Source: a virus. From it: a DNA stretch of 64,000 nt. The stretch spans positions 24,724-88,723 of the IMG/VR virus record IMGVR_UViG_3300038461_000101. The stretch is one strand, 5' to 3'. Numbering within the stretch: the first letter of the stretch is position 1; the number at the start of each line of letters is the position of its first letter. The position numbers and the translations under genes were made by a program. Positions 1 to 64,000 of this stretch are shown here, piece by piece. The notes under the pieces are model-generated. The model did not search any database, had not been told where the DNA came from, and worked only from the letters and a program-made list of their open reading frames with translations.

Positions 1-549
1 AAGCGTCGGCCTGACAATCCAGTGATTTGTGTCTCGTTCCATTGGGATGGATCTGGTGTGGCTCCGGAAGCCGGAAATGCTTGGGAACACTATCGCCGGT
101 TCCTACCTGAACTGATGAAGCATTACAAAGTTATCGGCCATGGACATCCCAAATTCTTGGAACAACTGACCTATGCCTACACAAAATTGGGGATCCCTGT
201 GGTCAATGACTTCGAAGATGTGATGCAGCAAGCTGATGTGTACGTGAATGATTGCAGTTCGACCATGTATGAGTTCTTAGTCACTGGTAAACCGGTCGTG
301 GTAATGAATGCCCCTTGGTTTCGTAAGAATGTGTTTCATGGCATTCGTTTTTGGGATTACTCTGAGCCAGGGCCGGTCGCTGAAGGACCCGAGCAACTGA
401 TTGAAGCCATTGAGCGTGCTCTGGTCTATGACGAGCACGATATTCGAACCCGTAGAAGATACGTGAAAGATCTGTATCCTAACTTAGGCTCAGCCGCCAA
501 GACTGCAGCCCATGCCATCCGAGATTTCTGCTACGATCCCGAAGACTAA
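1..549 (+). CDS. GT-B fold protein, CDP-glycerol glycerophosphotransferase-like C-terminal domain (5'-truncated)
   Basis: Frame open from base 1; HGHP, then ADVYVNDCSSTMYEFLVTGKPVV, matching the D.L.TD.SS..EF...GKP pattern of TagB/TagF-like proteins. Confidence 0.6.
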   Translation, partial: KRRPDNPVICVSFHWDGSGVAPEAGNAWEHYRRFLPELMKHYKVIGHGHPKFLEQLTYAYTKLGIPVVNDFEDVMQQADVYVNDCSSTMYEFLVTGKPVVVMNAPWFRKNVFHGIRFWDYSEPGPVAEGPEQLIEAIERALVYDEHDIRTRRRYVKDLYPNLGSAAKTAAHAIRDFCYDPED

Positions 550-557
550 GGAGTTGA

Positions 558-2051
558 ATGAAAACAATTGACGCTGCTGATCTATTCTGCGGAGCCGGTG
601 GTACATCCACCGGCCTTGCTTTAGCTGTTGAAGAGATGGGTATTCATTTGAAGTTGCTTGCCATCAATCACTGGCAGTTGGCTATTGATACCCATAGTGC
701 AAACCATCCTAATGCGATCCATCAATGCGTGAACCTGGATAACGTGGATCCTCGCAAGGCTGTGCCTTCGGGGAAACTTGACATCTTGATTGCTTCTCCT
801 GAGTGTATGCACCATAGCAATGCTCGTGGTGGCCGACCGATGAACGATCAGTCCAGGGCCAGCGCATGGCTGATACTTCGATGGGCTGAGGCTTTGTTCA
901 TTCGCAATATCCTGATTGAGAACATCCCTGAGTTCATGGATTGGGGGCCATTGAGTGCCAAGGGTAGACCAATCAAGAAGCTGAAAGGTACCACCTTCAG
1001 GGCTTTCATTGAGTCTCTGAAGTCTTTGAATTACCATGTCGATTACCGGGTGATCAACTGTGCTAACTATGGAGATCCTACCACTCGGCATCGGCTATTC
1101 ATCATGGCAAGTAAGGCTCGCAAACCAGTATGGCCGGAGCCAACCCATCTGCAGCACGGTGCGGATATGTTTGGTACTTACCAGCCCTGGAAGACTGCCA
1201 AGGAGATCATTGATTGGGATCATAAGGGCAAAAGTATCTATGCAAGGAAGAAGCCGCTATCTCCCAACACAATGCGCAGAATCATGGTGGGTCTTACCAA
1301 GTTTGGTGGTGGTGCTTTTGTAATAGGCCAGCAAACACCTGCAGCTCCTCGATCGGTGGATAGGCCATTACCTACAGTAGCAGGAGCTGGTGCAATTTCT
1401 CTAGTGCAACCTTTCATCTTTGAGATGGAGCATACTGGCCTCAAGTCTGGTGATAAGCATCGCTGCCATAATATCGACCGGCCACTACCTACCGTAACCG
1501 GTAAGGGACAATGGGGATTGATTGAGCCCTATCTGGTGGAATTTCATGGCACTGGAGAAGATGGCCGGGAAAGAGTTCGCTCTCTGGATGAACCCATGCC
1601 AACCGTCTTGGGAGCCAATGTGTATGCCCTGGCTGAGCCAATGCTTATTCAGATGAATGGCACAGATCCAGGCCAGCTTGACCATTCGGCCAAGTCGATC
1701 AATGAACCGGTGCCCACTCTGACTGGTGGGAATAAGTTTGCCCTGGCACAACCCTACATCGTTGAATATTATGGGTCAGCCACTGCAGTTCCCATCACGG
1801 ATCCATTGCCAACAGTTACCAGTAAGAGCCGGTTTGCCCTGGCAGATCCCATTATCATGGAAGACAAGAATGGCAAGAGATATTTGGTTGATGTTCTCTT
1901 CCGAATGCTTTCCATCAAAGAGCTTGCTGCTGCAACTTCGTTCCCTGCTGACTATATCTTCAAGGGAACTCACAATGATGTCGTAAAACAGATCGGTAAT
2001 GCTGTGCCAGTCAACACTGCAAGAGCACTGACACATTCCCTCTTGTCATAA
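558..2051 (+). CDS. dcm: DNA (cytosine-5)-methyltransferase
   Basis: Motif I DLFCGAGG, catalytic SPEC, ENI, R.RLF, C-terminal KQIGNAVP; AAGGAG RBS. Confidence 0.93.
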   Translation: MKTIDAADLFCGAGGTSTGLALAVEEMGIHLKLLAINHWQLAIDTHSANHPNAIHQCVNLDNVDPRKAVPSGKLDILIASPECMHHSNARGGRPMNDQSRASAWLILRWAEALFIRNILIENIPEFMDWGPLSAKGRPIKKLKGTTFRAFIESLKSLNYHVDYRVINCANYGDPTTRHRLFIMASKARKPVWPEPTHLQHGADMFGTYQPWKTAKEIIDWDHKGKSIYARKKPLSPNTMRRIMVGLTKFGGGAFVIGQQTPAAPRSVDRPLPTVAGAGAISLVQPFIFEMEHTGLKSGDKHRCHNIDRPLPTVTGKGQWGLIEPYLVEFHGTGEDGRERVRSLDEPMPTVLGANVYALAEPMLIQMNGTDPGQLDHSAKSINEPVPTLTGGNKFALAQPYIVEYYGSATAVPITDPLPTVTSKSRFALADPIIMEDKNGKRYLVDVLFRMLSIKELAAATSFPADYIFKGTHNDVVKQIGNAVPVNTARALTHSLLS

Positions 2052-2097
2052 TCTGGATACAGATGTATCATCTAGTCACCAGGAAAGGAAAGCTGCT

Positions 2098-2388
2098 ATG
2101 GATACCCGTAGTGCGTTGCAATTAGTGTTAGATCAAGTTGACTATACCCGAGGAGCTTGCACTGTAACCGAGATGGTTGGTGCTGTTCTCCCCGAAGAAA
2201 CGATCGCAATGGCCCGTGCATCTTTGGCTGAAGCCTATACAAAGGCACTTCAGTTCATTGATATGCCCGTGGATGACATTGTGAAGGCCATCTATGAGAA
2301 GTATTCGGAGGCCCTGCCTGATATGTCTCAAGAGGATCTTGCCAAAGTCATCAAGATTGTGTTCGAATACGAAGGGAGTTTTCTATGA
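2098..2388 (+). CDS. hypothetical protein
   Basis: ORF in operon, overlaps the next start. Confidence 0.6.
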   Translation: MDTRSALQLVLDQVDYTRGACTVTEMVGAVLPEETIAMARASLAEAYTKALQFIDMPVDDIVKAIYEKYSEALPDMSQEDLAKVIKIVFEYEGSFL

Positions 2389-2930
2389 GTCCAGTTGGTT
2401 ATATGGATCCTGATTGGGAACAAGGCGGTCAGAAGAGACCAGCCTGGGCCAAGCCCAAAACCGAACTGGCAAAGGAAGCACTGGCTATCAGTGGTAGGCA
2501 ATACTTCCGGGGCCAGACAAAGCATGATAGTGAATTTGCTTTGTGGGATGCTCAAGAACAAATGGCTATCGGGGCAACTGATGATAGTTATCTTCACCTG
2601 ATGTGGATCCGGCACAATATGGAACTTGGGCAAAAGAAACGGGCTGATTTGATCCCGGTTTCTTTCCAGTGGTTGCTCAGGAAGATCTGTGACCATGAAG
2701 CCATGGTGGACTGGAAAGCAAAGAACCGCAGCCGGGTCCTGGATGAACGTGGTAAGGCCGTGCTTGGTCAATTCAACCGGGCGGCTGAGCTGGCTCGTGA
2801 TGAAGGTAAAGCTACTCGTGCCAAGGAAGAACTTGGACTGCAGAAAGCTTGTAGCAAGGTCTACCATGCTGCCTTGTACGCCAAGGGGGATCGTTACTGT
2901 GGAGTGTGCCACCAAGAATTGGAGATGTAG
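2385..2930 (+). CDS. hypothetical protein with C-terminal Cys/His cluster, possibly replication-associated
   Basis: ATGA coupling; C...YH...CGVC; lies upstream of the DnaC-like gene. Confidence 0.55.
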   Translation: MSPVGYMDPDWEQGGQKRPAWAKPKTELAKEALAISGRQYFRGQTKHDSEFALWDAQEQMAIGATDDSYLHLMWIRHNMELGQKKRADLIPVSFQWLLRKICDHEAMVDWKAKNRSRVLDERGKAVLGQFNRAAELARDEGKATRAKEELGLQKACSKVYHAALYAKGDRYCGVCHQELEM

Positions 2931-3017
2931 ATGGATTTCATTGCAGGACTTATCTTCACGGTTCTCATGCTGATCGTCTGGATTGCCGAAGCAATTGAGA
3001 ACAGAAAGAAGAAATAA
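2931..3017 (+). CDS. 28-aa single-TM peptide (not in ORF track)
   Basis: GGAG RBS, MDFIAGLIFTVLMLIVWIAEAIENRKKK*, stop overlaps the next ATG (TAATG). Confidence 0.5.
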   Translation: MDFIAGLIFTVLMLIVWIAEAIENRKKK

Positions 3018-3877
3018 TGGTTCAGACCGTAGCTATATTGAAGAGCTATAACATCTGGATGCACCAGGCCCCCCGGCTTCTGGAGAAATATGGCTATACT
3101 TTTCCTTCTCCAGTTGGGGTATGGGAGAAACTGACCGGTCCTCTTTGCCCTGAATGCAATGGGTATCCTACCATGGAAGATAGCAAAGGCAATTGGATTT
3201 ACTGTGTGTGTGCCTTATCCAGATGGCTGGATACCCATAAGAATGATTGCCAGCTTTTTGAAACTCCAGTTCCTGCAGTATCTCTTGATGATCTCAAGCC
3301 TTTCAGTAATCACAATAGCCCAAAGAAAGGTGAAGAAGATCTCCGGGTCTTGCTTTCCTTCGTGCGCAAATGGATGCAGAGACCTCGACGCTGGATGTGG
3401 ATTGAAGGTGGCACTGGTACTGGTAAAAGCCATGTTCTCATGGCAATCAAAACAGCCTTGCCCAAAATAGCTTTCTATATTGGGGCTGAAAGGTTTTCAT
3501 CTGAGTGCTTCCGAACAATGGAGCACAAGGTTCTTACCGAAGGTGGCGATGAAGTTACCCTGGACGATTTCATTACTCGATTATCCACGGTGCCTATTCT
3601 GTTGTTTGATGATTGGGGATTAGAGCATCGAACTTCCTTTGTGACTGACCAACTGGCAGCAGTGATCAACAATCGTGTCCGGTTCCCGGATGAGTTTGTG
3701 ACTATTGTTACTTCGAACATGCAGCTTGCCAAACTCCTACATTCTGGAGATCAAGCCATTGAACGGATTGCCAGCCGAATGAGCGACAGTCAGTATTGCG
3801 ATTTCTTTACTCTCTCCCAGGCAGATTATCGTCGCCCCACTACTTTCGCAGAAGGGAGTGGGTATGCTCAAAGATAG
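3017..3877 (+). CDS. DnaC/IstB-like AAA+ ATPase (helicase loader)
   Basis: N-terminal CPEC...CVC Zn site, Walker A GGTGTGKS, Walker B LLFDDWG, TIVTSN, RIASR. Confidence 0.88.
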   Translation: MVQTVAILKSYNIWMHQAPRLLEKYGYTFPSPVGVWEKLTGPLCPECNGYPTMEDSKGNWIYCVCALSRWLDTHKNDCQLFETPVPAVSLDDLKPFSNHNSPKKGEEDLRVLLSFVRKWMQRPRRWMWIEGGTGTGKSHVLMAIKTALPKIAFYIGAERFSSECFRTMEHKVLTEGGDEVTLDDFITRLSTVPILLFDDWGLEHRTSFVTDQLAAVINNRVRFPDEFVTIVTSNMQLAKLLHSGDQAIERIASRMSDSQYCDFFTLSQADYRRPTTFAEGSGYAQR

Positions 3878-4715
3878 ATCCAGAAAGATCAGTGTTATTG
3901 CTGATGCTGTCATCAAAGATACACAGGAAATGATGCAGCATCCAGAGTTATATCGGCCCATCAAAACTCAGCTGGATGAGCTGGACAAAGCGATCGGTGG
4001 CTTGGTGTTTCCTGCCTATTATGTGATCGGTGGGAAGTGGAAGACCTGTAAGACGATCATCGCTCAGCATCTTGCAACCGTTCTGGCCGCATCTGAACGT
4101 GGTCGGGTGGATTACTTCATGCTGGAAGAAGTGGCTGAGCAGTTGGGCCTTCGAAGTCTCACCCGGCATACCAGCCATGTAACTCGAAACCAGTTCAGAG
4201 ATCTGAATATTGGTGAGCAGGACTGGAAGGATATTCATACTTCCCGAGCCATGCTGGAGAATATCGACCTATGGGTTGATGACACCGTGCGCACGGCAGC
4301 CGGTATCATTGAGCAAGCCAAGCAGAGAGGATCCAAATATGTCGTGATAGATTACTTGCAGCTCTTAGAAGATAAGTATGGGCACTCAGAAGCAGAACGG
4401 CTTGAATATGTTTCCAGACTTTTCATTGCTGCTCGTAATACCTTGAAGATCACTTTCATTGTGGTCTACCAAATGAATGAGAAGGGTAAGGCGCATGGCA
4501 CTCGGTCAATCTATCGGGATGCAGACATGGCAATTGAGATCAAGGCCGTGGATGATACTGTGCGTACTGAGAATGTAGATGGAGTGGTAAGCATCATTGT
4601 CTTGCCCTCTCGTATTGCCCCGAGTGGCACCGGAATAATCAATCTTGCTTATTCAGGCTCCCACTCCCGAATAACCAATGTCCCTAAACTGGACCCACAA
4701 CTGGAGTTGATATGA
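3864..4715 (+). CDS. DnaB-like (SF4) helicase, C-terminal domain only
   Basis: ELDKAIGG, variant Walker A GGKWKTCKT, VVIDYLQLL, YQMN, IYRDAD. Confidence 0.8.
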   Translation: MLKDRSRKISVIADAVIKDTQEMMQHPELYRPIKTQLDELDKAIGGLVFPAYYVIGGKWKTCKTIIAQHLATVLAASERGRVDYFMLEEVAEQLGLRSLTRHTSHVTRNQFRDLNIGEQDWKDIHTSRAMLENIDLWVDDTVRTAAGIIEQAKQRGSKYVVIDYLQLLEDKYGHSEAERLEYVSRLFIAARNTLKITFIVVYQMNEKGKAHGTRSIYRDADMAIEIKAVDDTVRTENVDGVVSIIVLPSRIAPSGTGIINLAYSGSHSRITNVPKLDPQLELI

Positions 4716-5239
4716 TCCCTGACAATACTGCTATTCGTGAGAAATTCGCTGTCATGGCGAAGGATGAATTTGAGTCCTACCTTACCTACCTTGACCTGCA
4801 TTGGGTGGGATGGGACTGTGAAGTGAATGAGCTTTCTGAGGGCTTCAAGGTGGCCTGGAAGTCTCATATCGTGGTACCCAATTCCAAGGCACCTGATTCT
4901 CATATCGACATTCCCACATCAGGTGTGTTCTATTTCAAGGAAGATGCTACCAAGTTCCACTTCCGCCAGATGTATGCCATGGTGATCGGCGTTCAGCTAC
5001 ATCCCCGGTCGCCCATGTTCAACTGGATCTTGGAACAAGAGCAAGCCTATCGCTTGCAGGATCCTGATCATGACAACATCCTGGAAGTGGTTCTTCGAAG
5101 CGTCCTTACTTCGATGATACTTTCAGGGGTAAGACGACCGGAGATCCTGGGCGCATTCCTGGAGCAGTGCCACTTCGATTACAACGTGGCCCGTACCGTG
5201 GACATTATGACCAAGGGCAAGCGGTTGAAGAGGCATTGA
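4712..5239 (+). CDS. hypothetical protein
   Basis: ATGA-coupled ORF. Confidence 0.6.
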   Translation: MIPDNTAIREKFAVMAKDEFESYLTYLDLHWVGWDCEVNELSEGFKVAWKSHIVVPNSKAPDSHIDIPTSGVFYFKEDATKFHFRQMYAMVIGVQLHPRSPMFNWILEQEQAYRLQDPDHDNILEVVLRSVLTSMILSGVRRPEILGAFLEQCHFDYNVARTVDIMTKGKRLKRH

Positions 5240-5664
5240 TGAATAGGCGACAGACTCTTGCCTCTGAGTTGTTCTTGTTGATTGCTGCTCCCAAGGTCCA
5301 GTTCATGCTTTGGAAGTTCAGGTTTCATATCTGGCTGGCTGCCAAAGAATATAGCTGGCAGATGAAGAACCTCAAGATAGCAATGAAGGCGGTTGACAAC
5401 AAACAGGAATTGGAGTCCATTAATCAGCCTAACTGCTTGTATCTGGCAATTAGTGAAGTGGAAGGATCCATCAAGTTGTCTGGCTTCTACGCCAACAGCG
5501 ACAAAGAATTTCAGAAAGAATGCCGCAAGGTTCCTGGCATTGCTTTCATGATCATCTCTCTTGCCAATCTGCGAACACAGTTGATTGACAATTACTTCCG
5601 AAGAAAGTCCGTCGATTTTCAGAGAGAGCAGATGGCAAAGAATGGTGGCTTTTACGTGCATTAG
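5239..5664 (+). CDS. hypothetical protein
   Basis: TGATG coupling to the upstream stop. Confidence 0.55.
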   Translation: MNRRQTLASELFLLIAAPKVQFMLWKFRFHIWLAAKEYSWQMKNLKIAMKAVDNKQELESINQPNCLYLAISEVEGSIKLSGFYANSDKEFQKECRKVPGIAFMIISLANLRTQLIDNYFRRKSVDFQREQMAKNGGFYVH

Positions 5665-5672
5665 GAGATCCT

Positions 5673-5930
5673 ATGGATATGACTGAATTGCAAGTGCTCA
5701 AAGGTGTGTATGACCATATCTCGATGCGCCGGATCAGCGTGTTGATTGGCAAAACATTGAGAACGGTTCAACGGCTCTGTTTCCAATTGGAAAAAGAAGG
5801 GTACATCAGTAATCCTTGGAAGCCAGGGGAGCCTCGGGTAGCTGTGGCTCGAACCCTGACAGCCAAGGGGAAGTTGGTATTGGCCCAGGAAGGGCTGATC
5901 CCTTACGAGAAATCCAATGGAAGCCGATAG
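5673..5930 (+). CDS. winged helix-turn-helix DNA-binding protein
   Basis: SMRRISVLIGKTLRTVQRLCFQLEKEGYI...RTLTAKG wHTH pattern; AGGAG RBS. Confidence 0.75.
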   Translation: MDMTELQVLKGVYDHISMRRISVLIGKTLRTVQRLCFQLEKEGYISNPWKPGEPRVAVARTLTAKGKLVLAQEGLIPYEKSNGSR

Positions 5931-6360
5931 TATTACCAGCCTTACTCAGCATGTCTCTTTACTTGTTCCTGACAAGGAATGGTTTGAGCGGGGCTGTAGA
6001 ATGGCTGTAGCCAGGATTGAGCAGACAATCGCCAAGGAAATGTTTGAAGAACTCAAACGGACCCAAGGCCGATGTGTATTAGAGTATGTAATTGAGTCCT
6101 GGGATGATTATGCTGCTGCCTGCAGAGTTTTCAAAGGCCATTATCAGATCGTGGTATTGGCTCCTCATCAAATTCAACTGCCAACCTTCGTCTACCTTGA
6201 CCACAATGGGGAAGAAGAATGGAAGTGTCCTTATTGTGGTGCCATCAACAAAATGACCGCAACTTATTGCGGTGAGAAGCATGAACACGCTCATGGGTGT
6301 GGACACCCAAGAGAGAAAGAGAGATTTGCCGGTGAATACGCAAGCTTACATGCTGGATGA
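5917..6360 (+). CDS. zinc-ribbon protein
   Basis: WKCPYCGAIN...YCG...GCG. Confidence 0.65.
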   Translation: MEADSITSLTQHVSLLVPDKEWFERGCRMAVARIEQTIAKEMFEELKRTQGRCVLEYVIESWDDYAAACRVFKGHYQIVVLAPHQIQLPTFVYLDHNGEEEWKCPYCGAINKMTATYCGEKHEHAHGCGHPREKERFAGEYASLHAG

Positions 6361-6736
6361 AGAAGTAAAACAGTTCGTAATCAGTTGTCGTCGTCGGGCT
6401 CGTGTCAACAATGATCCTGGTAAGTGCACCTGGAAGCAACGTACCTGTTTGCTTCTAACAATTGAAGCTGCTTTGATCGACCCGAAGAATCGGGATAGAG
6501 TGCTGTCGGCCATCACTGGTCTTGACATCAAATCACAGAACCAGCTCACGTTCTGGTATCACTCGGTCCTTATTGACGAGACAAAGGATGGTAAAGCAGA
6601 TGGAATCCTCGGACGCATTGAGGCAGTTGTTACACAGTACCCTGTCCAACAGGCGTACAAAATATATCCCTGGGATCGGCCCGGTATTGATCTGCCCGTT
6701 CTGCAGCAAGCCAATTCGCAAGGGGCAAATCTATGA
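6332..6736 (+). CDS. hypothetical protein (start uncertain)
   Basis: ORF in operon. Confidence 0.5.
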   Translation: MNTQAYMLDEEVKQFVISCRRRARVNNDPGKCTWKQRTCLLLTIEAALIDPKNRDRVLSAITGLDIKSQNQLTFWYHSVLIDETKDGKADGILGRIEAVVTQYPVQQAYKIYPWDRPGIDLPVLQQANSQGANL

Positions 6737-7073
6737 CATGCACGAGGGACTCATATCGAGAGGCCAGGTTCAGAAATCGAATAACCCGGATCTCATATTC
6801 CATCCCTGTAATCTGGTTTTTAGGCATCACAATAGTCAACGCTGTTACCATACTGGCGGTGTGGGTGGTGATGAGGGCTTTCAGATTAGTGCCGTCTATC
6901 TGGTAGAGTACGAAGGAATGGAAAAAGTCAGGGACTGGCTCTATTCGCTGATCCCTGAGTTTGAAGTGGTGGCAGCTCAGGCGTTTCGCCGGTTCAACCT
7001 GCTATATCCGATGAAATCATCGGTATATCAGATGCCTCATGAGTTTCATGATGCTCATGGGAAACCAGCTTAG
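6522..7073 (+). CDS. putative HNH/NinG-like Zn nuclease (start uncertain)
   Basis: CPFC...DMHE...NLVFRHH...CYH arrangement resembles a His-Me finger. Confidence 0.45.
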   Translation: MTSNHRTSSRSGITRSLLTRQRMVKQMESSDALRQLLHSTLSNRRTKYIPGIGPVLICPFCSKPIRKGQIYDMHEGLISRGQVQKSNNPDLIFHPCNLVFRHHNSQRCYHTGGVGGDEGFQISAVYLVEYEGMEKVRDWLYSLIPEFEVVAAQAFRRFNLLYPMKSSVYQMPHEFHDAHGKPA

Positions 7074-7099
7074 GCTGTGGTTCTGAAGGAGAGTAGAGC

Positions 7100-7684
7100 A
7101 TGTTCAATTTCAAGCCGAAGGATACAAATAAGCCAGCAAAGAAGGTCCCCTTCTTCGAGGATGCTACAGCTGCCAATGGTTGGGCTGGCATCAACACTGG
7201 CAAAAGCATTGATACACTCAAGTCAGAGATCATTTCTGCCATGAGCAAATTGGGAGGCTTGGTAACAGGCTTCGAACTTGGTACCTGGGGCACCCCGGAT
7301 GTTCTTCGAGAGGGCTACAGGATCCATTATGTGGTGGAATCTCCTGATGGGCATCATGTCCCTGGTTACATTGATGTAGCCGGTCTTCCAATCAAGCCGG
7401 TAGAAAGATATGACAATAGGCGCAGACGCACTACAGAACAGAAGCAGGAGGATGCTCTCAAGGCCGCTCTCTGGAATGTGAAGGAATGCCTTGATCATAT
7501 GTGGAAGCTGCAGTTGCTTTCACCGGGGTTTGCTGCATTGATGCCCTTCATGATTGCCACGAAGGGCGTAAACTTGACTCAGCTTTGGAGTGAAACTTCA
7601 ACCATGAAGCCACTCTTGCCTATGGCAGATGACTTCAAGGCTGAGACCGGAGATATTATTGATGGTCAAGTAAAGGATATGTAA
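7100..7684 (+). CDS. hypothetical protein
   Basis: AAGGAG RBS, 194 aa. Confidence 0.65.
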   Translation: MFNFKPKDTNKPAKKVPFFEDATAANGWAGINTGKSIDTLKSEIISAMSKLGGLVTGFELGTWGTPDVLREGYRIHYVVESPDGHHVPGYIDVAGLPIKPVERYDNRRRRTTEQKQEDALKAALWNVKECLDHMWKLQLLSPGFAALMPFMIATKGVNLTQLWSETSTMKPLLPMADDFKAETGDIIDGQVKDM

Positions 7685-7685
7685 G

Positions 7686-7886
7686 ATGAGTAAAAAATCT
7701 TTGCAGGTATTTGAACAAAAGGATTTGATATTGCCTACTTTGCATTTGTCAAAGCCCTGTCACATTTCGATTTCTCTTTCTCGTACACGAATCTATCTCA
7801 CAATTGGTCCTCGTGATTGGGAGTGGGATAGGCAGACTGGAGAATTGATTGGAGCAGGTACTTCTTTGGTATCGGAGAATAGATGA
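7686..7886 (+). CDS. hypothetical protein
   Basis: AAGGA RBS, fills the operon gap. Confidence 0.55.
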   Translation: MSKKSLQVFEQKDLILPTLHLSKPCHISISLSRTRIYLTIGPRDWEWDRQTGELIGAGTSLVSENR

Positions 7887-8110
7887 TGACAAACAATACA
7901 CCCAGGAAAGCCCGAGATACCAAAAGGGTTTTCCTGTCTACTACGATCGTATGCCCTGTGTGTGGAAAGATGATCGACAAACTCCCTTCGGGGATGCAAG
8001 AAGCAATCTCTGATCGTGACCGGCTGATCTGTAACCATTGTGATGAGAATATCATCGTGCGGGTTATGGGTGGTCAGCACTGGACCAGAGAAGAAGCACC
8101 CGAGTATTAG
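7883..8110 (+). CDS. small zinc-finger protein
   Basis: CPVC...CNHC. Confidence 0.6.
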   Translation: MMTNNTPRKARDTKRVFLSTTIVCPVCGKMIDKLPSGMQEAISDRDRLICNHCDENIIVRVMGGQHWTREEAPEY

Positions 8111-8668
8111 ATGGCAACCGGGGATGTCCATCTCAAAGCTATTACCAGAGCAATCATCCCTGTCTGGATGGTTGCAGGTATATTCTTGGTTTTGATACAG
8201 AACTGGACTCCCTGTTTTGTTTCCCTGGGCTTATTCTTTCTGGTCTGTCGATATGTGGATCCCGATATGGACTCTTTCTCTACACTGGCTGCCGAATGGC
8301 GCATCAAAAGAGAATTGAATTTGCTTGGTGTATACATGGCCGGTTGGTGGACTATCTATGCGGCTCAGATGGATTGGATCCTACGAAAAGGAAGCCATCG
8401 AAGTTGGTTGACCCATTCCATCCTTCCCGGTACTTTGACCAGAGTGATCTGGTTCGATCTTCCCTTTGTATTTCCAATGGCCTGGCTGAGCAATAAGTAT
8501 CCCTGGGTGATAGCCAATATTTACCCGGCAATTCCACAGGTTTTGCTTGGACAGTTCCTTGCTTTCGCAATTGGTGATATGATACATCTGTATCTGGATG
8601 ATATGCTACCATTCTTCAGATACCACAAAGAGGAAAACCATAATGAATTTACCAATCATAGGAAATGA
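8111..8668 (+). CDS. DUF2227-like putative metal-binding membrane protein
   Basis: TG..H, DPDMD, HRSWLTHS, GT..R, D..HLYLD; hydrophobic segments. Confidence 0.65.
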   Translation: MATGDVHLKAITRAIIPVWMVAGIFLVLIQNWTPCFVSLGLFFLVCRYVDPDMDSFSTLAAEWRIKRELNLLGVYMAGWWTIYAAQMDWILRKGSHRSWLTHSILPGTLTRVIWFDLPFVFPMAWLSNKYPWVIANIYPAIPQVLLGQFLAFAIGDMIHLYLDDMLPFFRYHKEENHNEFTNHRK

Positions 8669-9578
8669 AGATGAAACACTTGTCCAAGCTGAACTTGTTC
8701 GTATGGAAGGCCACGAACAGATCTATCGGCGCACCCATCCGTTTCCCGAGCCTAAGAGACTTAGTTTTCTTCGGGATTTGGGCATTGAAGCGGTCTCTAC
8801 TTTCCTGTCTGGCGTTGGCGGTCTGGTTCTGGCTGGTGTTCGTACTGCTACCGTGTTTTACCTCTCTGAGGCAAACCTATTATCTACCTATACTATTGCC
8901 GGTGCTTTCGCTGCTGGCTTCAAGGCGGCAGCTCCTGGAGTGGCTACGGTATCCGCCCTTCTCGCTGTAGAAGGGACACTGTTTGCCAAGGGATTGAAAG
9001 CCGGTCGACTCAAGGGGGAAAGCAAGAATGCAAAATGGGACATGATCTTTGCCTTTGCAATATCTCTCATCGCTGGTGTGATCTCATCCACGACACTGGT
9101 CAGGAATGTGCCTGATGTACTGGCAACTTTCTTGAGCTGGTCACTGGTGATCATCACAGGCTTTGGGGCAACTGTACTGGCCTACTATGGGGCTGAGAAC
9201 CTGGGTTCAATCTTTCATACCTGGGGCGACATGCTTACAGCTGCTCAGCTTGAGTTTGAAGCAGTGGAAGCAGAGTGGTTTTCCAAGATGCAGAATGACT
9301 ATCGCAATAAGGGTCGGACTGCCATCTTTGGGCTTGAGAAATATAGTGCCAAGAAAGGAGATGACGAAGTACCCGTTGAAAGAGAAGTAGATCAAGGCGT
9401 AATTGATACTGTGCGTATTTGGCTTGCTGATAATGGTTTGAATGCCTCGCAAGTTGGTGGCAACCGGGATATGTATTCGGTAACTCCATCCGACATTGCC
9501 CGGGCCTGTAATTTGAAATCTGATTCTGTTCGTCCAGCCCTCTTCCGGCTTCGGAAGATGGAAACTCAAGCAACTTAG
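8643..9578 (+). CDS. multi-pass membrane protein with C-terminal HTH
   Basis: About 4 TM segments, then TPSDIARACNLKSDSVRPALFRLRK. Confidence 0.6.
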   Translation: MNLPIIGNEDETLVQAELVRMEGHEQIYRRTHPFPEPKRLSFLRDLGIEAVSTFLSGVGGLVLAGVRTATVFYLSEANLLSTYTIAGAFAAGFKAAAPGVATVSALLAVEGTLFAKGLKAGRLKGESKNAKWDMIFAFAISLIAGVISSTTLVRNVPDVLATFLSWSLVIITGFGATVLAYYGAENLGSIFHTWGDMLTAAQLEFEAVEAEWFSKMQNDYRNKGRTAIFGLEKYSAKKGDDEVPVEREVDQGVIDTVRIWLADNGLNASQVGGNRDMYSVTPSDIARACNLKSDSVRPALFRLRKMETQAT

Positions 9579-9590
9579 AAGGAGGTTGTT

Positions 9591-9878
9591 ATGTCAATTG
9601 GTGATGTCCCTGTAGCAGGTCGTGATACACAATACAGTCAGGCATTGGGCGAGTTGGGTGAAACAATTTCTCAGCTCCTGCAGACACGTGATGAAATGGA
9701 GAAGCGATTACAGCGAGTTATGCGCCCCGCTCCCGCCAATGGCAATCTCATTGAAACAGGTCCTGCTACACCTCCTGTGCCAATGGCTCCATTTGTGCTT
9801 GACATCAAAGAACAAACTGGTCGCATCAAGCAGGTGATCAGTCAAATGAGAGCGATGATGTCGCTCATCGAGATCTAA
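9591..9878 (+). CDS. hypothetical coiled-coil protein
   Basis: AAGGAGG RBS. Confidence 0.6.
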   Translation: MSIGDVPVAGRDTQYSQALGELGETISQLLQTRDEMEKRLQRVMRPAPANGNLIETGPATPPVPMAPFVLDIKEQTGRIKQVISQMRAMMSLIEI

Positions 9879-9889
9879 TCAAGGAGGTT

Positions 9890-10777
9890 GTGATGCCTAA
9901 AAAAGATGATAAGAACGAAGTGCTAGAAGGTCAGGTTGCTGATGTTCCGGGATCTGAACCACCGGAGCCCGAAGTTCCAACTGAAGCAAGTATCAAGCCA
10001 GACATGGTGAATGTAAAAAATAACGAGATCGTTCCCCATGGAGCAAATGATATTCCAATTCCCAAGGGTGCTACTCCTTTGGAGATGGTCAAGGTCGAAA
10101 CCATTGGCACCTTGAAGCTAAGTGCACATGCTGAAGAAGTGCTCAATCGTAAGATGGAGCCGGAAATAGTGTGCATCCGACCAAACGATGGCATTCTCTA
10201 TATGCCATGGACGTTCTATGCTTCCCGGCTAAACGAGGCTTTTGGTATTGGACATTGGGGCTTGATGCCACAGGGATCCCCTCAGATAACCAAGCAAAGT
10301 CCCAAGCAGGATCTTGTGGTTTGGGGATTTGCTCTCTTTGTCGAAGGAATCTTCATCAGCTTTGCCATTGGCGAGATGTCCTACAATACGACAAATGCTA
10401 AGATGTCCTATGCAGATGCTGCCGAAGGTGCCAAAAGTAATTCCCTGGCCCGTAACTGCAAGAACTTGGGTATGACACTTGAGTTATGGGATAAGGAATG
10501 GTGCGAAGAATGGAAAAGGAAATTCGCAAGGAAAAATGGTGATGATTGGGTCAGGCAGATACCCAAGAAGCCAGTCGATACTATAGCTACCGTGAAGGCA
10601 TTATGGATTGCCCAGGCCATTGATAAGGGTATCCTGATTGACCGCAAGGATGAAGGTGGCTTCAAGATCCTGACTACCTTATTGGGTGAGACCTACACCA
10701 AATTGAGTGATGAAAATCTGGCCGCCAATAAGAAGGCTGGCCTTGAGTTGATCGCCGGGTGGAAACCTTCGCTCTAG
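9890..10777 (+). CDS. Rad52/Mgm101-like single-strand annealing protein
   Basis: IRPNDGILYMPW..Y..RLNEAFGIGHWGLMP and AEGAKSN.L.R.CK.LG...ELWD match the Mgm101/Rad52-22 core. Confidence 0.8.
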   Translation: MMPKKDDKNEVLEGQVADVPGSEPPEPEVPTEASIKPDMVNVKNNEIVPHGANDIPIPKGATPLEMVKVETIGTLKLSAHAEEVLNRKMEPEIVCIRPNDGILYMPWTFYASRLNEAFGIGHWGLMPQGSPQITKQSPKQDLVVWGFALFVEGIFISFAIGEMSYNTTNAKMSYADAAEGAKSNSLARNCKNLGMTLELWDKEWCEEWKRKFARKNGDDWVRQIPKKPVDTIATVKALWIAQAIDKGILIDRKDEGGFKILTTLLGETYTKLSDENLAANKKAGLELIAGWKPSL

Positions 10778-10838
10778 GCGAGTAATTTCCAATTGGAAGA
10801 TAGGGGGATCTTCCATCTTATTATGAGAGGAGCACATT

Positions 10839-11210
10839 ATGTTGGACCATGTATCTTTTGACGGTTTGGTTGTGGCCGGTTCTACCAGATGGTCGAAGCA
10901 CAAGACAAACTTCACCGTGTCTGGTGATTATGCCGCTTGTCCAGAGATTGAGTCTCAGTCCCTGGCACAGTACAAGCGTTCTGAAACTGCAGTGCATGTG
11001 ACAGTCTTTGTCTCTGAAAACGAGAAGATTGAATGTGACGCTTACATCGCTACAGTAGCCACTGACTGGATCCAGGACAAGACCAAGGTTACTTTCTCGG
11101 TCTCTGGTACCAAGAAGTTCGAAGGATCTGCCAGCGTCCTGGGCACCTGGGATGAGAAGGAAGTGCCAGTAACTGTTACGATCGAACCTCTTCAGAAGGC
11201 ATTGGTATGA
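10839..11210 (+). CDS. hypothetical protein
   Basis: GAGGAG RBS. Confidence 0.6.
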   Translation: MLDHVSFDGLVVAGSTRWSKHKTNFTVSGDYAACPEIESQSLAQYKRSETAVHVTVFVSENEKIECDAYIATVATDWIQDKTKVTFSVSGTKKFEGSASVLGTWDEKEVPVTVTIEPLQKALV

Positions 11211-11998
11211 GCTACGGTCTGATCTATGAGCCTCGGGGTGCCGCCCGGGAATATGCTCAGCTGGCCTGTAATGTCTACCATGGTTGCGAACATGGGTGCC
11301 GATATTGTTTCGGCCCCAATGTTCTGCGCCAGGAGAAAACCACATTCCACGAACAGGCTGGAGAACGTCCCAACTTCCTTGTGCAATTGAAGAAGGATGC
11401 TGCAAGGTTACGCGATCAAGGTGTGAAGGGTCAGGTGCATCTTTGCTTTACCACGGATCCTTACCAGCCAATGGATGTGAAGCTCGGAATTACTCGAAGC
11501 ACGATTGAAGTTCTCCATGCAAATGGTTTCAGTGTAGCCATCTTGACCAAGGGAGGTAGTAGATCCCTGAAGGACATTGATTTGTTTGGCCCCACTGATG
11601 CCATGGCAGCCACGATTACCTATGCTAGGGATGAGGACAGTCTGCGCGAAGAACCCAATGCTGCTCTCCCACAGGATCGTCTGGATGCTCTGAAGATATT
11701 CCATAATGCCCATGTTCCCACATGGATCTCCTGTGAACCAGTCCTGGACCCCAAGCAGACCTTGTATTGCATTGAACTGATGCACTATTGGGTGGACCAT
11801 GTGAAGGTTGGAAAACTCAACCATGATCCCAAGCGGGAAGCCACGATTGACTGGTACAAGTTTGCCAAGAATGCAGTGAAATTACTGGAACGCCTGGGCT
11901 ATAAGCGCATTCTGGATCCGGATGATGCAGTCAGGGCCACCAATGATAACCGAACTTTCTATGTGAAGTCCGGGCTTGTCAAATTTCTGGAGGCTTAG
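11207..11998 (+). CDS. radical SAM protein (SPL/Rv2578c-like)
   Basis: NVYHGCEHGCRYCF (CxxxCxxC), TDPYQP, ILTKG, EP.A....RL.AL, SCEP. Confidence 0.85.
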   Translation: MSYGLIYEPRGAAREYAQLACNVYHGCEHGCRYCFGPNVLRQEKTTFHEQAGERPNFLVQLKKDAARLRDQGVKGQVHLCFTTDPYQPMDVKLGITRSTIEVLHANGFSVAILTKGGSRSLKDIDLFGPTDAMAATITYARDEDSLREEPNAALPQDRLDALKIFHNAHVPTWISCEPVLDPKQTLYCIELMHYWVDHVKVGKLNHDPKREATIDWYKFAKNAVKLLERLGYKRILDPDDAVRATNDNRTFYVKSGLVKFLEA

Positions 11999-12229
11999 AT
12001 GGATACCGGTGATGGAAGATTTGCTCCTCTGCAAGTACCTGAAAGCGCAGACAAGCTCTTGGCCGAGCAACAACTTCGAATAGCTCAGGAAGCATTGGAG
12101 GCGCAGTTTACGGGTCACGGTGGATGGTTTCAGGTTGGCGAAATTGTTGTGATCAAAGATAGTCGGTTCCGGGTGAAGTCAATCAAACCAACCGAACTCC
12201 GATTGAAGTTGCTTCCGAAGGAGGGATGA
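11999..12229 (+). CDS. hypothetical protein
   Basis: GGAGG RBS. Confidence 0.6.
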   Translation: MDTGDGRFAPLQVPESADKLLAEQQLRIAQEALEAQFTGHGGWFQVGEIVVIKDSRFRVKSIKPTELRLKLLPKEG

Positions 12230-12630
12230 TGCCAATCAAACCGAAGGGTATTGTTACTCGAAGTAATGACCCCAAAGAAGGCTTTGCCAAGATAGGAGAG
12301 CCTCAGGTTCAGATCGTGGCCTGGTGTCCGGACAAATATGCCAAAGTTCCTCCCACTCAGGTTCACTTCATCATGCACTGGCCGGTCGAACTCTCTGACC
12401 TACCTCCGCTGGTCATTCGCTTCAAAGGCCCGGATACTCTTGGTTTCTTCATCGAAGAACTGATGAAGTATCGCCGGACTGTATGGCCTAATTGTGAAAA
12501 AGTGACCGGAGAGCAATCCCCGGCCTCACTTGAAATGGAACTGCCAGAAGTATGTAATTGCGGTAAACCTTATCCACATTCTGGCTATTGTCCATTCTGT
12601 GGAACCCATCGAAGGGAAGGTGCTGGATGA
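12226..12630 (+). CDS. hypothetical protein with C-terminal Zn ribbon
   Basis: CNCG...YCPFCG. Confidence 0.6.
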   Translation: MMPIKPKGIVTRSNDPKEGFAKIGEPQVQIVAWCPDKYAKVPPTQVHFIMHWPVELSDLPPLVIRFKGPDTLGFFIEELMKYRRTVWPNCEKVTGEQSPASLEMELPEVCNCGKPYPHSGYCPFCGTHRREGAG

Positions 12631-13001
12631 GTTTCTTTCATAAGCATTCCTGGAAACTTACCATCTATGTCTATTCCCGGGAAAAGCGTATGGTTCGGGA
12701 ATGTTATCACTGTCCTGTTGTGCAGTCAGAAGTAGTTGATCGACGTACCGGCCAACGCAGATGGATAGATGGTGATGTGTGGTCAAGGAATGATACGGTC
12801 TATATCGTCTGCGAAAATGAGCAGCAATACCATGCTGTAGCCAACCAGATTGGAATTTTCAATCACCAACGATGTGCTCGGTTGATCAGTACCGATATGC
12901 TCCGAGGAATGCGAGACCCCATCATTATCTTTGCAGGACAGTGGTGGGAGAATGAAATCATCCAGGATCCGTACTTCACGGCCATCCTGAATGGGTTATA
13001 A
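12627..13001 (+). CDS. hypothetical protein
   Basis: ATGA coupling. Confidence 0.55.
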   Translation: MSFFHKHSWKLTIYVYSREKRMVRECYHCPVVQSEVVDRRTGQRRWIDGDVWSRNDTVYIVCENEQQYHAVANQIGIFNHQRCARLISTDMLRGMRDPIIIFAGQWWENEIIQDPYFTAILNGL

Positions 13002-13036
13002 TGCAGCCAATCAGACAGAGAAAAGGAGAATAGAGT

Positions 13037-13372
13037 ATGAATATCAAGTTAGCAGAAGCGTTATTGCGGCGGAAAGAATTGCAAGCTAAGGTGGATCAGC
13101 TCCATACCATCCTCCCGGCACAGCTTTACGAACTGAAGGTTGCTCGGCGCAACATCAATGAGACCGTTGACGACATCACGGCCCAGGTGCCTCGCCTGAA
13201 TGCAGCCCAGGTCACTTCCGAGTATGACTTCTATGCTCGGCAGCTGCGCCTCGTGGATGCGGCCATCCAGCAAGCAAATTGGACGACCACCCTGGAAGTG
13301 GGCGAATCTGTCATGGCTGATTGGTCTGGCCCTGCAGCTGTGCAGGGTTCCACTCTTCCTTTGAAGAAATAG
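13037..13372 (+). CDS. DIP1984-family (DUF6847-like) protein, short form
   Basis: N-terminal KLAEAL..R..LQ..V.QL and C-terminal LR.VDAAIQQANWTT.L signatures; AAGGAG RBS. Confidence 0.75.
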   Translation: MNIKLAEALLRRKELQAKVDQLHTILPAQLYELKVARRNINETVDDITAQVPRLNAAQVTSEYDFYARQLRLVDAAIQQANWTTTLEVGESVMADWSGPAAVQGSTLPLKK

Positions 13373-13375
13373 AAT

Positions 13376-13694
13376 GTTTGGCGGGTCTCTGGTGATTGAG
13401 AGTGCGTTGGGTAAAGGCCGCTCGGAGCCTAAATCCGTAGGGAATGGCCGTTCCCATAGCGAACTGAAGCAGAACAGTAAACCTGCGCCTCCAATGCTAA
13501 TGGAGCATTCGAAATGTCCACCACGTTGGGCACTTTGAACCGGGCACCGGTTGCCTTGAAGCCGGGTAACTCCGATTATCCTAACCACTACTCTTTCATA
13601 TCCGATTGGCCGACTGTGATTATCTGAGAACTCCGACTGTGATCCAGCCCGACTAACCAAGCCCAGGCTCTCTTTCACCAGAGACCCGCCAAAC
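13376..13694 (+). ncRNA. putative structured ncRNA (~320 nt) of unknown family
   Basis: Perfect 20-bp inverted repeat GTTTGGCGGGTCTCTGGTGA (13376-13395) / TCACCAGAGACCCGCCAAAC (13675-13694), internal hairpins, five CCGAYT repeats, followed by a terminator. Confidence 0.65.
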
Positions 13695-13706
13695 CCATAT
13701 AATCAA

Positions 13707-13740
13707 AACCGCCTCCAGCAATGGAGGCGGTTCTTATTTT
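13707..13740. terminator. intrinsic terminator between convergent operons (likely bidirectional)
   Basis: AACCGCCTCCA-GCAA-TGGAGGCGGTT hairpin with a T-rich tail on + and an A-run upstream. Confidence 0.8.
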
Positions 13741-13759
13741 AGTGCTAGATCAAAATTAT

Positions 13760-14176
13760 CTAATGAATACCCTTGGGGCCGGTTGCACCAGTTGGACCCT
13801 GAGGATAGATCTTGGAATGATATTTGGTAAGCACTTGCATATTGCGCTTCAAGACTGCCACTTGGACATCAACAGGTTGTGGCAGGATCATGAAGACTGG
13901 CTGGTTCACGATAATGAACATGAGCATGGTGGCAACGTAGGTAGACCATGTTACCGGCTGAGTGGCCGTGATCACACCAAGTTGGATCAGCAAGGTGATC
14001 ACAGCTCCGGTCGCCAGAGTCACGCCGAGCATAATTAGGCTCTTATAGCCAGCCAGGAGCCCTGCATACCAGACCCGGAAGACCGGGATCCAGGCAAAGG
14101 TGGCTGCCAGCACCAGGCCAGCGATCGCTGCAATACCAACGGGGGTAAAACTTACGGGCGGAATTACGATATTCAT
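13760..14176 (-). CDS. holin-like membrane protein
   Basis: 2-3 TM segments, last gene of the lysis cassette, AAGGAG RBS. Confidence 0.6.
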   Translation of the reverse strand: MNIVIPPVSFTPVGIAAIAGLVLAATFAWIPVFRVWYAGLLAGYKSLIMLGVTLATGAVITLLIQLGVITATQPVTWSTYVATMLMFIIVNQPVFMILPQPVDVQVAVLKRNMQVLTKYHSKIYPQGPTGATGPKGIH

Positions 14177-14230
14177 TTTGCTCTCCTTTACTATATCCGG
14201 CCATGGCCGGTTGACAAACCGTTTACACAA

Positions 14231-14611
14231 TCATACCCCTTTTAGCAGAACGTGAATGACCAATAGGACAAACGAGATGGAGCTGATGACAAAGCCCCCA
14301 ACGGCCAATCCAGTTGCCAGGTTGACAGACTTCGTTGATGCTTTTGTGTCTAACGTCAACTTGAAGTCTTGTAGGGAACGTATCTCTAGCTCAATTTGTT
14401 TTTGATATAACTCATGTGACTCCTTGGTGAAATAGGTAGCACGCTGATCGCGCAGGGCTTCCCGCAATTCATTCATGCCATCAAGCCGCTTGTCCATTGC
14501 TGCAAGTGCGAGTCTACGAGCTTCTTCCATGGAGTCTATTCGTGTTTTGAATAATTCCTCCACCTTGGAGATCCATAAGGTAAAGAACTTCTCCAATGCA
14601 AGCAAAGTCAT
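14231..14611 (-). CDS. coiled-coil protein with C-terminal TM (lysis-associated)
   Basis: GGAGG RBS before MTLLALE; C-terminal hydrophobic helix. Confidence 0.55.
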   Translation of the reverse strand: MTLLALEKFFTLWISKVEELFKTRIDSMEEARRLALAAMDKRLDGMNELREALRDQRATYFTKESHELYQKQIELEIRSLQDFKLTLDTKASTKSVNLATGLAVGGFVISSISFVLLVIHVLLKGV

Positions 14612-14642
14612 GCCTCCTACATGCTCAGGTTTACAACTTGGA

Positions 14643-15488
14643 TCAGGGTTTGACATAGCTCCATCCTGCTGGCATAACATGCCCACAATTTGGACAAAGA
14701 AGTGCTGGAGTAGGTGGTGGTGGTACAACTGGAGCCGGAAGAGTTTTCGCCCAATCAATATCCAGAGACTTGCCTTCGCCTATTCCGGGTGGTGTCGGCC
14801 AGATTGGGATGGCATTTCCATTACCAGCATATTGCCACTTATCCCAATCTTTCCAGGGGGGAGGAACCTTGATGTATTGCTGTGCAGCATACCAGGCCAG
14901 CCAGAACTTATAGGCAGCCCAACCGGGATCGGGTGTCATCCACTGTAGCCAGTAGTAATAGCCGCTATAGATGTCAGGGGTCAATCCCAATCCTTTCTGA
15001 ACACCAGTGAGCCAGTTCCAGACGTTGCCTTCAACAACAGCCCTGCTCATGGTCAATGGTTGGCTCAGGCTCATCAACCTGTATTTCAAGGGCCTTCGAG
15101 GAGAACCGATCAGTCTGCGTGTTTTGGGCATTACGTCGATGATCACGCCTCGGTTGCCACCATACTTGGTTGCATAATTGGTGGGATCCATTTCAAGGTC
15201 GAGTACAGGGGCTGCCTGACCTGGATCTGGTTTCATCAACGAAATGAAGAAGGCAGTCTGGAGAGGAAGAGAGAAACGCCAGTCAAGGAAGGCGTATCCG
15301 CCCCATGGCAATCCAACTGCTTCTGCACCAGCTCGGTATTCCAGGAAGCGTTTGTCGATATTCGTACCCCAACAAACACGCAGATAGACGAAACTGTAAA
15401 GAGCCTTGAGCTTTACAAAGTCTACCGGCCCGTTGTATTCCGAAAGATCACAGAAAGCATAATAGGCCGCCAAATCAGTTGGGTTCAT
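14643..15488 (-). CDS. GH25 muramidase endolysin
   Basis: DLSEYNG, D.RF, GGYAF, PVLDLE, WLAWY, WQY motifs. Confidence 0.85.
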   Translation of the reverse strand: MNPTDLAAYYAFCDLSEYNGPVDFVKLKALYSFVYLRVCWGTNIDKRFLEYRAGAEAVGLPWGGYAFLDWRFSLPLQTAFFISLMKPDPGQAAPVLDLEMDPTNYATKYGGNRGVIIDVMPKTRRLIGSPRRPLKYRLMSLSQPLTMSRAVVEGNVWNWLTGVQKGLGLTPDIYSGYYYWLQWMTPDPGWAAYKFWLAWYAAQQYIKVPPPWKDWDKWQYAGNGNAIPIWPTPPGIGEGKSLDIDWAKTLPAPVVPPPPTPALLCPNCGHVMPAGWSYVKP

Positions 15489-16225
15489 AATGCCTTCAGA
15501 TCTGCCAGTAACTGGCTGTAATTGAAACCGGGCGCATATTCTGGCTTCAGGGCTTCTTCAGGGAGGATGGCATATGCCTCCTCCACACAGCAGTCCCACC
15601 AGGACCAGGTTGCCCGTTGAACAGCACCCCAGGTAAGGACACTGACGCTGGAGCTGTCATAGGTGGTGGCAAAGACTGCATGACCATCTTGCGTCAATGG
15701 CCCCGGAGTCCATTCTTTACCTTCATTGAAGTCCTTGATGCAGTTTTCCTGCACCTGGAACCCAATATATACCCCACCATATAACCAGTTTGCCAACATG
15801 ATCTGGTCATGGTTTGTGGGCTTGATGCTAACAAAGGCACCAATCTTTTCACCAAAGACCGAATGCTTACGGATGTAATTCAATACATCCAACTCGTTTA
15901 GCCCATTATCTATACCATGGGCCAACCAGAGATACTTGGCGATAACGCTCCGGGATGAAGCAATTTCTTTCTTTCCCAGGAGCCCATGGTAGATCGTAGA
16001 CGCATGGGCTACACCAGCGAACGTACAGTCCCCGTACCGATCATTTCCATCCATTGGAAAAAGCACGGATGGATCTGAGATCTTCAAGTTCTGGTACACC
16101 CGGGTAAGAGAACTATATGCAGTTGGGGGTGTTGGGAAAGTCACTCCAAGATAATTCTCAAAGTTCAGGGTACGGTAATGGGGATCGTTCTTTACAGCCA
16201 ACTTGCCAAACTTCAGGTCGTTCAT
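15485..16225 (-). CDS. papain-like cysteine peptidase
   Basis: GND.YGDC..AG (Cys), GHAV (His), TWG. Confidence 0.65.
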   Translation of the reverse strand: MNDLKFGKLAVKNDPHYRTLNFENYLGVTFPTPPTAYSSLTRVYQNLKISDPSVLFPMDGNDRYGDCTFAGVAHASTIYHGLLGKKEIASSRSVIAKYLWLAHGIDNGLNELDVLNYIRKHSVFGEKIGAFVSIKPTNHDQIMLANWLYGGVYIGFQVQENCIKDFNEGKEWTPGPLTQDGHAVFATTYDSSSVSVLTWGAVQRATWSWWDCCVEEAYAILPEEALKPEYAPGFNYSQLLADLKAL

Positions 16226-16449
16226 TGAGGTTCCTCCTTATAGGGTGCTACTTGGAACTGGACAACGATTAGGCTTCCAGAGATATTGCCGACCGTCATT
16301 GGTGCCAGGGCTGGTACAGCGGCATGTGTCCAGCCAGTTTTCCGACAGAGCTCAATGTACATCTGATTGAACTCGTCAGCCGTGTAGGTCTTCTTTTCTC
16401 TGAGGACTTTTGCTACTGCTTCCTCGATCTGCGGAGTTTTCTTATCCAT
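16222..16449 (-). CDS. hypothetical protein
   Basis: AAAGGA RBS; ATGA coupling. Confidence 0.55.
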   Translation of the reverse strand: MDKKTPQIEEAVAKVLREKKTYTADEFNQMYIELCRKTGWTHAAVPALAPMTVGNISGSLIVVQFQVAPYKEEPQ

Positions 16450-16460
16450 ATATATCCTTT

Positions 16461-18014
16461 CTATGAGGCGAATGCGCCAACACTGGCGGCTGCAGGAAGT
16501 CTGCGGCTGCGCCAATAACTGCCAAAGAGTGGGCTAATCGAACCAGTTGTTGCAGTAGCTTGGATCTTCAATGAAGTACCTGCATTATTCTTTAGCCAGA
16601 TTTTGAAGTGAGCATAATGTGTAGCGGCTGATAGAGAAGCTGTCGTAATTGTATATACTGCTGAAGTAGTCATTGCTTGAGCCTCAAGCATTGTAGCAGT
16701 TCCTGGAACTGCAGTCACACCAACAACCGGTGACATCTCAAAGAACACATTCATCTCGGTTGGTGCACCACTATTGGTCAACGTCCATACAATGGTAGAT
16801 GCAGTGACCTTAGTAAACCATAATTCAATCTCGATTAAGTAATAGGCACTGGCTACCAGTGGGATGTTTGATGTCGTTCCAAAGAAGTTGGCAATGGTTG
16901 TTATCGAACCTGCTGAACTTTGCAGACTAAAGAATTGCTCAACAGGGATAATGCCACGGCCAGAGGTTACTTCATTGGTCATGTAGGAGTTGATGGAGTC
17001 ATATTCTCGGGCTCCAGCCACCTGAGCAGAGAGAAGAATACCCGTTCCTTGGTAATAGGCAGGAGCCTGACCTGCAGTAGCGGTTCCAACCATGAATTTG
17101 ACAGTACCCGTAAAGATAGCACCAGCTAGGAGAGCGCAAGCCAATAAGGTTTGTGCCTGAGCTACGGTCATGGCGATAATGTCGCCTGTAGCAATTCTTC
17201 CTACAAAAGTGCTGGCCGGGACAGACATGGCAACTGGAGCCGCAGATCCTGATGTGTTATTTACTACCACTGTATCGGTAGCAATCGTTCCAAGATCACC
17301 AATCATATAAGCCAGAAGAGTTTTTGCCTGAGTAACTGTCATGGCTATGATGTTGCCAGATGCGATGCGGCCAACAAAAGTACTCGCTGCAACCGCCACA
17401 GCAGTAATAACGGCTGAACCGGCAGTGGCATTTGCCATAATGGTATTTGCAGCAACTGCAGCAAGATCACCGACCGCATATGCAAGTAAGGTTTTTGCAT
17501 TTGCCACAGACATGGCCGTGACACTACCGGAAGCCAAACGTCCTACGAAAGTGCTGGCAGCAATTGCGATCGCTGCTGGAGCTGCAGCACCTCCTGTATT
17601 ATTTCCCATCAGGGTAGCATCAGCTACTGTGGCAAAATCTGCAAAGGTATAAGCCAACATCGTCTTTTGTTGGGCAACGGTAAGGGCAACAACATGGCCT
17701 CCAGTAATGCGACCTATCACGGTTTGGGCTGGAACTGCGATTGCTACTGGTGCTGCATCCCCTGCTGTATTGTTGGCAAGAACAGTATCCGTGGCAATTA
17801 CTGCCAGATCTCCAATGGCATAGGCAAGAAGGGTTTTGACCTGAGCAACTGAAAGGTCATCTATATGGCCCCCGGTAATGCGTCCAAGCAGGGTCTGCTC
17901 AGCAAGGGTTACTGCTGAGGGAACTGCTGCACTGGCTGTGGCGTTGGCAAGGACTGTATCAGCTGCTTGCGTGTAAAGTTGCTTTAGCTTGATGCCTGTT
18001 GGTGTCGCTGGCAT
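16461..18014 (-). CDS. tail fibre-like protein with five 57-aa repeats
   Basis: Repeat T..AN.T...A.P.A......T..GRI..G...A.TVAQ.KTLLAY..GD; Ala/Thr-rich; in the tail module. Confidence 0.7.
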   Translation of the reverse strand: MPATPTGIKLKQLYTQAADTVLANATASAAVPSAVTLAEQTLLGRITGGHIDDLSVAQVKTLLAYAIGDLAVIATDTVLANNTAGDAAPVAIAVPAQTVIGRITGGHVVALTVAQQKTMLAYTFADFATVADATLMGNNTGGAAAPAAIAIAASTFVGRLASGSVTAMSVANAKTLLAYAVGDLAAVAANTIMANATAGSAVITAVAVAASTFVGRIASGNIIAMTVTQAKTLLAYMIGDLGTIATDTVVVNNTSGSAAPVAMSVPASTFVGRIATGDIIAMTVAQAQTLLACALLAGAIFTGTVKFMVGTATAGQAPAYYQGTGILLSAQVAGAREYDSINSYMTNEVTSGRGIIPVEQFFSLQSSAGSITTIANFFGTTSNIPLVASAYYLIEIELWFTKVTASTIVWTLTNSGAPTEMNVFFEMSPVVGVTAVPGTATMLEAQAMTTSAVYTITTASLSAATHYAHFKIWLKNNAGTSLKIQATATTGSISPLFGSYWRSRRLPAAASVGAFAS

Positions 18015-19122
18015 TGGGATATTCCTTTTTTAGCCAATTCATATTGGTCTTTTCTGGATACTCTTTGTTCCATCCTTCCTTCTCCAGAAGGGAAGACAAT
18101 CTATTGAAATACTCTCTATACATCATGCCACAGTGATCCATGGAAAAGTTGGCAATTGCATATTTTCGAATGACTTTGGGTTCAAAGTTTTCCAGATGTT
18201 GAGCTGCCCAAACAAAGTCATCTCTTACTGCACATCGCCAACCAGTTACTCCATGAATGATGGTCTCGGGATACACCCCAAAGTTGGATACGATCACTGG
18301 TGTTCCCGACATAGCTGCTTCGATAGTAACTCCCCCGAATGGTTCAAGATAGATGGTAGGCGAGAAGACTGCCTGGGCCTCGGCCAGGAGTTTTGCACGC
18401 TGTTTTGGATCATTGATCGGACCGAGGAACTCGATGTTTTTCCAATTGGAAAGTTCGACATCTTCCAGCTTTCCCTGACCGGCTATGACCAATTTCTTCC
18501 CAAGCTGCTTGCAAATATCGGCTGCAATGTTGATACCCTTGCGATAGATCAACCGGCCAAGGTAAAGGAAGTAATCTTCTCGCTTGTCGGCAACGTAGAA
18601 GGCACGTGGATCAAAGTAATTGGGGATAACAGTGTCGAACCAGCGTCCGTTCTCGATCCCCTGCTTTCCATAGATGAAGTTCATCCAGGCATTACTTTCA
18701 AAGACAACATAGGGGGCAAAGGTTCCTGGATAACCCACGCCCGATTCTACCTGTAGGGGATAATCGGTCAGCCCACGGCTGATGTCGATCTGTCCAAAGG
18801 GGTAAAGGATTATGTCCTGGGGAGTTGAGTTGGCTCGGATCTCCCGAATGGCATTGATATTGAAGAGGCGGGAAGCATCAGTTTCATCAATGTTATAGAA
18901 GTCTTCTGGCTTGACGTTCCCATAATCAATATCCCAATGCTTTCGAGAAAGAACCGTGATGTGCTTGCAACCAACTTCAGCCCCTTCAGTTCCATAATGG
19001 ATTACTTCGAACCCCTCCTTTGGAAGCATCTTGCTGAGTTTCCAAACCTTCTGAGTATAGGCGCAGGTTTGCCACTTAGGAGAGGTGATTGTATGTGGAA
19101 GTCCGATCAGGTGAATTTTCAT
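17959..19122 (-). CDS. GT4 (GT-B) glycosyltransferase
   Basis: FLYLGRLIYRKG, EPFGGVTIEAAMSGTPVI. Confidence 0.88.
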   Translation of the reverse strand: MKIHLIGLPHTITSPKWQTCAYTQKVWKLSKMLPKEGFEVIHYGTEGAEVGCKHITVLSRKHWDIDYGNVKPEDFYNIDETDASRLFNINAIREIRANSTPQDIILYPFGQIDISRGLTDYPLQVESGVGYPGTFAPYVVFESNAWMNFIYGKQGIENGRWFDTVIPNYFDPRAFYVADKREDYFLYLGRLIYRKGINIAADICKQLGKKLVIAGQGKLEDVELSNWKNIEFLGPINDPKQRAKLLAEAQAVFSPTIYLEPFGGVTIEAAMSGTPVIVSNFGVYPETIIHGVTGWRCAVRDDFVWAAQHLENFEPKVIRKYAIANFSMDHCGMMYREYFNRLSSLLEKEGWNKEYPEKTNMNWLKKEYPNASDTNRHQAKATLHASS

Positions 19123-19123
19123 T

Positions 19124-19960
19124 TTAGAGTATCCCGTATATGGCCTTTAGATATAGTTCAACATCATTGCGGTGAGAATCACTTATGCTTTCATGATAGC
19201 ACAAAAATGCTGCCATATCGCCATTGTATTTGCCATCGTTGCCAAGGTTGATGGTACCGATCGTAGGATCATTCCAGTTCCAGGTAGCCAGATCTGGATT
19301 GGTATGAGTGGTTATAAGAGAACCATTCTTATAATACTTTACAGTTCGTCCAGTTACTACATCCTGCGTATGGACAAACTCAAGTATGACTGGATTGGTA
19401 TCAGGCAACGTGAAGTCAACCGTATCGGCTCCAGTATCATCCCACTGTCCAGTGCTATAGTTACGCAGCCATTCTGGACCAGTGTTGGGTGCACCATCAA
19501 AGATACCTATTGGATTGACAGTGGCAGGCTTGAGCACAAAGAAGTAGGAGGAACTGTTTCCTGGAGCCATTGTAGCAAACTTGAGATAGAGTGAATTGGC
19601 ACCGTCAAAGCGATAGACTGATCGACCATTGATAATGTTGGTCTTGTAGGTCGGTCTATTCGCTGCCGATGTCTGCAAACCGTGCATGGCAGCTGCACTT
19701 TGATCGGTTGCCTTGTAAACTGTATCTCCATCCACGCAGAGAGTAACACCATTGTCCTTGTAGGATTGGAGTCGAGCTTCCACCCAGGTTGACAGGTTGG
19801 TCTGGTAGGCCAGGGCTGGATCTGTATTGGTAATTGCCTTTTGGATGCTCACAAATAACATCGTAGTACCAGTACAAACGAAGGTGAGTAGATCAACCGA
19901 GTTCTTATAAGTGGACAAGGATGGTGCGGTATTGGAGGGCCAGTAAAAGGCAGAGTTCCA
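19124..19960 (-). CDS. C-terminal part of the fibre protein (LamG/ConA-like domain), continues the upstream gene in the -1 frame
   Basis: [25 protein letters not shown] completes the domain begun upstream; DGD.V....DQS, NRPTY....ING....RFDG pattern. Confidence 0.6.
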   Translation of the reverse strand, partial: WNSAFYWPSNTAPSLSTYKNSVDLLTFVCTGTTMLFVSIQKAITNTDPALAYQTNLSTWVEARLQSYKDNGVTLCVDGDTVYKATDQSAAAMHGLQTSAANRPTYKTNIINGRSVYRFDGANSLYLKFATMAPGNSSSYFFVLKPATVNPIGIFDGAPNTGPEWLRNYSTGQWDDTGADTVDFTLPDTNPVILEFVHTQDVVTGRTVKYYKNGSLITTHTNPDLATWNWNDPTIGTINLGNDGKYNGDMAAFLCYHESISDSHRNDVELYLKAIYGIL

Positions 19961-22545
19961 GAAGTAATGGTTCGGCCACCAGTACCATCCTGAATGATCT
20001 CAAGGAAGTATTGTTGACCGGCCACCATATTACTTGGAAGACCCATGATGCGACTGGCTCCAAGAGTAACCTTAGCACTTCCAAGAGAGCAGTCCCAGGC
20101 AATTGTGGCTGCATCTGTGAGTGTCTGGAAGTTGGTTCCACCACTGGCTACTACCTGAACCCATCCAGCATTCTTTCGAGCATATTGATTGCCATCGGTC
20201 GGAGCTTCTGGCATTCCAGCCCAGGTTGACATATGTCCATAGGACACGATGATCACATCGGTCGACTCCGGGGCTACTGCCATGGTGAATGTACCAGCAG
20301 CAGGATTGGTTTCTACCCATCCCTCAGAGGATCCTTGGGTAAGAGCCTGACCGTTGAGAAGTACCAGTAAAGTGCCTGAGACATAAGAACCCTGCGAAAC
20401 CGTGTAAAGGCAGTTCACACTGTTTCTGGCACCTGCTAGTGTGCCATAAGATGGAGTAGTACCACCAGCCTCATCAATGTAGAAAGTATTGCTGGCAGGG
20501 CCTGATGCTCCCGATGGGCCTGTAGGACCGCTTGCACCAGGGGCACCTGAAGCTCCAGAAGGTCCCGTTGCTCCAGTTGGACCTCCTGCTGGGCCGGTTG
20601 GGCCTGAAGGTCCGGTTGGACCCGATGGCCCGGAAGGACCAGTTGCACCATTAGAACCTGCAGTTCCTGATGGCCCTGTGGCACCGGTTGGGCCACCTGC
20701 TGGACCCGTAGCACCAGATGGACCAGCTGCTCCTGATGGGCCTGTATTTCCTGTGGCACCCTGACCGCCCGCTGGCCCGGTAAGTCCCTGTGGCCCTGTA
20801 GGGCCTGAAGGACCCTGTGGCCCGGTAAAGCTGGCTCCCGTAGCTCCCTGAGGGCCTGTAGCTCCTGTGGGGCCACCAGCAGGGCCTGTTTGTCCGATAG
20901 GCCCGGTCGGGCCACTAGGCCCATTACTTCCTGCAGGCCCGGTCGATCCAATTTCACCAGTAACATTCAAAGTCCATGTACCAAGAGTTCCAGTACCTAC
21001 GAATAGATCAGAAGTGAAATGAACAGTCGATCCATCCCAGGATGTGATGATACCTTCCATCCAATGGGTAGTGTCGTAGACTGCTCTAATGCGCATTCCA
21101 ATATTCCAGCCAACAGCAGCAGCAGTAAGAAAAGCCTTGTCGCCCGTTCCCAATAAGACAGATGTTGTTGAAGTGGCCTTTAGGCCAAGGCCATTAGTAC
21201 CATTGGTACCAGAAGTTCCAGATGCACCAATCGGCCCGGTGGGACCAGAAGGACCTGTCAATCCAATTTCACCCGCAATACCTAATGACCAGATGGCATA
21301 TTCATTTGGAGCACCACTACAAATATCAACGGTGATCTCAGCAGTAGGATAGTTCCATCCAGTCAGAACACCTTCCATCCAGAATGCAGGTGAAGCAGTA
21401 GCACGGATCCTTTGATAAGCAATCCAGCCAGTATTATTTCCAATCGTAAAGGTTTTTACACCAAGCCCGATCGTTTGGTTGGTTGTGGAAGAACTGGTTA
21501 TCCCAAGTCCAGTTGGACCACTGGCTCCTGTAGGACCTCCAGGCCCTGTGGGGCCAGAGTGTCCTGAAGCACCTGATGGTCCTGTTGCTCCGGTCGGGCC
21601 TCCAGCGGGGCCAGTAGCTCCTGCAGGTCCAGAAGGCCCGGTAGCACCAGTCGGCCCTCCTGCAGGGCCAGTAGCACCGGCTGGCCCGGTTGCACCACTA
21701 GGCCCGGATGGGCCAGTTGGTCCTGAATGACCAGACGCACCCGATGGGCCGCTTGGCCCGGTCGGGCCACCAGGATCTCCCGGTGCACCAGGAATACCAA
21801 TACCAGGAGGCCCTACGGGGCCTGAAGGTCCGGTCGGCCCGGTGGCTCCTGCAGGCCCGGATGGGCCAGAGGGTCCAGTTGGTCCAGAAGGGCCACCATT
21901 GGGGCCTGTAGGCCCTGTGGCTCCCGTAGGCCCACCAGCAGGCCCGGTTGGTCCTGTGGGGCCTGTAGCACCTCCTGGCGAACCTGCAGGGCCACTTGCA
22001 CCTATGGGGCCAGTATTCCCAGGCTCACCAGCAATAACAATGTTCCAGGCTGAGTAAGTACCACTACCTTTGATGCGATCAGCCTGAATATGTAGATCTC
22101 CCCATATATTCGAGAAGAATGTGCATGGGCCTTCAAGCCAATTATTTTCATCAAAGGCTGCTCGTAAACGAACTCCGATCGCAAAAGCTGCTGTAAGAGG
22201 TGCGCCAATGAAGTGAGCATCACCAAGGGCAATGGTAATACTGGTGGTAGATGTTCCAATAACTCCCGGGCCAGTGGCTCCCGTAGCTCCTGGAGTTGCA
22301 GGGCCGGTTGGCCCTGAATGACCAGATGGCCCGGTTGGACCTGTGGCACCACCAGCAGGGCCAGTGGGACCGCTTGGACCAGTGGCTCCAGGTGAACCAG
22401 CGATCAACGCTGCATGTTCGGCTGCAGTCAAATGATAGGCTTCAACGGGGCCGGTAAGAGATGGAGCTTTACCACCTTGAAGACCAGCGAGGTCATTATG
22501 GTTGAAGGATCCAGCAGTGCTTTTAGGAGTGGGTACGCCAGCCAT
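19849..22545 (-). CDS. collagen-like tail fibre protein
   Basis: Extensive G-P-T/G-P-S/G-A-T triplets, three copies of a ~75-aa beta domain (TSTTS...W.EG...W....GE.G), foldon-like [17 protein letters not shown]. Confidence 0.85.
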
Positions 22546-22552
22546 TGGAACC

Positions 22553-24106
22553 TCAGTTCATTTCCAGGATTGCTTCAACTTCATTGATCCGAATAGGAAT
22601 GCCACCAATGTAGTAACCATGTGTTCCCACAAAGGCAAAACCATTGACGATGATTGCCCAACTTCCATAGGTGGCATTTGAAAATAGAGAAACTGGAATG
22701 AAATCTTGGAACACACCACCCTGGCTGAATATGGCAATTCCATACCAGTTATCAGAAAGTCTTTTGGCCCAGCAGAGAATATTGTTTGTGTCGGAATCTA
22801 ATCGGTTGAAGGCAGTTTTGATGTCATAACCAGTTTCAATCAAGGGGATCATGGAGTGTTGGATGTAATCAGTTAGATAGATTCGATTGTCATGCCCCTT
22901 CTCGAAACCCATATACTGCATTTCCATACCAGTTTCAGTAAGTATGTGGGCATCTATTTTGTAAGGATAGGGAGTGCCATATGCAGCAGCCGACATGGGA
23001 TAAGCTGATTGTGAAGTTATTACCTCATAATGATTGTCGGCTTCCACATGGTAACTTGCAACATATTCACAGTAGAGAAAGAATGAGTTTGCTGGAGAAG
23101 TAAATCCATCTGTAAGGCCAGCTCCGCCACTACCAGATGGAGGAGATTGATAAGAAGGCCATCCAGGAAATACGTCAACGGTTAGCACTGGATCATAGGT
23201 AATTTCCTGAACAGTTGTGGGTGTAAGTGTTTTGTCGGATAGATCAAATCCAGCCCATTCATATTTGTAGAGGCCAAGAGCAGCCAACCAGTAGGTACCA
23301 TGTCTATCCCAGGGGCCACTACCATAAGGAATTGCGATCGCTGCTCTTACAATGAAACCACCATTCCCCAAATGAGATGCAACAACTCCTCCAGCTATAT
23401 TATCGGCAGGTGAAGACCACCAAGAACCATTGTGTGCAAAATTATAGTTTGCCATCAACATTTCTTTTTGTATACCAAACGAGGCTTCTGCAAAGTTAGC
23501 AATCACTCCAGCAAGATGAAAATAACCTCCCTGATTATTCATCATATTTCCATATCCAGAGCTTGCCTCTTCTACAAAACCTGCAATGAAATCACCACTC
23601 CTTGTGTTCTCATTGAACCCACTGTCATGACTGAAGAAAATGTTTCCTGGAGTTGCAAATTCAAAATTGAAAGTATTTTCAAGAACCCATACAGAAGTGC
23701 TAACATTGAGTACACCAAAATCCCATTGGGAAAGATAGGTAGTTGATCCCGCAGGGATATTGGCAGTATCTCTGACTAGCACTCTGAACTCATACTTGGA
23801 TATTTTTTTGATGCCAGCACAATAGATATTGGCAGGTGGAATGGTAACCTCATAAGTTTCGGCAATTGAAAGTTCGTCTTCGCTTAGATAAATTACATGA
23901 AGTTCCACGGAATAATCTTCAGCTACTTTTGTCCAGGCGACTCCTTTGTCATTTGGATTGCTAAAGACACACAGACTTATTCCACCCCAATCAGTTTGAT
24001 AATCAACTACTCCAAGATCTAATCCCATGTATGGGGCAACGCCATTCATGGGAACTCGATCAGAAGGATTCCACCATATGTAATCGCTCACACCGAGATA
24101 ATTCAT
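22553..24106 (-). CDS. putative tail/receptor-binding protein
   Basis: Position in the tail module; aromatic/Gly-rich. Confidence 0.5.
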   Translation of the reverse strand: MNYLGVSDYIWWNPSDRVPMNGVAPYMGLDLGVVDYQTDWGGISLCVFSNPNDKGVAWTKVAEDYSVELHVIYLSEDELSIAETYEVTIPPANIYCAGIKKISKYEFRVLVRDTANIPAGSTTYLSQWDFGVLNVSTSVWVLENTFNFEFATPGNIFFSHDSGFNENTRSGDFIAGFVEEASSGYGNMMNNQGGYFHLAGVIANFAEASFGIQKEMLMANYNFAHNGSWWSSPADNIAGGVVASHLGNGGFIVRAAIAIPYGSGPWDRHGTYWLAALGLYKYEWAGFDLSDKTLTPTTVQEITYDPVLTVDVFPGWPSYQSPPSGSGGAGLTDGFTSPANSFFLYCEYVASYHVEADNHYEVITSQSAYPMSAAAYGTPYPYKIDAHILTETGMEMQYMGFEKGHDNRIYLTDYIQHSMIPLIETGYDIKTAFNRLDSDTNNILCWAKRLSDNWYGIAIFSQGGVFQDFIPVSLFSNATYGSWAIIVNGFAFVGTHGYYIGGIPIRINEVEAILEMN

Positions 24107-24729
24107 TCTTGTGCTCCCAGGGTGAGACAAACCATTGCTCTTGTTGAAGCATTGAAGGCTGAAATATCAATCCAAAGCCAGTCGCCTTCAGGTAATAAGA
24201 CTTGGGCAAATGAAAGTTCAGTGCTTCCTGTAAGACCAGCCACAAGATCTGATGCCATCACATCTACACCAGTTGCACCGATCGTATGTCTATCTTCCAC
24301 GTTGAAGGTGAACGAGGTGCCATTGATAACAAAAGCATCTATCCGAAGAAGAATACGATCCTTTGGTATTCGCCCTCCTGCTACACCACCAATACCAACA
24401 AAGGTAATAGGCCATGAATAAGTGTAGATGTTAGCAATGAAGATGGGTTCAGGAACTGGAGCTTTTGCTGAAGTAGGAGTTGGCAATTTACCAGCAGGAA
24501 GAACAGGATCTGGTAGGGTTTGGGTTTGCACAAAAGGTGTGCCAGTCTGATAGTTGACTATTACCAGTTGACCTAGGGAAGGAGTGGGGCCAACATAGCG
24601 CAACTTATTCATTCGAGTGCCAGTACCAGATAGCCGAACAGAAACATAAGGTCCCAAGACATTGGTCACGATCGCCGGGATCATCTTCTGTTTGGATAAT
24701 TTAGTAATGGACTTCGAGAGTTCGCTCAT
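24103..24729 (-). CDS. putative tail tip protein with OB-fold-like N-terminus
   Basis: A.VT.V.G..VSVRL.G...P..GQ.V.V pattern; tail module. Confidence 0.45.
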   Translation of the reverse strand: MSELSKSITKLSKQKMIPAIVTNVLGPYVSVRLSGTGTRMNKLRYVGPTPSLGQLVIVNYQTGTPFVQTQTLPDPVLPAGKLPTPTSAKAPVPEPIFIANIYTYSWPITFVGIGGVAGGRIPKDRILLRIDAFVINGTSFTFNVEDRHTIGATGVDVMASDLVAGLTGSTELSFAQVLLPEGDWLWIDISAFNASTRAMVCLTLGAQE

Positions 24730-25706
24730 GCGAGGTTCTTCCTTCCGTTCATGGTCATGGAAAACGAACCATTCTCAAGGGAAATTTGAATGTCTTCGAT
24801 GATGGCATCTTCGGTGATATGGGTTTTGGTACCGGCCACAATCAAATCGAAGTGCATCAAATCGGAGATCTCCGGTCGGGGATCCAGACGCATTTGAGCC
24901 GTGATTGGAGTTCGATGTTCCAGGGCAATCTCTTGGATAGTATGAGTGGCTTCTACTGCACCAATATCCAACTCTGAGAGTTGGTAAAGTCTGGTAATGA
25001 ACCCAACCTGCTCAGCAGCCAGGGCATAAGTCGAGATACCTACATCGTAGTAGTAGACCAAACCATCTGAGGAAATATCGTTGTTGTTGACCTGCTTGTT
25101 GTCATAACTCCAAACATGGTTGGCTGCCACGGTGTCTTTGATGGTGTGATAGGTGAAGGCAATTGCCCGGTCGGTTTCAGGGAAGATCCAGACTGGCCGT
25201 TGCTGGTAGATCGACTGCAGGGCATTGTCACCAGTGGTTTCATAGTCCACATACACAGCATCACGCCAATCAGGAATCTCTTCTCTGCGAATGTTGGTGA
25301 GTGTCACGGCACCACCTAGGGCTTTGAGATCGGCCACCGTGGTGTAATCGGCATACTTGGTCAGGGCCATGACGTAGGAGTAAACCCATCGGTTGTTGCA
25401 GTAAACCGAGATTGCTACATCGTGAATATAGATCCAGACATCCAACGCTGGATTAGTGGTATTTCCAATTGGAAAATCGGATGTGTCAACGATTGTGCCA
25501 CCAAGAAGAGTGGATACTTGCATATACCGATTTCCACCATGAGTGGTCGTGCCAATTTGAATAGTGAGAACCTTGTATCCCTTATCGGGATCTGTGTTCT
25601 CTTTTCCAAATGCAGCAATGCCCTGGATGTCGGTTTCCAGAAGCAAGGAAATTGCATCATTGACGGTATAGGTGTAGCGCAGGGAGAAGGCACCGTTCTT
25701 GTTCAT
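24726..25706 (-). CDS. putative tail tip/hub protein
   Basis: C-terminal DPRPEISD...IIEDIQI...FSMT resembles Tal/hub C-termini. Confidence 0.5.
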   Translation of the reverse strand: MNKNGAFSLRYTYTVNDAISLLLETDIQGIAAFGKENTDPDKGYKVLTIQIGTTTHGGNRYMQVSTLLGGTIVDTSDFPIGNTTNPALDVWIYIHDVAISVYCNNRWVYSYVMALTKYADYTTVADLKALGGAVTLTNIRREEIPDWRDAVYVDYETTGDNALQSIYQQRPVWIFPETDRAIAFTYHTIKDTVAANHVWSYDNKQVNNNDISSDGLVYYYDVGISTYALAAEQVGFITRLYQLSELDIGAVEATHTIQEIALEHRTPITAQMRLDPRPEISDLMHFDLIVAGTKTHITEDAIIEDIQISLENGSFSMTMNGRKNLA

Positions 25707-28648
25707 ACACTCACCGTGCCATTCTGTGCAAGAGGAGCTGAGGCAATCAGATGATCACCCGGGAAGCGTGCCTGAGTTCCCGAAAGTCGAGTTACTTTGT
25801 CCAGTAAACCTTCGATGGTATTGTCTTCATCGCCACTGGTTCCCATGAAGCCAAGCAGGGTCACAGAATCGTTATGGTCTATGTAAACGAATGAGCCGGT
25901 CGTGTGTTGTACTTCTGTCTTGGTGGTGTCGATCAAAGCTACTCCAGTAAGGCCATTGGTAAGCCAAACCTTTTCCTCGCAACTGTCATTGGCACCTTCA
26001 GGGATTACATCATTCAGGCCATAGATACGCATTCTCTCTAATTGCCATACCACTACACCCCCGGTTGTAACCCAGGGTTTAAAGAAGGTCTGGTCAGCTA
26101 TCCAGGAATAACCATTGTCAGTGCAGACAATTGCACCTGCAAAGAGGGCATGGTTGGAGTCGTCGGAGATCCATTCAAAATCGAAAATCTCAACGGCCCG
26201 AATGCCAGTATAGTGGTAACTGTCATAGAGATCGGTGTTATATCCATTCCAATTCAGAATAGCCCTGAGTTGATAGGGACCACGGATCTGGTCATAGGTA
26301 AAGAAGGTGTTCTTTCCTGAGAAGTTGTAGATGTAATCATCGACAGAGATCTTGCCAGATGATGGGAAGACACCGAAGGCAGATGCTCCAGTCTCAGGAT
26401 CAATGTCACAGGGCATGACTGGTATCTGGTTGCCAGATGAAAAGAAGCCACAGCAGCGGAACTTTGGTGGATCTATGATGGCCCAAACTCCAGTATGGTA
26501 GATGTATGAGCCGGAGGCATCTGTGTCGATGTTCTCTGGAGAAGATGAAACAATAGGCACTTCATAGGTGATTGGAGTATCGGATGTCTTCCAGGAATAA
26601 GACAGCATGGAGCCTCGTTGAGGCCATGTCGCTGCAGCGATCGCTTTGTATTCCACGCCAAAGAGACCATCCCGGTGCCAGAAACGAATATCATATGTGC
26701 CACCATCCTGGATGCCAGCTTCAGCCACTTCAAAGAGTGTGTACCGAATGCCATAGCGGATCTTGGCAATTCCAATGTAACCGGGGCGCATGTAGCCTGC
26801 AATGAAGTTATCCTTATCGGTGCCCAAGCCAAGAAGACCCGCAAAGGTGTATGGACCCACGATCGTAAATCGACCGGTCTCTTCAAAGTTCCAGGCATTC
26901 CATGGAGAGAAAGCAAACAGAATTTGGGGAACACCTTTTTGCTGAGTGGTGATCTTGCTATCTACCACAGTGAAGCCCAGGGTAGCTGATGGAATGTATT
27001 CCACCACGATCCCGGGCATTTCAATTCGAGAGAGATAGTAAGTGGTGTTGCCTGAGCCAGAGATAACACGCACTCCAAGTTTCAGGATCTTCCATCCCTG
27101 GCCGGGATTGGTAAGAGTGAAGGAAACAGGGAATGAGCCAGCCCGGGCACCCGCCGCAAACCAGGTCTGAGGTGGATTGGCATGGGCTGAGGTGAGATTA
27201 CCTATCAGGGTAACAAGCGTGGAAACATTTCCACTGAGATCCTGAACCTGAACAAGCCCATAGAAAGTATCGTTGGGGGTGTTGGTAGGAGTGGAATCGG
27301 CCACATTCGGATTGGTGGAAGGGATACCAGCCCTGGACCAGCCATAGATATTGATCACATAGCTGGCAGCATCTTCAAAGATTGGATATGAAGTGGCAAG
27401 GCCAGATTCCAAAAGGTCATTTCCCCAGGTATCTGTAGTGGTACTTCCAGCGTGGGTTTGGCGGGTATAACCCTCAGGATCTGAAGTGGGTGAAAGATCT
27501 TGAGTAAGTGACCAGCGTTGACCGGCTCCTCCATCCACGTTGGAGAGTGAGTCAAGGGTAAGGCAGGGTGTTTGGAGATATTGTTTGCCCTGCCATTCCA
27601 TGTAATAAGGATGGGTCATAACACTGGTGTGCCAGGGGCCATCTGCTTCCAGTTGGATGGACATCTTTCGCAATCCATTTGCCCAATTACGATCGACCGC
27701 AGAGATAACCACATCGTAGTATTTCACCCATTCGGGGTTGGCATTGGCTGTTACGATACCGATCTCCAGTTTGGCAAACCCACCTTCTACTACCAAGGGA
27801 TTGGTATAGTATTCTTCCTTCCCTGATTTGATGTCTGCCACCCATCCCTGAGTTACGGATCCCGAGAGATTTCTCATGACGATGGCGATATTTTCTGTAG
27901 CTTCGCCAATGATCTGGTAAGGGGCACTTGTTCGATAGGTATGAGTGGTATTGTAGAAAACAATCTGGCCGGTACCAGTCTCATATCTGGCACCAAAGCG
28001 ATCATCCACAATGCTGACCAGCACCCGCCGATCCAGAGAGAATGTAAATCCGTTATCAGAATAGGTGAACAAGGTCCATCGGGCATCATTCTGGAACTGG
28101 TCTTTTCGATAGAACTTGCCGACCATGAAGATGCGACTGTTGTAGACGAAAACGCTTGAGATGTCGAAGCTGCTCATATCTTCAGGGATGGCCGTGAAGA
28201 AGTCTGACCATGTACCATCCCGATTGTTGGCATTCAGTTTGTAATAAGCTCCTATAACTGCTCCATTGAAAGCTGTGAAATAGGCAAAGACCTTATCTCC
28301 AAGCAATACTGCGCCACCATAAGAGAGATGGCAGGTATCTGTATCTGCAGTCAGCACGTTCACTGGATCGAAAATCCTACCTGGAGAAACATGGGAAGCG
28401 GCCAGATCGTCTATGAAGGCCAGCCTGACAGCACCTTCATCGTAATAGAACTTTACTCCCTGAGTGCCAGAGACTGGATAGGTCACATAACCGGCTCCTG
28501 ATACTGGAGCCAGCGAGGGTGTGTAGACTTCGGCCTGCAGATCATCGGCACCAAAATAGACACGAGACTTATATGCAGTAAGTCTCGATTTTGCTTTGAT
28601 GCCAACCAGAGCAAGGGCTGCAGGAATTGCTGCTGTCGTGGTTCTCAT
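25703..28648 (-). CDS. large tail tip protein
   Basis: ~980 aa, two genes downstream of the tape measure; ATGA coupling. Confidence 0.55.
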   Translation of the reverse strand: MRTTTAAIPAALALVGIKAKSRLTAYKSRVYFGADDLQAEVYTPSLAPVSGAGYVTYPVSGTQGVKFYYDEGAVRLAFIDDLAASHVSPGRIFDPVNVLTADTDTCHLSYGGAVLLGDKVFAYFTAFNGAVIGAYYKLNANNRDGTWSDFFTAIPEDMSSFDISSVFVYNSRIFMVGKFYRKDQFQNDARWTLFTYSDNGFTFSLDRRVLVSIVDDRFGARYETGTGQIVFYNTTHTYRTSAPYQIIGEATENIAIVMRNLSGSVTQGWVADIKSGKEEYYTNPLVVEGGFAKLEIGIVTANANPEWVKYYDVVISAVDRNWANGLRKMSIQLEADGPWHTSVMTHPYYMEWQGKQYLQTPCLTLDSLSNVDGGAGQRWSLTQDLSPTSDPEGYTRQTHAGSTTTDTWGNDLLESGLATSYPIFEDAASYVINIYGWSRAGIPSTNPNVADSTPTNTPNDTFYGLVQVQDLSGNVSTLVTLIGNLTSAHANPPQTWFAAGARAGSFPVSFTLTNPGQGWKILKLGVRVISGSGNTTYYLSRIEMPGIVVEYIPSATLGFTVVDSKITTQQKGVPQILFAFSPWNAWNFEETGRFTIVGPYTFAGLLGLGTDKDNFIAGYMRPGYIGIAKIRYGIRYTLFEVAEAGIQDGGTYDIRFWHRDGLFGVEYKAIAAATWPQRGSMLSYSWKTSDTPITYEVPIVSSSPENIDTDASGSYIYHTGVWAIIDPPKFRCCGFFSSGNQIPVMPCDIDPETGASAFGVFPSSGKISVDDYIYNFSGKNTFFTYDQIRGPYQLRAILNWNGYNTDLYDSYHYTGIRAVEIFDFEWISDDSNHALFAGAIVCTDNGYSWIADQTFFKPWVTTGGVVVWQLERMRIYGLNDVIPEGANDSCEEKVWLTNGLTGVALIDTTKTEVQHTTGSFVYIDHNDSVTLLGFMGTSGDEDNTIEGLLDKVTRLSGTQARFPGDHLIASAPLAQNGTVSV

Positions 28649-29073
28649 GAAGTAGGTTCCGTTTCTGCCGTGATGCAAAGGAAAACGACCTGCACGTAAT
28701 ACCAGGCTTCCAGTCCTTCCAGGGCAGTTGCAAAGGGCTTAGGCTGAACCTGTTGGCTGAAGATAACTTGAAAGGTTTCTCCAAAGAAATCCACAAGGGT
28801 CAGGATATTGGTTGGAGTTCCGCCAGGGTCGTTGTATTTGAAGAACCGGATGAGGTCAGCATAGGTGCCACGATCACCATCATCTTCGTCATAGCGCAGA
28901 CGCAGGGTGAAGTTCCATAAGCGAAAGATACTACCCATACTTACATCAAGATCACCATCCAAGGTGACTTGAAGATCCTGCTTCTTGTCGAACTCTTCGA
29001 TGTAACCATCGGCTATGGCATAGAACTGCTTTGAGAGAGATCCATTACTGTTGGTGAGAGTGAAGTATTTCAT
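28645..29073 (-). CDS. distal tail-like protein
   Basis: 142 aa immediately after the tape measure gene. Confidence 0.5.
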   Translation of the reverse strand: MKYFTLTNSNGSLSKQFYAIADGYIEEFDKKQDLQVTLDGDLDVSMGSIFRLWNFTLRLRYDEDDGDRGTYADLIRFFKYNDPGGTPTNILTLVDFFGETFQVIFSQQVQPKPFATALEGLEAWYYVQVVFLCITAETEPTS

Positions 29074-29080
29074 GGTTGCC

Positions 29081-32000
29081 TCAATTGTTTAGGTCCTGGG
29101 CAACGGTTCGAATAATGAAGTCTCGAATCTTTTCATTGCCGATGAAGATCTGAATGACCTGTGGTGTATTCCCGCCACCAGTTCCCCTTGCAAGAGATAG
29201 GGAATGGTTCAGGGAAGAACCCTTGAGCTGGCTATTGGGGGTGACATTGAAACCACCACCAGGAAGGGCCGTAACCAATTCTTCATAGCCAGTTGGAATA
29301 CCAGAGAGACTATCACCAACAATGGCTGAGCCACCAGGTCTTACTGAACCACCAGCAGCGCATTTGACAGAGTTATGGGTGAGCATTTTCTCTGCATAAT
29401 ATTCATGCTGGCCGCCAACAACCATGGTGTAGGTTGGAACTTCAACTTCTGTATAGGACATGTCGATGATAGATTCATAACCTTCTTCGAAGGTAAGGAT
29501 CTCATCTCCAATTTCCAGACCACCAATAATATCCAGACCATAATAGGATTTTTCAGAAGCCAGGGGATCAATGGATTTCCAACCGTGGCGAGTATACATT
29601 GGGTGATCGTTGGTTAGATTGAGAATCTGACCACTGGCAAACTTGATAGTCCAAATACCTTCTCGGATCGGTTGGATAAGGCCATGTACTTCAACACCTT
29701 CCTTTTCGAAGTGATCATTCTTTCCCATGACTATATCGCCAAGTTTCACATCTTCAATGGCCCTTTCGGAGCCATCACCCATCAGGATCTTGGTACCAGC
29801 CAGAAAGCAGCACAATCTTCCTTCATCGGTTGGAATAGGAAGACCAAGAGCTTTCATGATGTCTTTCCAGGCTTGCACTAATCCAGCGTCAAGAAGAGCT
29901 ACTGCTCCAGCAGCCTTGGCAGCATCAGTTGAGAGATCAAGTTCAGTTGTGGACAGATCCTTTTGGTCCTTGGCAGCCTGAGCTGCAATACCAGCGGACT
30001 CTGTAGCAAGTTTCTGCTGTTCAACGAAGTTGGCCCGGGCAAGCTTGATGGATTGCAGTTCCAGATCCATCTGTACTGCATAGAACTCTTTGGCCTTATC
30101 TAACTGTTGCTGTTGAAGTTGCTTGGTCTCTTCGAACTGTTTGATCTGCAGTTTGTATTGTGCTTCCTGGAGAGCCCACTGTTGTTTTTGATAGCCAAAC
30201 TCAGTCTGACGTTGACTGGTTTGCATGTTGTATTCAGTGATGTTCTCTTTCTGCTGCATTTCTCCGAGTCGACGTTCACGGCCAGAAGTGAAACGAGCTT
30301 GTTCTTTGTACATAGTCTGGCTGAAGCCAAATTGCTGAGCAGCCATAGCCGTATTGAAACCAAACTCTTCGGTTCCTTGTGCACGACCAAGAGCCATTCC
30401 TTGGGCCTGTAACCCCATGGATTGATAGAACTGACTGGACTGCAGGTTGATTTGTTTCTGCTGCATTCCAAAGCCGAATTGGGTTTGTGCAATTCCAAGA
30501 GCACGCTGAGCATCTTCAATACCCCATTGTCCACCACCCTGGGAAGTGAAACTACCAGTACCGGGAATACTCCAGGAAACCTTACCAGTATTGAGACCGA
30601 AATTGCCACCGGTTTGCGGATTGACCAAACCAGCATAGTTCTGTAATCCCACTCCTGTAGTAAAGGCAAGATTAGCTGCAATACCTTGTTGCTGAACTCC
30701 AACTCCAGCCATGGCAAGTTCATAATTCTTGGCAATCGCAGTCTGTTGTACTTTGATGGATCCACCGGCAGCAGCGGCGGCCATGTAGGGATTATTTTCC
30801 CAACCAGCTCCGAAAATCTTTCCAGCCATTTCACTGGAACTTGGACCACCAAGAATACCCAAACTAGATGTTCCATAGGCCATACCAGTAAGTTGGCCGC
30901 CTGGAGTTACATCAGTTCTGGCAAGATTATAGGCAGGCATGGTTCCACCACCCATAAGAGGTAGGGGTGCCATCTTGTTGTAATTGATGCCATACTTGGC
31001 AGCAGCCACACCAAATCCAAGTGGGTTCTTCTGAGAGATCATCTCCCACATGGTATAGTCCTGGAAAGGAATAGTATATCCAGTGGGAGCTACATCCTGA
31101 ACCCTTTTGATTGCTTCAGGACCAGCTAGGGGCGCAGTAGGAGCAACGGCTGGAGGAGTAATCCCAATATCATTATTGTTGAGAGCATTGATGAGATTGT
31201 CTCTCGTTGAAGGTTGAGGTGAAAGACTACTTGGGACCGCAGTTGCTCTTTCTCCTCCAATGTTTGCAAATTTCAATACATGATTTACTACATCCATAAT
31301 AGATTTAGGTATTGGATTCTTGGAGAAGTAGTCTTTTTCAGATATGCCTGGACTTACTGAAGGCTTATTGCCTTGAGCAGCTTTGGCCGCCAGATCTGAC
31401 TTGAGTTTTTGAAGATCGACCGAAGTGTTTCCAAGAGTGGCAGCAGTTTTTGTAATGGTCAATGGAGGGGTGGATAATGTAGTAGCAGGACTACCATTGA
31501 TAGACTCATGACCACTTGTAGTAGTTGGAGGTCCAAAAGCAGCAGCGATTTTAGCAACCATTTCAGCATCACCCGCTGTAGCTGCCTGCATACCCATGGT
31601 ATTGGCGAGATTATCTCGGCGTGCTTCAAGACTAGCATAGGAATTGGCCTGATTTTGCATTACTTGAGCAGCACCAATTGTCTGCTGCATAGGTGCAAGA
31701 TCAAGAGGATTGATACCTGTAGGAATGCCAAGCATTGTCTGAGCAGTAAATTTCTGAGAAGCTGCCTGATAATATTGAGTTGTTGTCTGATCCAGACCAC
31801 CCCATGCCTGAGCCCAGGTGTTCATTTGTGTCATTTGGGCCTGAGAAGGAGTCCCTGAAGTAGCCAATCGCCCCATCTCGGACCATCGCAGACTTGGCAT
31901 ATTTCCAAGAGTAGCAGCACCTGCAGCGAACAGTTTCTGTTCTTGCATACTCATTGGAACTTTCTCATTGTTGAGTTGATTGGCTACGATCGTAGCGGCC

Positions 32001-35000
32001 AGGCTTGGTTGATTTCTGGTACCAGTGATCTGTGCTTGAGGATAACCAAGACCATAGAGAAGGTTCTGGTAAGCTCCTAAGTAATCAACACCCTGAGCAT
32101 ATCCCTCTGCCATACGTTGTGCCCCAACCTGAGAGAGTGGAGCTGTTGGATTTTGCACCATGAAAGTTGCAGGAGCAATCAGAGTTTCCTGGGTACCCTT
32201 ATATCCTTTGTCTACCATGTTGGTAGCAAGGGCTGCAGCGGCCTCGGTTGGAGATCCTACAGAAGCCATGAAACCCATTGCTTTGGCAAAAGATGATGGA
32301 GTACCAGTTTCACTAAGAGCAGCTGTAGCTCCCTTATACATTGTACTGGATTGCTGGATAGCAGCCAGTTTTGTAGCAGATCCCTGGATACCAAGAGCTG
32401 TACCGATCTTGGCAGTCTCGGTTGAGAAGTATGCTTCTATGTCCGATCCCATGAAACCATAGGTCAAGTTGGTATTATTACCTGGCATTGCTCTTGCAGC
32501 GGCATAACCTACCGATGTAGTATCCCGGGCCTCAGCAGAAGCAACAAAGGATCCTACACCTACTGCCAATGCTGCTGCCAATCCTAACTTAGCTCCAGCA
32601 CCTGGATTGGTTTCTGCAAGTTTCGGGAATGCACTTTGGAGATAGAACTCACTGGCACCGGCTGCAGCTACACCTGCAAATATTGATTGACCCAATGCCA
32701 TAGGTGTGGGGTTCTTGGCACTCCAAACATCCATCATCTGTTGAGGAGTTTGTCCACCATAACGGGCTGCCATTTGTGAGGCTGCATAAGCTGCCGGAGA
32801 CACAAAGGGTGCATTGGCACCAAGAACACCATTGGCATAATTCGCCATAGCCTGCTGAGCCTGCTGAGCTTCAGGGGCACCATAACCAACACCTTCAGTG
32901 ATAATGCCAGCAATACTTCTGGCATACATCAAGCCAAATCCACCAAGAGCTTTACGAGCAAATCTTGCAAATGGGGACATGGCAGCATTGACAGCTATGG
33001 CTTTGTCGCCCTGCATTTCGGCTGATGTTTGTTCGAGTAGGCCCTGGTCAGCCTGAGTAATCATGCCACCATTAGCTTTGGTTCTGGCAGAGATCTCAGC
33101 CACAGTTGCCACATTAGAAGCAAGTCTGGACTCAGCAAGTGGACCCTTGAGGGCTGCTTGAGCTTTCTCAAAAGCTTCACCAGTACTCTTTACGGCAGCG
33201 GCATGTTGAGTTACTGATTTGGTATCATCTCTTAAAGCGGCTGCATGGGCTACTGCTGTCTTCTGTAATTCATCCACGGCTGCCTGGGCAGCTGGATTGA
33301 GTTGTGTTCTCTTCTCAAAGGATCCACTCAAAACATCAGCACCACTTTCACCCTTGATGGCTTTCAGTGTACCGGCCATCTGAGTGAAGGAATCTGGTAG
33401 GGCTGCCTTGGTGACATCACCAGTTAGACCCGACTGCATTCTCACAACTGCATTAGCTACACCAGCAAGTTCTGGATTGGTTCGAAGGATCCCTTGAAGG
33501 GCTTGGGCTTTTTCTTGATAACCCATTCCTGGATTGAAGAGGCCTCGTTGGGCCATTGCCGCATTGAGTTTGGCAAAGTCCTGTCCTCCAGTACCTACTC
33601 CAGAGACCAGATTATTGATTTGGTTCAGCTGCTCAACATTGCTTGTGATCGAACCAAGAACTCCCTGCAGACCAAAACCTACATTGATTGCATGACCTAA
33701 CTGGCCGGGAGCTTCTTCAGCAGCCTCAGTATTTTCAATCATTGCCCGTTCACTAGGCGATATATCAATAGGATCTGCAAAGGAAGTAGCTACAGATCCC
33801 ATGATCACTTTCTTCTTGATATTCGCCAATGTCTTGATACGGGCAGCTTCAGGGGCCAACTTACCAATTAGTCGAAGAGCATTGGGACCACCAAGCCCCT
33901 TACCTACACCTTCAACAATTTCTTTTGTGGTGGGTGGATTGCCAGTGCGAGGAAGAAGATTCTCTGCTTCCAGAATGTCCTGAATACGATTGACCGTTTC
34001 AGTGCCAGTAACATCCTCACCCATATCGGTTACAGGACCAGCCATGCCAATGGCAGCCAGGGCTGCTTGGATTGCATCCTTGGCTACTCCATGGCTCATT
34101 CTGAATATCTGTGAAGCTTCATTCCCGAGCATAACTTTCTCGACATCGGGATTGTAGGTCGTGGAACCAGGTTCAGCCAGATAGGAACTTACTCGCTGAT
34201 TTTGGTTATTGAAAACAGGGATCTCGTTGGTTCTGAAATGACCAATGATGGTATCGCCTTCGCCACCGTAGAAGTTGATCCTTCCACCTTGGCGAGGAAT
34301 GATTGTTTCACCAGCCTGAACCGTAATATCTCCATGACCTTCAGCATCTTTTCGACCATGTAGATCTTCAGGACGAATGGGGCCACCAGTATCGAATCGC
34401 TTATCACCACTCTCTGATTTCTTGGGCCACTTTGGAATTTCAGGGCCGCCTGATTCTGGCTTAGGAGGCCAGGGATAGGCTGTCTCATCACCAAAGGGAA
34501 TTTCTGGAATGTCATCCCAATTGAAGTTATCAGGTCCATCCAGAGGAGTTGGAGTTTTCGGAAGTTGTCTGGCCGCATCTCTCTTCGCTTTTTGGTTGGC
34601 TTTCCATTCTGCAAGCCATTTGGCATATTCTGCAGGATCTGAAATGTGACCAGATTTTGTCGGCCCATTGCCAGATGTTCCAATTGGAAGATCGGTAGAT
34701 GTAGTGGGTGGACCCATTGGAGGAAGACCCTGATTGGGTACACCCGTAGGAAGTGAAGCCAAAACTTCTCCCTGCAGGGGAGTAAGCCTCAAAGCTGATT
34801 CAATTACTTTAGTAGGAGTAACTTGACCAAGTGCATTCTTGGCAAGCTGATTGGCACCCTTATGGAGCAATTGGATGGTCTTCCCCATCTGTGCTTCAAC
34901 TTTTTTGTCAGCCAGGACCGCTGCATCGGCAGGTGACATTGGGGTAGCAGCCCTTGCCCCATAGGTTCCCATGAGTTCTTCAAGAACTGCTTCAGGAGCC

Positions 35001-38000
35001 ATTCCTTTGGCTTCAGCGAATGGTGTGATCAGGTCTCTTATTTCCTGGTCGGCATAGGTATAAGCATCGACTGGAGAAATACCTCTGGACACGGCTCGTT
35101 GAGCATACATATGAGCCTTGTAATCAATGGCACTGACAACGGTATTTTCCTCTGGAAGAGTATAGGGAATGCCATAATTGTTTGCCAGGGTTATCAGTTG
35201 ACTGCGGGTAATGCTATCGGGAATATCTCCAATTGATTTGGAGATCATGGCTGCAGGAACATTTACCTTGCGTTGAAGAAGGTTGATGATACCAGCCGCC
35301 CGAGTAATGGCTTCAACGTGGAACTTGTTCTCAAAGACGTTCCTTGCAATCCTGGACTCGTTTAGGAACTTCTCTTCTTGAGATCCAGGGGCCGGTTTCT
35401 GATATTCCAAACCTTCTGCTTTTCGAGTGGCTGCAGTAACAAAGGGTAGGAAAGCTGGTAGGCTCATCATAGATTGGGTGAATGGTTTGCGTTGTCTCTG
35501 ACCAAGTTCTGTCGAGACATCTGCCAGTCGATGCAACCCATGCTCAGCCAATTCTTTGGAGCTGTAGAGATTCCCCGTGTCTGGATTTACTGGATCACCA
35601 GTCAGAGTATTGATATGGTTGGTGATTGCAACCAGATACTGGCTGCTCAGATCCTTGGAGGGATCGGCGGCTTCCAGCTTCTTTTGAAGAATAGATTCCT
35701 GGCCTGGATAACTGAATGCCTGAGCCAGAAATTCAGGACTGGCAATTTCAAAACCTTCTCCCTTACCACCCACCTTGATCTTGGTTGTCATCATGGCTGC
35801 GATAGAACCAAGAGCATTCACTACCTGGGGCTGGTCAAGTGTTTGTAGTGGAATTGCCATTCGGTTGGTTCGGCCACGTTCATTGACCACGTTGCTACCA
35901 ATAATTAGCTCGGCCTCACCAGTTCTTTCATTCAATCCAAAGCGAGACTTGGCAATGGCACCGGCCCAACCAACACCTTGGGTTTCCTGACCAAGATTTG
36001 TCTTATCCAAGGGGAATTGATAGAAGGACTGCATTCCTGCATAGATCCGAGATTGAGCTTCTTCGGAGTAACCAGAAGCAGCCATTGTAGGAATGACAAC
36101 TCGACGGATGTTATAGGATTCGCCCATGCCAATTTGGGCATACCAGGAGTTCAGACCGGCACTAATCACATCCCCATATTTCTTCCAACCAGCCTTCTTG
36201 ATGGTTTCTCCAATGACGTTGAAGTTGGGATCCACTAGATCATTGACAGCCTTTACAGCACCACTGGCAAGATCGGCTTGTTCAGGGCGGAACATCTTTG
36301 ACTCAATATCGAAGGTTCCTTTGGTAGTGAGGCGTTGACGGTTCTTCAGTTCCTGGAATGCTTTGCCTTGTTCAGCATTGCCACCCATGACAAAAGCACC
36401 TACCACAGGATCATAGTCAAAGTCACCTACACCTACGCTGGCAAATTGCTGAGAGACAAAGAGAGCACCCTTGAACTCTGGACTGTGAAGAAGCTGGTTC
36501 ATGAACTTGCCACCAGTGCGGTTGCGCATCTCCTCGTCACCAAGGAGATTGACACCCATAATACTTTCCAGTTCAGTGCCCTGCGGATAACGAAGCATGA
36601 AACCCTGCAGTGGGCCACCCATGGACAATTCCTTCATAGCCTGCTTCATATCCTTGCGCCGAACACCACCTGCTTCCAGTAACTTTCGGCGTTCTGCAGG
36701 TGGCAACCAGACTTCATCAGGGCCTAAGGCACCTAAGTAACCAAACCGACCACCCCAACCAGTAGGCATAGGTCGGTTATGGACAGCCTTATAAGCCTCA
36801 CCACCACCTTGGAAAATATCTCTCCATTGATCGAACAAACCTTTTACTGCAGTCTGACCATATTCCTGGAGTTTCTCAGGAGCTGTGCCAGAGAAGGCTT
36901 GGAGTTGGGCAAGTTTCTCAATGCCCTTACCCCACGTTCTGGTAACACCACCGATCTCTTCTCCGGTAGGGCCCTTGAACTGCAGTTCCTTGACGGTCAG
37001 GGGGTTCATGTCATAGGTATTGGAAAGCGGAAAATAGAGTAAGCGATTATCACCTTCCTTGATGTCAAGGATCCCGGCCATCCGATCGAGGGTTTCCTCG
37101 GTCATATTGCGACCACCACCGGTCGCTCCAACGATACCAGCCATAGCCAGGGCTTTGCCCTGATCTACTTCGATATAGGAAGTAGGGAGAATAGCGGGGG
37201 TTTGACCTTCACTTACACCCATCTGCCAGGAAACAAATGCTGAGGCTGCGGTGAGTGCCTTAGCCTGGGCTCCCTGATGCTGGATTGGTTTTGAAACATC
37301 CAGCCCCATCTCTGAAGCAAATTCTGGAAATTTGGCTGTAATAGATCGGGCCAACTCTTCATTGGCACCATGCCCATGCACAAATTCCAATTGCCGGGGA
37401 AGAGCTGTACGAGCGATCATTGCATGACCAGAAGCAATTTGAGAAAGGGTGATCATGTCTGATCGACCCAATGCTTCCTGCCCAATCAATGCTTTGGCGG
37501 CTGCCTGAACATCAATTGTTCCACCTGTTTTGAATTGGTTCAGAACAGCGTCAATGTCTGCCTGGGTAGCTCCTGGTTTTTTGCCTCGAACACTTCTGGC
37601 TGTAATCTGTTGAATGAACTCAAGGTTGGCCGGATGAGTAGGCCCATAGGGTACTTCGATGTTTGGGAGATACCCAATTCCGAAACTCTTCAGGTTGAAT
37701 AGATTGCGTCTTCGTTGTTTCTCATTTGCCATATCGACATCAACGAAGACCTTCTGGAATACATCCAGACCAAGGCCCTCTGAAGGTTCTTTCCAACCTC
37801 CACCAGCTGCATTGAACTTTTGGGCGATCTCTTCCCAATCGGTTGTCTCATTGCTTTTTCCCAACCAACGAGACACTTTGTAGGCTGCATTGCTGGCATC
37901 GCCTTCTGTTTGTCTACTATAGGAACGGAAGATTCCTGCCAATTGCGATCGTGATTGGTATCCTAAGATACCTTCGGTGATTGCAGAACCACCTTTCATT

Positions 38001-39481
38001 TCCCCGGTCACGTATTGAACATTTAGATTGCCAGTGCCCAGGGGAACTTTCAATCTTTCACCAGTTGGGGTGAGAGAGTATTTGTAGCCAAGACCACCTA
38101 CTTTGGTAGGCACATCATAGCCAACCCCACCAATGTCAAGTGAAACCTTATCAATGCCAAGAGCACGAACAGCCCATCCGGTTCGAGCAGTTATATCTCT
38201 GGCAACATCTTCAGTGGATACAGCATTGAGATCCGTCATTGGCACAGGAGCCCCGGTATCCTTGTGCATGAAGGCTGGAATAGTCATTGAGATTTGAGTT
38301 GGAGAAAATTTGGAAGATCCTGTTTTGAAGGTTAGTGGATCACCATTGATTGTTCCTGCACTATAGGTATGCCCAGGAAGGTATCGTTTCCCACGAATGT
38401 CCTTGATCTGAAGGGGACTGTTTGGACCAGCCAATGATCGTATATCTTCAATGGGAACATTGACTGGCTCAGTAGTAGGATACCCATATGTCTTTTCTCT
38501 TTGGGCTCCTGGCATGACCATCGCAAGACCACCACCACCAATGAATGTGGGGGTGAATAAGACATTTCCAATCTCATTTACTCTTGGTTCGGCTTCTCCT
38601 GGAACTCTCAAAGTGGCAATTCCATAACTTGGAGCATATCGGTTCATGATGGGTTGAGGCTGGTTTTCAACCAGTTCATCACGACCTTCGAGATGGATCC
38701 AGTGATAGGGTTTGGCTCCGCCACGACCATAATCAATGCTTGGAACGCCCACCATCTTTTCAGCATTTCGAAGACCATAGACCATATCAGTGGTCGCATC
38801 ATATTCACCAATGGGACTGAGGTTGGCTTTCTTATCCAATGCCATACCAATCCCACGAGCATCTTGCCAACGAACACCAGGTGCATGAAGAGGATCTATG
38901 GGGCCATAGCCGGTCATCAATTTCATGTTCAGCATCTTGAGAGCATCCTGCTGCTCGTAGGGTGCCAATTTGGTTTGGTCAAATTTTTGGGTTACTACAT
39001 TGATGCCCTGGACTTCCCTATTCTCAACCGCCTGGAAGGAGTTCCATGGAGTACGACTATATTTACGAGTGTTAAACTCGGCATTTAGAGCAGTATTAGG
39101 ACTTTCTCCTATACCCTTATAGAATGTTGTCCAGGCATTTTTGATAGAAGATGCAAGATTCTCCAAAGGTGTAGTGATTTCATCTCGAACATCATTTTTG
39201 GAAAAATAAGTAAGGGTATGGGTGGATGGAATTACAACAGCACTACCACGTTCTTCCTGGTTCCCGATCATTGGCACAGGGCCATACAAGTTGCGCTGAG
39301 CTGAGATGGAGAAGTCAAAATCCATCGCATTTTCAGTATCCTCCCCAAAACCAATTGAGACCCGCTCCATATGTTGGGAGGGGTCCATTTCAGGGTGGGC
39401 TACATGATATTGTGGCCCTAAATATTTTTCGAGAATACTCAGGTTGTCAACCTGAAGCGTGCTTCGACGTACTCTACTCAT
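29081..39481 (-). CDS. 3466-aa tape-measure protein with N-terminal putative two-barrel RNA polymerase and C-terminal Hint domain
   Basis: Follows tail tube and G/GT chaperones; Ala/Gln/Gly-rich helical C-half; RYP...GDFDYD near aa 965-1024; Hint domain near the C-terminus. Confidence 0.75.
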   Translation of the reverse strand: MSRVRRSTLQVDNLSILEKYLGPQYHVAHPEMDPSQHMERVSIGFGEDTENAMDFDFSISAQRNLYGPVPMIGNQEERGSAVVIPSTHTLTYFSKNDVRDEITTPLENLASSIKNAWTTFYKGIGESPNTALNAEFNTRKYSRTPWNSFQAVENREVQGINVVTQKFDQTKLAPYEQQDALKMLNMKLMTGYGPIDPLHAPGVRWQDARGIGMALDKKANLSPIGEYDATTDMVYGLRNAEKMVGVPSIDYGRGGAKPYHWIHLEGRDELVENQPQPIMNRYAPSYGIATLRVPGEAEPRVNEIGNVLFTPTFIGGGGLAMVMPGAQREKTYGYPTTEPVNVPIEDIRSLAGPNSPLQIKDIRGKRYLPGHTYSAGTINGDPLTFKTGSSKFSPTQISMTIPAFMHKDTGAPVPMTDLNAVSTEDVARDITARTGWAVRALGIDKVSLDIGGVGYDVPTKVGGLGYKYSLTPTGERLKVPLGTGNLNVQYVTGEMKGGSAITEGILGYQSRSQLAGIFRSYSRQTEGDASNAAYKVSRWLGKSNETTDWEEIAQKFNAAGGGWKEPSEGLGLDVFQKVFVDVDMANEKQRRRNLFNLKSFGIGYLPNIEVPYGPTHPANLEFIQQITARSVRGKKPGATQADIDAVLNQFKTGGTIDVQAAAKALIGQEALGRSDMITLSQIASGHAMIARTALPRQLEFVHGHGANEELARSITAKFPEFASEMGLDVSKPIQHQGAQAKALTAASAFVSWQMGVSEGQTPAILPTSYIEVDQGKALAMAGIVGATGGGRNMTEETLDRMAGILDIKEGDNRLLYFPLSNTYDMNPLTVKELQFKGPTGEEIGGVTRTWGKGIEKLAQLQAFSGTAPEKLQEYGQTAVKGLFDQWRDIFQGGGEAYKAVHNRPMPTGWGGRFGYLGALGPDEVWLPPAERRKLLEAGGVRRKDMKQAMKELSMGGPLQGFMLRYPQGTELESIMGVNLLGDEEMRNRTGGKFMNQLLHSPEFKGALFVSQQFASVGVGDFDYDPVVGAFVMGGNAEQGKAFQELKNRQRLTTKGTFDIESKMFRPEQADLASGAVKAVNDLVDPNFNVIGETIKKAGWKKYGDVISAGLNSWYAQIGMGESYNIRRVVIPTMAASGYSEEAQSRIYAGMQSFYQFPLDKTNLGQETQGVGWAGAIAKSRFGLNERTGEAELIIGSNVVNERGRTNRMAIPLQTLDQPQVVNALGSIAAMMTTKIKVGGKGEGFEIASPEFLAQAFSYPGQESILQKKLEAADPSKDLSSQYLVAITNHINTLTGDPVNPDTGNLYSSKELAEHGLHRLADVSTELGQRQRKPFTQSMMSLPAFLPFVTAATRKAEGLEYQKPAPGSQEEKFLNESRIARNVFENKFHVEAITRAAGIINLLQRKVNVPAAMISKSIGDIPDSITRSQLITLANNYGIPYTLPEENTVVSAIDYKAHMYAQRAVSRGISPVDAYTYADQEIRDLITPFAEAKGMAPEAVLEELMGTYGARAATPMSPADAAVLADKKVEAQMGKTIQLLHKGANQLAKNALGQVTPTKVIESALRLTPLQGEVLASLPTGVPNQGLPPMGPPTTSTDLPIGTSGNGPTKSGHISDPAEYAKWLAEWKANQKAKRDAARQLPKTPTPLDGPDNFNWDDIPEIPFGDETAYPWPPKPESGGPEIPKWPKKSESGDKRFDTGGPIRPEDLHGRKDAEGHGDITVQAGETIIPRQGGRINFYGGEGDTIIGHFRTNEIPVFNNQNQRVSSYLAEPGSTTYNPDVEKVMLGNEASQIFRMSHGVAKDAIQAALAAIGMAGPVTDMGEDVTGTETVNRIQDILEAENLLPRTGNPPTTKEIVEGVGKGLGGPNALRLIGKLAPEAARIKTLANIKKKVIMGSVATSFADPIDISPSERAMIENTEAAEEAPGQLGHAINVGFGLQGVLGSITSNVEQLNQINNLVSGVGTGGQDFAKLNAAMAQRGLFNPGMGYQEKAQALQGILRTNPELAGVANAVVRMQSGLTGDVTKAALPDSFTQMAGTLKAIKGESGADVLSGSFEKRTQLNPAAQAAVDELQKTAVAHAAALRDDTKSVTQHAAAVKSTGEAFEKAQAALKGPLAESRLASNVATVAEISARTKANGGMITQADQGLLEQTSAEMQGDKAIAVNAAMSPFARFARKALGGFGLMYARSIAGIITEGVGYGAPEAQQAQQAMANYANGVLGANAPFVSPAAYAASQMAARYGGQTPQQMMDVWSAKNPTPMALGQSIFAGVAAAGASEFYLQSAFPKLAETNPGAGAKLGLAAALAVGVGSFVASAEARDTTSVGYAAARAMPGNNTNLTYGFMGSDIEAYFSTETAKIGTALGIQGSATKLAAIQQSSTMYKGATAALSETGTPSSFAKAMGFMASVGSPTEAAAALATNMVDKGYKGTQETLIAPATFMVQNPTAPLSQVGAQRMAEGYAQGVDYLGAYQNLLYGLGYPQAQITGTRNQPSLAATIVANQLNNEKVPMSMQEQKLFAAGAATLGNMPSLRWSEMGRLATSGTPSQAQMTQMNTWAQAWGGLDQTTTQYYQAASQKFTAQTMLGIPTGINPLDLAPMQQTIGAAQVMQNQANSYASLEARRDNLANTMGMQAATAGDAEMVAKIAAAFGPPTTTSGHESINGSPATTLSTPPLTITKTAATLGNTSVDLQKLKSDLAAKAAQGNKPSVSPGISEKDYFSKNPIPKSIMDVVNHVLKFANIGGERATAVPSSLSPQPSTRDNLINALNNNDIGITPPAVAPTAPLAGPEAIKRVQDVAPTGYTIPFQDYTMWEMISQKNPLGFGVAAAKYGINYNKMAPLPLMGGGTMPAYNLARTDVTPGGQLTGMAYGTSSLGILGGPSSSEMAGKIFGAGWENNPYMAAAAAGGSIKVQQTAIAKNYELAMAGVGVQQQGIAANLAFTTGVGLQNYAGLVNPQTGGNFGLNTGKVSWSIPGTGSFTSQGGGQWGIEDAQRALGIAQTQFGFGMQQKQINLQSSQFYQSMGLQAQGMALGRAQGTEEFGFNTAMAAQQFGFSQTMYKEQARFTSGRERRLGEMQQKENITEYNMQTSQRQTEFGYQKQQWALQEAQYKLQIKQFEETKQLQQQQLDKAKEFYAVQMDLELQSIKLARANFVEQQKLATESAGIAAQAAKDQKDLSTTELDLSTDAAKAAGAVALLDAGLVQAWKDIMKALGLPIPTDEGRLCCFLAGTKILMGDGSERAIEDVKLGDIVMGKNDHFEKEGVEVHGLIQPIREGIWTIKFASGQILNLTNDHPMYTRHGWKSIDPLASEKSYYGLDIIGGLEIGDEILTFEEGYESIIDMSYTEVEVPTYTMVVGGQHEYYAEKMLTHNSVKCAAGGSVRPGGSAIVGDSLSGIPTGYEELVTALPGGGFNVTPNSQLKGSSLNHSLSLARGTGGGNTPQVIQIFIGNEKIRDFIIRTVAQDLNN
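29372..29809 (-). mobile_element. mini-intein / Hint domain (146 aa, no endonuclease)
   Basis: Starts CFLAGTKILMGDG, block B LTNDHP, ends YYAEKMLTHN followed by Ser. Confidence 0.85.
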
Positions 39482-39756
39482 TTTGCGGCTCCTGGCAGGT
39501 TAGGAATTGCATTGAATAATTGCGAGAGATCTCTGACTATATCCTGCTCTAACAGCCACATATGAGGTTGGTCGGCTAACCCGCCCGGGTAATATGCTAC
39601 ATGGTATCTTTCACACCGTTCGAACTCCAACAGTACGTCTGGTTTTTCGATAGGGTCTTTGACTTTTAGGCCCTGAGATAATTCGTTTTGCTGACCGAGA
39701 TAATTTGTTACTACTTCAGAAATATGCTCTAATCTATCCGCTACAACCCTTCCCCC
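39478..39756 (-). CDS. tail assembly chaperone, frameshift (T) part
   Basis: In the -1 frame relative to the upstream chaperone; PGGLADQP..W motif; stop overlaps the tape-measure start. Confidence 0.65.
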   Translation of the reverse strand, partial: GGRVVADRLEHISEVVTNYLGQQNELSQGLKVKDPIEKPDVLLEFERCERYHVAYYPGGLADQPHMWLLEQDIVRDLSQLFNAIPNLPGAAK

Positions 39757-40175
39757 GAGGTTGGTACCCATAGAGGGTTCATTTCCAGAACCTTATCTCC
39801 AATCTCGATGGCAACAACCGGTGGAAGTGCGGCCCAGGCACGATCGAAGGCGTTCTTATCAGTAAGGCGTTCGTTGACAAACTTGAACAACGGATCGCCT
39901 TTTTCATTGATGATATTGCAGGCACAGAGGGTCAGGAAGACTTCCAGCCGACGAATATCATCATAGGAGATCTTCTGAGTAACCTTGACCATCCGGCCAT
40001 CATATTCACGGGTAAAGTCGGCAAATAAGGTGTTGCGTTGTTCCACATCGCCTTGGGTGGCTTGCCGAACAGTGATTACCGTAGCGACAGCAGCATCGCC
40101 GGTATTCTCCAGGGCCTTATCACTCTCAACGAGGGTAAAGTCCTTCTTCTTGGGGGCTGACAACTGAATTGGCAT
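39741..40175 (-). CDS. tail assembly chaperone (G)
   Basis: Between tail tube and tape measure; ends in the slippery GGGGGAA. Confidence 0.7.
   Translation of the reverse strand: MPIQLSAPKKKDFTLVESDKALENTGDAAVATVITVRQATQGDVEQRNTLFADFTREYDGRMVKVTQKISYDDIRRLEVFLTLCACNIINEKGDPLFKFVNERLTDKNAFDRAWAALPPVVAIEIGDKVLEMNPLWVPTSGEGL
39750..39756 (-). other. programmed -1 frameshift site GGGGGAA
   Basis: TCG GGG GAA GGG TTG TAG; the -1 frame stays open to 39478. Confidence 0.7.
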
Positions 40176-40201
40176 TCTCTACTCCATATCTGAAAGTAAG
40201 G

Positions 40202-40225
40202 GAGGGGAAGGTTGCCCTTCCCCTC
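40202..40225 (-). terminator. hairpin terminator/attenuator after the tail tube gene
   Basis: GAGGGGAAGG-GCAA-CCTTCCCCTC 10-bp stem followed by a pyrimidine tract. Confidence 0.6.
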
Positions 40226-40244
40226 GATCTATTGAATGACTGGC

Positions 40245-41297
40245 TTAGCTCGGCCAGGTGTATTTCGAAACGTTGTTCTTCAGGATGAACTGGCAGTACG
40301 GGGTACTGTCCAGAGCAACGCCAGCGAAGCGCAGCATGACGCTTTGGGCACCGGCCAGGGCGATCCCACCGACCTGAGTCATCATGCACTCGGGGGCTTT
40401 GACACGCAGGGCATATTTCTCGGAATGCCCAACCATCTCCGTGGAAGAAACTGTGTTCACATCCAGGGATGCGGTATAGGGCTTGCCACTCCAGAGCTGC
40501 ACACCTGAGCCAGCTCCGGTCAGTACCTTACGGTACAGGGTGGGATCATTCCATTTCACCATGATGTCAAAGGTCAGGCGACGCTGAACGATCGTCACAT
40601 CTTCGATGTAAGGATCGCCAAAGATGCGCTCCTGGCGGAGATCCAGCGGGACGTTCTGGAAACCGATTTGGGCCTGCACGATCGGCAGTTCGTTTCCGTC
40701 GATCTTGATGAAACCATCTGTCTGGCAGGCGACCGGGATGGACTCCCAATCTTCCATGGAGGCTGCCCAGGTCCAATTCGCAGGATCTGGATCAAGGTAG
40801 AACTCCCGGCCAATCACATCCAAACGACAGCCGATGGGGGCATCATTCGGAAGGGCCAGGGTTGCGCCAATGACCTTGCAGTCTTTGAAGAAGATACCCA
40901 TATCGGTATCCACATTGTTATCCTTCTTAGGAACCATCTTGCGGAAGGACATCCAAGGCACAAAGTTCGTGTCCGAGGGGGCAAACGAGAAAACGTGCGA
41001 ATACACGTCCTCGTAATCGTGATCAGACTCAACGTACCCGAGCAGGCCATACAAGAGCCAGCCGAACGAGTCGATCAAACGGGGCTGAATGGACATGCCA
41101 CCAGCCACAACAGGTCCCGCCTTGTACGGGAATGTAGGAACGGCGACGCCTCCTACTTCGGGTGGGCCTTCCCGTACATCGTCAACGGCATCCAAGTCCA
41201 CCATGACAGCCCGATGACGCTGCCAAGCAGTAGCAATGGAGCCTTTACCGATCTGAGGGCCAAACCCGACCAATCCTTGCTGAGCTGATACACTCAT
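40245..41297 (-). CDS. major tail tube protein
   Basis: 350 aa, GGAGG RBS, G..LYGLLG...Y.H.F pattern, position. Confidence 0.75.
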   Translation of the reverse strand: MSVSAQQGLVGFGPQIGKGSIATAWQRHRAVMVDLDAVDDVREGPPEVGGVAVPTFPYKAGPVVAGGMSIQPRLIDSFGWLLYGLLGYVESDHDYEDVYSHVFSFAPSDTNFVPWMSFRKMVPKKDNNVDTDMGIFFKDCKVIGATLALPNDAPIGCRLDVIGREFYLDPDPANWTWAASMEDWESIPVACQTDGFIKIDGNELPIVQAQIGFQNVPLDLRQERIFGDPYIEDVTIVQRRLTFDIMVKWNDPTLYRKVLTGAGSGVQLWSGKPYTASLDVNTVSSTEMVGHSEKYALRVKAPECMMTQVGGIALAGAQSVMLRFAGVALDSTPYCQFILKNNVSKYTWPS

Positions 41298-41319
41298 AAC
41301 GAACCTCCAAACTCAATGA

Positions 41320-41865
41320 TTACGGTCTTCCAGTAAGGGCAGCCCATAGGACTTTTCCTCGGAAGATATATGCTTTAGGGGGACCACCACTCTCGAAGAA
41401 GGTATTCTCGTAGACGAATATAAGTGAGGCTTTCTCTCCGAACTCATCCTTGAGATCTGAAACGTAGGTGTTGGCAACCGTCTGCATGACCATGCCAAGG
41501 CATTGATAGGCATTTACATGGGCAAGTTCTTCAGACATGGCATGAGCAGCCACGTAGAAGCATTCCACTCGCACAACTCCACGCCGCCACCATTGTTCTC
41601 CGCCGCCAAATTCACGTACTGGTACTTTCCAGGCAATTTGTTTTGAAAACCCATCCGTGGTCGTTAGGCCATCGTTATAACTTGGGTTTTCATGATCGCC
41701 ACCGGCTACACCAATTTGGATGTTTTGCTTGATCCGGTTTTCCTGCAGGAGGCCCTTCTTCACGACACTGGCCCTCCAGAGTTCGGAGGGACTTACATCC
41801 GTGATCATTGCTTTGGTAAGGTCACGAACCATCCGGTCGAGCAGAAGGTTGACGATCTGCGTCAT
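41320..41865 (-). CDS. tail completion/terminator-like protein
   Basis: Position between adaptor and tail tube. Confidence 0.5.
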   Translation of the reverse strand: MTQIVNLLLDRMVRDLTKAMITDVSPSELWRASVVKKGLLQENRIKQNIQIGVAGGDHENPSYNDGLTTTDGFSKQIAWKVPVREFGGGEQWWRRGVVRVECFYVAAHAMSEELAHVNAYQCLGMVMQTVANTYVSDLKDEFGEKASLIFVYENTFFESGGPPKAYIFRGKVLWAALTGRP

Positions 41866-42527
41866 TAGTGCATTGCCTTTTGACTTGGCGGAATACGTTG
41901 CAGTTCGAGTTCAAACCGCTTCATGAAATAGGTTGACATCTGCTCAGCCGGATTGTCGGTTGGTTTACCTGAATCTACCTTGGTATCAAACTGGCGAATG
42001 CTTGCCGTTTGGGTTGCCGTATTGAGAAGACAGTAAGATGCTGCGAAATAAGTAAGGGCTGTAGCGGCCATTTGGGGAGTGTCGATTGGATCTTCGTCAT
42101 CTTCCGGCTTGGCCCAAGTTGCTGAGTAATACACTGTGGCACCGACTTCTCCATCAATTACGGCTGCAAGTGAGACATAACCTGCAGGGTAAAGCAACCA
42201 ACCATTTCCCCTAGTGGGGATCCTGGCCTTATCAACTTGCATGTTCAACTTTTCCAAGAAGACACTGTTTGTCTCATCGTAGACAGCCTCAATGTCGATC
42301 ACATCATCCGGTAAAGCCGTAGCCTCGCCAGAAGGTTTGATCGTGAACGTAGAAGGCTTGAAGCATCTGACCGTAATAGCGTCAAGGGCAGCATGAACAG
42401 CATCTTTGAGTAGATCGGCCTCATAGATCTGGCCTGCGGTTTCTGGCCCACCTGATGTTCCAGGAACGACCGTATCACCGAGGATCCGTACTATTTTGGC
42501 TTTCAATTCTGCAAATGTGATATTCAC
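41865..42527 (-). CDS. head-tail adaptor
   Basis: TFAELKAKIVRILGD N-terminus, LP.D...IE.V; directly after the capsid gene. Confidence 0.65.
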   Translation of the reverse strand: MNITFAELKAKIVRILGDTVVPGTSGGPETAGQIYEADLLKDAVHAALDAITVRCFKPSTFTIKPSGEATALPDDVIDIEAVYDETNSVFLEKLNMQVDKARIPTRGNGWLLYPAGYVSLAAVIDGEVGATVYYSATWAKPEDDEDPIDTPQMAATALTYFAASYCLLNTATQTASIRQFDTKVDSGKPTDNPAEQMSTYFMKRFELELQRIPPSQKAMH

Positions 42528-42560
42528 GCTGCGCCTTTGTTCTTTAGGTCAGGAGTGTGA

Positions 42561-43997
42561 CTAGCTGATTTCAGCCATGGGCGAGATGATACCGCCTGGC
42601 TTGGGCAGGGTCACGGAAACGAAGTGGCACTCGAAGAGCAACGGATCCCACACGTTGTAACCGGCGATGATGTCCCATACATAACGCCAGACGGACTCGA
42701 AGTCATCAATCGGCTTTGGTTCGAAGAAGCGCAACGGACGGTTCACATTGCCTTTGATGCCACCCTTGGCACCAAGTACCAAGCAGAAGCCAACATGGGA
42801 GGCTTTGGTCATGTAGCAATAACCTGTGACCGTGCCATCCTTGGCTATGCGTGAGATCTTGTTGCCATAGTGGAAGAGAACAGGGCGATCGAACTGAACG
42901 GTTTCAGGAGTCGGCTTAGCAACGATACGACGATGGATTGTCTTGCCATGCAGCAGGGCGACACCGTTGGGATCACCTGTGAGACTGGCATCAAACTCTG
43001 TATGGAGCGAGATGATGTCATTCACGTTGAAGGCGGCCAGAGACTGACCGGCGCAGGTGATCTGATGGGCAGCACCCTTCTGACCGACATACCAGGTTTC
43101 ATCGACCTGGGTGGTCGTAGGATCGGGTGCACCATCACCCATGTGGATTTCTTCCGTGACAACCACCTGGGAAACAACCCGGCCACCGTTATAGAGCACG
43201 GCACCGGATTGCCCATACTTGTCATTGGGGGCCTGCATGAACCGAATGTTCTTGTAGGTACCCAATTCATAGGGCAGCGGGCCACGCCCGGTCCAGATGG
43301 TGGCATCACGCCACAGGGCCGCTTCGTTCTGGCTGGCTTTGTGGAGAGATTCCTGGAAGTCGAAGATCGCACCTGGGGGCACGATACAGACTTTCATATT
43401 GGGCATATCGCCGGGAATAACGGGATCACCGGTCTGCCCAATACGCAGGTTCCACTCGTTGACGATGCCAATACCGAACTTGTCGTCAGCGTCCAGGGTG
43501 GCAAAGCTGGAAGCGTCACCACCATAGGTCCAGAAGGTCTTGGGGCCACGGAGAAAGGCATTGCGGGACAGGGCTTCGACCTTGCGACGGACATTGCTGC
43601 CGAGAACGCCCCGGAGCAAAGGTCGCCAATCACGCCCACCGGACATCTGCCACATCTGAAAGATGTTGTCCGATTCGTGCAGCTGAACCTTGTCGCCATA
43701 GCGGGCGACGGTCAACTGTCTCATGCGGGAGTCGACACCGAGGGGCTCAGGGATGTATTGCTGAGTCATCGTCAGCTCTTCAGTGTCAGCTTCCCCTTCC
43801 AACAGCTCAGTGAACTGGCTGTATTGGGCACCGGTCACGGATGACCGATCGGTCCACTCAATGAGTGGGGTGTAGATCGTGGGGCCAGTCTGGAACTGCA
43901 TCATGACAGCAGCGTCACGGTCAGTCCAGACGTTCTGGTCGATCACACCAATGGGGTTGTTGTTGTAGAAATCGAAAAACGAAGGATCAGTAGCCAT
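42561..43997 (-). CDS. major capsid protein (N4-gp56-like)
   Basis: LTV..YG..V...E, ELG.YKNIRF, DDF.....W; GAGG RBS; strong codon bias; follows the scaffold. Confidence 0.8.
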   Translation of the reverse strand: MATDPSFFDFYNNNPIGVIDQNVWTDRDAAVMMQFQTGPTIYTPLIEWTDRSSVTGAQYSQFTELLEGEADTEELTMTQQYIPEPLGVDSRMRQLTVARYGDKVQLHESDNIFQMWQMSGGRDWRPLLRGVLGSNVRRKVEALSRNAFLRGPKTFWTYGGDASSFATLDADDKFGIGIVNEWNLRIGQTGDPVIPGDMPNMKVCIVPPGAIFDFQESLHKASQNEAALWRDATIWTGRGPLPYELGTYKNIRFMQAPNDKYGQSGAVLYNGGRVVSQVVVTEEIHMGDGAPDPTTTQVDETWYVGQKGAAHQITCAGQSLAAFNVNDIISLHTEFDASLTGDPNGVALLHGKTIHRRIVAKPTPETVQFDRPVLFHYGNKISRIAKDGTVTGYCYMTKASHVGFCLVLGAKGGIKGNVNRPLRFFEPKPIDDFESVWRYVWDIIAGYNVWDPLLFECHFVSVTLPKPGGIISPMAEIS

Positions 43998-44021
43998 AAT
44001 TGATTACCTCAATTTCAGAGA

Positions 44022-44741
44022 TTATTTCTTTCCTTTTTGACTCAAGTTTAGGTAGTTCTGGAAATGCAGGTTATAACCTGCAGAGTCGCCCTTGAACATG
44101 GCGGCATTTGCCTGCTTGAGTTCTTCATCGGCTGAGGCGTTGCCACTTCCACCACCGCCACCAGCCGGAGGAGGCGGGCCTCCGCCCGCACCCAAACTGG
44201 AGATCTTCGCAACAGTTGCCAGCTTGTCGGCAAAGGATTGGAAGAGTTTTTCAACATCTTCGTCCTTGGCATCTACTGGAGATTCGGGAAGCTGACCATC
44301 GGCTTCCCAGGATGCGAGAAACGGGTATTTGGCGAGAATGATTCTGGCACGTTGCAGGGCTGACTTGGCAGTCGTTCGTTCGAGGTCTGCTTCCTCAAAT
44401 TGGGTCTTGAGGGTTTCATGCTCGGTACCGAGGGCTGTATGGGCCTGTTGCAAGGTTTCCAGTGCTGTCTTATGGGTAAGCACTTCTCCTTCCAGAGTAG
44501 TGACTTTTGGCGTGAGCTTATTTGCGATCTCACGCTGAAGACCAGCGTAACCATTCTTCCAGCGATCCGCTTCAGCGAGTGCTGCAGCTAACTGTTGTTC
44601 AACGGTTAGTCCTGCTGCGGGTAGGTTCTGGCTTTGGGGAGCAGGGGAATTTCCACCGGCTGCAGGGGCAGGATCTGCAGGAGGTGTGGTTCCACCGCCA
44701 CCACTAGTACCACCATCAGGGGACAAGAATTTGCGAAACAT
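44022..44741 (-). CDS. capsid scaffolding protein
   Basis: Pro/Gly-rich termini and central coiled coil, directly upstream of the capsid gene. Confidence 0.7.
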   Translation of the reverse strand: MFRKFLSPDGGTSGGGGTTPPADPAPAAGGNSPAPQSQNLPAAGLTVEQQLAAALAEADRWKNGYAGLQREIANKLTPKVTTLEGEVLTHKTALETLQQAHTALGTEHETLKTQFEEADLERTTAKSALQRARIILAKYPFLASWEADGQLPESPVDAKDEDVEKLFQSFADKLATVAKISSLGAGGGPPPPAGGGGGSGNASADEELKQANAAMFKGDSAGYNLHFQNYLNLSQKGKK

Positions 44742-44755
44742 GATTTCTCCTTTAC

Positions 44756-44977
44756 CTAGATTTTGCCTTCTGCCTTATCTTTTTCCCACGCAGCATGAGC
44801 TTTTGCGGGTAGAAACTTGGCAGCACGGCGTAAGATGGAACGGCGTTGAGACTTGGATGTGTTCTTGCCTCTGAGCCGTATAGCAGAGTCCGCCTGGGAT
44901 GCGTTCTTGATTGGGAACCGTTCATCACCAGTCGCACTATACTTTTCACGATCACCCTTATCTACTTTAGCGGCCAT
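44756..44977 (-). CDS. small basic head-module protein
   Basis: RFPI.N...A.SAIRL motif; Arg/Lys-rich. Confidence 0.55.
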   Translation of the reverse strand: MAAKVDKGDREKYSATGDERFPIKNASQADSAIRLRGKNTSKSQRRSILRRAAKFLPAKAHAAWEKDKAEGKI

Positions 44978-45006
44978 ATGCACCTTCTTCCAATTGGAAA
45001 AATGGG

Positions 45007-46572
45007 CTAATGGGTGGGTTTGATCCCGCCACTTCCACCACCTGGATCACCAAAACCACCACCAGGAGGTGGGACAATATCTTTCTCGGAACGGATCTGA
45101 GCAAGTTCGGCTTCTGCATCTGGAGTATCTCCAAGCAGTTCAATGAGATGTTTGATGGAGCCAACCTTGTTCTTGGCACGAATGGCAACTTCCTGTACCA
45201 TTCCATCCCGATCACGAGGTAGAGTGGGCGACCACTCAATAACAAGTTGAACCTTCAGGTCGTCTTCAATGATGTCATTCAAACCGATAACTTGCATCAT
45301 TTTCAGAAGGATCTTGCCAAAGGTGGTAAATCCAACTGACCAGAAGATACGCTCAGCTTCAACGTGCGATGTAAGCGGCCACATACGGGCATTGAGTGTG
45401 ACCGAAGATCTTTGGGAGCCCTGATCGACACCATCTGCAACTGCAGGATGGTTGACTTCAATCCGGTAATAATCCACCAGGGACTTGTTGAAATTTAGAA
45501 TTGGAAGAGTGGCTGACTTGTTGTTTACGGCCTGCATATCGGGATTGCTTTCATTCCCGGTCAAGCCACTGGTGGCTCCAAGGTTTACGATCGGTCTTCC
45601 ATCACCGATCTGGATTGTTTCCAGAGAACCACGAATGTTGCGAACCCAAATGTAGGCATGTGTATCTTCACTGACTGCATCGCCTACATCTGCTTCACGC
45701 AGGTTGATCTCACGGACAAGCCCCTTTACCATATCGGTAATGATGGACTCGCCACGGAATTTGTTGAGACGAATGTGTGGGATATAGACTACAGGAACAA
45801 CCCCAAAGGGGTTGGTATTATCTTGGATAAGACTGGTACCATTGATATTGACTTCATGGAGAGTTCGGGTCCAGTGCTCGATATACCACCAGGAAATATC
45901 GTTGCCATTGGCTGAGTTGTATCCCTCATCTTTGAACTCACCATATTGCTTCAGTTCATCCCAGGTCAACGATTTGATGATCCAGCATTCCTTCAGATTG
46001 TAGTAGTCCGTTCCATCAGGAATACCAACAAACTCTTGGGGTAAGGGAGCACTGATAAGGATTTTCTTTTGTTCAGGAAGATAGGTTGCACACCAGACAC
46101 AACCCCCCAAATATTGAGATTGAATTGCATTTTGCATGAACAGCGATCCTGCATTGCTATCGGCAAAGCAAGTTGTCAGGGCTTTCTCAATGCGAGTAAC
46201 CTGCTCTTTACTTGCTTCAGTAGGATCGGCGTGAATCTTGATAGGCATGGCCCCCTGATGGATGCTGTCGAGAGAGGTGCCCAAAAGCGTTACGGCATGT
46301 TTCTCACAGGTATTACGGATAGGGTTGATGCGGATAGGGAATTTTTCAACAGCCTTTTTCGATTTAGGATCCACTGTGGTTTCTGCTAAATTGCTCCCCT
46401 CATACCAGTCACTCAGCATACCATATTCTTGAAGTTGGATATTCCAGGTGGTAATTGGAAAATTATCCAGCATCTCCAGCGTCCAGGGTGTTGAGGCGAT
46501 GGAGGAGATGTTCTTTAGGGTTTCAAGAAATGGCACTGTAACTGGTGCTGCCGTAAGAGGGACTGCAGGCAT
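45007..46572 (-). CDS. portal protein
   Basis: 521 aa after terminase; NPFGVVPVVYIPH...GES, W...LPRD; AGGAG RBS. Confidence 0.82.
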   Translation of the reverse strand: MPAVPLTAAPVTVPFLETLKNISSIASTPWTLEMLDNFPITTWNIQLQEYGMLSDWYEGSNLAETTVDPKSKKAVEKFPIRINPIRNTCEKHAVTLLGTSLDSIHQGAMPIKIHADPTEASKEQVTRIEKALTTCFADSNAGSLFMQNAIQSQYLGGCVWCATYLPEQKKILISAPLPQEFVGIPDGTDYYNLKECWIIKSLTWDELKQYGEFKDEGYNSANGNDISWWYIEHWTRTLHEVNINGTSLIQDNTNPFGVVPVVYIPHIRLNKFRGESIITDMVKGLVREINLREADVGDAVSEDTHAYIWVRNIRGSLETIQIGDGRPIVNLGATSGLTGNESNPDMQAVNNKSATLPILNFNKSLVDYYRIEVNHPAVADGVDQGSQRSSVTLNARMWPLTSHVEAERIFWSVGFTTFGKILLKMMQVIGLNDIIEDDLKVQLVIEWSPTLPRDRDGMVQEVAIRAKNKVGSIKHLIELLGDTPDAEAELAQIRSEKDIVPPPGGGFGDPGGGSGGIKPTH

Positions 46573-46738
46573 AGGACTCCTGAATGCAAAAGAGCAGAAA
46601 CCGGATGTACTCTATCCATGTCTCTGCTCTGTCTGTCTTACGGTATTACTATATTACTATAACACTTTTGTGGCTCAAATACCACGAAATTAGGTAAAGA
46701 TGGAAGGTTTTGGAGGTTCTCAGCGAGGAAAACGCCTA

Positions 46739-48397
46739 TTACCTCTCTCGGGGTCCCGATACTCTCTCCCTAAGCCTTCGGATGGCCCAAGCATTGTTTG
46801 CATCGCTTTCTCTTGAATGTCTTCGTAGGACTGTATTTGCATTATGCGCTGTGTCAATACTTCCTTCTCCTTGGCCGCTAAATATACCGTAGTGCGCACG
46901 TATCGCAAACGCAGCCATCGCCAGAGTAGCAACCAGGTCCTGTGGAAGTTTAGACGCAGCACTCTTATCAATTGTTGGATCATAGTTCCTCAATTGTGAA
47001 CCAATCCCCGCTATGAAGTGGGGCCAGATAATCCCACGACTTTCCAGCGAGAGCCGCAGGGCAATAAGATAGGAGAATTTCTTCTGGCCTGAGAAGTCCA
47101 TGCCAGTGATGTAATCAATGGAGAGGTGTCGGCCAACCACATATTCCATGGTGATGATCTCTGCAGTGTTCTTCTGAGTGCCGGTGCTATCCACTCCTAC
47201 AAAGACCGGTCGATAATACTCAATGAGATCCATCATTTCAGAAACCCAGGGAGTGATTGATCCACCACCATTTCCCCACCACATCCCTACGAGTGCCGCC
47301 GCCGAGTTCGGGCAGTCGGTAACATCAAAGACCATGAGGGTAGGAGCATTTCGAGCAGGAGCCACACCAGTACCAGGATCTCCAAGAAGGAAGTAAATAC
47401 GACCTTCCTTGCGAGGTATACGCATGTTCCACACTGAAAGATGAGGGACACTCTGAATAATCCAGTAAGGTGAATCGCCCTTAGCATTTTCTCTTCCTTT
47501 CAGATACGAGACAGAAAGTAACTCACTCTCACAGCCAGCGACTGTCTCTTTGGTAAAGTAAGTGCCCCGGCCTTCTGGCCGCCGACCGGTAAGGAATCTG
47601 TCTTGATCATCCTTGGGCACCAGCTTTAGGATATTGCGTAATTGCTTTGGAGTAACGTTTGTGTTATCGGCAGTTTCAATGTTGATGGCAAGCGATTCTG
47701 TTGGATCTGCAGCTGCTACATCAAACATTTGCCAGAGTTCTGGATTGTCGTAGGGGTTACTGATAAGTGAGAGCCGCCCCATGTATTCACGGCCAACTGG
47801 CGTATTCCCAGTACCACGTGTGGAAAGATTTCCCACTACTTCAGCCAGATCATCCAGTAGACCGGCTTCATCGACGTTCAACCAATCACCACGCCAGGAC
47901 ATGATGTTTGTGGCATCACGATCGGAACCAATTGACATGAACTCCATCGTGGCATGATGGTAAAGACCATTGACCAGGAAACCCAATTCGATCATGGGAT
48001 ATGGTCTCTTGGGAGATGCGATGATCAACTTTTCAGCTAAGCAGTCTTTTGCATGTTCCAGCATGATCCCATACATGAGTTGAGACTGCCAGGATACTTT
48101 GGCTATATTCAGAAATTTGAAGTCCTGAGTAACTATTCCATGCCCAAAGGCTGACATACCAACCCCCAATGTCTTACCAGTACCAATACCACCAATGGCA
48201 ACAAGAAAGGTCTGGCTGGCAAGACACATATCCATTTGCCATTTACCATTGGAAGTGAAACCATGGTCGAGTTGCCATCCTATTTCCTGGCCGGGTTTTC
48301 GGAAGAAATATCCGAGCAGGATATTGGGATCTTGTTTCCCCCTCTCCATGATTTCGATCTCAGCTTGTGACAGGGAATAGATATTACTACTAGCCAT
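46739..48397 (-). CDS. terL: terminase large subunit
   Basis: Walker A GGIGTGKT, Walker B NVDEAG, ISNP, RNase H-like LGDPG, VDSTG, D.V..LAMA. Confidence 0.88.
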   Translation of the reverse strand: MASSNIYSLSQAEIEIMERGKQDPNILLGYFFRKPGQEIGWQLDHGFTSNGKWQMDMCLASQTFLVAIGGIGTGKTLGVGMSAFGHGIVTQDFKFLNIAKVSWQSQLMYGIMLEHAKDCLAEKLIIASPKRPYPMIELGFLVNGLYHHATMEFMSIGSDRDATNIMSWRGDWLNVDEAGLLDDLAEVVGNLSTRGTGNTPVGREYMGRLSLISNPYDNPELWQMFDVAAADPTESLAINIETADNTNVTPKQLRNILKLVPKDDQDRFLTGRRPEGRGTYFTKETVAGCESELLSVSYLKGRENAKGDSPYWIIQSVPHLSVWNMRIPRKEGRIYFLLGDPGTGVAPARNAPTLMVFDVTDCPNSAAALVGMWWGNGGGSITPWVSEMMDLIEYYRPVFVGVDSTGTQKNTAEIITMEYVVGRHLSIDYITGMDFSGQKKFSYLIALRLSLESRGIIWPHFIAGIGSQLRNYDPTIDKSAASKLPQDLVATLAMAAFAIRAHYGIFSGQGEGSIDTAHNANTVLRRHSRESDANNAWAIRRLRERVSGPRER

Positions 48398-48689
48398 TAC
48401 GTCGCATTTCTTTCATCCTGATCAGGGCATCCTTCCAGCGATTATAGGCTGGAATGACGTTCTGCCAGGGAACTTCGAATGGTTTACCTGATAAGAGCAG
48501 ATCTTCAACTTTCTTGATTTCCCGCCTATCAAATATCCAAAACATCTTGGAACCTTCTGCTTCCACTTTAATTTCGGTGATCCCGAAGCACAGAAAACAG
48601 ATCACTGGGTCAAAGCGATCCTTTTCACTGTGAAACTCACGAGGAACACCAATCTTCTCTGGATTGCTCTGAATAACGTACCTATCCAT
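48390..48689 (-). CDS. hypothetical protein
   Basis: GGAG RBS; overlaps the terL start. Confidence 0.55.
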   Translation of the reverse strand: MDRYVIQSNPEKIGVPREFHSEKDRFDPVICFLCFGITEIKVEAEGSKMFWIFDRREIKKVEDLLLSGKPFEVPWQNVIPAYNRWKDALIRMKEMRRNG

Positions 48690-48765
48690 AATATCCTCCG
48701 AATCTAAACTTTGGTTTTGCGCGCACCTCCTTCTGGTCTACTCTACTCTGGCTGTCGTACTGGTC

Positions 48766-49089
48766 TTACCGTTCTTTGATATTAGGATGCCCTTTCTCGT
48801 AAATCGGGAACCAACCACCAGTTTCCAGCTCACCCCAAATACGGTGGGCACTTTCAACATGGATCTTGGTGATTACGACACGGTTGCCCGGGCCATGGGC
48901 ACCTCCTGGAAGGGCTCCCATATTAGGAACCGTTCGAAGGGAAACTGGTTCGATAATGGTGGCAGGGCCAATATGCAAACCATGTTTGGCAAGAATGGCC
49001 TCCCATTCTGCCTGTGGAAGTGTTTCGGGGACATCTTCCTGGACAACTTTCTGGACAGGTTTCTTCGAAGCTGATTTGGCAGCCATCAT
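48766..49089 (-). CDS. SH3b-like domain protein
   Basis: SLRTVPN...G.RVVI.....IWGEL..GGW; AGGAGG RBS. Confidence 0.55.
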   Translation of the reverse strand: MMAAKSASKKPVQKVVQEDVPETLPQAEWEAILAKHGLHIGPATIIEPVSLRTVPNMGALPGGAHGPGNRVVITKIHVESAHRIWGELETGGWFPIYEKGHPNIKER

Positions 49090-50072
49090 ACCTCCTTTGG
49101 GAAGGTCACATAATCTTCGTTATTCTGGTGAATAACGACAAAGTAGCCCTCTTTTGCCTGGGCAAAGATCAGTTGCTCATGCAGGCGAATGATGCGGGTG
49201 AAGAGGACCTTATCGCCCGGTTTGAGTGGCTCACCAATAATGGTGCTATTCAAGGAAGTGGTAGAACGTTTGGAGAGCACTTTCTGAACAACGCCCATCT
49301 TAGGGAATCCATCCTGAACAGGAGCAGTTGGCCCATAATAGGCCGGTTGTGCAAGGGGAGTAACTTTTACCACTTTTTTGGGACTTGATTTTTTAGCCAT
49401 GACTTCCTCCGTAAACTGAAATAGAATGGGATCAGAAAATCTTAAGGATGGATAGATCACCTCCTCAACACCACCAGGGATCAGTACGTTTTTGATCCAC
49501 TGGACAACTTGAGTATTGCTGTGCTCAACTGGTACGACGAAGGCCGTAAATGGCTTGTCGTGATTGACATGCTTCATAAGTAGAACTGTTTCCACTGTTA
49601 TAAGTTTGACCTGAGAAATAATTGGGACATAAGAAAGTCTATTCTTTACAGTGGAAAAGATAGTTCGGGTAATACTTTTTTCTCGCATCATTTCCCCAAT
49701 TGATGAGATGAAACTCAGATTGTACATATGATGAAGAAGATCACCGATTACTTCGATCAGGGGGCCAGCTATATCAAATTCCCCAAAGGTTCTCAGAAAA
49801 ACACGATCGGGCTGCAGTGTTTGTAGATATTGGATGGTCATATCCATGATGTCTTTGATCACATCATTGGAATGCAAGGTAAGCATGGCAACTCGTTCCA
49901 TTCTGTAATCGGTACCCATTTGGAGCAAGTTCCAGGACCAGGTGAGTGGGATCTTCTGAGAGGTCTCAACGACCAAGGAATTGAGGGGAAGTTTGGAGAT
50001 GTGGGGGCGATATGCTTCAGGATCTTCAAAGGTTGTTGGAGCCGTTCTAAATATGGCAATTCCTGTCTTCAT
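49086..50072 (-). CDS. hypothetical protein with C-terminal SH3b-like domain
   Basis: C-terminal R...SLNSTIIG..LKPGDKV; internal RBS+ATG at 49400. Confidence 0.5.
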   Translation of the reverse strand: MKTGIAIFRTAPTTFEDPEAYRPHISKLPLNSLVVETSQKIPLTWSWNLLQMGTDYRMERVAMLTLHSNDVIKDIMDMTIQYLQTLQPDRVFLRTFGEFDIAGPLIEVIGDLLHHMYNLSFISSIGEMMREKSITRTIFSTVKNRLSYVPIISQVKLITVETVLLMKHVNHDKPFTAFVVPVEHSNTQVVQWIKNVLIPGGVEEVIYPSLRFSDPILFQFTEEVMAKKSSPKKVVKVTPLAQPAYYGPTAPVQDGFPKMGVVQKVLSKRSTTSLNSTIIGEPLKPGDKVLFTRIIRLHEQLIFAQAKEGYFVVIHQNNEDYVTFPKEV

Positions 50073-50095
50073 ATGTACACTATACCCTTTTCTGC

Positions 50096-51487
50096 TCAAT
50101 GTAGCAATGAGGAGACATGGCTCAGCTCGTCTGGTCGATAGACAAGAATCTCTTCTGCAGCAGCTTTGCAATCAGGAAGGTTCTCTCTTGGAACAGGCAA
50201 ATTGAATGGCGATAATAGAAAATTCAATCTTCTGAAACCCCCATCTTCAATATCGGTATTTACCCTGGTTTTGGGATTGTTGGTGATAAGGATATATTGA
50301 TTGGTGACAGAAAGTAGGTTTTTCAAAGCAAGGTAAATATTCTCAAAGCAAAGATGAAAGAGAACGTCCCGGCAAAGAACCAGATCTGCTCTATCAAGTT
50401 GATCCTTGGTGATGTCGGCCACCTTGAAGAAAATGAAGGGTGGTTTGGTCGAACCATATGCTTGCTGGTTTTTCCTGACGAGTTCAGGAACAATATCATA
50501 CCCAATATAGGGAACCGATAGGCCAATCTTGCGCATCCAGTTGAAATCCCCACAGCCAGCGTCAATCATGGATCGAATATGGTGGGACTGGATGAATTTA
50601 GGTAGCCATGCACGAATATCAGTTGTGTGAATCAGTTCAGATCCCCGACCACTCTTAGTTTCTTTACTAAGCCAAAAATCACTATTATAGATGGCTGAAA
50701 ATATATCCTGCATGTTCTTAGACTTATCAAGATTACCATCTGGTTCTTCTGGTACTTCATTGGGATCCACAATGCCTTTGTCTCTTGCAGTCCACCATTT
50801 GTGCCAGATGACAATTGGCATATCGGGTTGTCGCCGGTGGTGATAGTTCCATACTGAAGGAAGATGGAGGATCTTGGTTTCGGGCATGAGATGTTCGGTC
50901 CGAATGAATGCTAGTTGCTCATCCCAATGAGAAAAACGTTCCCATTCTCCATACCAACCATTGAAGAACTGAGTGGCTGCCAGTCCCTTGTGAAAGAAGA
51001 TAACTCCAGTATTGATTAGTTTGTTCTGGTCGCCACCAAGGAGTTTGTGGGTATAGTCCCGTTCTTTCTTTGGAACATCCCATTGGGGGCCAGCTGCACC
51101 ATCATCCCGATAGAGATCTTCGACATGCCATTTACGGGAATAAGCAATACAGAGATCGTGGTCAAATAAGATCTTGAATCCAGGAAGAATATCACCACAA
51201 ATCTCAGTATCTGCATCCAGGTAAAGATTGTATTCAAAGGGAGAGTATTGAATAAGGAATGGCTTGATCCGAGCTGCATAGAAACTATATTTTACTGGTG
51301 CACCTTCTTCCCAAGGGGATTGTCCTTTCCAGGGAATGAAAGTTGTTCCTTCAACCGGATGCGTTCCAATTGAGATGGCTGGTATGTTGCCAGAATAGTG
51401 CCGAGCCGATTCCAGACTTTCTTTGGCTGCCTGGGCCGATACTTCTCCGAATGAGATGTAGATGATACCAATATTGAGATTGCTCAT
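50096..51487 (-). CDS. GT-A glycosyltransferase fused to class I SAM methyltransferase
   Basis: LYLDADT (DxD), NTGVIFF, DEQLAF, WN; then SGRGS, IDAGCGDFNW, DLVLCRDVLFHL. Confidence 0.8.
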   Translation of the reverse strand: MSNLNIGIIYISFGEVSAQAAKESLESARHYSGNIPAISIGTHPVEGTTFIPWKGQSPWEEGAPVKYSFYAARIKPFLIQYSPFEYNLYLDADTEICGDILPGFKILFDHDLCIAYSRKWHVEDLYRDDGAAGPQWDVPKKERDYTHKLLGGDQNKLINTGVIFFHKGLAATQFFNGWYGEWERFSHWDEQLAFIRTEHLMPETKILHLPSVWNYHHRRQPDMPIVIWHKWWTARDKGIVDPNEVPEEPDGNLDKSKNMQDIFSAIYNSDFWLSKETKSGRGSELIHTTDIRAWLPKFIQSHHIRSMIDAGCGDFNWMRKIGLSVPYIGYDIVPELVRKNQQAYGSTKPPFIFFKVADITKDQLDRADLVLCRDVLFHLCFENIYLALKNLLSVTNQYILITNNPKTRVNTDIEDGGFRRLNFLLSPFNLPVPRENLPDCKAAAEEILVYRPDELSHVSSLLH

Positions 51488-52248
51488 GATTTCTCCTGAA
51501 TAAGTTTGGAAGGATGAGGGTCGTTTTTGCTACGAACATCACCAGAACCCCAATAATGATAGATGATGGATTTCCTACTTAGAGAATGGCTATTCCAATA
51601 TCCATTGAGTGGCTTGAATTTCACATCATCTTTGTGTTGGTAAAGTGCTCGAATGAGTGGCCCTTGCTCATCCCAGGCACGATATTTCAACCATTCCTTA
51701 TACCAATCAATGAATAATTCAGCAACAGCTGGTTTCTTCTTGAAGAAAATGATTCCTGAACAGATAATGCCATTGAATGGTTCGGGAATTTCTTTCAAGG
51801 TATCTTCTACACATTGCTGGCTGAAACCAAGTCTACTATCAAACTCTCTGATAATTTCCACCGATCGAAAATTTGGTTCCCGGGCTTGCCATAGAAGGAA
51901 GTCACTCTCTCCAAGTTCTGCAAAACCAGACAATGGACTTTGCCTGAACTCTGTATCTGCATCAAGATATAGAGTCAAGTCAAAGGGTGACAAGCCATAT
52001 AGGTAAGGTTTGATCTCACCAGCATAGAACTTACCCGCAGGATCGCCTTTGACCCAGGGACTTTTTCCAATCCACTTGAAGAATGGATAACCACTCATTG
52101 GAAAGTCGCCTACAGATACTGCAGGAATACTTATTCCAAGATTACGCAGAGATGTCATACTTCTATCAGCACCTCTGGCGGCTCTTTCGCCAAAGGTAAT
52201 GTAGATGATGCCAATGGTCTTACCGTAAATCGTGGTAATGGTTTCCAT
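51484..52248 (-). CDS. GT-A (GT8-like) glycosyltransferase
   Basis: SPFDLTLYLDADT, SGIIFF, DEQGPL, WN...IYHY. Confidence 0.8.
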   Translation of the reverse strand: METITTIYGKTIGIIYITFGERAARGADRSMTSLRNLGISIPAVSVGDFPMSGYPFFKWIGKSPWVKGDPAGKFYAGEIKPYLYGLSPFDLTLYLDADTEFRQSPLSGFAELGESDFLLWQAREPNFRSVEIIREFDSRLGFSQQCVEDTLKEIPEPFNGIICSGIIFFKKKPAVAELFIDWYKEWLKYRAWDEQGPLIRALYQHKDDVKFKPLNGYWNSHSLSRKSIIYHYWGSGDVRSKNDPHPSKLIQEKS

Positions 52249-52825
52249 AAGTATCCACTTTCTTGATCAGAGTAATGGTAGACCATTCATGATGGTCAAT
52301 AACCCATTCAGGATTTTTTGCCAGAAACTCATCAATTGCTTTGGTAACTCCTGGAGAAGTATCTTCTCCAGTGTCTCGCCCACGATAATCATGGGCCATA
52401 ATTACCTTGGATAATGGCCCAAACCCAAAAATATCCGATCGTACAAACTCATATTCGTGATTTGCGTCTATCCAAAGAAGATCTATGAATTTGGGAATTT
52501 GTGACACTATTTCTTCAGAATTACAGTTGAGAAAAACAACATTGGTTACTCCAAGATCCTTCAAGCGTTTTGCGTTTCCTGCTGGTGAGTAATCAATGGA
52601 AAGTTCTTCTGGTCGGAGGATATGAGAATAGTTATCAACACTGATAATTCTGGCAAAAGAAGCAGAAGATCCGAGAACAAATGCCGACCGGCCAAACAAA
52701 CTACCAAGTTCAAGGATGAATCCATTCGCTGGAACTGCTTTGGCTCTTACCCATAATTCTGCAGCATCTTTCTCGCCAATGTATCCAGGAATGGTATCAA
52801 TTTCAGCAAAGTTGAATTTACGCAT
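52220..52825 (-). CDS. class I SAM methyltransferase (Methyltransf_24-like)
   Basis: LELGSLFGRS, IDLLWIDANHEYEFV..D, HDY, GV.KAIDE. Confidence 0.82.
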   Translation of the reverse strand: MRKFNFAEIDTIPGYIGEKDAAELWVRAKAVPANGFILELGSLFGRSAFVLGSSASFARIISVDNYSHILRPEELSIDYSPAGNAKRLKDLGVTNVVFLNCNSEEIVSQIPKFIDLLWIDANHEYEFVRSDIFGFGPLSKVIMAHDYRGRDTGEDTSPGVTKAIDEFLAKNPEWVIDHHEWSTITLIKKVDTYGNHYHDLR

Positions 52826-53632
52826 TTACCACCTACCTTTTGGATCTTTTACAATAAGATGTTTGTATTTTTCCCGATTTTCTCGAATGTAATCAGGAAA
52901 TGTCTCGTCAATGGGAACTGGCTGCCAAACTGAGTTTCTTCGACCTCCCAGGGGATCCAAACCATTCTGTATTCTTCGAATGCACTCAAGTCTTGAAATA
53001 TCAGTGTTGATCCCATGAAGTTGTTGATCTGGAGTGTTTACCAACTTGGTCTGAACCATATCTACACCACCCAGGTAACTCCAATGCCAACCTCCATAGA
53101 AGATGGTATGTGCTCCTCCAATTGGTTTTCTTTGACTGTGCCACATCCTGGTCTCTTGGGGAGTAACCATTTCTTGATAATGAATACTTCGAGTACCCAT
53201 ATTCCAATATGGTTCATCTGCAGCCCGAGTATTGAGATTATAGATGTAATAATCTTGGGAAAAGATGGAAATTCCCCGATCGTGGATCTCGTGGAACTTG
53301 GATGGCCGGGGAATCTCATCTACATCGGAAACCAGTATTAGATCATGTGGACGAGCCTTGGTAAGTCCCCTGGTTATACAATTACGCTGAAAATTCTCTG
53401 GGATCCAGAAATCAGCACTTTTTGGCATGTCTTTGACGATAATATGCACAATTTTGTCATTGAACTTGGTAAACCGATCTTTGTTCTGATCATAGAAGAG
53501 TGGTTTCTTCTTATTGGCATGTGTAGTAGTGGCTTCAACCAAAACGAAGCGATCAACGAATGGATAGAGAATATTCAGTCGAATTTCCAGAATATCCAGT
53601 TCGTTGAAGAACATGAAGGTGTCCCAAATCAT
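52826..53632 (-). CDS. GT17-family glycosyltransferase (beta-1,4-GlcNAc transferase-like)
   Basis: DTFMFFNELDILEIRL...VDRFVLVEA..TH...KPL.Y, E..QRN, SDVDEIP, GWHWSY. Confidence 0.85.
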   Translation of the reverse strand: MIWDTFMFFNELDILEIRLNILYPFVDRFVLVEATTTHANKKKPLFYDQNKDRFTKFNDKIVHIIVKDMPKSADFWIPENFQRNCITRGLTKARPHDLILVSDVDEIPRPSKFHEIHDRGISIFSQDYYIYNLNTRAADEPYWNMGTRSIHYQEMVTPQETRMWHSQRKPIGGAHTIFYGGWHWSYLGGVDMVQTKLVNTPDQQLHGINTDISRLECIRRIQNGLDPLGGRRNSVWQPVPIDETFPDYIRENREKYKHLIVKDPKGRW

Positions 53633-53643
53633 TATGCCTCTCC

Positions 53644-54009
53644 CTATATCTCATAAGCGATCGGTCTGGCAACACCACACCCTTTGGCATGTTTGTCACT
53701 GGCACCACAATATCGGGCATCCCGAGGGTTGACATGACCACACCAGAGACACTTCCACTCAACTGCATGAAAATGTTCAGTGAGAAATTGACTTTTCATG
53801 GTAAATGTGACCGGACCAGCTGCTTCAAATCGGCCAGATGTATGTTGAAGTCCCTGCAGATAAGTGGGGAAACGTTGACCAATTTCTTGAACTGGAACGG
53901 CATCCTGGGAGATATTTAGCTCAAAAGAAGCCACGAACATCTCAATTACCTGTCCATCCCCTGTTTCCAGGGTCAACTTGGCCTTTTTGATGGTCTGAGT
54001 GGCTGCCAT
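53644..54009 (-). CDS. zinc-ribbon protein
   Basis: WKCLWCGHVN...YCG...GCG. Confidence 0.6.
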   Translation of the reverse strand: MAATQTIKKAKLTLETGDGQVIEMFVASFELNISQDAVPVQEIGQRFPTYLQGLQHTSGRFEAAGPVTFTMKSQFLTEHFHAVEWKCLWCGHVNPRDARYCGASDKHAKGCGVARPIAYEI

Positions 54010-54011
54010 GA

Positions 54012-54161
54012 TCAATTTACCTTTACTGAAAAAGCTAGTGCTATTGCGATAACACCAATAGCTGTCAAATAAGATGTTGTAAGGCAAACAAGGTAAATTC
54101 CTATCAGTGCAACAAAAACAATAACGATACTTGTCAAAACACGCCTGGTTCGAAGATTCAT
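54012..54161 (-). CDS. 49-aa membrane peptide (not in ORF track)
   Basis: GGAG RBS; MNLRTRRVLTSIVIVFVALIGIYLVCLTTSYLTAIGVIAIALAFSVKVN*. Confidence 0.5.
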   Translation of the reverse strand: MNLRTRRVLTSIVIVFVALIGIYLVCLTTSYLTAIGVIAIALAFSVKVN

Positions 54162-54191
54162 CTGCTCTATCTCCATTCTTCCAATTGGAAA

Positions 54192-54521
54192 TTATAGGTT
54201 TACAAAGATTTTGGTATGGGGATCGACCTTGTTTCTGAAGACTTTGAAAATATCATCCATGTGATCAACACCATCGGCTGGATATAGTCTGTGGTATTCA
54301 TCCTCTCCATACTCAACACGTCCAATGATGGTAACACCTTTCCAGAATTGAAAGTCTATTTGTAGTCTCAGGAAGTCCCTGAGAACATAGACAATGTATC
54401 CATTGAAATAGAATGGTTCCGATCGGTACATCTTAGGAACCGAATCTTCCATTTTGGAGCCACAACCCTTGCACTTTTTGGCAGTTGGTTCATTATCTAT
54501 ACCGCAATAGTTACATTTCAT
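54192..54521 (-). CDS. zinc-ribbon protein
   Basis: MKCNYCG..N....KKCKGCG. Confidence 0.6.
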   Translation of the reverse strand: MKCNYCGIDNEPTAKKCKGCGSKMEDSVPKMYRSEPFYFNGYIVYVLRDFLRLQIDFQFWKGVTIIGRVEYGEDEYHRLYPADGVDHMDDIFKVFRNKVDPHTKIFVNL

Positions 54522-54838
54522 GCTCTTATCCTGCTCTTTCCTGCTGTTCTAGGCTGAAGAGGAACATTTTGAACGGTTTCCCAATTTCCAATCTCAATTT
54601 CAAGCAAAATGGGTACATTTAGCTCTTTGGACATGATTTTTGTGAAATTCTCACAATTTTGGTGTGCATTTGGATATTTTAGGAGAAATCCAGCAAATTC
54701 AACCCATTCCCACCTGCCCATCCTGGGATCTTCGTCAATTTTTCCCCCTTTCATGGATCTGATCCACATTTGGGCCATCAATACTACTGCTTCCCCTTTG
54801 TAATGATCAGTCACGATCTGAAATGCTCTGATCTTCAC
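54518..54838 (-). CDS. hypothetical protein
   Basis: AAGGAG RBS, GTG start. Confidence 0.55.
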   Translation of the reverse strand: MKIRAFQIVTDHYKGEAVVLMAQMWIRSMKGGKIDEDPRMGRWEWVEFAGFLLKYPNAHQNCENFTKIMSKELNVPILLEIEIGNWETVQNVPLQPRTAGKSRIRA

Positions 54839-55209
54839 TGGAATCTCCTTGCTTCCCCATTATATACCGAAACCCCACTCTCTGCGCATGTGAGAATGGG
54901 GTTCGGGGCCTGTGGCAAACACGTACCGAAGGGGGTGAGATGCCTGAATATTCTACCACAACTTTCTTCAATGAACAAAAAGAAGACCACCTTTCAGTGG
55001 TCTTCACAATTTTTTGCAGGAGCCGGGATTACTTGCGATGATCACCGGATCACTCGGCCACAACCCGGCTCCATCATCAATTGGGTGTCCTGAGTTGGGT
55101 GAGGTCTGGAGCACTACCGGAAATGACAGACCTCCGAACTAAGTGGCTCAGCCACATATTTTTTATAGGGGACCGGTACGTTCTTCAGTTTATCCCAAAA
55201 AATATCAAC

Positions 55210-55488
55210 TTATAACCGGCTAACGGCCACGATCGCTGCAGCAATGGCCGCTGCCGTTGTGCCATCCATGATCACGATGGATCCCAGGTTTGCGTCTGGA
55301 ACTTCCACGCCAACCGTGGGATCCGAAGACCATTCTGGGCCATGTAACTGACCGACACCAGACAGGGTGAAATTACCTTCACCATCCATTTCAACCTGGA
55401 TGCCAGTGAGGGCAATTTCCACGTTGTTGATGGTCATCTTTGCCATCGAATCAACAGGAACGATTTCGGGATTGGTAGTGCCAGCCAT
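55210..55488 (-). CDS. hypothetical protein
   Basis: GGAGG RBS. Confidence 0.6.
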   Translation of the reverse strand: MAGTTNPEIVPVDSMAKMTINNVEIALTGIQVEMDGEGNFTLSGVGQLHGPEWSSDPTVGVEVPDANLGSIVIMDGTTAAAIAAAIVAVSRL

Positions 55489-55552
55489 AATTACGCCTCC
55501 GTTTCAATTCGCACCTCCAAGAGGGAGATGACAATGAAAACACCTACGCAGA

Positions 55553-55813
55553 TTACGCAGGTGTTGAAATAACAGCCGTATTGACTTTCATGAGCAGACC
55601 GATCTCTTTCATGGTCTCACCCTGGGCTCCATCTGTCCACTTACCTGCATGGAGATACCCCATCGCCACGAAATCGGTCGTGTCATCCAGGTTGCCGACG
55701 ACCTTCAATGCGTACATCGGAACCAATACTCCCTCCAGGGTAAAGTACCCTACGGGACTTCCATCAGCATTCGGGCCAAAAGTTCCAGTTGGTATAGGCC
55801 GTTCATTTGACAT
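55553..55813 (-). CDS. hypothetical protein
   Basis: AAGGAG RBS. Confidence 0.6.
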   Translation of the reverse strand: MSNERPIPTGTFGPNADGSPVGYFTLEGVLVPMYALKVVGNLDDTTDFVAMGYLHAGKWTDGAQGETMKEIGLLMKVNTAVISTPA

Positions 55814-55833
55814 ACTCACTCCTTTCGATTGCC

Positions 55834-56463
55834 TCATTCTATCACAACTTCATGGCCTGGAACATTGTCAAAGTTACGCATGTCCTTCTTCTCGATCGCC
55901 TTACTCTCCAGTATGACTGGATCTCCATGGGGACCAAACCGATTTTTCCCGGCAATCTTGAGCAGTTTTGCTTTCTCAAAATCCCGCATGTAATTCCATC
56001 CCCTCACCATGATCTGTGTTCTCCAAAGCTGACTTTCCAGGTATGCGATCAGGTCGGACGCATCTTCCTTGATCCCTATCCAGTCTGGAAGTTCAATTGT
56101 GACCCATAGAACATAATCATTATGCTCCATCTTCCTGGTCAGTTGAATTACACTGATCGCCCGGCCCATCGTAACCCAATTCACCCCTTTCACGGTCTTC
56201 ACTTCCACATTCCAACGCTTGTCCACTCTCAGATCTGACAGGGGATCTTTGTTCGTCACCGTTTCATGTCCCCAGGCAATGTACATCTTGAAGGCTGCCA
56301 CTTCTCCCAGGCAACCTATGATATGCACCAGATAGGAGTTGAGAAACGCCTCCCCTCCATGATGCTCCTGTACATCCCACTCATCCTTTCTTCTTTGCCC
56401 CTCTGCGATTGCTTCCTTTGTTTCACTTTCATTCAACCAAACCATGACCGGCTGTGCTTTCAT
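55834..56463 (-). CDS. putative PD-(D/E)xK nuclease-fold protein
   Basis: G.LGEVA...SDLRV....VEVKT. Confidence 0.55.
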   Translation of the reverse strand: MKAQPVMVWLNESETKEAIAEGQRRKDEWDVQEHHGGEAFLNSYLVHIIGCLGEVAAFKMYIAWGHETVTNKDPLSDLRVDKRWNVEVKTVKGVNWVTMGRAISVIQLTRKMEHNDYVLWVTIELPDWIGIKEDASDLIAYLESQLWRTQIMVRGWNYMRDFEKAKLLKIAGKNRFGPHGDPVILESKAIEKKDMRNFDNVPGHEVVIE

Positions 56464-56488
56464 ATGCTCTACTCTCCTTTTCTAAGAT

Positions 56489-56770
56489 CTATCGGTAGAA
56501 GGTCTCTCCTACCACATAGTAGATCAAACCATGTTCATACTTCTTCTTCACCTCATACAATTGGTCAATCAATAACTTCACTTTGTCCTCATCCACCTCC
56601 ACTACAAAACAAAAATTCTGCCAGGTTGCATCTGCCGGAGATCCACCCGCAAAATGTTGATGATGAAAATGATCCAATACTATATGTTCCATCTCCCGGA
56701 TCATTATCCCCCAATCCTCTTGCCTCAACCTGTCCTCCGTGTTCTCCACTAATACCGTAACCGTCTTCAC
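56489..56770 (-). CDS. hypothetical protein
   Basis: AGGAGG RBS, GTG start; first gene of the leftward block. Confidence 0.5.
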   Translation of the reverse strand: MKTVTVLVENTEDRLRQEDWGIMIREMEHIVLDHFHHQHFAGGSPADATWQNFCFVVEVDEDKVKLLIDQLYEVKKKYEHGLIYYVVGETFYR

Positions 56771-57178
56771 CTACCACCTCCTTTCTCTCATCTCATATAA
56801 CAATAGTATACCCCTCCTTTCCCCCATAGACATATACCCCAATTCCCCCTGCGGGGGTGCGAGAGGGTATGAGTGGGGGTATAGAAAGGGCAAAATGAAC
56901 ATAGGGGGAGTCTTGCCCAACTCTGAAAGCCTGCTAAACGTGCAGGTAGTCAGACACGGAATGGCGTTCCGTGCGCCCGATGTACCTGGGGCAACAGCCA
57001 AGACCGATGGTGCTACAGTCTGATGAAGCACTAAGAGTGATGAGTTCCCGGGGACTCATCCACTCTTCAGGATCATTGACCTACTTATGTCGATGATCCT
57101 GAAGAGTGCCTATCAAGGACACTTCTACTGCTACGCAGAGTTACTGCGCTTCTGGTACTGTAGCCAAAGGAGGCTATC

Positions 57179-57547
57179 ATGACCACTTCTGTACTTCTCC
57201 CCTTCAACCCTGAGACAGATCATCTTATCTGTCCTATTCATCACCAAGAAATTAGTGAGGAATATGGGTGTGGGCAGTGTAATGCACAGTCAAATGATCC
57301 TGATATTAGTGGATCTTCATTTTTGACTGGTAACACTGTATTGGAGAATGCCCTGGCTGTCTATCCCAACTACATTCACTTTGAGTGTGGTCATACTATA
57401 GAAGCTACTATCGGCATGATTGAGTCCCTTGATGATGGGACCGATCTATCTGAGTGTCCCGCATGTGCAAAGCGCACAAGAGACTTGGAACGATCGGCTG
57501 CTTATTCAAAGTGGCTCTTGAGTGAGATGAAAAGGGCACAATTCTAA
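57179..57547 (+). CDS. zinc-finger protein
   Basis: CPIH..CGQC and CGH...CPAC; AAGGAGG RBS. Confidence 0.65.
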   Translation: MTTSVLLPFNPETDHLICPIHHQEISEEYGCGQCNAQSNDPDISGSSFLTGNTVLENALAVYPNYIHFECGHTIEATIGMIESLDDGTDLSECPACAKRTRDLERSAAYSKWLLSEMKRAQF

Positions 57548-57687
57548 AGCGTAAAAGCAGATGCTACCTGCGATAAGCCCCCCGAGGAGGGGGGATGTGC
57601 CGGTGTAAAGCCGGTTTCCCCTTGCCGTGTCAAGGGTCTATGCTACAGCATTCTCTTCTCTTGGGCATCCAGAACAAGGAGATAACA

Positions 57688-57909
57688 ATGGAAGCTCAAA
57701 TCTGTCAGTTATTGATGAATTTCTGCAATCGTGCTCTTGAAGCAGAATATGACAAAATCAATACCAAGAGTATGCCCAATGGAACAAAAGTCTGTTCTAT
57801 TGATTTGACCAAGGAAGAACCTTGGTTGAAGTGTATCTATTCAAACCCATACCATGAAACACTGAAACAGACGGTGATCGTTCTACGCCATCTGTATCAG
57901 TATTGGTAA
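57688..57909 (+). CDS. hypothetical protein (73 aa) enclosed by an inverted repeat
   Basis: AAGGAG RBS before ATG 57688. Confidence 0.6.
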   Translation: MEAQICQLLMNFCNRALEAEYDKINTKSMPNGTKVCSIDLTKEEPWLKCIYSNPYHETLKQTVIVLRHLYQYW

Positions 57910-57967
57910 ATCAACTTATGCCCAGGAGAATAGAGTGCTGTAGCGGTGATGTCCAAGGAGGACTATC

Positions 57968-58180
57968 ATGAATAAGTTGGAAGTCACTACATTCCTTGCC
58001 TTACGGCATCAACTCAGATTGTGCAAACAGTACGATTGTTTGTTCAATAAGTTGATCACTATGCAAAAGCATAGTGCAAGATATATGCGTGAATACAAGA
58101 AAGCGCAATATCTTGAGTCATTGGTCAAGATAGGAGATGTTCGTCTTGCAACATATAAGAATCTCTTATTCAATCAATGA
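57968..58180 (+). CDS. hypothetical protein
   Basis: AAGGAGG RBS. Confidence 0.6.
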   Translation: MNKLEVTTFLALRHQLRLCKQYDCLFNKLITMQKHSARYMREYKKAQYLESLVKIGDVRLATYKNLLFNQ

Positions 58181-58197
58181 CAGGGCAACCTACCAAG

Positions 58198-58227
58198 AGC
58201 CCCCGAAGTTTAGGGGGCTTTTGGTTT
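58198..58227 (+). terminator. intrinsic terminator
   Basis: AGCCCCC-GAAGTTTA-GGGGGCT followed by TTTGGTTT. Confidence 0.65.
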
Positions 58228-58392
58228 GCTTGTACATAGACGCATGTATATAACGAACTTATATATATGCGTCCCTGCACAAGCAGGGCAAGAAGATCCA
58301 CTTATGACTATGGGGGTATTATGTTCCGATCCATAGCTCATAAGTGGATGAAAGCCGATCCACCATTCCACTATAGAAAGGAGGTGAAATAC

Positions 58393-58728
58393 ATGAATCG
58401 GCATTGCTCGAACACCAAGCGTCCTAAGTACCACGAAAACGCTGGTGGGGTCGCTCCCTATTGGGAAACAGACCCATCCATTGCTGCCCCTGTTCTTTTG
58501 GTTGCAAAACCAAGGATCATTGGTGGCAAAGGAAGTGGATGCTATGGCAATAACGCTACGAATGGTATGCCACAGCACGAAGCAAGTCAAATGGCTTCTC
58601 GCATCGAACGCCATACTGCCCATGTCATTATGCACAAGTTGGCATTGGGTACTATGGATCCCGATAAGCTGCCTATTGATTTTGTCAGCTCGGGTGCACG
58701 CGCAGAAGTCAACTATCGCGTTTCATAA
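58393..58728 (+). CDS. hypothetical protein
   Basis: AAGGAGGT RBS. Confidence 0.55.
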   Translation: MNRHCSNTKRPKYHENAGGVAPYWETDPSIAAPVLLVAKPRIIGGKGSGCYGNNATNGMPQHEASQMASRIERHTAHVIMHKLALGTMDPDKLPIDFVSSGARAEVNYRVS

Positions 58729-58874
58729 GCGATAACACTATATTCCCCTTGCCTGTTGGCTATATATAGCAGCAGGATCTGGCATGGATGGTGTCATATC
58801 CAACTAGCCCCCTGATGTCCAATCCTGGCTTCAGGGGGCGTTCACTGTTCACATTCTAATGACGAGGTGATTGT

Positions 58875-59147
58875 ATGGGCAAGAAAACAGAACGAGCTGG
58901 CAGAACAGCCAAAGGTACTCGCAATATGGCAAAGCGTGCTCACAAGCACACTCCTTTGCAGGATCATCGGGCAAAGGTTGAGGCAACCAAGAAGATCATC
59001 AACCTGGATGCTTCCCCCACCCTGGATCGCTCAATCGCTCAGATGGCACGCAAGTTCCAGATGCAGAAGGCTCATCCCATGACCTTTGCTCCGATCTTGC
59101 CTGAGATCGACGTTGAGTCCATGATTGTCAAGTACCAGAACTGGTAA
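58875..59147 (+). CDS. small basic hypothetical protein
   Basis: GAGGTG RBS; Lys/Arg-rich N-terminus. Confidence 0.6.
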   Translation: MGKKTERAGRTAKGTRNMAKRAHKHTPLQDHRAKVEATKKIINLDASPTLDRSIAQMARKFQMQKAHPMTFAPILPEIDVESMIVKYQNW

Positions 59148-59198
59148 GATGTACTAAAGAGACTGGCAGCAGGTAAAATAGACCCACCAGTCTCTCAT

Positions 59199-59272
59199 GC
59201 CCCTGTAGCTCAAATGGATAGAGCATCGGCCTTCTAAGCCGCAGGTTGCTGGTTCGAGTCCAGTCAGAGGCA
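59199..59272 (+). tRNA. tRNA-Arg(UCU)
   Basis: GCCCCTG acceptor, D-arm GCTC-AAATGGATA-GAGC, anticodon loop CT-TCT-AA, T-loop TTCGAGT; CCA not encoded. Confidence 0.9.
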
Positions 59273-59332
59273 CATGCCCCACTTTTCCAATTGGAAGGTG
59301 GGGTAAATTTTATGCCATGCACGGAGGTGCAG

Positions 59333-59674
59333 ATGAAGAAACAGAAGAAGTGGTTCAATGCCAATACGTTCAGCCGTAAAACTGCTAATGGATTGGTCCA
59401 TACCCGAAAGGTTATTCCGCCCGATGATAACGGTCTTCATGGATTTCCTTTTGGGCAACATATGGTATGGAAGGATGTTACTCCTGAGCAAGCTTTGGGT
59501 GCTATTCTTTGTTGCTTGGTACCCTATGAAAGAATGAGTAATGTCTCATCCTTTCAACTGAACTATCCTCATGGGGTTCTGGATATTGAGGTTGCCTATT
59601 TGTATCCAGCTGGTGAGGATATTCTGGAGGGTTGGTACTTGTCCAAAATCGGAAAGATCAACCTACGTGGATAG
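59333..59674 (+). CDS. hypothetical protein
   Basis: GGAGGT RBS. Confidence 0.6.
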   Translation: MKKQKKWFNANTFSRKTANGLVHTRKVIPPDDNGLHGFPFGQHMVWKDVTPEQALGAILCCLVPYERMSNVSSFQLNYPHGVLDIEVAYLYPAGEDILEGWYLSKIGKINLRG

Positions 59675-59863
59675 AACGGTTCAACCGTTCTATGAACCGG
59701 TGCATGAACCGATGAACCGGTGCAATACCGTGCCCTGGGCGTGTCACAGCGTTCCAGGGCCATTATTTCACCTGAAAGGAGGTGATGACTGTCCGTAAGT
59801 GCATCATTTGATGCGGTGTCATTAGCCACTATGCCTATGTTCGTGTTCAAGGAGAATAGTACG

Positions 59864-60556
59864 ATGAAAAAGACAACCCTGAAAAGCAAGAAACTCACTG
59901 TGATCGGCTCTACCGATGAAGGTCTGGCTGCCTTGGCCCATATCCCTGGTTTCACTCCAGGCGATGTGGCTCTGGTTGAGGAAGTCAATTCCAAAGTTCC
60001 TGCGATTGTTATTGATCCAGGGATGGTGGAAGACTTCTTTTTGAAGCTGAGTTCCAAGACCGGTGATGAGGATCTCTTCCAAGAGACCACCTTACGCACC
60101 CAGGCATTCGAGACCATGAATCGAGTGGATATGATTATGAAGTCATCTCCATTCCCTGAGCTGAAGGCTGCCAAGATCGAGTTCTTCAAAGTGGACAAGG
60201 TGATCTGTCTGCTGAAGGAGTCCATCAAGCCGGTCTTCATGGCGAATGTTCATTACAAGAGCCAATTGGCGGCTGCCAGAGCCAAAGGTGGACAGCACGA
60301 AGCTAAGTTTTGGGCAGAGTTCGATGATGGTCTGCTTGAAGCTCTTTGTGCCTTGAAGCCTACTGACTACCAGGCTTGGATCGCTGCCAAGAAAGAATAT
60401 GAGGCCCTGCGGAAGATTGCAGAACCTATCGCAGTTGAGTGTGATGAGGCAGTAAAGGGTGCCCATGCTGATTTTGCCAAGGCGCAAGAACTTGGTATGA
60501 AGCATAATCGCAACTATGCCAAAGCCACCCCTAAGAAGGTGGTCGTAGCCGCCTAG
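59864..60556 (+). CDS. hypothetical protein
   Basis: AAGGAG RBS; helical composition. Confidence 0.65.
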   Translation: MKKTTLKSKKLTVIGSTDEGLAALAHIPGFTPGDVALVEEVNSKVPAIVIDPGMVEDFFLKLSSKTGDEDLFQETTLRTQAFETMNRVDMIMKSSPFPELKAAKIEFFKVDKVICLLKESIKPVFMANVHYKSQLAAARAKGGQHEAKFWAEFDDGLLEALCALKPTDYQAWIAAKKEYEALRKIAEPIAVECDEAVKGAHADFAKAQELGMKHNRNYAKATPKKVVVAA

Positions 60557-60721
60557 TAAGCGGGTCCGTTGTGCTGATGATGAGGAGGGCTCCATCAGCA
60601 CAGCAAACCTGCCTATGCAGGAGAAAGGAGAGTCCAAGGGCTTTGCCCAATCTTATCCAACCAGTTATAGGACTGGATCCGTTCTCTATTCACTGTACGT
60701 GGCCTTGAAGGAGGCTTTAGT

Positions 60722-61696
60722 ATGGCTAAGAAACTCTTGAACGTGAACGACTCCAATGCAAAGAACGAGAACGAAACCATCGTTCGCACTCCTATGTTCC
60801 CGGTGATGGCTCACCCCATCCTGGTGGATGTGAAGTTCGGAACTGTGGACATGTACATTGGCTCTGATTCCAATCAGGCGATCCCTGTGCGCAGCCCCCG
60901 TAAGGGTGGCAGCCTGTTCAATGCGGCCTTGCTGCTGAAGTTCGGCACCAAGTTCCCCGTTGTTGAGCTGGGCCTGCATCTGCGGGCTCCTGTGGATTTC
61001 CTCAAGAAAATGGCTATCTGCGAAGATGCTGGCTTCTTGGGTGCTGAGTACGTGCCCCATGGTGCGAACGATCCCCTGGCCGGGCTGGTGCCCGAGGAAG
61101 GGTTCGTGAAGTTGGGTGTGGATTGCGGCCAGTTCAGCGGCTATCCCCTGTTCCTCAAAGAGATCGAAGAGGACATGCCTGGAAGCCAGATGAACGGCAT
61201 CGCTCACAACAACAACATCGTTCGGCAGCACTTCTATATGGATGCGCTGCTGAAGGGTCAGACCTTCCACGTGATGCCCCTCTTCCGCAAGGGCGACGAA
61301 GGTGAGACTGCTCCTACTTTGAGCCTCACTGAACGTCAGATCCTGTGGATCCAGGAGAAGGTTGCTCGTTCCAACATGACAGCCGAAGAACTTGCTGTAA
61401 GCACTGGCGAGATGATCGAAATTGCTCAGACTCGCCGCACCTATGCCAAACTCGGTGACGAGGATAAGGCGTTGGTGGCTGCTGGCAAGCCCGTGACTGC
61501 TCCAGAGTACGTTCTGGCTCGGGATGGTAGCAAGTTGACTTTCGAAGGTTTGGATGGCAAGGTCGTGCGTGAGTTCTATGGTCGTGCCAAGATCGTTGGT
61601 ACCACCAAGATCTCTACCGAGACCTGGCCGGTGTTCGCCAAGGAAGCCAATCTCCGCCGCCATACCGTGGAGATCGTTGAAGTACCTGCTCAATAG
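60722..61696 (+). CDS. hypothetical protein, probably highly expressed
   Basis: AAGGAGG RBS, strong codon bias, own terminator. Confidence 0.7.
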   Translation: MAKKLLNVNDSNAKNENETIVRTPMFPVMAHPILVDVKFGTVDMYIGSDSNQAIPVRSPRKGGSLFNAALLLKFGTKFPVVELGLHLRAPVDFLKKMAICEDAGFLGAEYVPHGANDPLAGLVPEEGFVKLGVDCGQFSGYPLFLKEIEEDMPGSQMNGIAHNNNIVRQHFYMDALLKGQTFHVMPLFRKGDEGETAPTLSLTERQILWIQEKVARSNMTAEELAVSTGEMIEIAQTRRTYAKLGDEDKALVAAGKPVTAPEYVLARDGSKLTFEGLDGKVVREFYGRAKIVGTTKISTETWPVFAKEANLRRHTVEIVEVPAQ

Positions 61697-61712
61697 GCAG
61701 ATACTGTAAGTT

Positions 61713-61736
61713 GGGAGGCCTCGAAAGGGGCCTCCC
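61713..61736 (+). terminator. terminator hairpin
   Basis: GGGAGGCCTC-GAAA-GGGGCCTCCC with a GNRA loop, just after the stop. Confidence 0.65.
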
Positions 61737-61953
61737 TTGCAATTATTCGTTCCATTCATTGATTTTGTGCTAGAATCACCTGTATTCAGCCAGGATTTGC
61801 GATAGATGTACGTCAGATGAGATGCGGTATGCCAATCCATAGCTCGTACACGAGTGAAATACCTAATTGGGCCCCTCGTCGGGTCGTTTTCTGTGCTTGC
61901 GCTCTCTCTTGGGCGTGAGCATTGCCTTATATACGCTCCTGGAGGTGCGTGTC

Positions 61954-62136
61954 ATGCCTAAGATGTCTATTACCCTGAGTGAGAATGACTTGCGAGCCTT
62001 ACTTGTTGAGTTCTATCTCTATGGAAGGCGTGAGCATCACTACGATAAGCCTCACGATAACGCCATTGACCATGCAGATGGCTGGATTGCGGCTCATGAA
62101 GCAGACTTCCAATTGGAAAAACAGCCAGTCGGGTGA
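61954..62136 (+). CDS. hypothetical protein
   Basis: GGAGGT RBS. Confidence 0.55.
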   Translation: MPKMSITLSENDLRALLVEFYLYGRREHHYDKPHDNAIDHADGWIAAHEADFQLEKQPVG

Positions 62137-62140
62137 TGAA

Positions 62141-62434
62141 ATGCCTAACACAGACGATGCTGCAACCCTTGAAACTCGTCTTCGGACGATGTTTTTGACC
62201 TTTCTCAGCCTATCTGCTGACCTTACACTGCCTATTGAGTATCGTACCATCAAGAAAGTGGATACCGTAGAGCATACTGTAATGACAGAAGGTGGCGAAG
62301 TCTACTGTTTGCGCCTTTCTGACCAGTCCTGGGAGCTTGTAGGAGTGGATGTGAGCGAGTTCTTCACTCATAGAGAGCCCCATAACGGTCAATCTGATGA
62401 TCCAAGTGAAGGAGATCCCCTAGATGTCTCATAA
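62141..62434 (+). CDS. hypothetical protein
   Basis: ORF in operon. Confidence 0.5.
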   Translation: MPNTDDAATLETRLRTMFLTFLSLSADLTLPIEYRTIKKVDTVEHTVMTEGGEVYCLRLSDQSWELVGVDVSEFFTHREPHNGQSDDPSEGDPLDVS

Positions 62435-62780
62435 GGGATGGGAGTGGCTCAAAAGCTGGCTTACAAGTCGGGCACATGGTAATACCCCGGCTACGCCTGT
62501 ATCGGGTGTAAAGCCTATGGACATATCTGCCTATGATGGTTCTATTCCCCCTATGGATGGAGATAGTAAGCATGGGTATGTATGGGAGTTTACGCCTATT
62601 GAAGGGAGTGATATGCTGGAGATAAGGCATATGGGAAAAGGAGAATATGCGGTCTATGTGTTTGGAGTAAAAGTACCTGATGTCATGATATTGGGTGTTT
62701 CGCCTGATATGTCTTCGAATGGATACCATGCTGAAAGAAAGAATGTAGAGATCAATTTTCCGAAGGAGATGAAAATATGA
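62424..62780 (+). CDS. hypothetical protein
   Basis: AAGGAG RBS. Confidence 0.55.
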   Translation: MSHKGWEWLKSWLTSRAHGNTPATPVSGVKPMDISAYDGSIPPMDGDSKHGYVWEFTPIEGSDMLEIRHMGKGEYAVYVFGVKVPDVMILGVSPDMSSNGYHAERKNVEINFPKEMKI

Positions 62781-62956
62781 GCCCTGATTTCATGAAAGCC
62801 TATGTAATATCAAAGTATGAAGAAGTCAAAAATGAGAAACTGGTCGATGGAGTACCCTGGAAATGGATCCTTATCTTTTCCATTGTGCTCATCTTTTGCT
62901 TGGGAATCATTGCCATTGAAGTAACCGTATTTCTGCACAATCAAGGTATACAGTGA
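62777..62956 (+). CDS. 59-aa single-TM protein (not in ORF track)
   Basis: AAGGAG RBS; ATGA and GTGA overlaps on both sides; WILIFSIVLIFCLGIIAI. Confidence 0.5.
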   Translation: MSPDFMKAYVISKYEEVKNEKLVDGVPWKWILIFSIVLIFCLGIIAIEVTVFLHNQGIQ

Positions 62957-63213
62957 AGAGAACACGGCCAAACCGCAATGCTCCAGCCCATTCCGGGCTG
63001 TCATATCCCAAAGAACAACGAATTTGGAAGAGATTCAGCGATGGGCAGCTTTACGTTACCTTTGCTGTTTCAACTGCACAAATTCGACTGGTCAAGCTGG
63101 AAGATAACCATATTGTGGCTGAGTCCCTGGATATTCATGGCCTGGAAGAGTTCTACAAGCAGTTTACCTATTGGGGAAGGGTAGAAGATGAACCGACTTC
63201 TCCAGCTATATAA
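62953..63213 (+). CDS. hypothetical protein
   Basis: Coupled ORF. Confidence 0.5.
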   Translation: MKRTRPNRNAPAHSGLSYPKEQRIWKRFSDGQLYVTFAVSTAQIRLVKLEDNHIVAESLDIHGLEEFYKQFTYWGRVEDEPTSPAI

Positions 63214-63514
63214 GGATGATGTAGCCCTGATGCTTGACCTGCTTAATGCAGGATGGGACTTTGCTTGCCCGGACGGATGCAATGAAACCTTTCTGGTAAT
63301 CAAGCAGCATGTCAAGTATCCGATGGGGGAAGGTGAGATCAGTTATCTACCCCATGAGCACAGTTTGAAAGGTGGTATTGGCAATCTTCGAAGTGGTGAT
63401 GCCTCCAATGGTTGGATGGCAAGCACTGAAGAGGACTTCATAACACCTGAAAATGCACTTATTCTTCTGAATAAGCGGTTATCTGAAATACTCACAGGAG
63501 GTGAAAAGAAATGA
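63188..63514 (+). CDS. hypothetical protein
   Basis: ORF in operon. Confidence 0.55.
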   Translation: MNRLLQLYKDDVALMLDLLNAGWDFACPDGCNETFLVIKQHVKYPMGEGEISYLPHEHSLKGGIGNLRSGDASNGWMASTEEDFITPENALILLNKRLSEILTGGEKK

Positions 63515-63936
63515 CCCCAAGAGAAGAGTTCTTACATGACCTTGCATTGGTATTCAAGAAACATCATATCGTGATCGACAGCGATTCCCAATATGATGGT
63601 GAAGATAACAAATGTGGTGATGAATATACTTTGAAGGGTCCTGGCTTTGAAGTAAATTTGACCGAAATTGACGATTTCTTTGTGGTGAAATGGGCTGGAA
63701 AAGTGTCAGAACCTTCCAAAAACTTCCAAAATGTCAAATTGGCCTCTGATTTCATCTGGCAGGCTTTGCTGTATGTAACTGACATTACTGAGAGACGTGA
63801 ACTCAATGAATTGCCAGTTCCTGTAGCCCAATGGCTTGTTTCTATCCTTACTCACAATGTTCCAGAACAAACCATTGCTGCTGAATTGAGAATAGCTCTC
63901 TTGGAAGGAGGCAATCATGTCGAAGAACCGAAATAA
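63511..63936 (+). CDS. hypothetical protein
   Basis: AGGAGGT RBS. Confidence 0.6.
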   Translation: MTPREEFLHDLALVFKKHHIVIDSDSQYDGEDNKCGDEYTLKGPGFEVNLTEIDDFFVVKWAGKVSEPSKNFQNVKLASDFIWQALLYVTDITERRELNELPVPVAQWLVSILTHNVPEQTIAAELRIALLEGGNHVEEPK

Positions 63937-64000
63937 TGTAGGCCAGGGCTTTGTTGAGTTCTTGGTGCTCTTTGCCCTATTTGTGGTCGTGGTAGGAGCA

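Follow-up and report, generated by a model that had tools for sequence, protein, structure and literature searches.

Introduction

Phages and other mobile elements often carry orphan ParB-fold proteins, whose roles are described as largely unknown (PMC12704722). KorB, a ParB-family protein, is loaded at a short palindrome as a clamp that depends on CTP, and by sliding it acts at remote positions (PMC11790492); OB-type sites can lie scattered across a genome (PMC5016525). The B. subtilis protein Noc, an orphan paralogue of ParB with no part in a ParA system, binds its own palindrome at many places dispersed round the chromosome (bioRxiv 10.1101/2022.02.28.481274, PMC7383237). The ParB-like protein ParT of the Streptomyces plasmid SCP2 loads at a palindrome containing TCTCCAATTGGAGA (bioRxiv 10.1101/2024.05.08.592561).

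Dispersed short sites have also been reported in mycobacteriophages. Corndog, of Cluster O, carries 34 invariant copies of a 17-bp dyad repeat in a genome of ~70 kb, plus 3 copies with one mismatch (PMC4351075). These copies lie between genes, at gene 5' ends and inside genes, and a dimeric binder was predicted, with a function unknown to the authors (PMC4351075). Neither an integrase nor parAB is present in the phages, which do encode gp90, a protein with a ParB-like domain (PMC4351075). The stoperators of Cluster A, as described in the same paper, are asymmetric, are oriented with transcription and serve the lysogenic repressor (PMC4351075).

In this study, an array of a 12-bp palindrome in an uncultured phage from peat (G000) was compared with these systems. 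The window is the 64,000-nucleotide stretch that was analysed, bases 24724-88723 of the 88,723-bp virus record. No account of a phage with evenly spaced ParB-type sites turned up in the literature searched, although supplementary tables may hold some.

Results

An evenly spaced palindrome array

The sequence TTCCAATTGGAA, a perfect palindrome, occurs in nine exact copies in the window, at each of the nine positions listed in a preliminary description of this DNA (Table 1). A search of one-mismatch variants, which that description had proposed, added no copy in the window. The full record holds 13 exact copies, approximately one every 7 kb, and two one-mismatch copies lie outside the window at genome positions 6192 and 23911. 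In 100 dinucleotide-preserving shuffles of the window, the mean count was 0.01 and the maximum was 1, with none reaching 9. The whole-genome expectation under Markov models ranged from 0.006 (order 0) to 0.10 (order 5); the enrichment, which it had been suggested might disappear against such a background, did not vanish and exceeded 100-fold up through order 5. The rise to 0.7 at order 6 and 3.5 at order 7 reflects only the training of these models on sequence that includes the motif copies themselves. After masking of TTCCAATTGGAA, every other 12-mer in the genome was present in at most three copies.

The base on the 3' side was a purine in 13/13 copies and that on the 5' side a pyrimidine in 11/13, giving (Y)TTCCAATTGGAA(R). 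The 14-mer form (T...A) was found at three window copies, as previously claimed, and at four in the genome as a whole. The 13 inter-site gaps ranged from 2,822 to 10,771 bp, with a coefficient of variation (CV) of 0.376. When the sites were placed at random 200,000 times on a circle of 88,713 bp, a CV as low was obtained with P = 3.3e-4, a smallest gap as large with P = 1.5e-3 and a largest gap as small with P = 4.8e-4. The spacing of TTCCAATTGGAA is significantly even, far beyond chance.

Table 1. Positions of the palindrome copies and of candidate genes, numbered in the window unless given as genome positions
Feature	Position	Strand	Context
Palindrome copy	5781-5792		Inside small wHTH gene, codons F-Q-L-E, frame 0; 14-mer form T...A
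Palindrome copy	10787-10798		Intergenic, 9 nt past Mgm101/Rad52-like gene (9890-10777), 40 nt before start 10839
Palindrome copy	18440-18451		Inside glycosyltransferase gene 17959-19122 (-), S-N-W-K; 14-mer form
Palindrome copy	25463-25474		Inside gene 24726-25706 (-), F-P-I-G
Palindrome copy	34678-34689		Inside 3466-aa gene 29081-39481 (-), L-P-I-G
Palindrome copy	44988-44999		Intergenic, between portal gene (45007-46572, -) and next small gene, 4-10 nt before start of the latter
Palindrome copy	54179-54190		Almost fills 15-nt gap between gene 54192-54521 (-) and ORF 54012-54176 (-)
Palindrome copy	59285-59296		Intergenic, 11 nt after tRNA-Arg(TCT) (59199-59273), 15 nt before ATG
Palindrome copy	62107-62118		Inside ORF 61979-62434 (+), S-N-W-K
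P0001, winged-helix, 85 aa	5673-5930	+	Rival candidate binder or accessory factor
P0002, 326 aa	8598-9578	+	Hydrophobic segments, C-terminal HTH-like end; rival candidate binder
P0003, ParB-like, 271 aa	genome 16940-17755		7 kb upstream of window start
C5 cytosine methyltransferase gene	558-2051		E 1.2e-32

Across the genome, 8/13 sites lie inside genes, where all three reading frames are used, and 5/13 lie in short intergenic gaps. The window split of four intergenic and five genic copies, with the readings F-Q-L-E, S-N-W-K and F/LPIG, agreed with the preliminary description. Its conclusion that selection acts on the DNA is upheld by the use of three frames and by the lineage-specific related palindromes in related phages. 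Beside site 54179, ORF 54012-54176 encodes a membrane-like product of 54 aa, and site 59285 sits within a longer imperfect inverted repeat.

Five of the 13 sites abut start regions, directly before ribosome-binding sites or start codons. Such a placement would suit operators of another dimeric HTH protein of the phage (P0001, P0002 or an undetected one), acting as a global repressor, a roadblock or the locking partner of a ParB-like clamp, as KorA is for KorB; a small HTH partner is described as able to lock a ParB-type clamp (KorB, PMC11790492). Both proteins are conserved in the related phage G011 (38% and 37% identity, respectively), and the wHTH gene of this phage contains a site, while in G011 a site follows the stop codon of the homologous gene by 2 nt. 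In the relatives L008, L250 and L253, an extended -10-like sequence was seen by eye ~6-9 nt after the palindrome, but in L008 and L253 a simple sigma-70 scan did not place a promoter over the palindrome. Furthermore, 8/13 sites here and 8/9 in G011 are inside genes, away from plausible promoters, and promoter operators would not be expected to be evenly spaced. P0001 scored 19.5 bits against Pfam HTH_24 (cut-off, 21.9), and P0002 had no significant family match. We therefore consider operators of this kind unlikely. The wHTH protein (5673-5930) and the HTH of 8643-9578, formerly put forward as binders, are not the best candidates; the ParB-like gene 7 kb before the window is a better one.

A predicted orphan ParB-like protein

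P0003 matched two families named "ParB-like partition protein", phrog_4715 (E 3.3e-9) and phrog_1033 (E 1.4e-8). When a profile of its family (40 members) was compared with solved chains, matches were obtained to 4umk (2e-15), 7ol9 (Noc; 7e-13), 1vz0 (8e-12) and 6t1f (6e-10). The match spans positions 33-197 (about 200), corresponding to the N-terminal domain and HTH region of 4umk, 7ol9 and 1vz0, so that a central HTH following the N-terminal domain is predicted by the similarity to ParB and Noc chains. The family stretches GRkRLlA and ENaQR align to GERRLRA and ENIQRE of H. pylori ParB (E 2e-15), and the motifs of P0003 itself, GFGRRRLMA and ENAQRE, contain the GxxRxxA arginine patch and the ENxQR box. 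In the 40 aligned members, G62, R65 and N109 are invariant, A68, E108 and R112 are nearly so, and the C-terminal ~60 residues are conserved. Among the close homologues listed, 3/11 bear the JGI name "ParB-like chromosome segregation protein Spo0J", and P0158, a homologue at 60% identity, carries a precomputed PF02195 match.

The six-frame search gave P0003 a score of 11.8 bits against Pfam ParB_N (PF02195; cut-off, 26.3), the G011 homologue scored 15, and hmmscan of P0003 against Pfam returned no ParB_N match. A search of the PDB with the single sequence retrieved no ParB chain, and tblastn against 50,697 GenBank phage records found no match, indicating no detectable homology to the Cluster O protein. 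On the basis of the profile matches and motifs, P0003 is assigned to the ParB family.

A six-frame AAA_31 search for ParA gave no match in G000 or G011, with 14/14 control genomes positive. No ParA-type family was found in Pfam scans of 20 + 10 + 66 + 7 + 7 ORFs of the phage, the last two sets each being run with 3 further proteins from other loci or already scanned, and the conserved neighbor P0164 showed no Walker A motif by eye. As the first-pass genome search overlooked P0003 itself, a divergent ParA could escape detection. By these searches, the ParB-like protein is an orphan for which no ParA partner was found. A ParABS partition system was not supported, as the six-frame AAA_31 and Pfam scans gave no ParA-type Walker ATPase.

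No integrase scored above the cut-off in either phage, and no sign of lysogeny was found in G000. The stoperator analogy drawn in the preliminary description fits poorly, stoperators being asymmetric and oriented (PMC4351075) and the present site a perfect palindrome. With integrase and ParA also not found, a stoperator-type network was not supported.

Modification, cleavage and packaging

The phage encodes a C5 DNA methylase (Table 1) and an Mgm101-type annealase (E 5e-33). The sites could accordingly be targets of an enzyme: the C5 cytosine methyltransferase, a nickase or endonuclease with site specificity whose cuts would provide the ends for recombination-dependent replication, in concert with the Mgm101/Rad52-like annealase, or a packaging machinery that initiates at dispersed sites. 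Many short palindromes are strongly avoided in the genome, which indicates that restriction pressure is real. However, nothing that is known would explain why a methylase target should be enriched and evenly spaced, and in G011 (82.9 kb, incomplete) the array is still present with no methylase homologue seen. No sequence-specific nuclease appeared in any family scan of the phage ORFs. In the unrelated contig L123, three copies are clustered immediately ahead of a TerS-like gene at the end of the contig in a pac-like arrangement, but L123 and the phage have no protein in common, and the packaging or injection signals that had been offered as one option found no support in this phage. Enzyme targets of any of these kinds appear very improbable.

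Related palindromes in other lineages

The contig G011 (82,851 bp; completeness judged only 53%) was the only viral contig found with a P0003 relative (39% identity). G011 is a distant relative that is syntenic with the whole phage; blastp gave 51 rows, which came from 48 query ORFs, and several of these ORFs are shadow frames. Its top 11-mer, TCCAA-S-TTGGA, was present in 9 copies versus 0.04-0.10 expected and consists of the half-site of TTCCAATTGGAA plus one extra central base, with Y/R flanks in 9/9. Between the two phages, a half-site spacer of 1 bp was found only in G011 and a spacer of 0 bp only in G000. The G011 gaps ranged from 1,951 to 22,726 bp, and the spacing was not notably even. 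Homologous ParB-like proteins and half-site-related arrays thus occur jointly in G000 and G011. Because P0001 and P0002 are also conserved in both phages, the two-genome comparison does not single out P0003.

Positions were also compared. Site 25463 and G011 site 23022 occupy the same residues of homologous genes, at exactly homologous codons, the G011 counterpart being TCCAAGTTGGA, read as F-Q-L-G. Site 34678 has a G011 site ~370 nt from the aligned position, and in the collinear structural block three sites lie 0, ~370 and ~550 nt from G011 sites (P = 6e-4, simulation). The relatives L008, L009 and L253 have no palindrome at the spot matching site 44988.

Two further lineages with a related half-site were identified. 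One (TerL, 58-60% identity) carries the 21-bp palindrome TTTCTCCAAT-W-ATTGGAGAAA and the other (TerL, 48% identity) carries AAWTCTCCTA-S-TAGGAGAWTT; each 21-bp palindrome had 2 occurrences, in contigs of 9-13 kb. When conservation in related phages was checked as the preliminary description had proposed, exact TTCCAATTGGAA was thus not conserved, but variants of the same half-site were found to replace it. Lineage-specific related palindromes are the pattern that coevolution of a phage-encoded protein with its sites would be expected to produce. Half-site spacings of 0, 1 and 3 bp across lineages would require a flexible or re-fitted dimer, which is an assumption of this reading. The putative recognition helices of P0003 and its G011 homologue are nearly the same, which fits the shared half-site and gives no covariation signal.

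The same 12-mer was found in unrelated elements with no P0003-family member, namely, the provirus G002 (3 copies) and contig L123 (a 3-site cluster), so other proteins can use TTCCAATTGGAA. The 3 copies in an unrelated 52-kb cyanobacterial provirus region, where the HIP1 octamer has 91 copies, and the observation of the phage in peat metagenomes only would be compatible with a palindrome read by a host protein or copied from a host-iterated motif such as cyanobacterial HIP1, the phage exploiting or evading a host system. However, the palindrome takes other forms in related phages, where the spacer is 0, 1 or 3 bp and the half-site is altered, a pattern that fits a phage-encoded reader better than a host reader. 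HIP1 octamers number only 4 in the phage, and three arbitrary bacterial genomes contained only 2-4 copies of the palindrome per 5.8-7.8 Mb. A host reader or a host origin of the motif appears very improbable.

Discussion

The 13 copies of TTCCAATTGGAA are probably a genome-wide array of predicted ParB-type loading sites that would work like KorB/OB or Noc/NBS. We infer that P0003 is the binder of the (Y)TTCCAATTGGAA(R) array and, likewise, that it binds CTP and slides. The earlier proposal that the copies form a network bound by a dimeric protein, parS-like sites being one of its options, gains support from the finding that the genome encodes a ParB-family protein.

If P0003 acts as ParB, Noc and KorB do, its dimer would read the two TCCAA half-sites via the HTH domains. 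It may then close as a nucleotide-dependent clamp, and the closed clamp would spread along the DNA flanking the site. With sites ~7 kb apart and every base within about 5.4 kb of one, the whole phage chromosome could be covered. The coating might provide long-range gene silencing, as with KorB, compaction or organization of replicating or packaging DNA, or a mark on the phage's own DNA.

The likeness to KorB/OB of the IncP plasmid RK2 lies in a short palindrome whose copies are dispersed over a mobile replicon instead of being gathered in one cluster. RK2 has a ParA-type partner. RK2 is, as described, a plasmid with KorA as a locking partner, whereas the present element is a tailed phage in which ParA and integrase were not found and no KorA-like locking partner was identified; OB sites are defined by their distance from promoters, whereas those of the phage show even spacing and fall mostly within genes. 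At E <= 1, the P0003 family profile listed ParB, Spo0J, Noc and "ParB family" chains, none of them named KorB. Solved Noc chains are among the best profile matches (7ol9, E 7e-13), but Noc is described as belonging to a host chromosome and as linked to cell division and the membrane. The parS of ParT, compared by description only, shares the TCCAA/TTGGA core with a spacer of 0 and closely resembles the half-site found in L250-type relatives; ParT itself is described as lacking a CTPase domain and working with ParA at a single plasmid locus. Stoperators resemble the array in being many dispersed short sites, some of them inside genes, with sequences that vary between related phages, and in being bound by a phage protein, which in the present case is predicted. 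The Cluster O repeat differs in its sequence, its 3-bp spacer and its higher density (about 1 per 2 kb), and the authors neither linked the repeat to gp90 nor reported even spacing (PMC4351075).

A more far-reaching and rather doubtful extension is that a virulent-looking tailed phage coats its entire chromosome with an orphan ParB-type clamp on evenly tiled loading sites, and that the protein-site pair diversifies fast between sister lineages, mainly via half-site spacing (0, 1 or 3 bp), with sites converted in place. The coat would then be a lineage-specific "self" label, set against the DNA of the host and of co-infecting relatives. The literature yielded no phage account of a ParB role outside segregation such as lineage-specific "self" coating. 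If true, this coating could serve silencing, compaction, protection or packaging.

With this array, a single 271-aa protein and a single exact site of 12-14 bp can be paired in a concrete and testable way. An explanation is offered, too, for the Cluster O dyad repeats, which the cited account leaves unexplained and whose phages likewise encode a ParB-like protein (PMC4351075). The relatives form a natural series with a constant half-site and changing spacing, in which it may be asked how a dimer of the ParB type adapts to a changed site and what benefit a phage draws from a clamp spread genome-wide.

Array of palindromic sites

The preliminary description had placed nine copies of the 12-bp palindrome TTCCAATTGGAA in the window and had noted that this count, made by eye, might be incomplete. 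All nine were confirmed at their positions, and the window held no additional copy at 0 or 1 mismatch. Across the whole 88,723-bp IMG/VR record, of which the window forms bases 24724-88723, 13 exact copies were found, along with two one-mismatch copies at genome positions 6192 and 23911. In 100 dinucleotide-preserving shuffles, the palindrome occurred on average 0.01 times per shuffled window. The enrichment also held against Markov models, with 0.006 to 0.10 copies expected at orders 0 to 5 versus 13 found; the expectation rose to 0.7 and 3.5 copies at orders 6 and 7 only because these models are trained on the motif's own copies. When the motif was masked, every other 12-mer was present in at most three copies. 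Chance and base composition were thus excluded as the source of the copies by the shuffles, the Markov models and the masked count. The symmetry of the palindrome was prolonged by its flanks, with a purine on the 3' side of 13/13 copies and a pyrimidine on the 5' side of 11/13.

The 13 copies were evenly spaced, with gaps ranging from 2,822 to 10,771 bp (coefficient of variation [CV], 0.376). In 200,000 random placements of 13 sites, the probability of a CV as low was 3.3e-4, that of a smallest gap as large was 1.5e-3, and that of a largest gap as small was 4.8e-4. The base farthest from any palindrome copy lay ~5.4 kb away.

Eight copies fell within ORFs, being read in frame 0 once (FQLE), in frame 1 four times (xPIG) and in frame 2 three times (SNWK), while the other five occupied very short intergenic gaps directly upstream of ribosome-binding sites or starts. 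A protein-level repeat was ruled out by the use of three frames, which together with the intergenic copies bears out the earlier claim that selection acts on the DNA. At the site at genome 15906, the naive ORF call assigned a minus-strand ORF; judged by its 47%-identical homologue in the distant syntenic relative G011, a plus-strand ORF (genome 15245-16033) is the likelier gene. The copy located 11 nt after tRNA-Arg(TCT) lies within a larger, imperfect inverted repeat (CCCCAC...GTGGGG); a T-rich stretch comes next, and after it an ATG.

Genome of the phage

The record is complete according to CheckV; since it begins and ends with the same 10 bases, the assembly is probably circular or permuted. 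It represents an uncultured tailed phage with a recognized terminase and portal, a GH25 lysin, an Mgm101/Rad52-type annealase, DnaB-like and DnaC-like replication proteins, a C5 DNA methylase, two radical-SAM proteins and one tRNA-Arg. Almost identical phage DNA was detected in peat metagenomes of several studies; four peat runs compared over 18 kb differed at 2 positions, making population variation uninformative. No RNA data set containing the phage was among those listed, and no close kin were found among 50,697 GenBank phage records, using two 25-kb megablast queries and tblastn with the ParB-like protein P0003 described below.

Short palindromes were strongly avoided throughout the genome, as seen for TTAA (12 versus 142 expected), CTAG (45 versus 136) and CGCG (12 versus 54), and TGGCCA, GATATC, ATCGAT, ATGCAT, GAATTC and GCCGGC were each absent versus 17 to 42 expected. 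Such avoidance suggests that the host has many restriction systems. GATC was present in 673 copies, about twice the uniform expectation.

Coordinates of features in the phage, its relatives and the unrelated elements
Feature	Location	Remarks
ParB-like protein P0003	genome 16940-17755	7 kb upstream of window start
Helical protein P0164, 378 aa	genome 18265-19401	~0.5 kb downstream of ParB-like gene; no family match
TagF-like glycerophosphotransferase, 359 aa	genome 24193-25272 (window -530 to 549)	spans window start; Glyphos_transf, E 1.2e-9
Winged-helix protein P0001, 85 aa	window 5673-5930	
tRNA-Arg(TCT) and the palindrome copy that follows it	window 59199-59320	
Terminase homologue of G011	G011 43748-46414	
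Palindrome in relative L008	3863-3883	
Palindromes in relative L250	729-749 and 8965-8983	
Palindromes in relative L253	2342-2362 and 6562-6582	
12-mer copies in provirus region G002	1943, 8729, 33676	
Cluster of 12-mer copies in contig L123	132-196	
TerS-like HTH gene in L123	301-873	
Large terminase in L123	1500-3107	

A ParB-like candidate reader

Pfam identified almost no DNA-binding proteins apart from P0001 (85 aa), which gave a weak winged-helix match and the gene of which contains a palindrome copy. A weak six-frame ParB_N signal led to the ORF of P0003, whose translation displays the ParB arginine patch GFGRRRLMA and an ENAQRE box, followed by an HTH. P0003 matched two PHROG families of "ParB-like partition protein" (E 3.3e-9 and 1.4e-8), and an exhaustive search returned 298 representative homologues at E <= 1e-3, with three close homologues carrying the JGI label "ParB-like chromosome segregation protein Spo0J." Two homologues with 60 to 62% identity, P0158 and P0159, are encoded on metagenome contigs of 35 kb and 22 kb, respectively. 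In an alignment of 40 of the representatives, G62, R65 and N109 did not vary, and A68, E108 and R112 hardly varied. The profile built from it matched solved chains of Helicobacter pylori ParB with parS (4umk, E 2e-15), Noc (7ol9, E 7e-13), Spo0J (1vz0, E 8e-12) and Caulobacter ParB (6t1f, E 6e-10), in each case spanning the N-terminal domain and the HTH. Against this assignment, P0003 fell under the curated cut-off of Pfam ParB_N, and as a single sequence it matched no ParB chain in the PDB.

Genome searches of this phage and G011 detected neither a ParA-type ATPase nor an integrase above the cut-off, negatives that are soft because the first pass of the search had once missed P0003 itself. 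One Phage_integrase match, at 11.2 bits, was too weak to count. The neighboring P0164 has a counterpart at the same place in G011 (34% identity), and an Atlas structure look-up of it gave nothing usable, every TM score being <0.5. A BEN-domain reader was also considered, as the 12-mer occurs in the literature on Drosophila Insv/BEN sites, and was rejected when a six-frame BEN search of the phage came back empty.

Conservation of the array in relatives

When viral contigs were scanned with a 7-member alignment, one relative of P0003 was recovered (39% identity), on the 82,851-bp G011. The two phages are syntenic overall: 48 query ORFs, shadow frames among them, gave 51 blastp rows. Identities were 56% for a capsid-region protein, 50% for the portal, 49% for the terminase, 27 to 31% for a giant protein, 38% for the winged-helix protein and 37% for the HTH-ended protein (P0002). 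The terminase homologue of G011 is ~1 kb longer than that of this phage and matches it in two separate segments, a layout that may reflect an insertion such as an intein.

The commonest repeated 11-mer in G011 was TCCAA-S-TTGGA, with 9 copies versus 0.04 to 0.10 expected, all nine flanked by a 5' pyrimidine and a 3' purine. Its half-site is that of the present phage, with one extra central base. The two forms were mutually exclusive: spacer 0 occurred 14 times in this phage and 0 times in G011, and spacer 1 occurred 9 times in G011 and 0 times in this phage. Window site 25463 (FPIG) and G011 site 23022 (FQLG) occupy the same aligned residues of homologous genes, and differ by substitutions inside the same four codons with length unchanged. 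Within the collinear structural block, three sites per phage lay at offsets of 0, ~370 and ~550 nt (simulation P = 6e-4). Spacing in the incomplete G011 was not notably even.

Conservation in further relatives, which the preliminary description had suggested checking, did not hold for the exact motif but did for palindromes with related half-sites. Neither the exact 12-mer nor CCAATTGG was present in the relatives' loci L008, L009 and L250-L255 (n = 8, partly redundant), and the gap after the portal gene, homologous in L008, L009 and L253, lacked the 12-mer. This absence led to a search that revealed variant palindromes: TTTCTCCAAT-W-ATTGGAGAAA, present twice in the 9-kb L250, in a lineage with TerL 58 to 60% identical, and AAWTCTCCTA-S-TAGGAGAWTT, present twice in the 13-kb L253, in a lineage with TerL 48% identical. 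On these shorter contigs, the half-sites of both palindromes are related to those of this phage. Used as queries against viral contigs, these two palindromes hit 18 and 32 stretches, among which the only kin were known relatives, IMGVR_UViG_3300032053_005926 (by tblastn) and L009 (by listing). Within ~6 to 9 nt 3' of the relatives' palindromes, TG-n-TA...-type stretches (TGGTAGAAT, TGGTAAATAT and TTGTAAATAT) were noted by eye; they look like extended -10 elements, some of them a few bases before an ATG.

Together, the data confirm a real, selected site array that is kept across this phage group. An array that persists in the group with a different sequence in each lineage would be expected if a phage-encoded protein co-evolves with its sites, and the lineage-specific palindromes argue against a fixed host factor.

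The same 12-mer outside the group

The 12-mer also occurred in several copies in two unrelated elements without this ParB family, a 52-kb cyanobacterial provirus region (G002, IMGVR_UViG_2917587430_000002, loci L127-L129) and a contig (L123, IMGVR_UViG_3300044448_003328); an HMM of the family (alignment A3) found no member in either. All three copies in the provirus region, which is rich in HIP1 (91 copies of the octamer), had the T...A 14-mer form. One of them is centered in a perfect 26-bp palindrome whose arms are G+C-rich and which resembles a terminator hairpin. In L123, three copies lay within 65 bp, two exact and one carrying a C in place of the second T, the same variant as at genome 6192. 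This cluster sits at the contig end directly before a TerS-like HTH gene, which is followed by the large terminase, and resembles an operator or pac region; L123 shares no protein with this phage.

As a host-wide test of the motif, a protein scan of genome contigs yielded no relative. A 16-mer scan of genome contigs gave at least 120 single matches, apparently due to chance, with no cyanobacterium among the matches listed. Also among the matches listed, the A+T-rich 16-mer form appeared in six Paraburkholderia, Caballeronia or Trinickia genomes (L164, L165, L172, L219, L230 and L240). It is unexpected in such G+C-rich genomes and may be a conserved site there.

Interpretation of the array

The array is best explained, and with reasonable probability, as a set of ParB-type loading sites for P0003. 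This reading is weakened by the other HTH proteins of the phage, as the winged-helix protein or the HTH-ended protein could be the reader instead. Both are kept, like P0003, in this phage and G011; the winged-helix gene has a palindrome in or beside it in both phages; and the -10-like stretches that follow the relatives' palindromes also favor such a reader. Against it, a sigma-70 scan requiring a -35 element placed no promoter over these palindromes in either L008 or L253. The P0003 reading is further weakened by the two unrelated elements that carry the 12-mer several times but lack this ParB family, and by the spacing in the incomplete G011, which is not markedly even.

If P0003 is the reader, its dimers would recognize the palindrome and, once closed into nucleotide-dependent clamps, spread along the DNA, by analogy with ParB, Noc and KorB. 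Chromosomal ParB spreads far enough to cover ~5.4 kb from a site. Since no base is farther than this from a copy, the whole chromosome would be within such reach. Clamp closing and spreading have been shown for the ParB-family protein KorB, for which the reach shown is 1.5 kb, a distance that the ~5.4 kb here exceeds (PMC11790492).

The functionally nearest known systems are KorB with OB of plasmid RK2 and Noc with the Noc binding sites. In phages, the nearest is a 17-bp dyad repeat in mycobacteriophages of Cluster O, still unexplained and present in 34 invariant copies in Corndog, for which the authors predict a dimeric binder and describe the function as unknown; Corndog encodes a ParB-like domain protein, which the authors left unconnected with the repeat (PMC4351075). 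Literature searches turned up no account of a ParB-type array with even spacing in any phage. Loading of P0003 at the array and its spreading could serve to silence genes at long range, to organize DNA that is being replicated or packaged, or to mark the phage's own DNA in a lineage-specific manner.

What the first reader, a model, noticed from the sequence alone, without database searches (positions are those of the whole stretch)
13037..13740. DIP1984-like gene coupled to a ~320-nt structured RNA with internal repeats: candidate undescribed protein-ncRNA system
Seen: 3 nt after the stop codon of a short (111-aa) DIP1984-like gene, a non-coding element begins. It is closed by a perfect 20-bp inverted repeat (13376-13395 / 13675-13694) that extends inward through GAGAG/CTCTC and TGGGT/GCCCA. 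Its 5' half holds several small hairpins. Its 3' half is weakly paired and carries five CCGA(C/T)T copies (13572, 13602, 13610, 13633, 13649), including an exact 11-mer CCGACTGTGAT twice, plus AACTCCGA, GATTATC and CTAACCA twice each. A separate terminator follows at 13707, so the long helix is not the terminator. I see no tmRNA, RNase P or SRP hallmark motifs. Known: DIP1984-family proteins are helical proteins of unknown function. Inference: the element is an RNA, possibly excised at the long stem, presenting repeated binding sites for an oligomer of the adjacent protein (scaffold, sponge, or antitoxin-like as in type III toxin-antitoxin systems).
Basis: partly seen in the sequence, partly recalled or inferred. 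Interest (0 to 1): 0.88.

Follow-up and report, generated by a model that had tools for sequence, protein, structure and literature searches.

The report
Phage repeat-array RNA with partner protein
Directly behind a small gene of unknown function, this peat phage encodes a real, knotted, roughly 320-base non-coding RNA that ends in a row of eleven short repeats; gene and RNA travel together in phages of very different bacteria, so they are probably two halves of an undescribed protein-RNA particle.

Summary
The element (13376-13694, + strand) belongs to a conserved structured RNA family that matches no Rfam 15 family.

- **Linkage to the gene:** its 3' domain lies on the gene's strand next to a DUF6847/DIP1984-like gene in 66 of 71 loci. 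These are 59 IMG/VR loci, 9 bacterial-genome loci, 2 cultured Vibrio phages and the window.
- **Reverse test:** a scan of IMG/VR with an RNA-only pattern gave 30 stretches, 21 of them with the gene beside the match.
- **Architecture:** a long closing helix that keeps pairing while its sequence changes, and is stronger on the + strand; an H-type pseudoknot; a hairpin whose loop is nearly always a 4-base palindrome; and a variable centre.
- **Variable centre:** in relatives it holds a tRNA gene, or a back-to-front tRNA look-alike. The window copy has neither.
- **3' array:** unpaired, eleven units of 7-8 bases with a GA core.
- **Expression hint:** contigs from two peat RNA libraries of two studies cover the inside of the element.

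Function is unknown. I found no paper on this pair; VIPR is the nearest analogue, not a relative. Earlier notes of this scan report similar DUF6847-RNA pairs on other DNA.

The parts
12975..13002 (+). Promoter-like site (TTCACG, 16 nt, TATAAT) in front of the gene. A possible start of a transcript that carries both gene and RNA.
   Evidence: Consensus scan, 10 of 12 matches. This is a consensus match only, not shown to be active.
13037..13372 (+). DUF6847/DIP1984-like gene, 111 aa. N-terminal KLAEALLRRKEL motif and C-terminal QLRLVDAAIQQANW motif.
   Evidence: Pfam PF20935, E 1.5e-7, 31.9 bits (cut-off 27). NCBIfam DIP1984_fam 36.6 bits, below its cut-off of 70. A profile of 29 homologues hits PDB 3kdq_A at E 8e-4. 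Sixteen residues are invariant across those 29 homologues.
13376..13412 (+). 5' strand of the closing helix: P1a 13376-13395, P1b 13398-13403, conserved GCG bulge 13404-13406, P2 13407-13412.
   Evidence: The duplex has 32 pairs, 3 of them G.U on the + strand. In relatives the helix pairs best with its own partner in 27 of 49 loci.
13415..13437 (+). H-type pseudoknot. S1 is 13415-13418 with 13427-13430. S2 is 13423-13426 with 13434-13437.
   Evidence: S2: 4 of 4 pairs change on both sides and 100% of cells are paired in 20 sequences; 151 of 152 cells are paired in 38 sequences. S1: 37-38 of 38 cells paired at each pair, two pairs with compensating changes.
13440..13455 (+). Hairpin H3. Stem 13440-13445 with 13450-13455; loop GGCC at 13446-13449, a 4-nt palindrome.
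   Evidence: 5 of 5 pairs change on both sides, 99% paired. A 4-nt palindrome sits at the loop in 21 of 22 distinct parsed hairpins, in 8 tallied palindrome types (CGCG only as an overlap of GCGC).
13461..13565 (+). Variable centre. Hairpin 13469-13472 / 13483-13486; anticodon-arm-like hairpin 13489-13493 / 13501-13505 with a 7-nt loop; long hairpin 13508-13539; hairpin 13540-13543 / 13562-13565. This copy holds no tRNA and no tRNA-like domain.
   Evidence: single-sequence folds compared by eye across relatives. Classes of the centre in 35 distinct relatives are given. ARAGORN finds no tRNA here.
13566..13659 (+). 3' domain: eleven units of 7-8 nt with a GA core. The strong CCGAYT units are at 13572, 13602, 13610, 13633 and 13649. 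It ends in an invariant ACCA at 13656-13659.
   Evidence: HMM hit in 66 of 71 loci, all on the + strand. Autocorrelation peaks at lags 8, 15, 22-23 and 30-31 (z 7-10). RNAalifold finds no consensus pairing in 46 sequences.
13661..13694 (+). 3' strand of the closing helix: P2 13661-13666, P1b 13667-13672, P1a 13675-13694.
13707..13740 (+). Intrinsic-terminator-like hairpin (11 pairs, 7 of them G-C) followed by a T-run.

Best explanation
The window holds a two-part phage module: a small DUF6847 protein gene and, directly behind it, a stable structured non-coding RNA of about 320 nt made from the same strand.

**How the RNA is built.** Its two ends are clamped by a helix of about 32 bp (P1 and P2, with a conserved GCG bulge). 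Inside, a pseudoknot and a hairpin with a self-complementary loop form a folded 5' core. A variable centre can hold a tRNA or a tRNA mimic. The 3' third is an unpaired row of eleven 7-8-nt units with a (CC)GA core.

**How it most likely works.**
- Several copies of the DUF6847 protein bind along this row, one per unit or one dimer per 15 nt.
- The folded core and the end clamp protect the RNA and set the register.
- The palindromic loop lets two RNAs pair.
- The long helix is a likely RNase III cutting site that frees the RNA from the gene's transcript.

**Shown:** the RNA family, its structure, its strand, the periodic array, and the linkage between gene and RNA.

**Inferred:** protein binding, stoichiometry, dimerisation, processing, and any role in infection.
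For: **Gene-RNA linkage.**
- The 3' domain lies on the gene's strand in 66 of 71 loci. Usually it follows the gene directly. In L034 and L070 it comes before the gene.
- A scan of IMG/VR with an RNA-only pattern gave 30 stretches. In 21 the gene is within 1.5 kb on the same strand. In 4 the match lies at the edge of the held DNA on the gene side. The other 5 have weak or no HMM score.
- No other protein neighbour is conserved: the gene is in 69 of 69 loci that have an ORF table, and the next cluster that is not an antisense overlap of the gene is in 16.
- Gene and RNA are each single-copy in the 88.7-kb genome.

**Structure.**
- The pseudoknot and H3 covary: 95% of cells are paired against 67% in shuffles, and 0 of 500 shuffles reach the observed covariation score. 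In the correct register, S2 has 151 of 152 cells paired and S1 37-38 of 38 at each pair.
- The closing helix has a different sequence in each relative, yet its own partner is the best of 49 candidates in 27 of 49 loci.
- The + strand helix is more stable than the - strand helix in 18 of 22 loci (Wilcoxon p 6e-4). G.U pairs number 76 of 641 on the + strand against 37 of 604 on the - strand.

**Array.**
- It has a period of 7-8 nt and conserved sequence, with no conserved pairing.
- It accepts small hairpin insertions between units in L054, L029 and L013.

**Protein.** Invariant residues include R12, K13, R37, R71, Q78, Q79, N81 and W82. I read these as typical of RNA-binding surfaces; that is inference. 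L063 carries two copies of the domain in one chain.

**RNA libraries.** Contigs 100% identical to 13416-13637 occur in two peat metatranscriptome runs from two studies.
Against: - No binding, fold or oligomer test could be run.
- The contigs come from RNA libraries that may contain DNA. They show no strand and no ends.
- Five of 71 loci with the gene show no 3' domain at E 1e-3: L050, L059, L061, L062 and L066. L066 was found at E 4e-4 in a smaller search.
- The 5' domain HMM finds only 42 of 71 loci.
- The closing helix is the best partner in 27 of 49 loci, not in all. Some relatives have short, A+U-rich helices.
- Computed pairing probability does not separate the array from the rest: 0.51 against 0.60.
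- The palindromic loop could reflect a constraint at the DNA level.
- The conserved array could bind a host factor rather than the neighbouring protein.
Confidence: 0.6

Rival explanations
1. The RNA works alone, as a decoy or sponge for a host factor. Candidates are a tRNA-recognising enzyme, an anticodon nuclease or a global RNA-binding protein. On this view the DUF6847 gene is only a co-expressed neighbour or a chaperone.
For: - Of 35 distinct relatives, 8 carry a tRNA and 9 a back-to-front tRNA look-alike in the centre.
- Three of the look-alikes give full-length but sub-threshold YrlA matches of 29.7-36.3 bits.
- The array sequence is conserved in MAGs assigned to very different phyla, an isolate genome and cultured phages. 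That would fit a conserved host ligand.
Against: - The window copy and 10 other distinct relatives have no tRNA-like motif at all, so mimicry cannot be the core function.
- The only universal neighbour is the DUF6847 gene.
- The pair stays together even when the order is swapped (L034, L070).
Confidence: 0.2
2. This is an RNA-guided system of the VIPR kind built from unrelated parts. Protein copies line up on the array and expose the variable bases of each unit, or the variable centre, to read a nucleic-acid target in a competing element or in the host.
For: - The layout is analogous to VIPR: a phage gene, plus an RNA with short units that have a fixed core and variable positions, plus a pseudoknotted part (VIPR preprint Results; this RNA).
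- The window's centre (13483-13498) is an exact 16-nt complement of 12091-12106, inside ORF 11999-12229.
Against: - The array is alignable across relatives whose proteins are about 50% identical or less, so it is not hypervariable in the way VIPR's NN positions are.
- In the closest pair (L010 and L013, genes 96% identical) the arrays differ mainly by one insertion.
- The centres of the other 34 relatives show only chance-level complementarity within their own loci.
- No target rule was found or tested.
Confidence: 0.1
3. It is a cis-acting 3' untranslated element of the DUF6847 mRNA, acting as a stabiliser, a processing site or a translational control element. It is not an RNA with a job of its own.
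For: It starts 3 nt after the stop codon. It shares a putative promoter and a terminator with the gene.
Against: - In L034 and L070 it lies upstream of the gene.
- In L023, L025, L032 and L041 it lies hundreds of bases downstream of the gene.
- A 320-nt pseudoknotted RNA with an 11-unit array and a tRNA slot is far more than a stabiliser needs.
- The contigs in RNA libraries cover the inside of the element.
Confidence: 0.07
4. It is a DNA-level element: an invertible segment, a MITE, or an origin of replication with iterons, flanked by inverted repeats.
For: There is a perfect 20-bp inverted repeat around about 280 bp, short direct repeats inside, and a position at the junction of converging gene blocks.
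Against: - It is single-copy in the genome.
- All 66 homologous 3' domains face the same way relative to the gene.
- The helices contain G.U pairs and are stronger on the + strand.
- The inner helices and a pseudoknot covary.
- No joints or strand changes were seen in the laid contigs.
Confidence: 0.03

Closest known systems
VIPR systems (Vipr protein plus vrRNA). bioRxiv 10.64898/2026.04.26.720920: I read the abstract, the first part of Results and some passages.
   Same: Mostly encoded by phages and proviruses. A small gene sits next to a non-coding RNA made of short tandem units with a fixed core and variable positions, joined to a conserved part with a pseudoknot. In VIPR the protein and RNA co-purify.
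   Different: - Vipr is a RAMP (RRM) protein; this one matches Pfam DUF6847. Its fold was not tested here.
- vrRNAs are about 100 nt with 9-16 units of 5 nt (GGY/NN) and often occur as several copies per locus. This RNA is about 320 nt, single, closed by a long helix, and has eleven 7-8-nt units with a (CC)GA core.
- Here the array is conserved, not hypervariable.
- No accessory gene is conserved.
- None of the three VIPR preprints listed contains the word DUF6847.
YrlA / bacterial Y RNAs with Ro60 (Rfam RF02553). Chen et al. 2014, PMC4201824: passages read.
   Same: The 5' and 3' ends pair into a stem. Nine of 35 distinct relatives hold a tRNA-like module in the YrlA order: T arm, then a capped acceptor stem, then the D arm. 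L014, L009 and L027 give full-length YrlA matches.
   Different: - Those matches score 29.7-36.3 bits against a gathering score of 69.
- The window copy has no such module and no YrlA match at E up to 10.
- The phage genome has no TROVE/Ro60 gene.
- YrlA has no pseudoknot domain and no repeat array.
GOLLD (RF01998) and ROOL (RF03087), large ornate RNAs of phages and prophages. Their features here are recalled, not read.
   Same: Ornate, pseudoknotted RNAs carried by phages, of unknown function. As I recall, they often lie beside or around tRNA genes and assemble into multimers. The palindromic loop found here hints at self-pairing.
   Different: - No Rfam match.
- About 320 nt rather than about 600-800 nt.
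- A dedicated protein-gene partner.
- A periodic unpaired array.
RAGATH-27 RNA motif (Rfam RF03100). Named in earlier notes of this scan as covering the first 86 nt of DUF6847-linked RNAs in other phages.
   Same: According to those notes only: a 5' domain of RNAs that follow DUF6847-like genes.
   Different: - No RAGATH-27 match in the window region at E up to 10.
- None in 11 relatives at E up to 1.
- None in 20 relatives at the gathering score.
- Phage T5 (AY543070) gave no RF03100 and no PF20935 match. In the RF03100 search the control genomes also gave nothing.
Type III toxin-antitoxin systems (ToxIN type), and proteins that bind repeated RNA motifs such as TRAP and CsrA-CsrB. Features recalled, not read.
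   Same: A protein gene beside an RNA with repeated short motifs. As I recall, TRAP binds 11 triplet repeats with an 11-subunit ring; eleven units are counted here.
   Different: - ToxI repeats are about 36 nt, precede the toxin gene and are cut by it. Here units are 7-8 nt and follow the gene in most loci.
- The only Pfam match of the protein is DUF6847.
- TRAP and CsrA are unrelated proteins with 5-nt or GGA motifs.

Membership tests
Pfam DUF6847 (PF20935) / DIP1984 family (the protein) | Score above the family's curated cut-off. | tested here: met
   PF20935: 31.9 bits against a cut-off of 27, covering profile positions 66-141 of 141. The ESM Atlas nearest clusters are named DUF6847 and are mostly viral.
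NCBIfam DIP1984_fam (NF038048) | Score above the curated cut-off of 70 bits. | tested here: not met
   36.6 bits, C-terminal 37 residues only. The profile of 29 homologues hits the 154-aa chain 3kdq_A at E 8e-4 through both the N- and C-terminal motifs. I read this as a shorter relative, not a member of that subfamily.
RAGATH-27 (RF03100) | Covariance-model match at or near the gathering score of 76.1 bits. | tested here: not met
   No match at E up to 10 in window 12900-14000. None at E up to 1 in 11 relatives. None at the gathering score in 20 relatives.
YrlA / Y RNA (RF02553) | Covariance-model match at the gathering score of 69 bits. | tested here: not met
   The window has no match. Three relatives score 29.7-36.3 bits over the tRNA-like centre only.
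YrlA / Y RNA (RF02553) | A Ro60 (TROVE) gene nearby. | tested here: not met
   PF05731 has no match in the 88.7-kb genome. The control genomes did respond.
VIPR | A RAMP-fold Vipr protein. | not testable with these tools
By sequence the protein is DUF6847 and its best PDB match is 3kdq_A, titled 'uncharacterized conserved protein'.
VIPR | A vrRNA with at least 4 tandem YNNGG units of 5 nt. | tested here: not met
   The period here is 7-8 nt: lag 5 is depleted (z -6.4) and lag 8 is enriched (z 9.9). The core is (CC)GA, not GGY.
Type III toxin-antitoxin (ToxIN type) | Tandem antitoxin RNA repeats of about 36 nt upstream of an endoribonuclease toxin gene (features recalled). | tested here: not met
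   Units are 7-8 nt. The RNA is downstream of the gene in most loci. The protein's only Pfam match is DUF6847. The PADLOC library was not searched.
tmRNA / RNase P / SRP RNA / 6S RNA | An Rfam or ARAGORN match. | tested here: not met
MITE or other repeated mobile element | Several copies in the genome. | tested here: not met
   One copy by BLAST and by HMM in the whole 88.7-kb genome. The exact arm has no other match in IMG/VR.
Invertible DNA segment | Both orientations occur relative to the flanking genes. | tested here: not met
   All 66 homologous 3' domains lie on the gene's strand. No strand-changing joints appear in the laid contigs.

The most novel reading that the evidence does not exclude
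DUF6847 proteins and their array RNAs are a widespread RNA-scaffolded or RNA-guided machine of phages, evolved independently of RAMP/VIPR and CRISPR. Protein copies polymerise on the eleven 7-8-nt units. Two RNAs join through the palindromic loop. The exchangeable centre gives each phage its specificity towards host tRNA machinery or towards competing genetic elements; that centre can be a tRNA, a tRNA mimic or, as here, a stretch complementary to one of the phage's own genes.
Probability: 0.12. Interest if true: 0.95.

Novelty: categorically new. Interest (0 to 1): 0.8.

Why it matters
Few phage RNAs with a dedicated protein partner are understood, and recent examples (VIPR) turned out to be new ways of reading nucleic acids. 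Here a protein family known only as a domain of unknown function gains a constant partner: an intricately folded RNA.

The pair is found in uncultured phages, in two cultured Vibrio phages, and in bacterial genome assemblies assigned to Legionella, Acidobacteriota, Planctomycetota, Latescibacterota and Desulfosporosinus. That breadth, the strict linkage and the modular tRNA slot point to a general phage function that nobody has described.

The cultured Vibrio phages make it directly testable.

Tried and rejected
- **Known RNA families.** Rfam at the gathering score on the whole window, at E up to 10 on 12900-14000, at the gathering score on 20 relatives and at E up to 1 on 11 relatives. Nothing covered the element except tRNA, and sub-threshold YrlA or tmRNA hits on the centres of relatives.
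- **MITE.** Single copy. The exact 20-mer arm is absent from IMG/VR. blastn of 13000-13760 against 50,697 phage records found nothing.
- **Ro60.** Absent from the genome.
- **Link to phage T5 claimed in earlier notes.** T5 (AY543070) has no RF03100 and no PF20935 match. I did not pursue other T5 relatives.
- **Full-length alignments.** MAFFT gave 419 columns (A1), and A2 misplaced the closing helix and the GCG bulge. I therefore built no covariance model and searched no genomes with an RNA model. The closing helix was tested instead by own-partner against other-partner duplex energies.
- **Pseudoknot stem S1 in A3.** MAFFT shifted it by one column in about half the rows, which gave a false 85% paired. 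A regular-expression parse also failed. The nhmmer alignment gave the correct register.
- **Hypervariability of the array among close relatives.** Only 5 pairs had genes 80% identical or more, too few to decide.
- **Pairing probabilities.** 0.51 for the array against 0.60 for the 5' domain. Not discriminating.
- **Complementarity of the centres of relatives to their own loci.** Only 12-13-nt matches at E 0.009-0.05 across 35 tests, which is chance level. The window is the exception.
- **Literature.** Searches for DUF6847, DIP1984, RAGATH-27 and PF20935, for vrRNA and Vipr, and for a tandem-repeat RNA, phage and ribonucleoprotein word set found no paper on this pair. A language-model preprint (10.64898/2026.10.21.760802; passages read) describes arrays of period 7 and 8. 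Those are followed by their own reverse complement and have no protein partner, so they are a different thing.
- **Laid RNA-library contigs.** The parts of 12400-14400 outside 13416-13637 had no cover in runs X1 and X2, and runs X3 and X4 laid nothing.
Full report
**Setting.** The window is bases 24724-88723 of an 88,723-bp IMG/VR virus record that CheckV rates 100% complete. RNA libraries that hold parts of the element come from peat. The element sits at the end of a + strand block of early-type genes: an Mgm101-like annealing protein, a radical SAM protein and small ORFs. The - strand lysis and tail genes converge on it from the other side.

**Observation.**
- The gene 13037-13372 encodes 111 aa and passes the Pfam DUF6847 cut-off.
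- Three bases after its stop, a perfect 20-bp inverted repeat (13376-13395 / 13675-13694) opens a helix that runs on through two more 6-bp segments.
- The five CCGAYT copies, the duplicated 11-mer and the other duplicated words are at the stated places.
- A separate terminator-like hairpin follows at 13707-13732.
- A promoter-like site at 12975-13002 would make promoter, gene, RNA and terminator one compact unit. That is a consensus match only.

**The element is conserved and tied to the gene.**
- A protein-based scan of IMG/VR gave 59 loci with a homologous gene.
- nhmmer with the window's element hit 33 of them, all on the gene's strand.
- An iterated HMM of the 3' domain (96 positions) hit 55 of the 59.
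- It also hit 9 of 9 loci from bacterial genome assemblies. Those are titled Legionella maceachernii ATCC 35300, Acidoferrales, Latescibacterota, Planctomycetota, Desulfosporosinus, Fluviicoccus, Hyphomicrobiaceae and Sansalvadorimonas (two loci).
- It hit 2 of 2 cultured Vibrio phages of the Zobellviridae that I examined, out of 13 phage records with the gene. There it falls in an unannotated gap after the gene.
- In one joint search at E 1e-3 the count is 66 of 71 loci, all on the + strand. The misses are L050, L059, L061, L062 and L066.
- The RNA usually follows the gene directly. In L034 and L070 it precedes the gene, and in a few loci it lies several hundred bases further downstream.
- No other protein-coding neighbour is conserved.

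**Reverse test.** An RNA-only pattern of three array units found 30 stretches in IMG/VR.
- 21 have the gene within 1.5 kb on the same strand.
- 4 lie at the edge of the held DNA on the gene side.
- 5 lack the gene. These score 20.6 bits or less, or nothing, with the array HMM, against 43-69 bits for the 9 gene-linked or edge stretches I re-scored. They are probably chance matches of the pattern.

Gene and RNA are each single-copy in the window's genome.

**It is a folded RNA read from the + strand.**
- *Closing helix.* Its sequence differs from relative to relative but stays paired. When the 3' flank of each of 49 distinct loci was offered the upstream regions of all 49, its own was the best partner in 27. 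The mean was -38.7 kcal/mol for own partners against -25.8 for others.
- *Strand.* The helix is stronger on the + strand in 18 of 22 loci (p 6e-4). It holds 76 G.U pairs of 641 on the + strand against 37 of 604 on the other. The window's own helix has three G.U pairs. This argues against a purely DNA-level inverted repeat.
- *5' core.* After a nearly invariant GCG bulge and helix P2 comes an H-type pseudoknot.
  - Stem S2 (window 13423-13426 / 13434-13437) is paired in 100% of cells, with changes on both sides at all four pairs. Hairpin H3 shows changes on both sides at all five pairs. None of 500 shuffles reaches the covariation score, and sliding the partners by 1-3 columns drops pairing to 34-54%.
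  - In the nhmmer register, with 38 distinct sequences, S1 is paired in 37-38 of 38 cells at each of its four pairs. Two pairs are invariant G-C and two carry compensating changes. S2 is paired in 151 of 152 cells.

**A palindromic loop.** The loop of H3 (GGCC in the window, 13446-13449) contains a 4-nt palindrome in 21 of 22 distinct hairpins that my script could parse. The palindromes tallied are GGCC, CCGG, GCGC (with CGCG as an overlap of it), ACGT, TCGA, TGCA and GTAC. By eye, most of the 13 rows the script could not parse also carry one (GGCC, GCGC, AGCT), with L058 an exception. A loop that changes sequence but stays self-complementary is what a loop-loop or extended-duplex dimer of two RNAs would need. 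I know that principle from retroviral dimerisation hairpins (recalled). This is an inference from sequence only.

**The centre is a slot.** Between the 5' core and the array the length runs from 53 to 207 nt. Among 35 distinct relatives with both anchors:
- 8 hold a tRNA that ARAGORN calls, with varied anticodons.
- 9 hold a T loop upstream of a D arm. In the three I read closely (L027, L009, L014) the acceptor stem is capped by a loop. That is the order described for YrlA, and these three give full-length YrlA matches below threshold.
- 7 have partial motifs.
- 11 have none. The window belongs to this last class. It keeps only an anticodon-arm-like hairpin (13489-13505) and plain hairpins.

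So tRNA mimicry is an optional module of the family, not its core.

**The 3' third is a periodic, unpaired array.**
- Autocorrelation over 41 distinct arrays peaks at lags 8 (z 9.9), 15 (9.8), 22-23 and 30-31.
- Per-position conservation resolves eleven units with an invariant or near-invariant A every 7-8 nt. The array ends in an invariant ACCA just before P2.
- RNAalifold finds no consensus pairing in 46 sequences, and no column pair shows real compensation.
- Three relatives carry small hairpins inserted between units.
- In the Vibrio phages the super-period of about 15 nt is plain to the eye.

**The protein.**
- Sixteen positions are invariant in 29 homologues. They cluster in an N-terminal LAEALLRRKEL motif and a C-terminal LRLVDAAIQQANW motif.
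- A profile of the family reaches PDB 3kdq_A at E 8e-4 through both motifs. That entry is a 154-aa 'uncharacterized conserved protein' with four identical chains on record. From memory I take it to be the DIP1984 structure.
- One distant relative (L063) has two copies of the domain in one chain.

**Expression.** Two peat metatranscriptome runs from two studies each hold 23% of the sampled words of 13037-13740. Their contigs, 100% identical, cover 13416-13637. One contig carries adapter sequence at both ends of a 106-nt insert spanning 13416-13521. Such libraries can contain DNA, and contigs show neither strand nor ends, so this is a hint and not proof of a transcript.

**Mechanism.**
- *Shown:* a conserved, + strand, pseudoknotted RNA with clamped ends and an unpaired 11-unit array, strictly linked to a DUF6847 gene.
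- *Inferred, about 0.6:* the protein binds the array in multiple copies. Three things point this way. The array is conserved in sequence but not in pairing. The protein is the RNA's only constant neighbour, even when the order is swapped. The protein's invariant residues are basic, amide and aromatic.
- *Further inferences:* the helix of about 32 bp is an RNase III site that releases the RNA, and the palindromic loop pairs two RNAs.
- *Role in infection:* unknown.

Rivals are an RNA that acts alone on a host factor (0.2), a VIPR-like guide system (0.1), a cis-acting 3' element (0.07) and a DNA-level element (0.03).

**Comparison with what is known.**
- No Rfam family matches. RAGATH-27, named in earlier notes of this scan for DUF6847-linked RNAs in other phages, does not match this window or the relatives I scanned.
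- T5 itself shows neither RAGATH-27 nor DUF6847 by the tools used.
- VIPR is the nearest described logic but fails the membership tests I could run: the period is 7-8 nt, not 5, and the core is not GGY.
- YrlA fails on score and on the absence of Ro60.

**Literature.** Full-text searches for DUF6847, DIP1984, RAGATH-27 and PF20935 returned one unrelated paper. The other searches found nothing on this pair. Supplements were closed, so accessory-gene tables of the VIPR preprint and cluster tables of the language-model preprint could hold something I did not see.

**Earlier notes of this scan.** One search lists at least seven findings of DUF6847-like genes followed by structured repeat RNAs on other genomes. 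I used them as leads for VIPR, RAGATH-27 and the short period, not as support.

**Verdict.** This is an undescribed RNA family with an undescribed protein partner. It is widespread in phages and prophages and testable in cultured Vibrio phages.

Noticed in passing
window 13483-13498 and 12091-12106: The centre of the RNA holds an exact 16-nt complement (31 of 37 over the longer stretch) of a site inside the 76-aa ORF 11999-12229, on the same strand. BLAST E is 5.6e-4 against the genome and 1.2e-4 against the 6.3-kb neighbourhood. None of 34 relatives shows more than a chance-level match within its own locus.
   Followed up: partly
L063:2086-2355 and L063:3001-3687: A distant relative from a 170-kb contig has a DUF6847 protein with two tandem copies of the domain (229 aa). 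About 650 nt upstream of that gene it has a group I intron match just under threshold (46.2 bits against 50).
   Followed up: no
L005:4892-4958: An int-alpA RNA (RF02996, 51.6 bits, above its gathering score of 35.8) lies about 1.2 kb downstream of the element in one relative.
   Followed up: no
L026:3613-3687; L011:3418-3492 and 3655-3729; L017:2900-2975: In several relatives further tRNA genes lie directly beside the element, so there the pair sits inside the phage's tRNA gene cluster. The window's genome has a single tRNA, about 46 kb away.
   Followed up: partly
window 13566-13659 (array units): The strong unit consensus YCCGA(A/U/C)U resembles the tRNA T-loop consensus UUCGA(A/U)U. The T-loop consensus is recalled, not taken from a call. 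No test of meaning was made.
   Followed up: no
L054, L029 and L013 (3' domain): Small G+C-rich hairpins of 14-24 nt are inserted between array units without disturbing the units on either side.
   Followed up: no
window 9890-10777 and 11207-11998: An Mgm101-family single-strand annealing protein (Pfam E 5e-33) and a radical SAM protein (E 1.3e-8) lie upstream in the same + strand gene block.
   Followed up: no
window 13768-13807 (- strand): A weak c-di-GMP-II riboswitch-like hit (18.3 bits against a gathering score of 53.5, E 0.86) lies just beyond the terminator. It is most likely chance.
   Followed up: no

Follow-up and report, generated by a model that had tools for sequence, protein, structure and literature searches.

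A predicted single-chain, two-barrel RNA polymerase at the N-terminus of a giant tape-measure-like protein in a phage from peat metagenomes

The first ~1300 residues of a 3466-aa phage protein probably form a single-chain two-barrel (cell-type) RNA polymerase, carried on the tape measure and delivered through the tail for transcription of the first phage genes. The protein is encoded by one ORF with an ATG start on the minus strand of a 64,000-nucleotide window (positions 24,724 to 88,723 of IMG/VR virus record IMGVR_UViG_3300038461_000101); its features are collected in Table 1. An earlier sequence-only reading of the window had proposed such a fusion for the gene in the tape-measure position, and this placement agrees with the ORF and with the tube gene and overlapping ORF pair upstream of it. 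Independent runs confirm an uninterrupted gene: all of its 30 bins were covered by contigs from two peat runs (two studies) at an identity of at least 99%, without an indel or joint. RNA runs are absent from the runs listed for the stretch, an absence that has no bearing on expression.

Table 1. Features of the putative polymerase-tape-measure gene and of the genes next to it (positions in the window)
Feature	Position	Strand	Remarks
Whole gene	29081..39481	-	3466 aa: polymerase module, linker, tape-measure-like half, Hint insert, C-terminal tail
N-terminal region, aa 1-286	38624..39481	-	family-conserved; invariant columns from L21 onward (full-length alignment A4)
Beta-like module (DPBB-B + helical insertion), aa ~287-701	37379..38623	-	domain-only model
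K467 (G-x-G-x-K), first conserved lysine	38081..38083	-	22/22 covering sequences; invariant in A2, A3
K496 (T-G-E-x-K; TGEMK here), second conserved lysine	37994..37996	-	22/22; invariant in A2, A3, A4
Beta'-like module, aa ~758-1298 (model 478-1018)	35588..37210	-	beta', Rpb1 and Rpo147 chains align, Z 9.3-10.2
DPBB-A barrel, aa ~905-1053	36323..36769	-	matches to barrel-only proteins
R964-Y965-P966 motif	36584..36592	-	Arg 23/24, Pro 24/24
G1019-D1020-F-D1022-Y-D1024, predicted Mg-binding loop	36410..36427	-	each Asp 24/24, Gly 22/24
Helical segment, aa 1116-1159 (GMGxxYNxRR ... YQxxLD)	36005..36136	-	conserved; helices at model 822-878
Pro-rich linker, aa ~1560-1800	34082..34804	-	Pro 9-10%
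Tape-measure-like Ala/Gln/Gly-rich half, aa ~1850-3224	29810..33934	-	composition; family-conserved blocks
GGFGLMY block, aa 2180-2186	32924..32944	-	G2180, G2181, G2183, M2185, Y2186 invariant in A4
Sole strongly hydrophobic segment, aa 2294-2318	32528..32602	-	Kyte-Doolittle 19-residue window, maximum 1.65; candidate membrane segment
Hint/mini-intein-like insert, aa 3225-3370	29372..29809	-	starts C-F-L-A-G-T, ends T-H-N then S
Overlapping ORF pair, 144 aa + 97 aa	39478..40175	-	second ORF in -1 frame; GGGGG run inside overlap
Tail tube protein	40245..41297	-	Atlas: 30/30 best named matches Phage_tube_2 clusters, scores 0.98-0.99

RxP, DxDxD and two lysines are the established signature of two-barrel RNA polymerases. 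Conservation was counted over 24 homologues (the query and 23 others), with 22 sequences covering the lysine columns; alignment A3, in which the last ~25 residues are misplaced, supersedes A2. The RYP motif reported at 36584-36592 is indeed there as R964-Y965-P966, and the proposed gap of ~53 aa to the Asp loop is equally accurate, P966 and D1020 being 53 residues apart. For the loop itself, GVGDFDYDP is present at aa 1017-1025, while the positions first given for it (36410-36427) take in only six of the nine residues, GDFDYD (aa 1019-1024). TKVGGLGYK was correctly located, at aa 459-467 with K467 at 38081-38083. Only one of its two lysines held up: K467 was kept in all 22 covering sequences, K460 was Lys in just 11 of 22, and the second conserved lysine is instead K496 in TGEMK. 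The conservation check proposed for the three Asp, the Arg and the lysines thus came out clearly, with D1020, D1022 and D1024 in 24/24, R964 in 23/24, and K467 and K496 in 22/22 sequences. DxDxD fell in one alignment column in all 24 homologues, and 22 of them had no other DxDxD in ~3000 aa; for both reasons it is more than a chance match. Further downstream, the segment aa 1116-1159 kept N1124 in 22/24, Y1154 in 23/24 and D1159 in 24/24 sequences, and we infer a candidate bridge-helix/trigger-loop region here.

These counts also bear on whether the module could be a catalytically dead structural remnant, which we regard as extremely unlikely. The polymerase activity of the module is a prediction, and Phe and Tyr between the Asp residues differ from the canonical DFDGD; against this, the three Asp, the Pro and the two Lys were invariant, and the Arg nearly so, among homologues only 18-39% identical overall to the query. 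With the Asp fixed, the positions between them are free to change, a pattern that purifying selection acting on a metal site produces.

The structural models were built on alignments of just 21-24 sequences. The AlphaFold model of aa 281-1320 had a pLDDT of 78.6 and a pTM of 0.75. Foldseek against the PDB listed RNA polymerase entries in every row, with a best E of 6.8e-4 and only two rows at E <= 1e-3. In a VIA search, which is independent of Foldseek, the best 16 of 48,161 chains were all two-barrel polymerases. QDE-1 gave Z 9.8 over 391 aligned residues (rmsd 8.6, model 13..1009), followed by Pol II Rpb1 (Z 9.6), Mtb beta' (Z 9.5) and P74 gp62 (Z 7.9), and P23-45 gp96 took ranks 18-19 (Z 6.1 and 6.0). 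A second VIA comparison gave maize RDR2 a Z of 11.7 over 290 aligned residues (rmsd 4.1, model 13..976). Across both comparisons QDE-1 ranged over Z 9.8-10.4 and the beta' chains over Z 9-10.2; Z 10-12 is a range that VIA itself terms common. PolD was absent among the 50 matches listed in either VIA-wide search, which is evidence neither way.

The C-terminal module (model 625-773, aa 905-1053) matched beta' subunits as well as barrel-only proteins, the latter (CDC48-N, designed DPBB, expansins) aligning to model 622-783 with Z 4.7-6.5. Folded alone, the beta-like half had a pLDDT of 69.2. Its VIA ranks 1-9 of 48,161 chains were all second-largest RNAP subunits (Z 4.8-6.0, model 3..425), with barrel-only proteins spanning model 22..424 next in the ranking, and 48 of its 49 Foldseek rows were RNAP entries (best E 4e-3, none at E <= 1e-3). 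The two double-psi barrels anticipated from the sequence are matched one by one, beta' and barrel-only proteins on the C-terminal module and beta-type subunits on the N-terminal half. This result supports a predicted structure with two double-psi-barrel modules, with scores that are middling. In BFVD, the best Foldseek matches were uncharacterized giant phage proteins, then viral RNAP subunits.

Sequence comparison returned 23 homologues and the query itself at E <= 1e-3, and 18 of the 23 were 2734-4030 aa long. Among 1.84 billion representatives the family accounts for 24 clusters (50% identity). It also comprises 44 JGI metagenome loci; these were searched for with the GGFGLMY block of the tape-measure half as the pattern, and the family RNAP HMM for the metagenome relatives was built from model residues 1-980. 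All 21 complete JGI relatives (5'-closed, stop to stop; 2881-4024 aa) carried DxDxD at residue ~1010-1480, preceded in 20 of the 21 by RxP at a distance of 42-67 residues. Judged by these motifs, the polymerase-tape-measure fusion is the rule in the family and is kept in all complete members.

Constancy of the fusion also bears on an alternative by which the gene encodes a polyprotein: cleavage at the Pro-rich linker, prior to tail assembly or in its course, would release the polymerase to act as a non-virion enzyme in the infected cell, and the C-terminal half alone would enter the particle. The linker suits such a scheme, as it is long, of low conservation and parts the two halves; as expected from the first reading, it lies before the helical half; Pro makes up 9-10% of aa 1401-1800 but 2-6% of most 200-aa blocks elsewhere. 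Proteolytic processing is known for the tape measures of several phages, and the genome offers no other RNA polymerase candidate to serve the later genes. An enzyme made from a late structural gene would, however, arrive too late for early transcription. Within the family the polymerase part has changed faster than the tape-measure half, and the fusion is nevertheless retained in 21/21 complete relatives, which argues for a physical link. In addition, P23-45 virions contain the polymerase domain within full-length gp96, according to PMC10770324. We therefore judge the polyprotein scheme unlikely and continue with the virion-borne fusion.

Searches by sequence gave no link to known polymerases. 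Pfam and PHROGs showed no RNA polymerase match for the whole protein or for seven family members, and phmmer against the PDB gave no match at E <= 10. A profile search (A1) against the PDB returned 17 rows (E 0.34-5), all of them helical or coiled-coil noise on the tape-measure half. Neither blastn nor tblastn (aa 281-1320, E <= 1e-3) found a family member among 50,697 deposited phage genomes, and the same collection gave no matches for the relatives P0024 and P0017 or for TerL. A scan of IMG/VR gave seven pattern matches with none confirmed, and a word-index search of proteins of 1906-6066 aa returned the query protein alone. The suggestion that these fusions form a new lineage was borne out by hhalign, in which profiles A1 and A4 aligned with P23-45 gp96 (aa 1-1200 and 1-5002) at a probability of 0.1% (E 0.42 and 0.58) for the polymerase part and the whole protein alike; gp96 was entered as a single sequence, which limits the sensitivity of this comparison.

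The second half of the protein was, as first described, rich in Ala and Gln: Ala made up 12-23% of every 200-aa block of aa 1801-3200 and Gln reached 18%. GGFGLMY was its most conserved motif. The Hint-like insert matched Pfam Hom_end_hint at E 5.8e-7 (30.2 bits, slightly below the cut-off of 32.1). Hint families were matched in other family members too; the Hint-like start motif stood at the equivalent position in P0007, P0012 and P0013 only. The genes run in the order TerL, portal, adaptor, tail tube, overlapping ORF pair and polymerase-tape-measure gene. The tube protein also matched Pfam Phage_tube_2 under the cut-off (E 0.0087). For the 144-aa and 97-aa ORFs no family match was found; we consider them a candidate tail-assembly chaperone pair with a putative frameshift.

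Position, composition and a weak Atlas lead suggest that the C-terminal half is a tape measure. The giant protein might alternatively serve as an ejection protein or an internal protein whose gene just happens to follow that of the tube, not as a tail-length ruler, like the virion polymerases of crAss-like and N4-like podophages. Such an assignment would fit the searches of the query and six relatives, which gave no match to tape-measure families (Pfam TMP_2, TMP_3, PhageMin_Tail, Tape_meas_lam_C; PHROGs), and the Atlas lead, in which the nearest named clusters were all tape-measure families with a score of just 0.81-0.82. It is very unlikely given the gene block, where the Phage_tube_2 gene and the small ORF pair with its -1 overlap lie directly upstream and no other long helical ORF is present, the next-largest tail-block ORFs having 991 aa and 898 aa (the latter a collagen-like fibre). 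The Ala/Gln-rich composition and the hydrophobic segment of the C-terminal half likewise speak for a tape measure.

A DxDxD motif search of the 88.7-kb genome found no second RNA polymerase candidate: among ORFs of at least 300 aa only the polymerase-tape-measure gene carried the motif, and the four other ORFs with DxDxD were 110-185 aa long. A very diverged second enzyme could be missed by a search that uses the motif only. No promoter-like repeated motif appeared among 16-mers (up to 3 mismatches, at least 5 neighbours, either strand), and this search returned only a palindrome of 12 bp and, in the fibre gene, the collagen repeats. The palindrome, the only strong repeat, is scattered within and outside genes; we considered it as a hairpin-type promoter and rejected it because copies lie inside ORFs and show no consistent orientation or position. 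A cyanobacterial host was first considered from restriction-site avoidance, CGATCG enrichment and the structural match to MaMV-DC; the runs with the stretch are labelled peat metagenome, and we assign no host.

The structural neighbours and the replication genes also leave some room for an active two-barrel polymerase with another job, such as making replication primers, copying RNA like QDE-1/RDR or serving mainly as a genome-pulling motor, and not making early mRNAs. The closest solved structures were RDR2 (Z 11.7) and QDE-1 (Z ~10), and the 20 larger ORFs scanned included a DnaB-like helicase and an Mgm101-like protein, with no primase or DNA polymerase family recognised. However, phage single-chain RNAPs and RNAi polymerases share one clade (PMC10770324), so a DNA-dependent phage enzyme should resemble QDE-1 in any case, and two studied phage relatives in that clade, gp96 and the crAss-like gp66, transcribe DNA. 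A job of this kind is improbable in our assessment, and early transcription remains the preferred role.

For an enzyme of early transcription, the course of events may be pictured as follows. The beta-like module (aa ~287-701) would contribute K467 and K496, and the beta'-like double-psi barrel would carry R964-x-P966 and the metal loop G-D1020-F-D1022-Y-D1024. The Pro-rich linker would tie the polymerase to the ~1600-residue Ala/Gln-rich tape-measure half, which would be assembled within the tail tube with the aid of the chaperone-like pair encoded upstream. On infection, the tape measure would exit the tail and help to build a conduit across the envelope. In the tail, a tape measure has its N-terminus at the head-proximal end, and the polymerase would therefore exit last, beside the DNA. 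It would then enter together with the leading DNA end and transcribe the first phage genes without the host enzyme. By analogy, this phage probably injects its own transcription enzyme; the analogy, from which we infer catalysis, packaging, injection and the early-gene role, is with P23-45 gp96 (PMC10770324).

A virion RNA polymerase fused to a tape measure is described, in the literature found, just for P23-45 and three close relatives (PMC10770324), and this design is experimentally shown in unrelated Thermus phages only. What is new here is the same predicted architecture in a sizeable family that lacks detectable sequence similarity to gp96 and is absent from the 50,697 deposited phage genomes. 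This would widen the range of two-barrel polymerases known so far, and G-x-G-x-K ... T-G-E-x-K ... R-x-P ... G-D-x-D-x-D could serve as an annotation signature for very long tape-measure genes. A mesophilic system in which no second phage polymerase was found would also offer a way to study how a folded enzyme of ~1000 residues might fit into a tail and be delivered through it. A bolder reading, which we put forward only tentatively, is that polymerase and tape measure became fused a second time, without detectable sequence similarity to the Thermus fusion, in a large family of ~85-kb environmental phages whose tail-delivered enzyme is the sole phage RNA polymerase. If this were true, the enzyme would run the whole phage-specific transcription programme while tethered to the envelope conduit, and it may double as the motor pulling the genome into the cell. 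Repeated capture would then make tail-delivered transcription general for long-tailed phages and not a thermophile curiosity.

The nearest known system is gp96 of P23-45, a tape-measure-fused virion RNA polymerase also found in P74-26, G20c and TSP4 (PDB 8h2m, 8h2n; Chaban et al. 2024, PMC10770324). Both proteins have, in our case by prediction, a single-chain two-barrel polymerase N-terminal in a giant protein in the tape-measure position, with the beta-like module before the beta'-like one and DxDxD ~800-1000 residues from the start. Their structural match had Z 6.0-6.1 (model 8..941 against chain 331..1117), whereas no sequence relationship was detected in either half (hhalign probability 0.1%). 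With 3466 aa our protein is shorter than gp96 (5002 aa); it contains a Hint insert and has the loop DFDYD in place of DFDGD. The Pfam scan found no metallopeptidase domain in it, no non-virion partner polymerase like gp64 was found in the genome, and the phage was found in peat metagenomes and not with a thermophile. The predicted structure of our protein resembles RDR2 and QDE-1 more closely than gp96, and P74 gp62 (Z 7.9) also ranks below these two and below beta'.

QDE-1 (2j7n, 7y7p) and RDR2 (7w82, 7w84) were the best structural matches over both barrels in one chain. Sequence identity in these structural alignments was 9-11%, and, unlike these enzymes, the present protein is encoded by a phage structural-module gene and fused to a tail protein. 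With the beta and beta' subunits of multisubunit RNAPs (bacterial, archaeal, eukaryotic, poxvirus, ASFV, and the non-virion enzymes of phiKZ and AR9) it shares the RxP, DxDxD and two-lysine signature, with Z 9-10.2 for the beta'-like and Z 4.8-6.0 for the beta-like half; in contrast to them it holds both modules in one chain, and Pfam RNA_pol families were not detected. The crAss-like phi14:2 gp66 (6vr4), an injected giant single-chain two-barrel phage polymerase, matched the beta-like half weakly (Z 3.7), and crAss-like proteins in BFVD had E values of 3.5e-3 to 4.2e-2. This likeness is far weaker than that to QDE-1/RDR2, and the crAss-like enzyme, from a podophage, has no tape-measure fusion. 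The best BFVD matches were a protein of Microcystis phage MaMV-DC (A0A075BUT7, part 2; E 1.8e-9, TM 0.37/0.44) and a 'minor tail protein' of Siphoviridae sp. ctnpt50 (A0A8S5SD80, part 1; E 1.3e-8), giant proteins with which no sequence similarity was seen (aa 281-1320 as tblastn query, 50,697 phage records, E <= 1e-3). The annotation of A0A8S5SD80 as a tail protein hints at further unrecognised fusions of this kind.

The statements on sequence made in the sequence-only reading, which had placed a putative virion RNA polymerase at the N-terminus of a tape-measure protein, were borne out for the giant ORF itself, the RYP motif, TKVGGLGYK (aa 459-467), the Pro-rich linker, and the Ala/Gln-rich half. 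The Asp loop was also present, but its coordinates were shorter than the nine-residue string that had been quoted for it. Pro reached 9-10% of the composition in aa 1401-1800, and in aa 1801-3200 Ala made up 12-23% per 200-aa block and Gln up to 18%. In two peat-metagenome runs, each from a different study, contigs spanned the gene in full at 99% identity or better, without indel or joint, and the linker was bridged by peat-run contig pieces such as 33682-34988. For positions 34300-39481, two peat-metagenome runs from two studies contained 0.89-0.90 of the sampled words, and seven more peat runs contained 0.20 or less; one of the two best-matching runs may be the sample of origin of the window. 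Near the C-terminus lies a Hint/mini-intein-like insert. Hint families were matched in further members of the giant-protein family, and of the 23 other homologues only three have, at the corresponding site, a start motif resembling that of the insert. The insert appears to be a mobile or optional element.

Coordinates of the giant gene, its motifs, and the neighboring genes in the window, in gene order along the minus strand with the terminase first
Feature	Position	Strand	Remarks
Large terminase	46739-48397	-	PHROG 2, E 8e-5
Portal	45007-46572	-	PHROG 64, E 8.7e-15
478-aa ORF	between portal and adaptor	-	no family match; place expected for capsid gene
SU10-type adaptor	41865-42527	-	Pfam E 8.9e-7, above cut-off
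Tail tube protein	40245-41297	-	Atlas cluster similarity: Phage_tube_2 the best named clusters, 30/30, 0.98-0.99
First small ORF	39741-40175	-	directly before giant gene, with second small ORF
Second small ORF	39478-39771	-	directly before giant gene, with first small ORF
Giant ORF	29081-39481	-	ATG start, 3466 codons
R964-Y-P966	36584-36592	-	giant gene
G1019-D-F-D-Y-D1024	36410-36427	-	giant gene
Hint/mini-intein-like insert	29372-29809	-	about 146 aa; 96 aa ahead of giant protein C-terminus

The giant gene occupies the classical tape-measure place of a long-tailed phage. The tail tube protein matched Pfam Phage_tube_2 only at E 0.0087. The second small ORF lies in the -1 frame and shares with the first a stretch that includes a GGGGG run; its stop codon and the giant-gene ATG also have bases in common. 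The stretch shared by the two small ORFs (39741-39771, minus strand) contains CTCGGGGGAAGGG, and the two ORFs are candidates for a tail-assembly chaperone pair with programmed frameshifting. More large structural ORFs, a collagen-like fibre, a glycosyltransferase, and an endolysin follow 3' of the giant gene. No sheath gene was recognised, and no curated tape-measure family match was found for the giant protein.

Neither the curated families nor the solved structures gave a sequence match to the giant protein, and none of the polymerase families could be linked to it by sequence. With aa 301-1500 as the query, HMMER run over the full set of 1.84 billion representatives detected 23 other proteins, with E-values from 3.4e-185 to 4.4e-4. 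Eighteen of them were 2734-4030 aa long, and the shorter five were 424-1868 aa. All ten homologues looked up came from metagenome or run assemblies and were unnamed or labelled 'hypothetical protein'; several of them sit on 82-90 kb contigs. DxDxD was present in all 24 family proteins, as a single occurrence in 22. In a local-pair MAFFT alignment of the 24 proteins, the three Asp (D1020, D1022, and D1024) and P966 were invariant, and R964 and G1019 were retained in 23 and 22 proteins, respectively. The residues between the Asp varied freely (F/Y/W/L/S/H/E and Y/A/R/F/K/I/W/V/L/M). Upstream of DxDxD, K467 (GxGxK) and K496 (TGExK) were Lys in 22/22 sequences covering the region. The other lysine of TKVGGLGYK, K460, implied as the second lysine in the sequence-only reading, was Lys in only 11/22; K496 takes its place. 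Downstream of these lysines, K898, D1081, N1124, Y1154, and D1159 were also near-invariant. This pattern of conservation matches that expected for a metal-dependent two-barrel polymerase.

An AlphaFold2 model of aa 281-1320 was obtained from the shallow 24-row homologue alignment (mean pLDDT 78.6, pTM 0.75). Foldseek against the PDB returned solely RNA polymerase entries among the matches listed, including the AR9 and phiKZ non-virion enzymes, bacterial beta', the poxvirus enzyme, and Pol I; the E-values were weak, with a best value of 6.8e-4 and only two at 1e-3 or below. In VIA, a search independent of Foldseek over 48,161 representative chains, QDE-1 ranked first (Z 9.8, 391 aligned, model 13..1009), followed by Rpb1 (Z 9.6), Mtb beta' (Z 9.5), and vaccinia Rpo147 (Z 9.3). 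After these came Pol I, archaeal, Pol IV, plastid, Pol III, phiKZ, ASFV, AR9, and RDR2 chains. P74 gp62 scored Z 7.9, Pol V ranked 16, and gp96, the tape-measure-fused polymerase of Thermus phage P23-45, held ranks 18-19 (Z 6.1 and 6.0, model 8..941 vs chain 331..1117). Lower rows contained barrel-only proteins (CDC48-N, designed DPBB, and expansins) at model 622-783 and beta subunits at model 7..419 (Z 5.2-5.3). Re-scoring of Foldseek's top 995 chains put maize RDR2 first (Z 11.7, rmsd 4.1, 290 aligned), and QDE-1 scored Z 10.0-10.4.

The second barrel was tested separately by folding aa 281-760 alone (pLDDT 69.2). VIA ranks 1-9 of 48,161 chains were all second-largest RNAP subunits, with Z from 6.0 to 4.8 (vaccinia, Pol I, phiKZ, ASFV, plastid, Pol IV, AR9, Xanthomonas, and Pol III). 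Barrel-only proteins came next and spanned model 22..424, showing a predicted barrel split by a helical insertion. Foldseek against the PDB gave no row at E 1e-3 or below for this part; 48 of the 49 listed rows were RNAP entries, and the chains are taken as beta subunits on the basis of chain length and conventional chain names, not tool labels. The two barrel modules anticipated from the sequence were thus recovered in the predicted structure, through matches to beta'/QDE-1/RDR2 for aa 281-1320 and to beta subunits for aa 281-760. The structural scores were individually middling, and the case for the predicted polymerase fold is carried by the uniform match lists and their agreement with the conserved residues.

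Among predicted viral structures in BFVD, the second-best match of the polymerase model was A0A8S5SD80 part 1 (E 1.3e-8), a 'minor tail protein' of Siphoviridae sp. ctnpt50. From the modelled fold, this gut siphovirus protein may be another unrecognised fusion of a tail protein and a polymerase.

When JGI metagenomes were scanned with a pattern made of two blocks conserved in the tape-measure half, 44 loci were obtained, in which 21 ORFs were 5'-closed and had more than 2500 codons (2881-4024, stop to stop). All 21 complete relatives had DxDxD at residue ~1010-1480 (GDxDxD in 20 and LDLDLD in one), and in 20 an RxP lay 42-67 residues upstream. The tape-measure HMM matched 21/21, compared with 11/21 for the polymerase-part HMM at E 1e-5 or below. 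Among the ten missed by the latter, DxDxD was kept in ten and RxP in nine. By these counts, the polymerase part diverges much faster than the tape-measure part but is retained throughout: every tape-measure homologue with a complete gene carried the polymerase signature. The other matches were 5'-truncated contigs, which do not bear on this point.

The genome is a single 88,723-bp contig with ends overlapping by 10 bases. Pfam analysis of 20 larger non-structural ORFs found a C5 methylase, a DnaB-like helicase, an Mgm101-like protein, two radical-SAM proteins, and methyl- and glycosyltransferases, and no polymerase. The Mgm101-like (Rad52-type) protein (E 5e-33) and the two radical-SAM proteins lie at 9890-10777 (+), 11207-11998 (+), and, in the separate numbering of locus L002, 12448-13392 (+); this region is presumed early or middle. 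One tRNA-Arg (TCT) gene was found at 59199-59273 (+). A repeated-motif search found no promoter. The perfect 12-base palindrome TTCCAATTGGAA occurred 13 times in 88.7 kb: nine copies in the window (5781, 10787, 18440, 25463, 34678, 44988, 54179, 59285, and 62107; 0.01 expected) and four elsewhere, with only two one-mismatch copies. The copies are ~1-11 kb apart, intergenic as well as within ORFs, one being inside the giant gene, and 0/44 related metagenome loci contained the palindrome. Several 6-bp palindromes were absent from the genome (observed/expected): TGGCCA 0/42, GATATC 0/31, ATCGAT 0/20, ATGCAT 0/20, GAATTC 0/19, and GCCGGC 0/17. TTAA occurred only 12 times, and CGATCG was overrepresented (50 vs 24.5 expected). 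This extreme avoidance suggests a restriction-system-rich host.

From the observed module order, conservation of catalytic-type residues, predicted folds, tail-gene context, and conserved fusion, a mechanism may be proposed. In all two-barrel enzymes, to our knowledge, the Asp triad binds catalytic Mg2+ and lysines of the other barrel contact the substrate; D1020, D1022, and D1024 would play the first role, and K467 and K496 the second. The C-terminal ~1470 residues, Hint insert excluded, would form the ruler inside the tube. A helix rises by about 1.5 Å per residue, so a wholly helical ruler would measure roughly 220 nm. The hydrophobic segment 2294-2318 and the GGFGLMY block could take part in forming a membrane conduit. 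The N-terminal end of a tape measure would leave the tail last, and a polymerase at this end would meet the incoming DNA and transcribe the first genes. With a second phage polymerase not in evidence, transcription of later genes would fall to the host enzyme or to the same injected molecules.

Full-text searches found a tape-measure-fused polymerase only in the P23-45 paper (PMC10770324). In its text, gp96 is a 5002-aa tape measure whose N-terminal ~1200 residues are an active RNA polymerase, found in virions within full-length gp96; its proposed role is transcription of pre-early genes at AT-rich promoters, after which gp64, a second enzyme, succeeds it (PMC10770324). The discussion calls the association of polymerase and tape measure previously unsuspected (PMC10770324). 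When the gp96 sequence was compared with the family profiles by hhalign, no relationship was detectable (probability 0.1% for the polymerase part, and likewise for the whole protein). The architecture is alike, but a sequence relationship is undetectable in either half. The giant protein has DFDYD in its Asp loop, compared with DFDGD at residues 779-783 of gp96 (PMC10770324). Unlike gp96, it has a Hint insert near its C-terminus, and no metallopeptidase domain was found in it. Unlike in P23-45, no gp64-like partner was found in this genome: a motif search gave no second DxDxD ORF of at least 300 aa besides the giant gene, the other four being 110-185 aa. This sizeable lineage is of the same design as gp96, has no similarity to it that is detectable in sequence, and lacks the partner enzyme.
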